Assembly: GCA_003194425.1 (NCBI GenBank)
Contig: PQXB01000001.1
Coordinates: forward strand, 1,142,728 to 1,174,727
Length of the DNA: 32,000 nt
Reading direction: 5' to 3'
DNA from: Candidatus Methanophagaceae archaeon
GTDB lineage: Archaea; Halobacteriota; Syntropharchaeia; Alkanophagales; Methanospirareceae
Part shown: positions 1-32,000 of the stretch, in pieces
Layout of the letters: each line of letters opens with the position of its first letter
Position numbering within the stretch: position 1 is the first letter of the stretch
Position numbers and translations under genes: made by a program
Notes under the pieces: generated by a model
The model's database searches: none
What the model was told of the DNA's origin: nothing
Seen by the model: the letters and a program-made list of their open reading frames with translations, nothing else

Positions 1-242
1 ATTCGAATGTCTCTTGCGTCCATCCCGCCGTTGTTCTTCACTGTCATCGTCACTTCCTTCGTCTCGCCAGGACGCAGATCCGTAGGCTCTACATCCGTTA
101 TCGTAACCGAAGAGAAGGAGGCATCTGCCGGCGGTGCAAACACGGGCAGAAGCAAAGCCACCATAAGAGCCGTCATAAAAAATACCGCGCCAAGAAGGCA
201 GACTTCTGGAAATACCGGTTTTACCACTGCATTTTTTACCAT
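1..242 (-). CDS. Partial CDS (N-terminus only, continues beyond window start): secreted or cell-surface protein with signal peptide and the start of a CARDB-like beta domain
   Basis: Absent from the ORF track because it runs off the window. My translation of the reverse complement from the ATG at 242-240: MVKNAVVKPVFPEVCLLGAVFFMTALMVALLLPVFAPPADASFSSVTITDVEPTDLRPGETKEVTMTVKNNGGMDARDIR. It has a hydrophobic signal/anchor, then a PGE..V.V.V.N.G...A pattern typical of archaeal surface-protein domains. Its ATG overlaps the stop of the upstream regulator (ATGGTAA). Confidence 0.55.
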   Translation of the reverse strand, partial: MVKNAVVKPVFPEVCLLGAVFFMTALMVALLLPVFAPPADASFSSVTITDVEPTDLRPGETKEVTMTVKNNGGMDARDIR

Positions 243-793
243 TTCTTACCCCCTCCGTTTGCTAAATCGCTTTCTATTTTTATTTTTATTGAAATCCTCT
301 CTGACTCTTCGTTTAGTTTCTCCATCTCAACATTCCCAGGCATCGCATTTATCTCGTTCATTATCTTCGAGAAGAGCAGAACCGCGAGGTTCATTTTCCT
401 GTATTCGTGTAAGAGCACGAGAAAAGTCTCCCTCACTTTTGCATCCTCTATTTTGGACAGACTCGCGGAGAGCAGTTCGATCATTGGCTTTATGTTCTCC
501 GCGAGAAATCGCTTCAAGAGTTCGCCAAAACTCTCTGTCAGCGAGGTGTTAACCGAATAACGGGTCTCTCTTCCCTCCCTTCTCTCCTCAATCGTCGGTC
601 CCCGCTTCAATTCCCGCAGACTCCGACTGACCAGTCCCCTGCTGTAGCCCGTGCCTTCTACAATTTCACGCTGCGTTACGGGGCAGGATTTGAAGAGTAA
701 GAAGCCCCAGACACGCCCCACCGACTCGCCCAGGTCCCACTGCTTCCCTATTTTCGCCAGCGAATCCAACACTTCTTGCATCACTTCGCTCAT
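236..793 (-). CDS. Winged-helix transcriptional regulator (GbsR/MarR-like)
   Basis: 185-aa ORF. The N-terminal HTH block CPVTQREIVEGTGYSRGLVSRSLRELKRGPTIEERREGRETRYSV is followed by a helical C-terminal domain. Divergent from the MFS gene across a 74-bp AT-rich spacer. Confidence 0.7.
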   Translation of the reverse strand: MSEVMQEVLDSLAKIGKQWDLGESVGRVWGFLLFKSCPVTQREIVEGTGYSRGLVSRSLRELKRGPTIEERREGRETRYSVNTSLTESFGELLKRFLAENIKPMIELLSASLSKIEDAKVRETFLVLLHEYRKMNLAVLLFSKIMNEINAMPGNVEMEKLNEESERISIKIKIESDLANGGGKKW

Positions 794-843
794 CTTTTCT
801 TCACCGATTATTTTTTACTTTTTACTAAAAAATAAATTTTGTA

Positions 844-851
844 TTTAAATA
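844..851 (+). promoter_or_regulatory. Candidate TATA box (tttaaata) upstream of the MFS transporter gene
   Basis: Consensus-like TATA 17-24 nt upstream of the ATG at 868. The spacing is slightly short for a leaderless start. Confidence 0.3.
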
Positions 852-867
852 AAGATTCTTAATTAAG

Positions 868-2217
868 ATGAAAAGAGCAAAGAACACGCAACTTGCACAA
901 GCACTTGCACAAGCACTTGCACAAGCACTTGCACCTACGCCTACGGTTCTACACCCTGCACCCGCGCTTCTGCCTCTGGTTGCGTTGCACGGCTTAATGC
1001 ACATTTTGGCGACGACGCTGCCTGCACTCTCGCCGTTGGTGAAGCAGGAGTTTTGTCTGACGAACACCGCGGTGGGCGTGCTCTCGTTTGCGTTCGCGGC
1101 TGCGATTGGGTTGGGGAGCGTCTTTTCTGGGCTGCTCTCGGACAGGTTTGACGGACTAAGGCTGGTGAGTCTGGGCTTATTCTTTGCCGCCGTTCTCTCT
1201 GCTCTGCTCTTCGTTTCACACGATTTTCTCTCGCTTACCCTCATTTTTGTCGTTATGGGATTCTGCCTCAGTCTTTACCACCCCTCTTCTCTCTCTTACA
1301 TCGCGAAATCCGTAAAGACCAGACGAGGCAGAGCCTTTGGCGTGCACGAGACAGGAGCGAGCCTGGGGCTTGCAGTAACGCCGTTAGTGGCGGGCTTGGT
1401 CTGTCTTTACGCGGGCTGGCGGTTCGTTTACTTGTTTTGGGCGTTTCCCACCGCCTTCTTCGCAATTCTGCTCCTCTCACTCTCACGCTCTCACTCACTC
1501 TCTCACTCACGCTCACTCTCTCACTCTCACTCACTCTCTCACTCTCACTCACTCTCACTCTCACACAACCACAAGCCGACGGAGGAGGGAGGAAGAACAA
1601 AATTAACGGTTTTCCTTCGGCAAATTGCAAGCACGGGCTCGCTGCGGAGGATTTACTTAATTGAGGGGTTGTTTGGGTTTGTCGTGGGCGGGTCGCTGAC
1701 TTTCATTCCGATTTTCTTTAACGAGGCGCTGGGGGTGAGCCCCGCGCTTGCGGTGGTGCTGACCTGCGTCTTTACAGCAGGCGGAGCGGTCGGGAAATTT
1801 GCAGGTGGGCATTTCTCGGACCTCGTGGGCGAGCGGCGGGTGATGGCTTTTGGCTTTTTCCTGACCGCTCCGTTCTTCTTCGTCGTGCCGTTCCTGCCGC
1901 TGTTCGGGGCGGTTCTGGCGTTGGCACTCGCGGGCTTGATTTTCCCGACCGTTCTGCCTGCGATAATTTCAAGGATAAGCAAGGAAGTCCCGCGGTCGAG
2001 GCAGGGCGTAGCGTTCGGACTGCTGATGTTCGCGGGCTTCGGCTTCGGCTCTACCTCTCGTCTGATTCTGGGTCTGGTGAGCGACATTTACGGGATTTCC
2101 GCAGTCTTCTACCCGATTGTGCTCGCTGCTTTGGTCGGGGGGCTGCTGAATATTTGCAGACCGACGGGGGTTAGGGTAGGGGGGGTTAGGGTAGGGGGGG
2201 TAGGGTTGGAGAAATGA
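868..2217 (+). CDS. Major facilitator superfamily transporter
   Basis: 449-aa ORF with about 12 hydrophobic segments. MFS loop motifs occur in both halves (GLLSDRFDGLRLV and GGHFSDLVGERRV). Carries three repeat inserts: (AQAL)n, an SLSHS-type tract and a C-terminal GVRVGG repeat. Confidence 0.85.
   Translation: MKRAKNTQLAQALAQALAQALAPTPTVLHPAPALLPLVALHGLMHILATTLPALSPLVKQEFCLTNTAVGVLSFAFAAAIGLGSVFSGLLSDRFDGLRLVSLGLFFAAVLSALLFVSHDFLSLTLIFVVMGFCLSLYHPSSLSYIAKSVKTRRGRAFGVHETGASLGLAVTPLVAGLVCLYAGWRFVYLFWAFPTAFFAILLLSLSRSHSLSHSRSLSHSHSLSHSHSLSLSHNHKPTEEGGRTKLTVFLRQIASTGSLRRIYLIEGLFGFVVGGSLTFIPIFFNEALGVSPALAVVLTCVFTAGGAVGKFAGGHFSDLVGERRVMAFGFFLTAPFFFVVPFLPLFGAVLALALAGLIFPTVLPAIISRISKEVPRSRQGVAFGLLMFAGFGFGSTSRLILGLVSDIYGISAVFYPIVLAALVGGLLNICRPTGVRVGGVRVGGVGLEK
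891..934 (+). repeat. Tandem repeat, 12 bp x3.7 (acttgcacaagc), in frame, giving (AQAL)n in the MFS N-terminus
   Basis: Perfect copies at 891-902, 903-914 and 915-926, plus a partial copy at 927-934. Confidence 0.95.
1472..1566 (+). repeat. CT/CA microsatellite-like tract (ctcact/ctctca variants), in frame, giving SLSRSHSLSHSRSLSHSHSLSHSHSLSLSH in the central loop of the MFS
   Basis: About 95 nt composed almost only of ctc/tca/cac units. Confidence 0.9.
2166..2209 (+). repeat. G-rich tandem repeat, 15 bp x3 (gggggttagggtagg); G-quadruplex motif; encodes the GVRVGGVRVGGVG C-terminus of the MFS
   Basis: Copies at 2166-2180 and 2181-2195 are identical. The copy at 2196-2209 is degenerate. Six G-runs of 3 or more, separated by 1-3 nt. 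Confidence 0.95.
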
Positions 2218-2238
2218 AAAGAAGAGAGGCATTCAATG

Positions 2239-2943
2239 TCACTTATTCAAAATCGCTTTTATCTTCTTCAGCCGTACGAAGTTCTCTCGCTCCATCTCCT
2301 CCAGCCGCATCCGAATGTACTTCCGCGTCGCCTTCAACCGAGGAATCAAAATGTATTCAAGTGCGTTCACCCGCCGCTTCGTCTTCTCCACCTCGCCCGC
2401 AAGATTCCGAACCGCCTCCTCGAGTTCTGCAAGTTTTATTAACTTCTCCAACGCCACCTCAAAGCTACTCGCACTCCTGTCCACTGCAGCCGACGAGTCC
2501 ACGAACCCGTAGCCCCGCTCGGTAACTCTCCTCGCCAACTTCAACTTACCACCCACAGCACCACCGGCAGCACCACCGGCAGCACCACCCGACTCCGACT
2601 TCAGAATCGGCACCTGCACGCCCATTATGCTGCGAGAGGAGAAATTCAGCCCAATTTCGCGTCCCGTCATCAGCGACAACTGCCGAACCTGCTCTACGCC
2701 CAACCGAGCCTGAGCAGCGACCAAAAAGCCGAACGCCTCCTTTAACTCCTCCTCAACCTCCCGCCTCGCGTCCCGCACCTCGCTGATCACATCCAAGAAT
2801 TCAGAAATAAGTGCGTCCCGCTTCTCTCGCAGCAGGTCGTGCCCCTTCTCAGCCAACTTCTCTCGCCTGCCCAGTTTCAGCAATTCCATCCTCGTCGGGC
2901 TCACGCCCTCAATTATCTCTGGCATAACTTCCCACCTTTCCAA
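2239..2943 (-). CDS. atpD: A/V-type ATP synthase subunit D
   Basis: 234-aa ORF. N-terminal PTRMELLKLGRREKLAEKGHDLLREKRDAL and C-terminal KRRVNALEYILIPRL are the signature helices of subunit D. The true start may be the internal Met at 2925. Contains a GGAAGGAAGGAVGG insert. Confidence 0.9.
   Translation of the reverse strand: MERWEVMPEIIEGVSPTRMELLKLGRREKLAEKGHDLLREKRDALISEFLDVISEVRDARREVEEELKEAFGFLVAAQARLGVEQVRQLSLMTGREIGLNFSSRSIMGVQVPILKSESGGAAGGAAGGAVGGKLKLARRVTERGYGFVDSSAAVDRSASSFEVALEKLIKLAELEEAVRNLAGEVEKTKRRVNALEYILIPRLKATRKYIRMRLEEMERENFVRLKKIKAILNK
2558..2589 (-). repeat. Tandem repeat, 12 bp x2.7 (gcaccaccggca on + strand), in frame, giving GGAAGGAAGG in AtpD
   Basis: Copies at 2558-2569 and 2570-2581, a partial copy at 2582-2589, and a degenerate copy just upstream. 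Confidence 0.9.
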
Positions 2944-2967
2944 TTTTGTTAAAGAAAAAACTTTCTC

Positions 2968-2995
2968 TTAGGGTTGTTCGTTTAGGGTTGTTCGT
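2968..2995. repeat. Intergenic tandem duplication, 14 bp x2 (ttagggttgttcgt)
   Basis: 2968-2981 equals 2982-2995. Lies between the fae-hps stop and the atpD start. Confidence 0.95.
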
Positions 2996-3005
2996 GAAAA
3001 CCAGA

Positions 3006-4250
3006 TTAGAAATCCGTCATCACCCGGTACTGGTCGATCTCCTCCTTCATTAACCGCAGAAACCTCCTCGCCACTGCTTCTACATCGCGTGAATTCGTTA
3101 TTCCGCGTCCGACGATTAGAATGTCCGCACCGCCTTTTAACGCTTCTGCTGCGTTCTCTTCGCGAATCCCGCCAGCAACCGCGACCAACATTTTACCGCC
3201 ACTGCTACCACTGCTACTCCCTCGCCCAATCCGTTTTAACTCCGCGATGTTTCCCCACGCGTGCCTCTCCGCCTGCTCCACATCGATCGCACGGTGCAGT
3301 TCCACCACATCCGGAATTGAGCCACCACTAATTGAGCCACCACTGGCCCCTTCCTCGCCACTACTCAACTTTTCAAGCAACTCCAACGGGCTCGCAACGT
3401 TCAGCATATCCAAGCAGGCGTAAATCCCGGTCTTCCTCGCCTCTGCAACCGCTTTCTCGATTGTTTGGAGCGGAGCAAGCCCAGAAATCACCACCGCGTC
3501 CGCGCCCGCGTCCGAGACCATTCTCGCCTCCAAATTCCCAGTGTCCAGCGTCTTCAAGTCCGCAACAACGAAAGTCTCGGGCTTTATCTCTTTTATTCGA
3601 CCCACAATCTCTACCCCGTACCGTTTTATCAGCGGCGTACCCGCCTCAATGATGAGGTGGTCGTTTTGCGGCAGTTCGCTCACCACCCGCTCCATCTGCT
3701 TCCAGCTCGGAATGTCAAGAGCGACCTGCAAATACGGGGGATCCCACAACTTCGTCACCTTCAGCCCCAGCGCAGGGTGCCGCGACCTGTCCTTCTCGTA
3801 AAGCACCTTCTTGATGTCAGGGAAGCCTGTCATCGCTCGCTTTACCGCCAACTTCGCAGCACCGTAGTTGAACCTGTAGATTTTGTTGTAGTCCGCAGCC
3901 TGCGGGTGCAAAAAAACGCTCACAATCACCACCAGCTCCTCCGCCTTCTCCTTCGGAATCACACCCTCCTCAACCGAGTCCGCGACCGCCTTCGCAACCG
4001 CACTCTGGGCGGGTCCAAAAATCCGCTCCGCCTCTTTCATATTCCGCACAGTCACCTTCGGCACAATCAGAGTAGACGGCTTAACCGGCAGGTTCGGTCG
4101 AATCACCGCAAAGATCGGCGTGTGCCCTGCCGACATTTGGCTCATCGCGTTCGTAAACGCCGTTCCCACAGGTCCGTTCTTCTCGCCGACCAGCAAGTCA
4201 ATGTGCGCAACCTCCGCCCCCTCTCCAACTAACGCTTCTCCTACTTGCAT
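3006..4250 (-). CDS. fae-hps: Bifunctional formaldehyde-activating enzyme / 3-hexulose-6-phosphate synthase (Fae-Hps)
   Basis: 414-aa ORF. The N-terminal Fae block is [35 protein letters not shown]...[12 protein letters not shown]. The C-terminal OMPDC-fold HPS block is [10 protein letters not shown]...[13 protein letters not shown]...[10 protein letters not shown]...GGIREENA. Two in-frame inserts: GGSISGGSI and SSSGSSGG. Confidence 0.92.
3316..3345 (-). repeat. Tandem repeat, 15 bp x2 (attgagccaccacta), in frame, giving GGSISGGSI in Fae-Hps
   Basis: 3316-3330 and 3331-3345 differ only at the last base. Confidence 0.9.
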
Positions 4251-4286
4251 TTTCTCTCTTCTTTTTCTCTCTTTCTCTCTCCCCTC

Positions 4287-4718
4287 TCACCTTTTAGTTT
4301 TAGTTCCCTGTTCTGTAGTTAGGTGTTTTGTAGTTAGGTTATCCAGCGCTCTTCTTACAGCGGGCAGCAGTTCGCTTTCAAGTTCCAACTGGTGAAAACC
4401 CGGTCTCGGTCCGCCCCGTCTCGTCGCCCGGCAGACTCGTGGGTCGGCGATTGGAAACCCGCGTGGCTTCGAGAAAATCCCGTTCTCGTCCAGTTTCCGC
4501 ACCTCCTCCACCAACTCCCGCACCCGCTCTGCCTCCCCCTCCACCAAAATCCCAAAGCAAGTCTCTTTCACTTCAACGCCTGGGCTCGGACCGCTCGTGC
4601 TCGTGCTCGTGCTCGTGCTCGCGTCTTCACTAAGCGTCGCCAAAATCTTGCTCTTTACCTGATCCGGCGTCACCGCCGAGTCCGGCGAGACCACAACTAC
4701 CCTCGTCTCAATCCCCAT
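4287..4718 (-). CDS. Hypothetical small protein (143 aa)
   Basis: The ORF has a GA-rich RBS-like sequence (aggagagaggaaATG). The composition is plausible for a protein and includes a distinctive [19 protein letters not shown] block. Contains an (ST)n insert from a 6-bp x5 repeat. I do not recognise the family with confidence. Confidence 0.55.
4593..4622 (-). repeat. Hexanucleotide repeat (gctcgt) x5, in frame, giving (ST)n
   Basis: Five consecutive units. The last is gctcgc. Confidence 0.95.
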
Positions 4719-4830
4719 TTCCTCTCTCCTTTTCCTTCAATCCCAATTTCCTCTCTCCCCCATTTCCTCTCCCCCTTCTCTTTATTCTTCTCTTTCCCTC
4801 TACTTCTCATTCTCCCTCTCTTCTCCTTAA
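4719..4830. repeat. Polypyrimidine (CT-rich) tract of about 110 nt on the + strand, in the divergent intergenic region between the 143-aa gene and purC
   Basis: The sequence ttcctctctccttttccttcaatcccaatttcctctctcccccatttcctctccccc... is almost devoid of purines. It contains the repeated unit atttcctctc(t/c)ccc. Confidence 0.85.
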
Positions 4831-4893
4831 TTTTAATTCTTGAAGAATAAAAGATATGCAAACAGCAAGCTGCAAAAAGTAAAATACATAAAA

Positions 4894-5703
4894 ATGCAAA
4901 AAGCAGAATACATAAGGAGCGGAAAAGCAAAGGACATTTACCGACGACCAGACGGCGACCTTGTCTTCGTGTTTACCGACCGAGTTACCGCGTTTGACGG
5001 CGAGAAGAAAGCGGAGTACGCGGGTAAAGGGGCAGTCTGCTGCAAATTGTCCTGCTTTTGGTTTGAGCTGCTGGAGGCTGCGGGCGTGAAAACGCACTTC
5101 AAGGAGTTCGTGCCGCCGAACGAGTTAGTGGCGGAGGAGGTGGAACTTTTGCCGGTGGAGGTGATTGCTCGGAACTTCTTGTACGGGTCGCTTTGGAGAA
5201 GGTGTAAAAGCGGCGAGCTGGAAGTGGGTAGCGAGTTTATTGCACAAGGGGCGGGAAAAAAAGGAAAAAAGGAGGGGCTGCCGCTAACTAAGAGCTTTGT
5301 GGAGTTCACGACAAAATTCGAGCCTGTTGACCGACCGGTTAGAGAGGCGGAAATTCTGGCGCGGGGTTGGTTGGACGAGAAGGAGGTGGAGGTGGTAAAA
5401 CGGGAGACGAGAAGGGTCGGAGAAATAATGCAGTCTTACTTGGCTCAAAGGGGAATTCTGCTGGCTGATTTTAAGCTGGAGTACGGCAGACGAAGGAGCA
5501 CGAGTAGTAAGAGTGCGAGCAGTGGTAGAGGGGAAATAATTCTTGCGGACGAGGTAGGCACGCCGGATGTCTGCAGGTTCTGGGAGAAGGAGGCGTACGA
5601 GAGCAGGAGAGAAATAATTAGCCTGGACAAAGACGTGTTCAGGCAAGGGAAAGGCGACCTCTTGGAGGTTTACCTTGAGGTGTGCGAGCGGATTTTAGGC
5701 TGA
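4894..5703 (+). CDS. purC: Phosphoribosylaminoimidazole-succinocarboxamide (SAICAR) synthase
   Basis: The ORF track starts at a TTG at 4840. The conserved N-terminus MQKAEYIRSGKAKDIYRRPDG..VFVFTDRVTAFDG begins at the ATG at 4894. Other SAICAR synthase blocks are GKGAVCCKLSCFWFELL and LADFKLEYG. Confidence 0.9.
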   Translation: MQKAEYIRSGKAKDIYRRPDGDLVFVFTDRVTAFDGEKKAEYAGKGAVCCKLSCFWFELLEAAGVKTHFKEFVPPNELVAEEVELLPVEVIARNFLYGSLWRRCKSGELEVGSEFIAQGAGKKGKKEGLPLTKSFVEFTTKFEPVDRPVREAEILARGWLDEKEVEVVKRETRRVGEIMQSYLAQRGILLADFKLEYGRRRSTSSKSASSGRGEIILADEVGTPDVCRFWEKEAYESRREIISLDKDVFRQGKGDLLEVYLEVCERILG

Positions 5704-5717
5704 AAAAGATTAACCGT

Positions 5718-5769
5718 CTTCAGCCCTTCAGCCGCCCTTCAGCCGCCCTTCAGCCGCCCTTCAGCCGCT
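5718..5769. repeat. Tandem repeat, 11 bp x4.7 (cttcagccgcc), spanning the stop codon and 3' flank of the 407-aa gene
   Basis: Copies at 5726-5736, 5737-5747, 5748-5758 and 5759-5769, plus a truncated copy at 5718-5725. Each copy carries tca (TGA on the minus strand). Confidence 0.95.
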
Positions 5770-6973
5770 CGTACAAACGCAGGTAGCCCTTCTTCTGGAG
5801 TAGAACCTTGCTCTTGTGAAGTTCAACGGAAATGTCACTGCTGGTTGCGTGGTTCTGCAGGTAGCCCGCCACGTCCTCGCTCTTGAGTGCGTTTAGGAGG
5901 AGGTCGTAGTCTACCCGCAGCGTGAGGTCTGCGTCGGCATTCTCGGGCTCCCCCTCTTTTACCACCGTTCTTCCGAAAGTTCGGACAACGAAGAACTTCT
6001 CGCCTGCACTGTTCTGGACATTCACCTGAATTACTGCACCGTCCTCCACTTCTTCAAAACCCAGCCTCTCAACGAGGGTCAAGATTTGAGCAGTCCGAAC
6101 GGGCGGAGGCGGTGCGGGTGCAGGGGGCGGTGGTCGGACAAACCTGTGCTCGCCCACTACCTCGCCAGTGGTGCAGTGAATGTCAAGCCCGTAGAGCGTC
6201 CGGTTCTCGTAGTCCTGCTCGGTTGGGGTGTGCTGCCAGACGACACGCCAGCAGACCGCCCAGCCGCCTGCTCTACCGCCTACCCCGCCAACAAGAACAG
6301 GAGCAGCAGAGAGCGGGTCTTTACGCCCCTGCTCTAACCCCAACCCTTTCTCCCTTGCAATTTCTTTCGCCTGCTCCGCGGTTACCGTAATTTCCTGCGG
6401 CGTGCTGACCGTGTGCTGCCCAGTTACGCTCCTGTCGTTTCCGAGCCTAACCCAGAAGGAGAGTTCAATTTCAGTGGAGTTGTGCAGGTAGGAGTAGTAG
6501 GCGGTTCCGCCAGCGGCCTTCGAGTTCGAGTCGAAGGACCTTCGTGTGAAGTGTGCGTTAAAATACTCGCTTCCAAGCAGAGCCACGAGAAATTTGTCTG
6601 CGACGCCGAAGCCCTCCTCAGGAAGCATTTTCTTCACCAAAAGAACGGTAAGGTTGGAGTTAAGGTTGGAGGGGCTGCCCGCAGCCGTCACATTAAAGAC
6701 GAGTCGCCACTGAAATTCGGTGCGGTTAGAGACGAGCAGCCTGAAGTAGCGGTCAAAACTGCGTCTTGAAACGCCAGTCTCGTTAAGAATTCGCTCCTCT
6801 GCCACCGACACAGCCTCTTCTCGGGTCTCTGGAATTTCGTCTAAAACCACTGTCAAGACATTTTTGTCAAGAAAGAGAATGTCTGTCCCGGTGGGGAGGC
6901 TGTAGTACCAGCCACAGAAAGAAACCGCTACTAGCACAAACACCCCCACCAAAACGACGACTTTAAGAGGCAT
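5750..6973 (-). CDS. Hypothetical membrane-anchored extracytoplasmic protein (possible PepSY-like modules, proline-rich linker)
   Basis: 407-aa ORF with an N-terminal TM helix (VVVLVGVFVLVAVSFCGWYY). AEQAKEIAREKGL...LYGLDIHCTTGEVVGE resembles a PepSY-type module. It is followed by a PPPPAPAPPPPV linker and a C-terminal globular domain. The family assignment is weak. Confidence 0.6.
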   Translation of the reverse strand: MPLKVVVLVGVFVLVAVSFCGWYYSLPTGTDILFLDKNVLTVVLDEIPETREEAVSVAEERILNETGVSRRSFDRYFRLLVSNRTEFQWRLVFNVTAAGSPSNLNSNLTVLLVKKMLPEEGFGVADKFLVALLGSEYFNAHFTRRSFDSNSKAAGGTAYYSYLHNSTEIELSFWVRLGNDRSVTGQHTVSTPQEITVTAEQAKEIAREKGLGLEQGRKDPLSAAPVLVGGVGGRAGGWAVCWRVVWQHTPTEQDYENRTLYGLDIHCTTGEVVGEHRFVRPPPPAPAPPPPVRTAQILTLVERLGFEEVEDGAVIQVNVQNSAGEKFFVVRTFGRTVVKEGEPENADADLTLRVDYDLLLNALKSEDVAGYLQNHATSSDISVELHKSKVLLQKKGYLRLYERLKGG

Positions 6974-6976
6974 TTT

Positions 6977-7003
6977 GTTAAGTTGTGTTTAAGTTGTGTT
7001 TAG
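6977..7003. repeat. Intergenic tandem repeat, 11 bp x2.4 (tttaagttgtg)
   Basis: gttaagttgtg / tttaagttgtg / tttag, in the divergent promoter region between the 407-aa gene and truD. Confidence 0.9.
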
Positions 7004-7029
7004 GAAAGGATTTCTAAAAAAGAAAGAGA

Positions 7030-8469
7030 ATGAGCCTAAAGGAAAGCCCGGAATCCGAAAAGCGAATAGGCATCTGGTACTACAGTACAAAAACTGAAGG
7101 AATTGGCGGGTTTATAAAAACAAGACCCTCTGACTTCGTCGTTCGTGAAGTTACTGCGAGAGAGGAGAGGGACGAGAGAGAGAAGAGGGACGAGAGAGAG
7201 AAGAGAGAGAAGAGAGAGAAGAGAGAGGAGGGAAAATACTTGATTTTAGAATTGACGAAGGAGAACTGGGACACTTACGGGGTGGTAAGAGAGATTTCTC
7301 GACGGCTGCGGGTCAGCAAGAACCGAATCGGGTTCGCAGGCACTAAAGATAAGTTCGCAGTTACGACGCAGAGAATAAGCATTTGGGGAGAGGGAATTGG
7401 CGAGCGGGAGGTGGAGCGAGTGAAGATAAAGGGAGTGAGTCTGAGAAAATTAGGAAGGTCGAAGAAGGCGGTTCATTTGGGCGACCTCCGCGGAAACGAG
7501 TTTGAGATTCTTGTGCGTGGCGTGGAGGGTGGAGGAGGCGAGGGAGGAGGGGAAGGAGAGGGAGGAGGTGAGAGCGAGATAAAGAGGAAGATCGAGGCAA
7601 CGACAGCCGAAATAGAGGCGGCTGGCGGGGTGCCGAATTTCTTTGGCGTTCAGCGTTTCGGCTTAAACCGCCCACTAACGCATCTAATCGGGAAGCGTCT
7701 GACAAGGGGTGAAATAAAAGAGGCGGTGCTGTGTTACATTTCGGACATTTTCCCTGACGAGACCGAGGACGCGAAGCAAGCAAGACGGCTCTGCAGACTG
7801 GAAGAGAAAGGAGGGGAGGGGGGACTGGAGGGGCTGAAAGCGGGGTTGAAAAAAATGCCGGCTTTTTTGCGGCACGAGAAGGCGATGCTGAACGAACTCG
7901 TGAGGGGTGGAAAAGAGAGCCTGAACGAGGCGGATTTCAGGTCTGCTTTCTCGGTCTTTCCGAAGAACCTGCAGAAACTCTTTGTTCACGCTTACCAAGC
8001 CTACCTCTTCAACCTCGTCCTGAGCCGTCGGAAGAGGCAGGGCTTGCCGTTCAACGAGGCTCTGGTCGGCGACTTTGTCTGCTTTCGCAGCGAACTTGAA
8101 AGGGCGGAGCGAGTTACCGAAGAGAAGGTAGAGGCTGTGAACAGGCTGGTAAAGCGTGGTCGGGCGTTTGTTACTGCTCCTCTCTTTGGCTACGAGACCG
8201 AGTTCGCGGGAGGGGAGGCGGGCGAAATCGAGAGGGCTGTGTTGGAGGAAGAGGGGTGTGAGTTGTCTGATTTTTTCATTCACAAATTCCCTGAAATGAG
8301 TTCAAAAGGCACGAGAAGGGCGGTGCTGGTTCCTGTGAAGGTGAGGTTGTGCAGTGACGGAATTAGTGAGGACGAGTTGAATCCCGGTCGGAAGAAGGTG
8401 CGGTTGAACTTCTTCTTGCCCAAAGGCTCGTACGCAACGGTCGTGCTGAGAGAATATTTAAAATCTTAA
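7030..8469 (+). CDS. truD: tRNA pseudouridine synthase TruD/Pus7 family
   Basis: 479-aa ORF. Blocks GGFIKTRPSDFVVREV, the catalytic-Asp block GFAGTKDKFAVTTQRISI, NFFGVQRFG and the C-terminal LNFFLPKGSYATVVLREY. Two large in-frame purine-repeat inserts: (E/R/D/K)n and GGGGEGGGEGEGGGE. Confidence 0.9.
   Translation: MSLKESPESEKRIGIWYYSTKTEGIGGFIKTRPSDFVVREVTAREERDEREKRDEREKREKREKREEGKYLILELTKENWDTYGVVREISRRLRVSKNRIGFAGTKDKFAVTTQRISIWGEGIGEREVERVKIKGVSLRKLGRSKKAVHLGDLRGNEFEILVRGVEGGGGEGGGEGEGGGESEIKRKIEATTAEIEAAGGVPNFFGVQRFGLNRPLTHLIGKRLTRGEIKEAVLCYISDIFPDETEDAKQARRLCRLEEKGGEGGLEGLKAGLKKMPAFLRHEKAMLNELVRGGKESLNEADFRSAFSVFPKNLQKLFVHAYQAYLFNLVLSRRKRQGLPFNEALVGDFVCFRSELERAERVTEEKVEAVNRLVKRGRAFVTAPLFGYETEFAGGEAGEIERAVLEEEGCELSDFFIHKFPEMSSKGTRRAVLVPVKVRLCSDGISEDELNPGRKKVRLNFFLPKGSYATVVLREYLKS
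7158..7236 (+). repeat. Polypurine GA-repeat tract of about 79 nt, in frame, giving REERDEREKRDEREKREKREKREEGK in TruD
   Basis: An 18-bp unit is duplicated, followed by 9-bp gagagagaa-type units. The only pyrimidines are two c residues in gac codons. Confidence 0.9.
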
Positions 8470-8489
8470 AACAAAAGTTAAAACAAAAG
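8466..8489. repeat. Perfect 12-bp direct duplication (ttaaaacaaaag x2) containing the stop codons of both convergent genes
   Basis: Copy 1 (8466-8477) holds the truD TAA at 8467-8469. Copy 2 (8478-8489) holds the RimK-family stop at 8478-8480 (tta, which is TAA on the minus strand). Confidence 0.95.
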
Positions 8490-9461
8490 CCCAACAACCT
8501 TCTCCGAAACATCAACACCGCAGGCAATTTTTATCCCCCTCCCCGACGGCGTTGCGTTAACCTCAAGCAGACGCACCCCCTCATCGCCCGCTCCCTCTAC
8601 CTTTCCCTCCCCCGCTCCCTCTCCTTTTCCTTTACCCTCCAGCAAGTCAACCCCCGCAAAGTCAGCACCCACCGCTTTCGCAGCCCTCACAGCAAGTTCC
8701 CGCACCTCCGCCGTCGGCTCGCACTTAACAGCCCGCCCGCCCTGACTCAAGTTGCTGACGAACGAGCTGCTGTGCGACTGCGACTGCGACTGCGGAATCC
8801 TGTAAATCGCGCCCACCACCTCCCCGCCGACCACAAAGACACGAATGTCCCGTCCCGGGTTAGGCACGAACTCCTGTAAGTAAAGCACGCCTCTCTCCTT
8901 CAGCACGCCTGCAAGTTTTGACTTTAAATTCTGCTCTAAACTCTCAAGTTTAAGAACTCCCCTCCCCTGGCTGCCAAAGACTGGTTTTACCACTGCAGTT
9001 CCGAATTCCGCAACCGCCCGCTCCGCAACCTCCAACTCGGAAGTGACCACAGTGCGTGGAAAGGGCAGTCCCGCCTGCTTGAGGAGGTGGAGCGAGAAGA
9101 ACTTGTTTGCAGCGTTCTGAATCGCTGCGGGCGAGTTCACGACAGGAACGCCCGAGTCCTCAAAGAGCCGAAGCAGGTCGAACTTGAACGAGATTTGCTC
9201 GAGTGCGGGGCTGGCGCCGACATCTCGGACAAGAACCGCGTCGAGTTCCTCGAGTTCGTTAAGTTCGTTGAGTTTCGAATCTTTTGAACTTTTAGAAACA
9301 GAGAAGTCCGAAGCGGAGACCGAAGAGGAGAGCGAGGTGCTCAACTGTGAGAGGTTAAACGGCAGTGCTTCCGCCCCCCTCCTTCGGACGCTCCTCAAGA
9401 ACGCTCTCGCAGTCCAGTCCTCGGGGTCGGTCAGGACGACGCCGATTTTCACTCGTTTCAT
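8478..9461 (-). CDS. RimK-family ATP-grasp glutamate ligase (MptN/CofF-like)
   Basis: 327-aa ORF. ATP-grasp blocks: AANKFFSLHLLKQAGLPFPRT, VVKPVFGSQGRGV, LYLQEFV..PGRDIRVFVVGGEVVGAIYR, GVDLLE and LLEVNATP. The substrate (H4MPT, F420 or a protein) cannot be decided from sequence alone. Confidence 0.8.
   Translation of the reverse strand: MKRVKIGVVLTDPEDWTARAFLRSVRRRGAEALPFNLSQLSTSLSSSVSASDFSVSKSSKDSKLNELNELEELDAVLVRDVGASPALEQISFKFDLLRLFEDSGVPVVNSPAAIQNAANKFFSLHLLKQAGLPFPRTVVTSELEVAERAVAEFGTAVVKPVFGSQGRGVLKLESLEQNLKSKLAGVLKERGVLYLQEFVPNPGRDIRVFVVGGEVVGAIYRIPQSQSQSHSSSFVSNLSQGGRAVKCEPTAEVRELAVRAAKAVGADFAGVDLLEGKGKGEGAGEGKVEGAGDEGVRLLEVNATPSGRGIKIACGVDVSEKVVGLLF
8773..8794 (-). repeat. Hexanucleotide repeat (tgcgac) x3.7, in frame, giving QSQSQS in the RimK-family ligase
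   Basis: Units at 8773-8778, 8779-8784 and 8785-8790, plus a partial unit. Confidence 0.9.
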
Positions 9462-9570
9462 TTTTTATCCCTTACCCCTACGAATTTAAAAATTTTTACT
9501 AAAATTGTTCCGTCTGCGGTGGTGGCGACGAGTAAAAGAAGCCTGTTCCTCTTTTTTATTTTTTGTAAGG

Positions 9571-10434
9571 TTAATAAACAATTAACGGCACCGTTGCTTT
9601 TTCTTTTGAACCGCTCCTACTCCTCCTGCTCTTCAAGTGTGCCTCGTGGTCGCCGCAAAGAAGCAGCAACCCGCTCCCACCTCCAGCTCCCCCACCTCCA
9701 GTTCCCCCAGCCCTCTCGCTGACAGCGTTCGCGATTTCACGCACATTCTCGTCCACCGCCCTCGCGGCGACGCTCAAATCCCAACCCCTGTGTGCGAACC
9801 GGTCGATTGCGCGGAGGTGCGAAAAGACCACGCTCAACTCCTTCCCTCTCCTTTCCGCGTGCTTCTTCAACGCGGAAACTGTGTGCTTCGTTATCAAGTC
9901 GTCGTACTCAAGAATGTCCTCTCGGTCGTCGACCGCGAAGACAGAGCTTATTTTATTCCAAAGCGGCTCTGCACCCTTCGTTTCGATCACCACCGCCGTC
10001 GGCTTCCCCGCGTCCTCAAGCACCTCCAAAACAGACCTCACTCCCGACTTCCCCACATCTTTGCTCGTGAGAATGCCGTGAGCCTCGGGGGGTAGTCCTG
10101 TGAGAATAGAAGCGATCGCGGGCGTCGTATGGCTGCTTACGGTCTCACACTCGAGCAGAAGCCCGCCCCGTTCGTCCCGTTCGTCCCGTTCGTCCCGTTC
10201 GTCCCGCTCGTCCTGTTCGGCAAGCCCGTGAATTGTCTTTAATTCGTCTGCGAACTCGGAGTAGAACTGCGAATCTAGGCTGTCAATCACAACAAATCCC
10301 AGCACTTGCGGGTCGTGGTCGTGAGAGCGGAAGTATTTTAATATTTGCTCGATCGGTCGGGCTTGGGGTTTGGGGCTCAGGCGCACCCCGAAAAACTCCG
10401 CCAGTGTGGGCGCTATTTGCAGTTGAGTCGGCAT
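9571..10434 (-). CDS. Alkaline-phosphatase-superfamily metalloenzyme (phosphodiesterase/nucleotide pyrophosphatase-like)
   Basis: 287-aa ORF. Blocks VVIDSLD, HTTPAIASILTGLPPEAHGI and the C-terminal CGDHEAH...VPLIVY. Contains (DER)n and GGTGGGGAGGGSG inserts. Confidence 0.6.
   Translation of the reverse strand: MPTQLQIAPTLAEFFGVRLSPKPQARPIEQILKYFRSHDHDPQVLGFVVIDSLDSQFYSEFADELKTIHGLAEQDERDERDERDERDERGGLLLECETVSSHTTPAIASILTGLPPEAHGILTSKDVGKSGVRSVLEVLEDAGKPTAVVIETKGAEPLWNKISSVFAVDDREDILEYDDLITKHTVSALKKHAERRGKELSVVFSHLRAIDRFAHRGWDLSVAARAVDENVREIANAVSERAGGTGGGGAGGGSGLLLLCGDHEAHLKSRRSRSGSKEKATVPLIVY
10168..10212 (-). repeat. Tandem repeat, 9 bp x5 (ccgttcgtc), in frame, giving (DER)n in the AP-superfamily protein
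   Basis: Four perfect copies, one copy with a single substitution, and a degenerate sixth copy reaching 10219. Confidence 0.95.
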
Positions 10435-10451
10435 AAAAAATAATTGTTATT

Positions 10452-11546
10452 TTATAATACAATCTTAAGAGCAAAAATTCCGATGAGCACGGCTGGGATT
10501 AGCGTCATTCCCGTGAATGCTCCTCTTGTTACCGCTCTCAAACCCCTCTCTACTTCCTCCCGCTCTCTCTCTCCCTCCCGCTCTCCCTCCCGCTCTCCTT
10601 CTCCCTCCCGCTCTCCCTCTCCCTCTCCCTCCCGCTCCCCTACCCCGTTGCTTCGCCAGTCTAACTTTCTTAAGGCGACCAGACTCTTCGCAGTGAAAAA
10701 GACCGGAGCAGCCAAGAGCACGAGACCGACACGCGGCACGCCGTCCAAGAACAAGAGCGGTAGAAACGCAAGCCACGAGCAGACAGTCAGAGGAAAATAA
10801 AGTCTGGCAGTCCTTGCTTTGCCGAGCCGAATTGCCAGCGTCCTGCGGTTTATCGCGAGGTCGCACTCGAAGTCCGGCAGCTCCCTCGTCAGTTTCAACT
10901 TAAACACGTCTACCAGCCAGGGCAGTGCAACGACAGTAGGCAGCCAGCTCACCTCGTGCGACTGCAAGTAGTAGCCGCTGAAGACGGTCAGCCAGCCCAC
11001 GCCCGCGGTCAGTCCCAGCTCGCCGAGACCGTGGTAGGAGAGTCGTGGTCCCCGCGAGTACGAGTACGGAATGAGGACGCCGAGAATTCCGAGCGGTAGG
11101 GTCAGCGGTCCGGTTTTGAACCAAAAGTGCAAGACCACACCGAGCGGAAAACCCGCCAAGACGCAGAGGTAAGCCCCTCTTGACGCCTGCTGCACCGAAA
11201 TCCGCCCTTTCACGAGTGCGTCAAACCTGCCGCTCGCTGCGGTAGAGTGAAAAGAGCTTGTCTCTTCTTCCTCTCCTTCTCCTCTCACCTGCCCCCCTTC
11301 CTCACGATCAAATTTAACCCCTCGCTCTTTCAAGTCCGCGTACACGCTGCAGGCGTTGAGAACGAAGCAGAACTCGGTCAGAAGAAAGACCGCGAGCAGC
11401 GAGACCGCGAAGACCGCACCGTCAAATTCGAACCCCTCAGACCACGCCAAGACCGCTCCCAAGACGAACGGAAGCAGCGTGGTCGTGAACTTCGGAAAAC
11501 CCGAGAGTTCCACCCAGCCCGACAAAATCTCCTTGTTGAGCGTCAT
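10452..11546 (-). CDS. UbiA-family (MenA-like) membrane prenyltransferase
   Basis: 364-aa polytopic ORF. The second Asp-rich motif with its typical context is LPDFECDLAINRRTLAIRLG. The first-motif region LNACSVYAD is followed by an insert. A C-terminal GEREGEGEGEREGEGEREGEREGERERE insert lies before the last TM helix. Confidence 0.7.
   Translation of the reverse strand: MTLNKEILSGWVELSGFPKFTTTLLPFVLGAVLAWSEGFEFDGAVFAVSLLAVFLLTEFCFVLNACSVYADLKERGVKFDREEGGQVRGEGEEEETSSFHSTAASGRFDALVKGRISVQQASRGAYLCVLAGFPLGVVLHFWFKTGPLTLPLGILGVLIPYSYSRGPRLSYHGLGELGLTAGVGWLTVFSGYYLQSHEVSWLPTVVALPWLVDVFKLKLTRELPDFECDLAINRRTLAIRLGKARTARLYFPLTVCSWLAFLPLLFLDGVPRVGLVLLAAPVFFTAKSLVALRKLDWRSNGVGEREGEGEGEREGEGEREGEREGEREREEVERGLRAVTRGAFTGMTLIPAVLIGIFALKIVL
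10555..10642 (-). repeat. Polypyrimidine (+ strand) repeat tract, in frame, giving GEREGEGEGEREGEGEREGEREGERERE in the UbiA-family protein
   Basis: ctccctcccgct / ctccctctccct units across about 88 nt. Confidence 0.9.
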
Positions 11547-11582
11547 TTCTACTTCTAAAATGCTTTGACCGTTTTAAACTCT

Positions 11583-12422
11583 TCAAACGCCCAAAATCAT
11601 CCGGAGCGTGTTCCGCACTGCAGGAGCAAGCCCAACAACGAGAAGAACCAGCAGAACGAGAATTTTTAGCTCGCTCACTTTCTCGCTCTCGCTCTCACCG
11701 AAGAGCGTCTCCAACAAGAACAGCACAGGAACGAGCATTCCGAGTTTTAGCGGAAACATTCCGACCGCCGAGCCCCCCTCCGAGCCCGTGTGCTCCACAA
11801 GGGCTCTCTCAACCACGTGCTTCCCCGTGTAGCCCAGAAAGTCAATTCCAACCCACGAGGAAGAGGCGTCGAGCAGGTGAGCAGCCAAAACTGACGCGTT
11901 CAACCTCTCGGTCAGAAACCTCAGACGCGGACCGACACTCGCCGCAACTGCGTAGACCGCACCAAAAAACAGACCCGCAACGCCGACGACTGCGGGAAGA
12001 ACCCAGAGTGCGACCACCTCCACTTCGCCCGCGCACAACAAAATTCCCAGATTTGCGAAGAACCACGCCACGCCGACCAGACGAAAAGTCGCAAGCGAGG
12101 TAATTGTAAGCAAGGCTACGCAGCAGAAGAAGACGAAAAAATAAATCAGCGGCGTGACCAGCAGGTAGCTCAGCGGTGGAGAGACCACCCCAGCGTCCTC
12201 CAACACCCGCAGGCTTGCACCGACAAAAATATACGGAGAGACCGCGGCGACAAAAGCGCTGTCTATTTTTATCCCAAGCCTCTTCAGCAGTTTCAGCGTC
12301 AAAAATACCCACAACAGCAGTAGCAACACCCAGGTCGCCGTGTTTACGGGGTTGTAGCCTTTGTCGTAAATTATTGGACTGAGGTAGAATTTGTAGACAA
12401 ACTGCCTTACCGCTTCGGTCAT
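11583..12422 (-). CDS. Polytopic membrane protein, DUF63-like
   Basis: 279-aa ORF with about 7 TM segments. As I remember the family, the N-terminal FVYKFYLSPIIYDKGYNPVNTATWVLL resembles the archaeal DUF63 signature. The start codon overlaps the upstream methyltransferase stop (ATGA at 12419-12422). Confidence 0.5.
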   Translation of the reverse strand: MTEAVRQFVYKFYLSPIIYDKGYNPVNTATWVLLLLLWVFLTLKLLKRLGIKIDSAFVAAVSPYIFVGASLRVLEDAGVVSPPLSYLLVTPLIYFFVFFCCVALLTITSLATFRLVGVAWFFANLGILLCAGEVEVVALWVLPAVVGVAGLFFGAVYAVAASVGPRLRFLTERLNASVLAAHLLDASSSWVGIDFLGYTGKHVVERALVEHTGSEGGSAVGMFPLKLGMLVPVLFLLETLFGESESEKVSELKILVLLVLLVVGLAPAVRNTLRMILGV

Positions 12423-13861
12423 TTTCTGCCGCTGGCTGCTGCGTTGCAGGCTGTTGTGTTAAGAGAGAAAACAGGAAGTTTCTGCGGTGCGTCGGGCTCT
12501 TTACCGCTAAACAACTCTTCAATCGTAAAAATCTGCGTCTTCGGGTACTTGCTACCGAACGAATCTTTGAAGTCGCCGTTTTTTGCCGCCTCCTCGATCA
12601 TCGGTCGTGTCGCGGGTTCTAAAGTTAAGAAGAAGCCCATTTCCGCCTTCTCGCGTTCTACGACCGCGTTGAGCTCTCGGATTTGGCTGACTCCGACTTT
12701 ACCGCTCTTAACTTGAACGACCGCCTTCTTTGTCGCCCCGCCGTCGTTGAAGTAGTAGAAGCCGTCGATTCCCGTGTCCGCTCCTTTCTTCCCCTTCTTC
12801 CCTTTTTTCCCACCACCGCCGTAGGGTCTCGCGCCGACGAGCGAGAGCGCCCACCACTGAAACTGGTAGCGGTTCTGCGTTGCCAACGCCTTGGCGCCGG
12901 CTAAATCTTTTGGCTCACCGACTACTTTGAACTGGATTTCTGGGAAGTTGCGTTTCAGCCGCTCTTTTACCACCGCGATCGCAAGGTGCGTGATGTCAAT
13001 CCCAATCCAGCGGCGACCGAGTTTCTCGGCAACTGCTACTGCAGTCCCGCAGCCGCAGAACGGGTCTAAAACCGTGTCGCCCTCGTTTGAGGACGCTTTA
13101 ATAATTCGCTCTAACAGCGCTTCGGGCTTCTGCGTTCGGTAAGGCAGCCACTCATTCTTTTTGTAACTCGTCAGTCTCGGCAGGTCTGCCCACCAGTCAT
13201 TTACAGGCGTCCCCTTCTCCAGATCCAACGCCCTGCCCCCAGACAACAGGCTGTGCCTCGGCGTTTTTAAAGTCCCCTCGCTGTAAGGTCTGAATTCGGG
13301 ATTAAACACCCATTCGTCGCCCTTCGTGTACCTAAAAATGACATCGTGCTTTCTCGGAAAGTCTCGTCTCGGAATTCCACCACCGCTGTAGCACCAAACA
13401 ATCTCGTTCCTGAAATTTCTCTTCCCGAAGACCGCGTCCAAAACGATTTTTAAATAATGGCTCGCCGTCGGGTCGCAGTGCAGGTAAATCGAACCCGTCT
13501 CCTTCAAGACCCGCTTCAACTCCAGCAGCCGAATGCACATCATCGTTAGGTAAGCCAAAATGTCGTTCTCGCGAACCGCCCGCCTCAACGAGAGCATTAA
13601 ATCCACTACCTCCGACGGCGCAGACTCCACGATTTCCTGAAACGCCCGCTCTATTTCCGCAGTCCAGTGCCAAGTGTCCTCAAAAGCGGTAATTTGTGAT
13701 TTTGACTGCTCGCCTGTCCCCGGCTCTTTGAAGAGGACGTTGTAGGTGGCGTTTGAGTTGAACGGCGGGTCTAAATAAATTAGGTCTACCGACTCGGGGG
13801 GAAGGTACTCGCGGAGAACCGCTAAATTGTCGCCGTAGTAGAGGACGCTTGTTTCGGTCAT
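12419..13861 (-). CDS. Beta-class N6-adenine/N4-cytosine DNA methyltransferase fused to a C-terminal Mrr-like PD-(D/E)xK nuclease-fold domain
   Basis: 480-aa ORF. Motif IV (DLIYLDPPFNSNATYN) precedes motif I (DPFCGCGTAVAVAEKLGRRWIGIDI), which is the beta permutation. The C-terminal 110 aa, TGIDGFYYF...KAVVQVKSGKVGVSQIRELNAVV...GFFLTLEPAT, match the D...(Q/E)xK Mrr_cat pattern. A GGGGKKGKKGKKGA linker comes from a CT-rich repeat. Confidence 0.85.
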   Translation of the reverse strand: MTETSVLYYGDNLAVLREYLPPESVDLIYLDPPFNSNATYNVLFKEPGTGEQSKSQITAFEDTWHWTAEIERAFQEIVESAPSEVVDLMLSLRRAVRENDILAYLTMMCIRLLELKRVLKETGSIYLHCDPTASHYLKIVLDAVFGKRNFRNEIVWCYSGGGIPRRDFPRKHDVIFRYTKGDEWVFNPEFRPYSEGTLKTPRHSLLSGGRALDLEKGTPVNDWWADLPRLTSYKKNEWLPYRTQKPEALLERIIKASSNEGDTVLDPFCGCGTAVAVAEKLGRRWIGIDITHLAIAVVKERLKRNFPEIQFKVVGEPKDLAGAKALATQNRYQFQWWALSLVGARPYGGGGKKGKKGKKGADTGIDGFYYFNDGGATKKAVVQVKSGKVGVSQIRELNAVVEREKAEMGFFLTLEPATRPMIEEAAKNGDFKDSFGSKYPKTQIFTIEELFSGKEPDAPQKLPVFSLNTTACNAAASGRK

Positions 13862-13883
13862 TTTTACGATTTTTTCTTGCCTT

Positions 13884-13896
13884 GAATTTATTTTTG
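13884..13896. promoter_or_regulatory. Candidate shared TATA element (gaatttatttttg) for the divergent methyltransferase and OB-fold genes
   Basis: The intergenic region is only 54 bp. The AT-rich element is centred about 26 nt from the ATG at 13916 (+) and about 29 nt from the ATG at 13861 (-). This is the spacing expected for archaeal TATA boxes driving leaderless transcripts in both directions. Confidence 0.4.
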
Positions 13897-13915
13897 CTCT
13901 GATTAAAGTTAAATT

Positions 13916-14674
13916 ATGGACAGCGTAGGAAAAGCGGTGGTTGTCTTCTCTTTGTTGGGCGTTTGCGGGTTGTACGGGCTTTCCTTAACCTCGCTTGTAG
14001 AGCCGCCGTTCGTTCCGTTGGAGGCGGTTGCGAGCGGTGGGGGAAGAGGTTGGGGAAGCGGTGGGGGAAGCGGTGGGGGAAGCGGTGGGGGAAGTGGAGG
14101 CTGCGGCGAGTACGAGGGGCAACTTGTGCGGACGAGAGGCGTTCTCACTGACCTCCGCACTACCGCAGCTGGAGACCTGCTCACGATTAAAGCGAACGGG
14201 AGCGAGTTGCTGGTTTTTGTCTTTCTTGATTCGGCGGTGGGTGCGACCGCAGCGAGTGCGAGGAAGGAGCGGGAACGTTTAAACCTGGGCTACGGCGACG
14301 AAGTAGTGGTTCAGGGCAAGGTGCAGTCGTACAGGGGCAGGTGCGAAATCGTAGCCGAAAAGGTAGGTTGTAAAAATGAGACTGCCAATTCTTCCGTCTC
14401 CGTCTTTGTCTCGCAGGTAGCGGAGAACCCCGAGGAGTACGAGGGCAGGAGGGTAAGCGTTGTAGGTTGCGTTGGGAACGTTTACAAGAACATTTTTTAT
14501 CTCGGCGACGAGAAGGGCAAGTATTTAATGAGGGTGAATCTGAAGTCCTTTTCAATTTCACGCCCTGAGTTGAAAATGCAGAAAGGGGAGAAAATAATCG
14601 CAGAGGGCGTCTTCGCGTACAACGCCGAGAATTTGAGGTACGAGTTGAACTTGGTCTCGGTTTCAGAGATTTAA
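13916..14674 (+). CDS. Membrane-anchored protein with two OB-fold (tRNA_anti-like) domains
   Basis: 252-aa ORF with an N-terminal TM helix (AVVVFSLLGVCGLYGLSL). Two segments have the pattern YEG..V...G.V.......F.L.D..G.......GE.V...G: YEGQLVRTRGVLTDL...GDEVVVQGKV and YEGRRVSVVGCVGNV...GEKIIAEGVF. A (GGGS)n insert lies after the anchor. Confidence 0.6.
   Translation: MDSVGKAVVVFSLLGVCGLYGLSLTSLVEPPFVPLEAVASGGGRGWGSGGGSGGGSGGGSGGCGEYEGQLVRTRGVLTDLRTTAAGDLLTIKANGSELLVFVFLDSAVGATAASARKERERLNLGYGDEVVVQGKVQSYRGRCEIVAEKVGCKNETANSSVSVFVSQVAENPEEYEGRRVSVVGCVGNVYKNIFYLGDEKGKYLMRVNLKSFSISRPELKMQKGEKIIAEGVFAYNAENLRYELNLVSVSEI
14036..14100 (+). repeat. Tandem repeat, 12 bp x5.4 (ggtgggggaagc); canonical G-quadruplex motif; gives GGGRGWGSGGGSGGGSGGGSGG in the OB-fold protein
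   Basis: Units at 14036, 14048, 14060, 14072 and 14084. Five G4-G5 runs with 7-8-nt spacers. Confidence 0.95.
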
Positions 14675-14675
14675 A

Positions 14676-15209
14676 TTACACGTCTAAAACGACCCTCGCC
14701 TTCCAAACCCCGCTCTTCTCGTCCTTCTTCACCTCCATCATATTGTAAGTCACCGCTTTAATTATTATTCCAGATTCGTGCCTGGCAGGGTCGAATCGCC
14801 CGCCGCTGCACTTTCCGTTTATGCTAAACTCCGCAGCCTCTCCTCCTTCTGAACCCTCCCCTGCTTCCCCCCCTGCTTCCCCTACTCGTTCTTCTTCTCG
14901 TTCTTCTTCTCCTGCCTGCACTTTTATCTCAAACCGCTTCGGTACCAGCAACTCCGACTCGAAGAGGAAAATCATCTCGTCCAGCCAATCAAACATCAAA
15001 CTGCAGAGGTCCTCCGATTTTATCTTCACCTCCTTCTCCACCACCTCCTCTCCTTCCCCCTCTCCCACCTCCTCCACATTCGTCATAAAGCTGAAAGTAG
15101 CGAGAGCAGCGTTGGCAAACAACTCCTCCAGCGTCTCGCCACACGCCTCAAACCCCACATCTGACGGGTGCTCGAAGTATTTGAATTTATTTTTGAATCT
15201 GCTCTGCAT
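14676..15209 (-). CDS. Archease (RNA ligase/tRNA methyltransferase accessory protein)
   Basis: 177-aa ORF. The N-terminal FKYFEHPSDVGFEACGETLEELFANAALATFSFM and C-terminal IKAVTYNMMEV...W.ARVVLDV are archease signatures. Two acidic/Gly inserts. Confidence 0.85.
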   Translation of the reverse strand: MQSRFKNKFKYFEHPSDVGFEACGETLEELFANAALATFSFMTNVEEVGEGEGEEVVEKEVKIKSEDLCSLMFDWLDEMIFLFESELLVPKRFEIKVQAGEEEREEERVGEAGGEAGEGSEGGEAAEFSINGKCSGGRFDPARHESGIIIKAVTYNMMEVKKDEKSGVWKARVVLDV

Positions 15210-15230
15210 ATTTACTTACTTGCGTTCTTA

Positions 15231-15239
15231 ATATTTAAA
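15231..15239 (-). promoter_or_regulatory. Candidate TATA box (tttaaatat on minus strand) for archease
   Basis: Centred about 26 nt upstream of the archease ATG at 15209. Matches the archaeal TTTAWATA-like consensus. Confidence 0.4.
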
Positions 15240-15245
15240 CGAACG

Positions 15246-16397
15246 ATGAAAGCGATTCTCGCACTCGAAGACGGGACAGTGGTGGAAGGCGAAGGCTGGG
15301 GAGCGGAGGGGACGGCGTTGGGCGAACTCGTCTTTGCAACGCCGTTTACGGGCTACGAGGAAGCCCTGACCGACCCCTCGTACAAGGGGCAGATTTTGAT
15401 GTTCACCTACCCGCTCGTCGGGAACTACGGCGTGAGCGGTGCTAAATTCCAGTCAGACGGCGTGAAAGTGGAGGGTTTCGTGGTGCGTGAGCGGTGCGAT
15501 TTTCCCTCGCATTTCAAGAGCAAGCGAAGCCTCAACCAGTTCCTACAGGACGAGGGCGTGCCTGCGGTGAGCGGAATTGACACGAGAATGCTGACGATAA
15601 AGACGAGGAGGTACGGCACAATGAAAGCGTGCTTGAGTGTGGGAGCGAGAGGGGGAGCGAGAGGGAGAGCGGGAGCGAGAGCGGGGGAGGGGGAAGAGAA
15701 GACCGAGATTTTGGAACTCGCAAGAAAGCAGTCCGAGATTTCAGAACTCGACTTGGTGGAGCGGGTTACTTGCAGGAAGCCTTACCGAATAAAAGGCAGG
15801 GGGAAAAGGGTGGCGGTAATTGACTTGGGCGTGAAACGGAACATTCTGAAGAGCCTGGCAGAGCGGGGGTTGGACATTTTCGTCTTCCCTGCGAACGCGG
15901 CGGAGTCTGAGATTCGTGGTTCTGAGCCCGACGCGTTGCTGCTCTCGAACGGACCTGGTGACCCGAAGCGAGGCGCTGCTGGAAATTTAACGCGAGTGGT
16001 AAAGAACTTTGCAGGCGAGATTCCGATTTTCGGGATTTGTTTGGGTCTGCAAATAATTGCGCTTGCCTTTGGTTGCGAGACCTACAAACTGAAGTTCGGG
16101 CACCGCGGTGCGAACCAACCCGTGAAAGACCTCAAGAGCGGGCGTGTTTTCATAACTTCCCAGAACCACGGCTTCGCAGTCAAGAAGGACTCGCTGGACG
16201 GTGCGTTGGACGGTGGAGGAACAGCAGCAGGACTGACGCAGGTGAACGCGAACGACGGCACGGTGGAGGGCTTCGAGGACGCTTACTTGGGTGTGAAATG
16301 CGTGCAGTACCACCCAGAGGCGAGCCCAGGTCCGTGGGACACCGAGAAGGCGTTCTTTGACGATTTGGCGAAGGGAGGCAGCTCAGGATTTGTCTAA
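15246..16397 (+). CDS. carA: Carbamoyl-phosphate synthase small (glutaminase) subunit
   Basis: The ORF track starts at 15168. The conserved N-terminus MKAILALEDGTVVEGEGWGA starts at the ATG at 15246. GATase blocks: PIFGICLGLQIIALAFG, HRGANQPV, SQNHGFAV and QYHPEASPGP. An in-frame GARGGARGRAGARAGEGEE insert. No carB is adjacent. Confidence 0.93.
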   Translation: MKAILALEDGTVVEGEGWGAEGTALGELVFATPFTGYEEALTDPSYKGQILMFTYPLVGNYGVSGAKFQSDGVKVEGFVVRERCDFPSHFKSKRSLNQFLQDEGVPAVSGIDTRMLTIKTRRYGTMKACLSVGARGGARGRAGARAGEGEEKTEILELARKQSEISELDLVERVTCRKPYRIKGRGKRVAVIDLGVKRNILKSLAERGLDIFVFPANAAESEIRGSEPDALLLSNGPGDPKRGAAGNLTRVVKNFAGEIPIFGICLGLQIIALAFGCETYKLKFGHRGANQPVKDLKSGRVFITSQNHGFAVKKDSLDGALDGGGTAAGLTQVNANDGTVEGFEDAYLGVKCVQYHPEASPGPWDTEKAFFDDLAKGGSSGFV

Positions 16398-17513
16398 CAG
16401 CCGTGCCACAGCGAAAGCCGGAAAAGCCGCCGATATTTTCGCACCGTAGACCGAAGCGAGCGAGACGAACTCAAGATTCACACGCTCCGCAGCCGCCTTC
16501 GCAACGAAATCCCCGATTCCCGCAGAGACCACACGCTCCAGCCCGTACTCCTCTCTCTGCCGCTTCAACTCCGCCGCCAACTCCGCCACCTGCACTTCCT
16601 TCACCTGCTCTGCAATTCCAACAACGCTCTCCTCACCAAGCTCCTCAAGGTCGCTGCAGACCACCCGAGCCAACCTTCGCAGCGCAGCTCGCCGACTTTT
16701 CGCTCCCTCTCCCTCTCCCTCTCCTTCTCCCTTCCACTCCTCTCCTTCTTCCTTCCACCCCTCCCCTCCCGCTCGGTCAGGGCTTTCGCAGCGGTAGTCC
16801 TCCTCGCTCAAGTCCCCAAGTACGAGGTAAGCGTCCGCCGTGATTGCGAAGAACTCCGCCGCAGTCCTGCATTCCTCTTTTTCCTTGCTTTCTCCCCCTC
16901 GCTCACCTACCCTAACTCGCCGCAGCAGCGTAGCAACACTTGTTCTCAAGACGCCCGAATAAATCAGTTCGTCGGATTTCAGCCGCTCGAGGTCGCTTCT
17001 CTTCGCCTTTATTTCCCCACCCGCGATTGGAATCACGTCGGTTGTGGTGCTACCAACGTCCACAAAAATCGCGTCTTTGCCGCCGCAGCCTCCTCCCTCT
17101 GAGACCGAGACGAACTTTGCAGAGGCGAGCCAATTCGTAGCCGCGAACGAGAGCGGGTCTCTCTCAACTGCAGAGCCGTCCCTGAAGACGCAGTCCGTCC
17201 CGAAGAATTTAAGTCCTTCAAATCCAAAGACTGAGGTTAGAATATTTTTTATCCGCAGAACACCCTCCCTCCTCGTCTCAAAACAGTCGCACAACTCTCC
17301 TGTCATCACCACCCCCACTGCTTCAATTCCTGCCCCTCCCTCTTTCCCCCCTTCCTCTTTCTCCCCTCCTTCTGTCTCAAAGTTTTGTTTCACCCTTAAC
17401 AGCACGTCGTCCAGAACCGCACTGCTCTTCCAGAGCGGAGCGTAAATTGAAAATGCGTCGTCTGGAGTTGCTACTTTCGTGTTCGCCCCGCCCACATCTA
17501 CGCCTACAATCAT
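16383..17513 (-). CDS. Hydantoinase/oxoprolinase-fold protein of the 'H4MPT-linked C1 transfer pathway' type
   Basis: 376-aa ORF. ASKHA-type phosphate-1 motif MIVGVDVGGANTKVA, then GVVMTGELCDCF, FVDVGSTTTDVIPI and LIYSGVLRT. Three Gly/Glu inserts. Confidence 0.6.
   Translation of the reverse strand: MIVGVDVGGANTKVATPDDAFSIYAPLWKSSAVLDDVLLRVKQNFETEGGEKEEGGKEGGAGIEAVGVVMTGELCDCFETRREGVLRIKNILTSVFGFEGLKFFGTDCVFRDGSAVERDPLSFAATNWLASAKFVSVSEGGGCGGKDAIFVDVGSTTTDVIPIAGGEIKAKRSDLERLKSDELIYSGVLRTSVATLLRRVRVGERGGESKEKEECRTAAEFFAITADAYLVLGDLSEEDYRCESPDRAGGEGWKEEGEEWKGEGEGEGEGAKSRRAALRRLARVVCSDLEELGEESVVGIAEQVKEVQVAELAAELKRQREEYGLERVVSAGIGDFVAKAAAERVNLEFVSLASVYGAKISAAFPAFAVARLLDKS
16703..16770 (-). repeat. 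Polypyrimidine (+ strand) ctccct/ctcctt tract, in frame, giving GEGWKEEGEEWKGEGEGEGEG in the hydantoinase-like protein
   Basis: About 68 nt with almost no purines on the + strand. Confidence 0.85.
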
Positions 17514-18232
17514 TTCTCCTTCTCCTTGCTCTTTCCCCCCTCTCTAACAAACAAAAGCGGGAAAATTATGTCGCTCAGGCAGCAGGGAAACCAGACCGAG
17601 AGAAACAAAATGAAAAACACAAAAGGCAGCAAAGAAAAACCCGCACCGCCAAAACCACCGCCAAAACCACCGACAAAACCACCGCCAAGACCACCGACAA
17701 AACCACTGCCAAAACCAAGACCGAACGCGGTGAGGTAGAAGAGCGACGCCCAAGTGCTCAGCAGGACGTGCCCTGCGTGCGGAAACTTGGTCGCGGGGCG
17801 GAAGTAGGCGATTAAAATGCCGAGAACCGCGAGCGGGTTCACGAGCCACCACTTCTCGACGAAGCCCAGGTGAAACTCCATTTCCGCACCTAAAAGAGTC
17901 CCGCCGAGGTAGGGGAAAAAAATGTCGCTCAGCGTGGCGATTCCGACCGAGCCGAGGTAGCCGACTAAAAAGACCTGCCAGCCTTTACCTCGGTGCAGCC
18001 GAAACATTCCCGCGGTCACGAGCGCACTCAAGACCACGTGAATCGGGTGAAGGGTGTAGAAAATTGTCTCCGAGAGATTTTGCGAGAGGCGGGTCGTGAA
18101 AAACATTAGAACGATTCCTGTAACCGCGCCGAAAGAAGTGAACGGGGCGTGCCTCACTAATTCCCTGCTAATTAGCCTTGATTTTTCGTGCAGCCTCGTC
18201 CTGAAGGGTTTTGCGTACTCGTTAATTTGCAT
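17510..18232 (-). CDS. Integral membrane protein with conserved His residues (possible metal transporter family)
   Basis: 240-aa ORF with about 6 TM segments. His-containing TM motifs are YTLHPIHVVLSALVTAG and KFPHAGHVLLS. A (GGFG/GGLG)n insert. The stop overlaps the start of the upstream gene (ATGA at 17510-17513). Confidence 0.5.
   Translation of the reverse strand: MQINEYAKPFRTRLHEKSRLISRELVRHAPFTSFGAVTGIVLMFFTTRLSQNLSETIFYTLHPIHVVLSALVTAGMFRLHRGKGWQVFLVGYLGSVGIATLSDIFFPYLGGTLLGAEMEFHLGFVEKWWLVNPLAVLGILIAYFRPATKFPHAGHVLLSTWASLFYLTAFGLGFGSGFVGGLGGGFVGGFGGGFGGAGFSLLPFVFFILFLSVWFPCCLSDIIFPLLFVREGGKSKEKEK
17641..17720 (-). repeat. Degenerate 12-bp tandem repeat (ccaccgccaaaa / ccaccgacaaaa), about 6 copies, in frame, giving a (GGFG/GGFV)n tract in the membrane protein
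   Basis: ccgcaccgccaaaaccaccgccaaaaccaccgacaaaaccaccgccaagaccaccgacaaaaccactgccaaaacc. Confidence 0.9.
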
Positions 18233-18245
18233 TGTTTTCTCTTTC

Positions 18246-19553
18246 TTATTTTCTAATAATTGCGTCTATTCCTAAAATAAAAGAATACGGCGCGTAGGTC
18301 TTCACCTTCCTCGCATTCAGGATTTCCAACTGGACCTCACGCCCGCCCGCTCGCTTGCTCGCCTCGTTTATTCCTGCAGCCAACTTCTCCTTCGCCTTCT
18401 TTATCGCAGTCTCAAGAGAAAGGGAAGGGGGAGAAGAAGAAGGAGAAGGAGTGGGAGAGGGAGAAGGAGAGGGAGAAGAGGTTTCAAGAGTGTAGAAATG
18501 AATTGTCCCAGCACGCAGTTTGAGCATTCCAAGAGCCTCGTTAAGAAAGAGGTGGGCGCTCTTTGGCAAGTTCATAATTATTCGGTCTGCAGAGCCTCTG
18601 AACCGCTCTTTCTCGTTCCCGCTCTCGTTCCCGCTCTCGTTCCCGCTCTCGTTCCCGCTCTCACTCTCGCCTTTGAAGACCTCTCTTGCGTCGCCCAGCA
18701 CCGCCTCAATTTTTCCCTCACCCACGCGGTTCAATTTTATATTCTCCTTAAGGTACCGCACTGCCTCGGGATTGATTTCAATTGCGGTAACGTGGCTGTG
18801 GGGTGCTCGTTTAGCGATTTGAACCGCGAAGGAGCCGACGCCTGCAAACATATCAATTATTTTTTCTGCCTCGTTCTCTCTCTCGCTGCGTTCTACCTGC
18901 TCCACCACTCTGGCTCGTTCGGTTGCGAGGCGGGGGTTGAAATAGACTTTGTTGAGGTCGAGTTTGAACCTGCAGCCGTTCTCCTTGTGGGTTGTTTCTG
19001 TCCTGCACTCGCCTGCGATTATTTTCAGCCGCCGCTGCCTGAAGACGCCTTCGACGGGCGAGGTCTGCTTTGCGACGACTTTTATGTTCTTGTGCAGGCT
19101 CAAAATTGCTCGTGCTTGTGCTGCGACCCGCTCAAGACTCTCGTCAATTTCGGCAGTCTCGCGGTCGCGGTGGCGGTCGCGGTGGCGGTCGCGGTGGCGG
19201 TCGCGGTGGCGGTCGCGGTGGCGGTCGGAGTCGGGACCGCGGTCACCAGTCAGCACCGCAATGTCGCCCACGACCTCGTAAGCAGGCTTGAACCCAACCA
19301 GGTCTTCTACGCTCCTTCTTGGCTCTGAAATCTCAAACTCTCGTGTTTCTTGGGTTAGAGTTAGAGACTCCTGCTGCTCTAACCGTCGCACGAGCGGCAG
19401 AAAAATGAAATCCGGGTCCGAGATTATTTTTGCGTCGGTTCTCAGCAGTTTGCGCTCTTTCAAAGCCCTCCTGACCTCTTCTCCTCGCCGCTTCTCCACC
19501 TTTACGCAAAGCAAAGTCGCACTCTTCAAATTCGCCCTCTTTTCCTTCTTCAT
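18246..19553 (-). CDS. trm5: tRNA (guanine37-N1)-methyltransferase Trm5/Taw22 family
   Basis: Met-10+ like blocks: FKLDLNKVYFNPRLATERARV, the SAM motif IIDMFAGVGSFAVQIAKR, VTAIEINPEAVRYLKENIKLNRV and ADRIIMNLPKSA. I place the start at the Met at 19553 (MKKEKRANLK) rather than 19619. Three inserts: (HRDR)n, (GNES)4 and an SP-rich tract. Confidence 0.85.
   Translation of the reverse strand: MKKEKRANLKSATLLCVKVEKRRGEEVRRALKERKLLRTDAKIISDPDFIFLPLVRRLEQQESLTLTQETREFEISEPRRSVEDLVGFKPAYEVVGDIAVLTGDRGPDSDRHRDRHRDRHRDRHRDRHRDRETAEIDESLERVAAQARAILSLHKNIKVVAKQTSPVEGVFRQRRLKIIAGECRTETTHKENGCRFKLDLNKVYFNPRLATERARVVEQVERSERENEAEKIIDMFAGVGSFAVQIAKRAPHSHVTAIEINPEAVRYLKENIKLNRVGEGKIEAVLGDAREVFKGESESGNESGNESGNESGNEKERFRGSADRIIMNLPKSAHLFLNEALGMLKLRAGTIHFYTLETSSPSPSPSPTPSPSSSPPSLSLETAIKKAKEKLAAGINEASKRAGGREVQLEILNARKVKTYAPYSFILGIDAIIRK
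18612..18659 (-). repeat. Tandem repeat, 12 bp x4 (ctcgttcccgct), in frame, giving (GNES)4 in Trm5
   Basis: Four perfect copies at 18612, 18624, 18636 and 18648. Confidence 0.95.
19161..19227 (-). repeat. Tandem repeat, 12 bp x5.6 (gcggtcgcggtg), in frame, giving (HRDR)n in Trm5
   Basis: Five perfect copies (19161-19220) plus a partial copy. This is among the largest perfect tandem arrays in the window. Confidence 0.95.
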
Positions 19554-19602
19554 CAAGTTTAAGACAAAACAAGATTTAAACAAAACTACTTTCCTTAAAA
19601 AA

Positions 19603-20592
19603 ATGGGAAAATATTCCAAAATCGCAGTTGTCGTTGTGTTGTGCCTGTTAGCAGCCTCGGCAGGCTTTTTGGCCGGCTTACTACAGCTTTCCGAGGGACC
19701 ACCAAGCGTGTATTTGCAACAAACAGGCTACTACCCCGAGGAAGAGGGGGGCGGAGTCAAAGTAGGGGGAGTAGGGGGCGGGAGATTTCCGTTAGCAGTG
19801 CCAACGCCTCGCCCGTTTGCAGTAGCGCCGGTAGAAGAAGAAATAGACGAGAAGGAAATAGACGAGAAGAGGCTGGAATATGCAGAGAAGACTTCTGCGG
19901 GGAGATCTGAATTCGAACCCGCGAGCGAGAGGAAAATAATTCAAACGGCTTCGCTGGAGATTGAAGTAAAGGATTTTCAGTCGAGTTTCGATGCCGTCGT
20001 TGAGATTGTGGAGCGGTCGGAGGGGTTCGTCTCAGATTCCCGCGTCTACACAACTGGCACAGGAGCCAGCACAGGCGCCGGCGAGCGTAAGAAAGCAATG
20101 ATTACGGTCCGAGTCCCAAAAGACAACTTCCTCGCAGTCCTCTCTGAAATTGAACGGCTCGGCACCGTGAAATCAAAGCACACCTCCGGCGAGGACGTTA
20201 CCGAAGAATTCATTGACTTGAATGCGAGGCTCAACAACTCTGAACGACAGGAGCGGCGGCTGCTGGAGATTCTGGAGACCGCTGAGGAGGTAAAAGACGT
20301 TCTTGAGGTGGAGCAGGAGTTGTGGCGTGTGCGGAGTGAAATCGAGAGTCTTACGGGCCGGAAGAAATATCTTGAGAACCGCGTCGAGCTTGCGACGGTC
20401 TCGGTTTTGTTGCACGAGCCAGAGCCGATTACACAGAGCTGGGGGCTGAGGGACGCTTTTCGCTCGGCTTTCAGGGGCTTTGTGTCAGTTGTTCGGGGGC
20501 TTGTAATTTTGGTGGGCTACGCCTTGCCGATTTTAATTCTGCTCGGTCTCGGCTGGCTCGTCCTACGGCTGCAGTGGCGGAAAAGGGGTTAA
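19603..20592 (+). CDS. DUF4349-like membrane-anchored protein
   Basis: The ORF track starts at 19288. A plausible start is the ATG at 19603 (MGKYSKIAVVVVLCLLAASAGFLAG, a signal/anchor). The core ERKIIQTASLEIEVKDFQ...MITVRVPKDNFLAVLSEIERLGTVKSKHTSGEDVTEEFIDLNARLNN...LLHE plus a C-terminal TM helix matches the DUF4349 architecture. Confidence 0.65.
   Translation: MGKYSKIAVVVVLCLLAASAGFLAGLLQLSEGPPSVYLQQTGYYPEEEGGGVKVGGVGGGRFPLAVPTPRPFAVAPVEEEIDEKEIDEKRLEYAEKTSAGRSEFEPASERKIIQTASLEIEVKDFQSSFDAVVEIVERSEGFVSDSRVYTTGTGASTGAGERKKAMITVRVPKDNFLAVLSEIERLGTVKSKHTSGEDVTEEFIDLNARLNNSERQERRLLEILETAEEVKDVLEVEQELWRVRSEIESLTGRKKYLENRVELATVSVLLHEPEPITQSWGLRDAFRSAFRGFVSVVRGLVILVGYALPILILLGLGWLVLRLQWRKRG
19840..19869 (+). 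repeat. Tandem repeat, 15 bp x2 (gaaatagacgagaag), in frame, giving EIDEKEIDEK
   Basis: 19840-19854 equals 19855-19869. Confidence 0.95.
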
Positions 20593-20599
20593 GGCGGCG

Positions 20600-21673
20600 T
20601 TAAGGCAGCGTTGAGGAAGGCGGGTTTGAGCCAAACAGAAAATCGTCAAACTTCAGCAACGCACACCAGACTCCCTTGCACTCGCACTCCGCTTCTGCTG
20701 CGGTCTCTGCGGTGGTCGCCTCTCTCTCGTCGAGTCGTTCCAAGACGCTCAAGTCCTGCGTTCTGTTGAACTTTTTTATCGCTCTTACAACCGCGGCGTC
20801 ACACTTGCCGCAGTTGTGCGGTCCTCTCTTGTGCCCTCCTCCGACGGGGTCCGAGAGCAGCACAAGCCCCTCTCCTCGCTTCCTCTTCACAGTTTTCAGC
20901 ACCTCTACCGCACTCCAGAGCCACGGCGGTCTGTAAAACTTTCTCCTCCACAACCCTTCTAAAGCGGTCTGTCTCTGCACATTGCAGAGGTTAAGCGAGA
21001 TTGTTGAACTGTAAGGGGCGACGAGGTCGGCGGATTTTACGGCGTCCTGAATCGCCTTCTTCTCGGAGACAAACGGCGGCTTGAGCAGGAGGTAGGTCTT
21101 TACACTTGCTCCGCTCTTCTTCGCGACCTTCGCCGCGTTTCGGAAATCCTCGAACGAGAAGCCCTTGTTTATGTAGTTTGACCTGATAAAATCGTCTGCG
21201 GTCTCCAACCCAAAGGCGAGTTCAAGACCCTCGACAACTTCTAAGTCCTTGATTTTCTCCTCGCTCACAAACTCAGGCCTCGTCTCCACTAACAATTTTT
21301 TTATCCCCCCTCTTCTTCGCCCTTTTGTTCTCCCTTGCCTTCGCCTCCTCCGCACCGTCTCGGCGATTTTTCTCCTCGTCTCGCCCGAGATCTCGCGTTC
21401 GTCGAGGAAGCTGCCGGAGGTGAAGATTTTGAGAATGAAATCTTCGTCAGGGCTGTGTCGTTCTAACGCCTGTTCCAGTTGAGTCAGGAGGTCTGCTTGT
21501 GTCAGCGAGGGGTCTGCAGATTCGTGCCAGAAGCCGCACATTCGGCATTTCCGCCACTGACAGCCCCGCGTTCTTAAAATGACGGTTAAGCATTTTACCG
21601 CTCTCTGCTCTTCGGCGAGGAAGTCGTAGTCGAGCCACGAGGCTACGGGGGTCTTGTTCTTTAGGGAAGTCAT
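20600..21673 (-). CDS. Radical SAM protein, archaeosine-biosynthesis RaSEA-like (TIGR01210-type)
   Basis: The Cys cluster ILRTRGCQWRKCRMCGF (CX4CX2C) lies near the N-terminus of a TIM-barrel-sized protein, with C-terminal Cys residues (HNCGKCD). The start is either 21697 or the Met at 21673 (MTSLKNK). The latter gives an ATGA overlap with the upstream endonuclease stop. Confidence 0.6.
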   Translation of the reverse strand: MTSLKNKTPVASWLDYDFLAEEQRAVKCLTVILRTRGCQWRKCRMCGFWHESADPSLTQADLLTQLEQALERHSPDEDFILKIFTSGSFLDEREISGETRRKIAETVRRRRRQGRTKGRRRGGIKKLLVETRPEFVSEEKIKDLEVVEGLELAFGLETADDFIRSNYINKGFSFEDFRNAAKVAKKSGASVKTYLLLKPPFVSEKKAIQDAVKSADLVAPYSSTISLNLCNVQRQTALEGLWRRKFYRPPWLWSAVEVLKTVKRKRGEGLVLLSDPVGGGHKRGPHNCGKCDAAVVRAIKKFNRTQDLSVLERLDEREATTAETAAEAECECKGVWCALLKFDDFLFGSNPPSSTLP

Positions 21674-22824
21674 ATTTTTTCGATGACACCCAACCAAACT
21701 CTCAGATGCTCTTCCTTTACTTCTTTATCTTCTTTCAAATTATTCGTGTAAGTCTCCATAAATTGACTGGGCGTCTTTACAAGCCTCAAATAATACTTTA
21801 TTGACGGTATTATCCCATTTACAATTACTTCACAGCCGTGTTCATTCTTTATTCTCTGCTTTAGATTCTCAACTCGCGTCTCTTCACCTTCTCCCTCTTC
21901 TTCCCGAATATAAGGCTCTGCGGTCGTCAGCAAATAATAACGGCTAACAGCAGTTTTTCTGAACTTTTTATATGAATCATTTATTATGCTCTCGCTGATT
22001 GGTATGTTGTGTTTTATTTCTACAACTTCGAAATATTCGCCGGTTTCGTCAACCACTTCTACATCTCCGATTGCCTTTGCATGTAAGTCAGGAGATTCGT
22101 AACTCCTCAAACTTTTTAGACTTTTATTTCGGTAGCGAGTAATGTCTTCCATCATTAATTGATATAACGAATACACAGCTAAAACAGGCAGTTTAGACGC
22201 TCCAGCAGAGCCATATTTGTGGAAGAAATGCGACCTCAAACACTCTATGATTGAATCAATTTGCATCTTCTTTGGGAAAATCACACCCTCTAAAATGCTT
22301 CTGATTTCTGTAAATTTTTGTAATAGAAGCGTAAATAAAGCCAGTAAATATCTCTCCGCGTCTGCGTCATTTTCTTCAATATCGTTCAAAATCTCTAAAA
22401 AGCAGCATTTCACCCTCGCATCCCGAATCTTACCAGGAAAATCCAGCGTAAACGGGTGAGGCTGTTCAATAGATCTGCTTAACCAGCCGCTCTCTTTCAT
22501 CGCTATTCTTGGGAACCTCTTTTTGAGAAATGGCGTTACATATTTCGTGTCAAACACTCTTGCTGAATACCCACCCTCAAATTCTTTCCTGTGAAGTCTA
22601 ACATCCTGACTTGGCTCTGTAATCTTCTTTACGAAACAAGTTATAAGAGCGGTTGTTACCGCTTTCTGCGATTCGCACGCGTCTGCTATTGCAGTTATCC
22701 ATTCTCTCTGCTCTTCGTCTAAACCGTCGAGGTCAAGAGGGAGAGGGATGTCATTTACCTCTTCATACGCACCTTCAAGCACTTTTGTAGCTTCTTCCAT
22801 TTTGCTGCTTTGCTTTAAAACCAT
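21670..22824 (-). CDS. Putative type II restriction endonuclease (PD-(D/E)xK)
   Basis: 384-aa ORF immediately downstream of, and overlapping, a DNA methyltransferase. Candidate catalytic core AIGDVEVVDETGEYFEVVEIKH (D...ExK). GC is low relative to the neighbours. Confidence 0.65.
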   Translation of the reverse strand: MVLKQSSKMEEATKVLEGAYEEVNDIPLPLDLDGLDEEQREWITAIADACESQKAVTTALITCFVKKITEPSQDVRLHRKEFEGGYSARVFDTKYVTPFLKKRFPRIAMKESGWLSRSIEQPHPFTLDFPGKIRDARVKCCFLEILNDIEENDADAERYLLALFTLLLQKFTEIRSILEGVIFPKKMQIDSIIECLRSHFFHKYGSAGASKLPVLAVYSLYQLMMEDITRYRNKSLKSLRSYESPDLHAKAIGDVEVVDETGEYFEVVEIKHNIPISESIINDSYKKFRKTAVSRYYLLTTAEPYIREEEGEGEETRVENLKQRIKNEHGCEVIVNGIIPSIKYYLRLVKTPSQFMETYTNNLKEDKEVKEEHLRVWLGVIEKI

Positions 22825-23840
22825 TTTAATTGCGCCTGTGCCGTCTCTAATCGCTCTCTCGCGTATTCACAATATTCTGGATTAATCTCAAAACCTATGA
22901 ACTTCCGCCCTAATTTCTTGCACGCCACCGCGGTGGTTCCGGACCCAACAAAAGGGTCTAAAACAATGTCTCCTTCTTTTGTGAGCAATTTGACCAATTC
23001 CTGTATTATATATTCTGGATACACAGCGGGATGAGGGCAGTTTTTTATCGTCTCCACAGAGCTCTCGATGACATCGCGCTTCAAATCATTCCCGAATATT
23101 CGGATAATCGTAAAACCTTGCTTCTCAATCTGAGTTTTTCTACCTCCTTCTTGACCACCGAATGCAGGGGCGTGAATGCCACGAATTTTCATCCTGAATT
23201 CCGCTATTTCGCCTTTCTTCACCTCCTCTATTACCTTCCGCAATTCTTCCCTCGCTCTCTCTTTCTCCTGCTCAGATAAAGCAGATTTCTCTATTAATTC
23301 AAAATATCTCCTGCCGACGCTGGTATTTCCCCTCTTTTTCCTCCCCCGCCCCCTCTCCCGCTCCTTTCTCGTGTTTCCAGTCAAGAAGGCGTCAATATTG
23401 TAATAGTATTTATTTGACTTGGCGAAATGGAAGAATGGCTCCGTGCTACTCACAAGCCGTCGCTTGAACTGTCTTGGTGTAGGGTTCGTTTTTATCCAAG
23501 TTATTGTATTTACAAGCTTCACTAGCTCCCTTTTTGTTACTTCAGCCGCAAACCTAAAAGGAATTAAGGACAAACTCCCTTCCTCGTTGTATTTGTCGCC
23601 CAGATTGAATACAATGCTTCCAGAGTCTTTAACTACCTTAACGCACTCGTGAAATATCTTTAAAAGGTTTTCAATGTACTCGTCCGGCGTGTCCTCGTTC
23701 CCGATTCCCAGCCCGTAATCCCGCTGTTTGTAGTAAGGCGGACTCGTTATAACAAGGTCTACCGCTCCTTTAGGAATATTCTTTAAGAGCTCAAAACTGT
23801 CGCCTTCGATTATCTGGTTTAGCAGTTGCTCAAATTTCAT
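22815..23840 (-). CDS. Beta-class DNA methyltransferase (N4-cytosine or N6-adenine), type II R-M partner
   Basis: 341-aa ORF. Motif IV (DLVITSPPYYKQRDYG) precedes motif I (DPFVGSGTTAVACKKLGRKFIGFEINPEY). Low GC. Overlaps both the GNAT gene upstream (11 nt) and the endonuclease gene downstream (10 nt). Confidence 0.9.
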   Translation of the reverse strand: MKFEQLLNQIIEGDSFELLKNIPKGAVDLVITSPPYYKQRDYGLGIGNEDTPDEYIENLLKIFHECVKVVKDSGSIVFNLGDKYNEEGSLSLIPFRFAAEVTKRELVKLVNTITWIKTNPTPRQFKRRLVSSTEPFFHFAKSNKYYYNIDAFLTGNTRKERERGRGRKKRGNTSVGRRYFELIEKSALSEQEKERAREELRKVIEEVKKGEIAEFRMKIRGIHAPAFGGQEGGRKTQIEKQGFTIIRIFGNDLKRDVIESSVETIKNCPHPAVYPEYIIQELVKLLTKEGDIVLDPFVGSGTTAVACKKLGRKFIGFEINPEYCEYARERLETAQAQLKWF

Positions 23841-24363
23841 CCTCCACCTTCCGCTCGTAAGTCTGAACGAGCATTCCCTTGCTCTGCTCCCAGGGTTCGC
23901 CGGTCTTGTAAAAATTGAACTTCTTCATCGCTCGCTCGCAGGGTTCGCTGCCCTCAAGAATGTTCACGCAATTCACCTTGCACTTGTTGGCTCGTGCGAA
24001 CTCGTAGAACTGCTCGTACATCGCGGACGCGACACCTTGAGCGCTGTATTCTGGAAGAACCGCCTGCTGCTCGCCGAAGCAGACCCTAACCCTGTCTGTG
24101 CCTCGCTCGGTTACGGAGGCTTTGTAGACGCCCACCAGTTTCCCCGCGATGCGAACGCCGAAGAAGAAATAGCCCGCTTCCATTTCCTTCTGCACTTCCT
24201 CCTCGCTCATCGCACGCTTCTCTCGCCACTCCTTCGGGTACTCGTACGCCTTTAGCCAGACCTTTTTGTAGAGGGCGGAGATGTCTTTGGCGTCCTTTTT
24301 GCCCAGTTCTACTGCACGGCGTTTCTCGCCGCGGTAATCCTCTTCTACAACACAGACCGCCAT
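23830..24363 (-). CDS. GNAT-family N-acetyltransferase
   Basis: 177-aa ORF. The acetyl-CoA motif A region is VLPEYSAQGVASAMYEQFYEFARANKCK, with beta strands FFFGVRIAGKLVGVYKA. GC is host-like. Confidence 0.7.
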   Translation of the reverse strand: MAVCVVEEDYRGEKRRAVELGKKDAKDISALYKKVWLKAYEYPKEWREKRAMSEEEVQKEMEAGYFFFGVRIAGKLVGVYKASVTERGTDRVRVCFGEQQAVLPEYSAQGVASAMYEQFYEFARANKCKVNCVNILEGSEPCERAMKKFNFYKTGEPWEQSKGMLVQTYERKVEDEI

Positions 24364-24391
24364 TCTGATTGTAAATGTTCCGACTGCATAT

Positions 24392-24994
24392 TTATTCTTT
24401 TCGGTTTTTCGCTCTGCACTCGTTCAAAAACCCGCTCTGCAACGCCACCACTTCCCCACTGTCCTTCGCTCCAGAATACGCGAGCAACCGCTCCCAGTTC
24501 AACCGCAAAAACTCGTTCCCCCACTTGAACCCGCCCAGCACGCGTTGCGACTGCTCCTGCTCGCCGAGAATAAAAAGAGCAGCAGCAAGAGCTTCGGCAG
24601 AACTCAGCAGGAACGGCTTGCCGTAGTTTACGGGGTTTACAGCGATTAAAAACGGTAGTGCCCGCTTCCGCCTCCCCCACTCCCTCCTCCCACTCTTTCC
24701 CTTCCTTTCCCACCCTACCTGTCTTTCCCTCCCTACCTGTTCCTCCCGCCGCAAAAAATCCTCAAAACCTCCCGTCTCCGTCTTCTTCCACGAGCAGTCT
24801 AAGACCGTTACACTCGTTTTCGTAGATTTGTCTGCAGGCGAGAGAGCCTTCTCCGCAGTCGGTAGCAGCAAAATCGTGTTGTGCGGTATTTTTCGCAGCA
24901 CTTTAACCGACTTCACCAAGCCTGCGCGTGCTAATTTCCGAACCGTGCATTTCTTCGGGTCGCACTGCCCCTCGTCGTAGGCGTAAAGTCGCAT
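24392..24994 (-). CDS. tsr3: 16S rRNA aminocarboxypropyltransferase Tsr3 (DUF367)
   Basis: N-terminal MRLYAYDEGQCDPKKCTVRKLARAGLV and LDCSWKK, then C-terminal NPVNYGKPFLLSSAEALAAALFILG. A long basic/acidic insert (REEQVGRERQVGWERKGKSGRREWGRRK) splits the domain. Confidence 0.8.
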   Translation of the reverse strand: MRLYAYDEGQCDPKKCTVRKLARAGLVKSVKVLRKIPHNTILLLPTAEKALSPADKSTKTSVTVLDCSWKKTETGGFEDFLRREEQVGRERQVGWERKGKSGRREWGRRKRALPFLIAVNPVNYGKPFLLSSAEALAAALFILGEQEQSQRVLGGFKWGNEFLRLNWERLLAYSGAKDSGEVVALQSGFLNECRAKNRKE

Positions 24995-25019
24995 TTCAAA
25001 GCACCGCTGTAGTTGCAGC

Positions 25020-27698
25020 TCAAGGACTAGCCGAGAAAACCTCCACCCCCACCACTTTCTCCCCCTCCTTCACATTCATTAACCGCACACCGTAAGTGTT
25101 CCTGCCCTGCGTGGGAATGTTGCGTGCAGCGATTTTCGTCACCAGCCCGTCAGAAGTGGAAATCATAAGTTCGTCGGCGTTCCGCACCTGCTTTACGCAG
25201 ACGACTCTTCCGTTTCTCTCGCCCGTTCTTATGCTAATCACACCTTTACCGCCGCGGTGCGTTTCCCGGTAGGCGTTCAACCTCGTCCTCTTCCCGTAGC
25301 CCTTCTCGGTCACTGTAACGACCCTCTTCACCTCCCTTGACGTCGAAGAACCCAAACCCAAACCCAAATCCACCGCCTCAACGCTCGCGATTTCGTCTCC
25401 TTTTTCTAATCTCATTCCCCGCACGCCCGCAGCGTACCTGCCCATTTCCCGCAGTTCCGCTTCCTCGAACAAAATCGCCTTTCCGTTCTTCGAACTTAAA
25501 ATTACGCCTCGCCGCTGCTCGCCGCCGCCTCTTACTAACGCCACGCCAGCCAACGAGTCGCCCTTCTCGCTCCTGACCTTTACAGCAACGACCCCGTTGA
25601 CGCGGACGGATTTCAGACTTGCGAGCGTGGTTCTCTTTACTACGCCCTGTCGAGTAGCGAAAACGAGGAACGAGTCCTCTGCTCCTTCGGCTGCTCCTTC
25701 GCCTCTCGCAGCGGCTACCGCCCTGTCCAGGTCTTCAGGAATTGGAATTACAGCAGCGATTTTTTCTTTCTCTTTTTCATTTTCATTTTTTTCTTCTCTT
25801 AGCTCCTGCCCTGGAATATTCACCAGCGGTCTGCCTTTTGCGTGTCGGCTGCTGGTTGGCGGAATTTGGTAGGTCTTGACTTGGTAAGCCCGCCCTGACT
25901 CTGTAAAGAGCAGCAGCCGTTCCCTCGTGGACGCTCGTGCGAAAAGGAGAACTGTGTCGCCTTCTTTCTTCTCGAGCACCGAAATTCCTTTCCCGCCGCG
26001 CCGCTGCTGTTTAAAAATATTCGCAGGCAACCGCTTTAGGTAGCCCCGCTGCGTAAAAAACAGAACTACCTCCGCCTCTTCTACAAGGTCTCGCTCGCTC
26101 AAGAACGCCTTTTCTTCCTCGATTTCCGTCCGCCGTGCGTCCCCGTACTTCGCCTTCAACTCCGCCAGTTCGTCTTTTACGAGCCCAAATATTCGGGACT
26201 CCGACGCCAAGACCTCCCGCCGCCAATTTATTCTCGCCTCAAGTTCCGCCCGCTCGGTCTCGATTTTCCCACGCTCGAGAGCACTCAGCCGCGAGAGTTT
26301 CATTTCCAAAATCTCCTTCACCTGCTCCTCGCTCAGCCCAAACCTGCTGACGAGTGCGGCTTTTGCGGTCTTGCTGTCGGGTGCGGATTTTATTAGTTTT
26401 ATCGTCTCGTCAATCTGCGAAATCGCAACGACCAAGCCCTCTAAAATGTGGCACCGCTTCTCGGCTCGCTCCAGCTCGTACCGCAGCCGCCGGACCGTCA
26501 CCTCCCGCCGGTGCTTGACGAAGCACTCGATGAGTTCTTTCAGCGTCAAGACCCGTGGCTCGCCGTCCACCAGCGCGAGATTTATCACGCCAAAAGTGGT
26601 CTGCAGTCGCGTGTGCTTGTAGAGTTTGTTCAAGACGACCGCAGCGTCCGCACCTGCCCGCAACTCCACAACAATCCGCATTCCCTTGCGGTCCGACTCG
26701 TCTCGCAGCCCCGTAACACTCTCCAACTTCTGCGTCTTCACGAACTCGGCAATCTCCGCCACCAGACTGCTCTTGTTCACTTGGTAAGGAATTTCGGTAA
26801 CGACAAGCCGCTCCCGCCTGCCCTTCTTCTCCGCTTTTTCCACCTCTACTCGTGCCTTCAGCGTTAAAGAGCCCCTGCCGGTTGTGTACGCGTTTTTTAT
26901 GCCCTCGTAGCCTGAAATTATGCCACCAGTAGGAAAATCAGGACCCCTTAAGGTCTGCATCAACTCTTCCACCTCCTCGCCCGGCTCGTCAATCACTTTC
27001 ACTACCGCGTCCACCACCTCCCCTAAGTTGTGCGGAGGCATATTTGTCGCCATTCCGACGGCAATTCCAGAAGAGCCGTTCACGAGCAGGTTCGGGAACT
27101 TCGCGGGCAGGACCTGCGGCTCTTTTAGCGTGTTGTCGAAGTTTGGGGACCAGGAGACGGTCTCTTTCTCGAGGTCGGTTAGCAGTTCTTCAGATATTTT
27201 CGAGAGCCTCGCTTCTGTGTAGCGCATTGATGCCGGAGCGTCCCCGTCAAGGCTGCCAAAATTCCCCTGACCGTCGATTAAGGGGTAGCGGTAGGAGAAA
27301 TCCTGTGCCATTCGCGCCAGCGTGTCGTAAACGGCAGCGTCGCCGTGCGGGTGGTATTTTCCTAAAATTTCGCCCACGATCCTCGCTGACTTCTTGTGCG
27401 GTCGGTCGTGCCTGCTGCCGAGTCCGTGCATTCCGAACAAAATCCTGCGGTGCACCGGCTTCAGCCCGTCGCGTGCGTCAGGAAGAGCCCGCCCCACGAT
27501 CACGCTCATCGCGTAGTCAATGTACGAACTCTTCATCTCGTCTTCCACGCTGATTTCTGTTACTCGCTCCCCTCCCACGACGCGTCCTGCTTCTCTTTCT
27601 CGCTCTTCTTCTCCCTCGCCTTCTCGCTCTTCTTCTCCCTCGCCTTCTCGCTCTTCTTCCTGCCGCTGCCCGCTTTCGTTCATTTTTGTGCTCCTCAC
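25020..27698 (-). CDS. gyrA: DNA gyrase subunit A
   Basis: 892-aa ORF. Blocks [27 protein letters not shown], the active-site Tyr block MRYTEARLS and the GyrA box QQRRGGKGI in the C-terminal domain. The N-terminal acidic repeat extension is [21 protein letters not shown]. Confidence 0.95.
27601..27660 (-). repeat. Tandem repeat, 24 bp x2.5 (cgctcttcttctccctcgccttct), in frame, giving EEEREGEG repeats in the GyrA N-terminal extension
   Basis: 27601-27624 equals 27625-27648. A partial copy lies at 27649-27660. Confidence 0.95.
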
Positions 27699-29769
<2,071 letters not shown>

Positions 29770-29987
29770 ACTACAAAAAGCGAGACACTTAAATGAATTT
29801 TTTCGTATTCAAGATTTAGAACTGAAGAATCTACGGTGCGGTGGCAGGGCTGCAAACAGAAGAAGGTGCAGACAAGTTAGCCTACCGTCAAGGTCTGTTC
29901 GTCTTTCTTGGCAGGAAGCGGAGAGGGGCTGGTTCGGATTCCTCGGCGGGGCTGCTCGGGGTCCGGGCTACTTCCTGCTCGGACGGC

Positions 29988-30080
29988 GGAGAAGGGAGAA
30001 GAAGTAGAAAAGGAAAGGCAGAGAAGGAGAAAGAAGAAAGAGGGAGGGAGAGAAGAAAGGGGGGGAGAAGAAAGGGGGGG
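29988..30080 (+). repeat. Intergenic polypurine tract of 93 nt, ending in 15 bp x2 (agaagaaaggggggg) with two G7 runs
   Basis: ggagaagggagaagaagtagaaaaggaaaggcagagaaggagaaagaagaaagagggagggagagaagaaagggggggagaagaaaggggggg. Only two pyrimidines. Confidence 0.9.
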
Positions 30081-30106
30081 CGTTCCACCCCCTGTTTTTA
30101 TTTTTT
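30074..30106 (+). terminator. GC hairpin (ggggg-cgttcca-ccccc) followed by T5-A-T6: terminator-like signal on the + strand
   Basis: The stem is 30076-30080 with 30088-30092, around a 7-nt loop, followed by tgtttttatttttt. Oligo-T runs are the known archaeal termination signal. No annotated + strand gene lies upstream. Confidence 0.35.
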
Positions 30107-30252
30107 GAAGATAAAAAATTTAAGGTGGAGGGGAAAGTGCGTTTAGCGGTGCCGAACGCGAGTTGGGCAGAACTTTCACGGTTCGGTCGCTGGTAAAGTG
30201 GCGGTAGGTCTGCTGTTTCTCGTTCCGCTGCTGGTCTTTTTTTACCCGTGGA

Positions 30253-31269
30253 TTAAGCGTTATTTTTGAGTCTGAACTCTGACGAAAAAACTCCTTTCAG
30301 CCCCACGCAGTCCACCAAAATCATATTCAACCGCACTAACAAAGCAAAAGAGAGACCCACTGCAGGTCCTACGCCGAGCAACTCAAACACTACCGCGGTC
30401 GCACCCTCCATCAGCCCCAACCCCGAGACGGTTACAGGAACGAACCGCAGAATCGTGATCAACGGGTGCAGAAGGAAGTAGGCTAAAAACCCCAACTCCG
30501 CCGCCGTCACGCCAAGCGACAAACCGATGAGTTGCCACTGAACTGCAAGAAGAACCCAACAGACAAAGTAAATTACGAGAATAAGAGGAACGGTCTCGCG
30601 TATTGAAAAACTCTTCTCCTTCATTTTTTGAAACTCCGCTTCAAACCGCCGCACGAAAGCAAAAGGAATCTTGGCGAGGAAGTTGGCGGAACGCGATTCT
30701 GCTGTCCAGACTACCCACAAAATGACCGCACCGAGTCCCAAGAAGACCCCGCCGCCAACGCACAGCGGCAGCAGCAGGCTCGCACCGCCTACCCCTCCCG
30801 CTCCGCTCCCGTCCACCGAAATTACGCCGGTAAAGAAGACCAAGCCCACGAAGCCACCTGCTACCTTCAAAATGAATTCTATCCCCTGCGGAGCGAGAAT
30901 AGCAGCCATTCCTTCTGAAATTCTGCAGCCTGTGCGGTTTCTCAAGAAATAGGGGACGAGGAAGAAGCCCACCCTTCCCGGCGTTACATCCGAGGCGAGC
31001 ATTCCTGCGAAGTGGGCGAAGAAGGAGTCCGAGAACTTGAGGCTGACGCTGTTCCCTACGCCCTCTCCCACACCCATTTTTCGCAGGAGGTAAGAGAGAC
31101 GGTAAGCCATAAAAAGATTGTAGCAGAGGTAAGAGACGCCTGCGAGTGCGAACAAGAAAATATTCACACCTCTTACCACCTCTGCAACCTTGTGAAAGTC
31201 TATTTTGTAAAACAGAAGTGCGAGAATTCCTACTCCCACGAGCACCTGAACAAAACCTTTTTTATTCAT
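30253..31269 (-). CDS. Flippase-like / lysylphosphatidylglycerol-synthase-TM-type membrane protein (UPF0104)
   Basis: 338-aa polytopic ORF. The N-terminus VQVLVGVGILALLFYKIDFHKVAEVVRGVN and the overall 8-TM layout resemble the UPF0104 family. Confidence 0.5.
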   Translation of the reverse strand: MNKKGFVQVLVGVGILALLFYKIDFHKVAEVVRGVNIFLFALAGVSYLCYNLFMAYRLSYLLRKMGVGEGVGNSVSLKFSDSFFAHFAGMLASDVTPGRVGFFLVPYFLRNRTGCRISEGMAAILAPQGIEFILKVAGGFVGLVFFTGVISVDGSGAGGVGGASLLLPLCVGGGVFLGLGAVILWVVWTAESRSANFLAKIPFAFVRRFEAEFQKMKEKSFSIRETVPLILVIYFVCWVLLAVQWQLIGLSLGVTAAELGFLAYFLLHPLITILRFVPVTVSGLGLMEGATAVVFELLGVGPAVGLSFALLVRLNMILVDCVGLKGVFSSEFRLKNNA

Positions 31270-31583
31270 AAACTTTTCTTTAACAAAGTAAACTTTACTA
31301 AAGAAATTGTTTTTAAGACAATTTACTCCAGTTTGTCAAACTTGTTCAAAAACTCTTTCCACTTCCCAAAGTCCTTCGCACTGAAATGTTGCCTGTCTTG
31401 GTCCTTTGAAAAATAAAAATACCTTTCAAAGAATCATAAAAATGAAATTCGTCTTTAATTAAATCCTACACTCTTCGAATTTGGTTTTTGATAAGCAAAT
31501 CGCAAGAGAAGCACAAATGCTACTCTTCCCAACATCTCCTTTTTTACTAACTTGAATCCATAGTATAAAAAATTATTTATTCG

Positions 31584-32000
31584 TCAATTAGATATATCTA
31601 AAATCCACTCAATCCATCTAAGAACTGTTTGAGCTCTTCTTCTGTAAGTGGTTTCTGCATCAATATTGTATAATTTACATTGTTTCATAATATTGACTAC
31701 TTCGTCTTTCGTTGGAGGTTCTGATTTTTTAAGATAAAATTTTAGAGTTTCTTTAAATGGTTTGTGTTCAAGAATCTGTTTAACAATTGCTAAATTCTTT
31801 TCCTTGTGAGGCAAGGACATTATTTTCAATCCGTTTTTGGTTAATTTAACCCGGATTGTGTTGTCTTCATCCTTAAACTTCTCTATTAGTTCGAGATACC
31901 TGCCTGCATTAAAATAATAATCTGTTTGCCTTTTATCAAAATCGTAGTTTGATGTAATCTCTTCCTTGGATAATTCATTTTCAACTAACAAACCAAATAA
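31584..32000 (-). CDS. Partial CDS (C-terminal part; the reading frame stays open to the window end): AT-rich hypothetical protein, possibly DNA-binding
   Basis: The track ORF starts at a TTG at 31991, but the frame has no stop upstream to position 32000. A 60-nt hand count (31681-31740) gives about 28% GC. The segment KRQTDYYFNAGRYLELIEK...TYRRRAQTVLRWIEWIL looks like helical/winged-helix modules seen in restriction-system-associated proteins. The family is not recognised. Confidence 0.45.
   Translation of the reverse strand, partial: LFGLLVENELSKEEITSNYDFDKRQTDYYFNAGRYLELIEKFKDEDNTIRVKLTKNGLKIMSLPHKEKNLAIVKQILEHKPFKETLKFYLKKSEPPTKDEVVNIMKQCKLYNIDAETTYRRRAQTVLRWIEWILDISN

Follow-up and report, generated by a model that had tools for sequence, protein, structure and literature searches.

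The stretch of DNA analysed here (the window, 32 kb, 53% GC) carries 29 protein-coding genes, 22 of them on one strand; both strands are used. Gene identities, backed by Pfam matches, reveal a tight succession of core genes: gyrA, gyrB, carA, purC, truD, trm5, tsr3, archease, atpD, fae-hps and genes of H4MPT biosynthesis. The proteins of the window are identical to those of the range PXF51846-58, which are located on a contig of 1,187,124 bp. A low-GC island at 21670-23840 was probably acquired horizontally. The other features collected in Table 1 are tandem repeats.

Arrays were identified using TRF, a score of at least 50 defining strong arrays and a score of at least 30 being the weaker cut-off. 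The window holds 35 strong arrays (10.9 per 10 kb), while 30 dinucleotide shuffles of it gave a mean of 0.2 and a maximum of 1. A reference set of 80 loci from diverse bacteria and archaea (1.33 Mb) has 1.02 arrays per 10 kb when pooled, and the density of the window is approached there only at 22-27% GC. This ANME-1 lineage exceeds the usual prokaryotic array density about tenfold. At least one array is found in 25 of the 29 coding sequences at the weaker cut-off and in 18 at the stronger one. The preliminary description had reported repeats in at least 25 of about 30 coding sequences, and this count stands; an array lies at, or a few bases from, each of its ten examples (10/10), with the translation claimed. 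It had also proposed a genome-wide process of repeat seeding or expansion tolerated in surface loops; for nearly all genes of the window, a DNA-level process of this kind, tolerated at non-conserved sites, is upheld. As the span examined consists of the 32-kb window and one 5.5-kb contig that is possibly unlinked to the species, the term "genome-wide" is an extrapolation.

Table 1. Repeat arrays and the low-GC island, in positions of the window
Positions	Strand	Feature	Basis or remark
891-934	+	MFS transporter, N-terminus, (LAQA)n, perfect 12-bp unit x 3.7	TRF; Pfam MFS_1
1476-1564	+	MFS loop (SLSHSH)n, 18-bp unit x 5.1; sense strand pyrimidine-rich (CTCTCA)	TRF
2548-2591	-	A/V-ATPase subunit D (AtpD), (GGAA)n, 12-bp unit x 3.7	TRF; Pfam
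3315-3344	-	Fae-Hps, SGGSI x 2, perfect 15-bp duplication; sister proteins 414 or 417 aa	TRF; Pfam
4593-4621	-	DUF2102 protein, (ST)n, 6-bp unit x 4.8	TRF; Pfam
4742-4825	.	Two intergenic arrays, 16-bp and 17-bp units (non-3n); + strand pyrimidine-rich	TRF
5723-5768	.	Perfect 11-bp unit x 4.2 across orf407 3' end and downstream spacer	TRF
7158-7230	+	TruD, ERDEREKR tract, 9/18-bp unit; 18-aa insert vs M. mazei TruD (1z2z); one sister strain +18 bp	TRF; alignment
7531-7568	+	TruD, GGGEGGGEGEGGGE; 12-aa insert vs M. mazei TruD (1z2z)	TRF; alignment
8587-8631	-	RimK-like H4MPT:glutamate ligase, GKGEGAGEG, 24-bp unit x 1.9	TRF; Pfam
9253-9274	-	RimK-like ligase, (LNE)n, 9-bp unit; one sister strain +18 bp	Strain alignment
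10167-10219	-	Alkaline-phosphatase-superfamily protein, (DER)n, 9-bp unit x 5.9	TRF; Pfam
10556-10641	-	UbiA-family prenyltransferase, GEREGEGE tract, 18/30-bp unit; one sister strain +6 bp	TRF; Pfam; strain alignment
14033-14094	+	orf252, (SGGG)n, 12-bp unit x 5.2; four alleles: 0, -12, -24, -48 bp	TRF; strain alignment
14858-14911	-	Archease, GEAGGEAG and EEEREEER, two 12-bp duplications; first in 1 or 2 copies among strains (173 or 177 aa)	
15643-15683	+	CarA interdomain linker, ARGGARGRAGARA, 6/18-bp unit	TRF; comparison with E. coli CarA
16703-16767	-	H4MPT-pathway hydantoinase-like protein, GEGEGEGE/GEGWKEEGE; four alleles: -18, 0, +3, +24 bp	TRF; strain alignment
17644-17717	-	orf240 (membrane protein), (GFGG)n, 12-bp unit x 6.2; six alleles, 0 to -48 bp	TRF; strain alignment
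18430-18478	-	Trm5, (SP)n; alleles 0, +18, +24, +30 bp	TRF; strain alignment
18611-18662	-	Trm5, (GNES)n, perfect 12-bp unit x 4.3; alleles 0, -12, -24 bp	TRF; strain alignment
19161-19227	-	Trm5, (HRDR)n, perfect 12-bp unit x 5.6; alleles 0, -12, -24, -36 bp	TRF; strain alignment
19836-19869	+	DUF4349 protein, EEIDEK x 2, 15-bp duplication; 1 or 2 copies among strains	TRF; strain alignment
21670-23840	-	Low-GC island (GC 0.40-0.44): RE_SacI-like gene and N4/N6 methyltransferase	Nearly repeat-free; internal contrast
24705-24740	-	Tsr3, QVGRERQVGWER, 18-bp duplication; 1 or 2 copies among strains (194 or 200 aa)	TRF; strain alignment
27597-27659	-	GyrA N-terminal extension, (EEEREGEG)n, perfect 24-bp unit x 2.6; sister strain L082 36 bp shorter	
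28871-28906	-	GyrB insert, 18-bp unit x 2; also in 99%-identical sister	TRF; alignment
29008-29074	-	GyrB, (GAGV)n, 12-bp unit x 5.6, GHKL/transducer domain junction; sister strain 2 units fewer	
29699-29769	.	Intergenic arrays upstream of gyrB, 21-bp and 13-bp units; 13-bp copy number differs in L082	
29992-30080	.	Intergenic purine-rich arrays, 23-bp and 15-bp units; 15-bp unit in 1 vs 2 copies in L082	

The period is divisible by three in all 27 strong coding arrays vs two of the eight non-coding ones; with weak arrays included, these figures become 50/56 and 3/13 (Fisher p about 1e-5). Non-coding DNA is also three to four times denser in arrays (66 vs 19 per 10 kb). Since arrays are densest in non-coding DNA and have any unit length there, the process is blind to the reading frame at the DNA level. 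Homopurine/homopyrimidine sequence of the GGAGAG/GAAGAG type is strongly favoured on either strand: 50% of the coding arrays and 69% of the non-coding ones are at least 80% purine or pyrimidine, vs 3-4% of matched controls, and the base bias is G+A (G 41%, A 29%). For example, the DNA of the Trm5 (SP)n tract is the GGAGAG-type motif that encodes GEGE elsewhere, read from the reverse strand. GGAGAG-like 12-mers are common to 11 pairs of arrays, vs 1.8 in unit-shuffled controls. Arrays have only such short words in common and their whole units differ; no evidence for the templated mechanism evoked earlier was obtained.

On the sense strand, 27 coding arrays are purine-rich and three are pyrimidine-rich. 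The peptides encoded by arrays are mainly made of G (23%), E (19%), S (10%) and R (9%), with 0% C and Y. Judged from the DNA, the strict 3n rule, this residue spectrum and the 27:3 bias imply that the tracts are translated.

Comparison with orthologues indicates that the inserts are private to the lineage. GyrB has 673 aa in the window and 665 aa in a sister that is 99% identical; in ANME-1 relatives its length is mostly 634-637 aa. Neither of its two inserts occurs in the aligned GyrBs of at most 80% identity, ANME-1 relatives included, and (GAGV)n is found in no other aligned GyrB outside the sister strain. In the same way, Trm5 has 435 aa in the window and 415-439 aa in sisters, vs 350-370 aa in other ANME-1, and its (GNES)n and (HRDR)n tracts are present neither in the Trm5 of other ANME-1 (at most 56% identity) nor in PDB 5yac. 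For these two proteins, the expectation that orthologues lack the inserts is therefore confirmed, and the solved structures of GyrB, Trm5b, TruD and archease do not have them either. The insert sites are gaps between structure-aligned blocks, located at domain junctions, linkers or termini, and in the same protein other ANME-1 lineages have private inserts at different sites. The CarA tract, previously listed among the inserts, is indeed an array, but it was rejected as a net insertion because CarA has 383 aa in the window vs 382 aa in E. coli; this absence of length gain makes it a repeat-remodelled linker. Four other ANME-1 loci have 0-0.7 arrays per 10 kb and Alkanophaga has 0.5. As intermediate densities are found in some ANME-1 (M. 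jalkutatii, 2.3 per 10 kb; L155, 3.0 per 10 kb), the trait is graded and not all-or-none.

Twelve independently assembled sister-strain contigs, 98-100% identical, provide 84.8 kb of aligned sequence. Arrays make up 8.7% of it and contain 56 of the 63 indels (p = 1.5e-51); 44 indels are whole-period multiples. Polymorphism affects 16 of 48 arrays; the maximum is six alleles, several loci have 3-6, and duplications of 12-18 bp segregate as one vs two copies. One sister strain has no SNP over 2.9 kb, yet differs by one repeat unit. Near-identical strains thus differ in insert length, and repeats turn over among strains both as 1-vs-2-copy polymorphisms and as stepwise multi-allelic arrays. SNPs are about two-fold enriched within arrays, which may stem from the alignment or reflect a true mutator effect acting locally.

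Local misassembly at tandem repeats is known (PMC9879509), and repeats or length differences could in principle have been made by short-read assemblers. The probability of such an artefact is negligible: identical array sites are found in 12 contigs that come from independent samples and belong to ENA, JGI, NCBI and Logan assemblies obtained with different assemblers, lengths differ by clean whole-unit steps within otherwise 98-100% identical sequence, and the coding arrays follow the 3n rule. Furthermore, the arrays (20-90 bp) are below typical Illumina read lengths, a general figure not drawn from these samples.

The strain differences also bear on the weak mismatch repair proposed in the preliminary description, in which MutS/MutL or NucS would be lost or weakened and slippage intermediates would persist. 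Their Ts/Tv is 1.47, and 1-bp indels are very few (four instances at three sites among the 63 indels), none of the three sites being at any of the 13 homopolymer runs of at least 7 nt. Loops of 6-30 nt are too long for MutS-type recognition, so array units of 6-30 bp exceed its range. In addition, a full-length MutL (P0287, 628 aa) with all four Pfam domains is encoded on contig L096 and on the near-identical contigs L100 and L101, and itself has G/E/R repeat inserts. These contigs have 12.8, 11.8 and 5.8 strong arrays per 10 kb, respectively, of the purine/pyrimidine-rich type seen in the window; GC3 of the L096 MutL gene is 0.65. P0287 is the probable MutL of the lineage of the window, the same-species origin of L096 being unproven. 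In favour of a deficiency, none of the MutL matches was placed on the 1,187,124-bp source contig. Taken together, this makes a mismatch-repair defect very unlikely.

The 27:3 sense-purine bias and the recurring G/E/R peptides could reflect positive selection, beyond mere tolerance. G/E/R/K/S tracts would then be disordered charged spacers whose copy-number variation is kept as useful, as in contingency loci. They might help proteins to remain soluble or thermostable at 50-60 °C, to form condensates or to be tuned in activity. Polyampholyte motifs (ERDEREKR, HRDR, DER, GEREGE) are found repeatedly in unrelated proteins of the window, and selection on the comparable repeats of Borgs was argued by the Borg authors (PMC9879509). 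However, the greater array density of non-coding DNA, where the purine/pyrimidine bias is equal, and the lineage-private insert sites, which within one protein differ from those of other ANME-1 lineages, render an adaptive origin rather improbable. Moreover, allele spectra resemble neutral stepwise drift, thermophilic Alkanophaga and ANME-1 of similar or higher GC have no such repeats, and the proteins hit are housekeeping enzymes of the cytoplasm rather than surface or regulatory proteins.

The best explanation, to which we give as a whole a probability of about 70%, is that the window is a chromosome segment of one ANME-1 (Methanophagales) lineage of Guaymas-type hydrothermal sediment, in which tandem duplication and slippage are lineage-specific and frame-blind, and selection restricts the outcome to inserts that are hydrophilic, in frame and placed in loops and linkers. 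In this lineage, the birth, expansion and contraction of short tandem duplications (6-30 bp) would be unusually frequent and probably proceed by replication slippage or template misalignment at microhomologies. Their frequency could have risen through a lineage-specific change in the replisome, flap processing or the handling of secondary structures, rather than through mismatch-repair loss. In coding sequences, selection would retain 3n units and exclude stop, Cys, Tyr and Met codons, and purine-richness of the sense strand would lead to G/E/R/K/S/D peptides in loops, domain linkers and termini. Gyrase, Trm5, TruD, archease, Tsr3 and nearly all other proteins would thereby carry translated, length-variable inserts that are probably disordered and mostly neutral.

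The nearest precedent is found in Methanoperedens, whose extrachromosomal elements, the Borgs and mini-Borgs, carry pervasive in-frame tandem repeats (Schoelmerich et al. 2023, PMC9879509; bioRxiv 10.1101/2023.08.02.551345). As in the window, Borg arrays are pervasive in genes and spacers, with 3n units in genes and mostly non-3n units between them, and each locus has its own private unit sequence. Likewise, copy number differs between close relatives, homologues lack the repeats, and a sense-strand purine bias accompanies disorder-promoting residues. According to the Borg criterion (perfect regions of at least 50 nt and at least three units), the window has 0.62 regions per 10 kb (0.37% of bases), whereas Borgs by this criterion of their own have about 0.55 (0.62% of bases) and their hosts at most 0.01% of bases (PMC9879509).

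These similar features raise the question of whether the window belongs to a giant Borg-like element of ANME-1 with captured host-like housekeeping genes, the repeats being a trait of the element. The size of the source contig (1.19 Mb vs about 1.1 Mb for the largest Borgs) and the 22 of 29 genes sharing one strand would fit, but the dense run of core genes and the use of both strands do not, and the depositors binned the contig as an ANME-1 genome. In addition, three proteins each assign the lineage to ANME-1, and their identities to the nearest other lineage (GyrB 80%, Trm5 56%, MutL 67%) fit vertical descent. The repeats differ too: those of Borgs are near-perfect, biased towards A alone and carried by a linear element, where they are enriched in extracellular and membrane proteins, whereas those of the window are G+A-rich and most likely lie on a cellular chromosome of ANME-1, in core housekeeping enzymes. 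About 86% of proteins are affected in the window vs about 1.5% in Borgs, with different detection thresholds. An extrachromosomal origin is thus highly doubtful. Most arrays of the window are imperfect and short, with 2-6 units, a sign that arrays continue to be born and to decay.

Bacterial contingency loci and VNTRs, such as phase-variable simple sequence repeats, MIRU-VNTR and the repeats of Ehrlichia ruminantium, resemble the window in that copy-number variation due to slippage separates near-identical strains. Contingency loci are few, affect surface, virulence or restriction-modification genes or promoters, and usually have non-3n units that cause on/off switching. By contrast, arrays of the window extend across nearly all genes, the 27 strong coding ones being in frame, and its two restriction-modification genes are almost devoid of repeats. 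In Plasmodium falciparum, a eukaryote with an extremely AT-rich genome, housekeeping proteins contain low-complexity inserts with Asn/Lys tracts. As in the window, these tracts are lineage-specific, lie between conserved blocks of essential enzymes, have a composition that reflects genomic mutational or strand bias, and are length-polymorphic between isolates; the window differs in coming from a prokaryote with 53% GC and in having G/E/R/S tracts and units of 6-30 bp. Context for this comparison is given by PMC12699852 and PMC4770516; according to PMC12699852, archaea are the domain with the lowest density of short tandem repeats, showing no enrichment relative to simulated genomes. Surveys relate prokaryotic low-complexity regions to short-repeat proliferation (Ntountoumi et al. 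2019, PMC6821194; Persi et al. 2023, PMC10120016). The regions described by Ntountoumi et al. 2019 are persistent and highly conserved, unlike the tracts of the window, which affect most proteins, are restricted to one lineage, and are young and polymorphic.

The statement that such inserts are not described for archaea has to be restricted in view of the Borg and mini-Borg elements; for archaeal chromosomes and for ANME-1, no description of pervasive in-frame tandem repeats was found in the literature. So far, published examples of comparable pervasiveness come only from Borgs, giant elements that belong to other methane-oxidising archaea. In this ANME-1 lineage, hypervariable in-frame repeats reach essential enzymes, including DNA gyrase.

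At a TRF score of at least 50, the window contains 35 non-overlapping tandem arrays, which represent 5.1% of its length; among coding bases, the share inside arrays is 7.1%. The shuffle control called for by the preliminary description averaged 0.2 arrays over 30 dinucleotide-preserving shuffles and never exceeded 1. The density of the window (10.9 arrays per 10 kb) compares with 1.02 per 10 kb pooled over 80 GyrB-centred loci (1.33 Mb) of diverse bacteria and archaea, among which it is approached only at 22-27% GC. Every tract located in the preliminary description proved to be a tandem array with the translation announced for it. Likewise, the estimate that at least 25 of about 30 CDSs are affected agrees with the 25 of the 29 genes that hold at least one array at a score of at least 30 (18 of the 29 at a score of at least 50). 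Of the four array-free genes, one is the methyltransferase of a restriction-modification pair of low GC (40-44%) and another has a GC content of 30%. Both genes of this pair are nearly devoid of repeats. The two low-GC islands (see table) are probably recent horizontal acquisitions and provide a useful internal contrast to their repeat-rich neighbours.

The window has a GC content of 53% and 29 genes, 22 on the minus strand and 7 on the opposite strand, and all the gene identities proposed earlier were upheld by Pfam. The housekeeping core consists of A/V-ATPase subunit D, SAICAR synthetase, TruD, archease, CarA, Trm5, Tsr3, GyrA and GyrB. Other genes are related to H4MPT (Fae-Hps, a RimK-like H4MPT:glutamate ligase and a hydantoinase-like protein of the H4MPT pathway), to restriction-modification or acetylation (an MTase-Mrr fusion, an RE/MTase pair and a GNAT acetyltransferase) or to further families (an MFS transporter, DUF2102, an alkaline-phosphatase-superfamily protein, a UbiA-family protein, DUF63, DUF4349 and a radical-SAM protein). 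Besides atpD, the window holds no other A/V-ATPase subunit gene, and atpD therefore lies apart from the usual ATPase operon. A tRNA scan and an Rfam scan of the 32 kb gave no match.

Five proteins of the window have identical counterparts in the NCBI series PXF51846-PXF51858, carried by a contig of 1,187,124 bp, and some are also 100% identical to those of 'ANME-1 cluster archaeon ex4572_4'. GyrB has matches of 99-100% in a few metagenome contigs only, and after these its closest relatives (80% identity or below) belong without exception to ANME-1, Methanophagales or Methanospirareceae. Among the matches listed by a scan of a genome collection with GyrB, there were only relatives of at most 59% identity. 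From these matches, the organism is an ANME-1 archaeon.

Coordinates of features in the window and on related contigs
Sequence	Position	Feature	Observation
Window	2239-4250	fae-hps and atpD	atpD immediately 3' of fae-hps, same strand
Window	12419-13861	MTase-Mrr fusion	N6/N4 DNA methyltransferase with C-terminal Mrr-type restriction-endonuclease domain; single fused gene, 480 aa
Window	about 13863-13916	Interval from MTase-Mrr gene to orf252	Place of the L086 insertion, which the window does not have
Window	21670-23840	Low-GC island	RE_SacI_N-like gene and N4/N6 methyltransferase; GC 0.40-0.44; almost no tandem repeats
Window	27698-27699	gyrB/gyrA junction	Genes abut; place of the L082 cassette
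Window	28871-28906	Second GyrB tract	
Window	31584-31991	Low-GC island	DUF7226 gene; GC 0.30; almost no tandem repeats, neighbours rich
L082 (99% identical sister)	2649-5056	Restriction-modification cassette between gyrB and gyrA	RE_CfrBI-like endonuclease and N6/N4 methyltransferase
L086	987-3328	2.3-kb insertion of four genes	Includes a Na/Ca-exchanger family gene
L085 ('Ca. Methanospirare jalkutatii')	10001-12076	GyrB (P0079, P0080)	Private Ser/Ala-rich inserts SAASSASVASSASSASES, columns 1-25 and 639-660 of GyrB alignment A1
L102; L103	5235-16726; 1837-4375	10-bp motif ACACAGATTA (x2.5-4)	Intergenic, at least 8 separate sites; frequently paired with TAAATCCGCG arrays

An exact look-up of the window CarA retrieved ten contigs that had been sampled and assembled independently (ENA, JGI, NCBI, Logan), in which CarA is always identical and the adjoining proteins are of unequal length. 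Together with two contigs of the GyrB region, they provided 84.8 kb of alignment against the window, with 493 SNPs and 63 indel events. Arrays make up 8.7% of the sequence and contain 56 of these indels (binomial p = 1.5e-51); the length of 44 indels is a whole-number multiple of the local period. The length polymorphism in sister strains for which the preliminary description had recommended looking is thus present, in 16 of the 48 arrays covered; a 17th polymorphic array, the N-terminal (EEEREGEG)n of GyrA, differs by 36 bp in L082. For example, the (GFGG)n array of orf240 shows six lengths, and the (SGGG)n array of orf252, the (HRDR)n array of Trm5 and the GEGE tract of the hydantoinase-like protein show four each. 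Over 2.9 kb, one contig differs from the window by one unit change and by no SNP. Such polymorphism across independent samples and assemblers excludes an assembly artefact as the origin of the arrays. At four loci, a segment of 12-18 bp is found in one copy or in two depending on the strain, which means that array births, or complete reversions, are also segregating. The arrays turn over by birth, expansion, contraction and decay, and perfect and degenerate arrays are therefore found side by side.

The SNPs are enriched about 2-fold within arrays (19% of SNPs in 8.7% of the sequence); this excess could reflect misalignment of repeat units or a true local rise of the substitution rate. The strains also differ by whole genes (see table), and the insertion of L086 fits the strain-variable hotspots that have been reported in ANME-1 (PMC13385816). 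The MTase-Mrr fusion reaches 495 aa in the sister contig L087, where a 12-bp insertion beside its (GKK)n array accounts for part of the gain.

The claim that orthologues do not carry such tracts is borne out for GyrB and Trm5 by the ANME-1 alignments. The columns of the (GAGV)n array and of the second tract of GyrB are gaps in the other GyrBs aligned, apart from the 99%-identical sister, which is shorter by two GAGV units (665 aa versus 673). At 80% identity or below, most ANME-1 GyrBs have 634-637 aa, and some of the other ANME-1 GyrBs have private inserts of their own, at different positions. In the same way, Trm5 has 435 aa in the window; its length ranges from 415 to 439 aa among sister strains and from 350 to 370 aa in the rest of ANME-1, whose Trm5 (56% identity or less) are without (HRDR)n, (GNES)n and (SP)n.

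The placement of the inserts rests on alignments to solved structures; an AlphaFold2 model of Trm5 built from a 71-sequence alignment was poor (its mean pLDDT was 60 and parts of the core, too, fell below 50) and was set aside. Relative to Trm5b (5yac), the insert-bearing residues 102-134, 293-320 and 357-405 of the query lie between aligned blocks. In GyrB, the insert is found at the GHKL/transducer junction of the E. coli protein (6eng; query 216-243 versus chain 213-217). Compared with that of M. mazei (1z2z), TruD of the window has two inserts, 18 and 12 aa long, and the archease insert likewise lies between aligned blocks (1jw3). CarA is the exception, its repeat occupying the interdomain linker of a protein not longer than E. 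coli CarA.

At a score of at least 50, the four ANME-1 loci whose GyrB is 77-80% identical have 0-0.7 arrays per 10 kb and 35 ANME-1-type MutL loci mostly have 0-2. The value is 0.5 for Alkanophaga, a thermophile of 51% GC, 0 for ANME-1 lineages of 55-56% GC and 3.0 for the ANME-1 lineage L155 (50% GC). The values for Alkanophaga and for the lineages of 55-56% GC show that neither GC content nor thermophily is the cause; repeat richness follows the lineage of the window. M. jalkutatii, with 2.3 arrays per 10 kb and private GyrB inserts whose length differs between two clusters, thus shows a milder form of the tendency in ANME-1c.

The lineage of contigs L102 and L103, the nearest by its MutL (67% identical to P0287, the MutL of contig L096), was considered as a repeat-rich relative and rejected, its arrays being those of one dispersed intergenic motif. 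This motif looks like a family of dispersed binding sites or MITE-like elements, unlike the repeats of the window in kind.

The repeat units measure 6-30 bp, with a peak at 12. Their length is divisible by three in all 27 strong coding arrays (score of at least 50) and in 50 of 56 when weak ones (score of at least 30) are included, versus 2 of 8 and 3 of 13 in the 2 kb of non-coding DNA, which is about the random one-third (Fisher p ~1e-5). Arrays number 66 per 10 kb in non-coding DNA and 19 in coding DNA. A purine content of at least 80% on one strand is found in 50% of the coding and 69% of the non-coding arrays, versus 3-4% of length-matched non-repeat segments. For genic arrays, the purine-rich strand is the sense strand in 27 cases and the antisense strand in 3. 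The (SP)n array of Trm5 is the opposite-strand reading of the DNA motif that gives GEGE elsewhere. The enrichment of the sense strand is headed by G and not by A (G 41%, A 29%, C 17% and T 13% in arrays; 32, 24, 22 and 22% outside). The residues encoded are mainly G (23%), E (19%), S (10%) and R (9%), Cys and Tyr being absent and Met and Ile nearly so. Three features imply that the tracts would be translated rather than excised: the strict multiple-of-three rule, the purine-sense orientation and the lack of codons for Cys, Tyr or stop.

At the DNA level, the process is blind to reading frame and coding status; it favours purine/pyrimidine-asymmetric sequence and is far more active in the lineage of the window than in its relatives. 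Replication slippage or template misalignment at microhomologies is the probable source of the arrays, and purifying selection would weed out the products that are out of frame, hydrophobic or structure-breaking. The Borg study mentions slippage of archaeal PolB and PolD on repeat templates (PMC9879509). An unknown templated mechanism had also been put forward, and a common template or a mobile unit was considered as the seed of the arrays. Different arrays do have GGAGAG/GAAGGAG-like words in common (11 pairs versus 1.8 in unit-shuffled controls). However, these words are only 12-14 nt long and no whole unit is common to any two loci of the window, so that a templated or mobile origin is without support.

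The same is true for weak mismatch repair, the other cause put forward. Substitutions between strains have an ordinary spectrum (Ts/Tv of 1.47 over 279 variant sites) and 1-bp indels account for 4 of the 63 events, at three sites; the transition-dominated changes and frequent homopolymer 1-bp indels of a mutator are not seen between strains. Furthermore, repeat units of 6-30 bp exceed what MutS-type recognition handles. A full-length MutL (628 aa), which carries its own REKERQREK, GGGTGGRAGTGTG and EGEGEVEVEVEGEE tracts, is encoded by L096, a contig with window-type repeats (GC3 of 0.65 for the MutL gene; 12.8 arrays per 10 kb, and 11.8 and 5.8 in its near-identical copies L100 and L101). It is plausible that these contigs come from the species of the window, the only tie being their repeat and GC3 signature; no MutL match fell on the 1,187,124-bp contig. 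A change of the replisome, or altered processing of flaps or secondary structures, would be a likelier cause than weak mismatch repair.

The repeats of the Borgs and mini-Borgs of Methanoperedens (PMC9879509) are the closest precedent. In both systems, arrays occur in genes and spacers alike, the window being well above related genomes, the multiple-of-three rule is confined to genes, copy number changes fast and homologues have no repeats. Unit sequences private to each locus, purine-biased arrays and the encoding of disorder-type residues are also common to both. When only perfect arrays of at least 50 nt and three units are counted, as for Borgs, the density in the window is 0.62 regions per 10 kb, covering 0.37% of bases, compared with about 0.55 and 0.62% in Borgs and at most 0.01% in Borg hosts (PMC9879509).

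However, Borg repeats are near-perfect whereas the arrays of the window are mostly short and imperfect: two are perfect at this length and eight at 30 nt or more, and most have 67-95% matches. The bias is towards adenine in Borgs and G-led here. Extracellular and membrane proteins are enriched among Borg targets, whereas here the targets are cytoplasmic housekeeping enzymes, the repeat-bearing proteins including GyrA, GyrB, Trm5, TruD, Tsr3, archease, CarA, AtpD and Fae-Hps. Borgs are linear extrachromosomal elements with terminal inverted repeats and one gene strand per replichore, and their host is Methanoperedens; the host clade here is ANME-1. The carrier here, judged from its genes, is most likely the chromosome of the cell: they are of core chromosomal type and use both strands. 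The window is interior to the 1.19-Mb contig, and exact look-ups of its terminal genes matched no record.

The comparison with Plasmodium inserts made earlier is apt as an analogy, not as a family relationship, and holds for lineage-specific tracts between conserved blocks, genome-biased composition and length polymorphism. Phase-variable contingency loci, in which a small number of surface, virulence or restriction-modification genes are switched by frameshifting units or promoter repeats, do not fit, because the strong coding arrays are all in frame and spread over nearly all genes (25 of the 29). A survey of 117,861 genomes attributed to archaea the lowest density of short tandem repeats, with no enrichment over simulation (PMC12699852), and Borgs, the single well-known exception among archaea, are extrachromosomal elements whose hosts are nearly repeat-free (PMC9879509). 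Full-text literature searches that included the main ANME-1 genomics papers found no prior description of this feature. The statement that it had not been described for archaea thus stands, within this literature, for ANME-1 but has to yield to the Borg elements (PMC9879509). The 32 kb of the window and one putatively unlinked contig point to a Borg-like or Plasmodium-like repeat proliferation affecting most genes of what is most likely an archaeal chromosome.

It is conceivable, though rather unlikely, that the process which makes Borg repeats is cellular and host-encoded instead of Borg-specific, and acts on this ANME-1 chromosome. This would involve a replication or repair activity, either altered or dedicated, that prefers purine/pyrimidine motifs of the GGAGAG type. 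Since repeat-rich and repeat-poor sisters as well as thermophilic ANME-1 enrichment cultures exist, their comparison could reveal the responsible enzyme.

The repeats distort orthologue lengths, alignments, clustering at 90% identity and the polishing of MAGs in this lineage; window proteins fall in separate clusters or remain unmatched because of differences in repeat units. They are also usable as VNTR markers for tracking ANME-1 strains in Guaymas and Pescadero samples. A syntrophic free-living archaeal lineage with young hypervariable repeats in about 7% of its coding bases would show that such a regime is tolerable for cellular life. It would also show that the regime can emerge inside a clade, over the divergence of GyrBs of 80% identity, and that it is open to study, since the comparison of repeat-rich with repeat-poor sister genomes would give a handle on the origin of Borg-type repeats.
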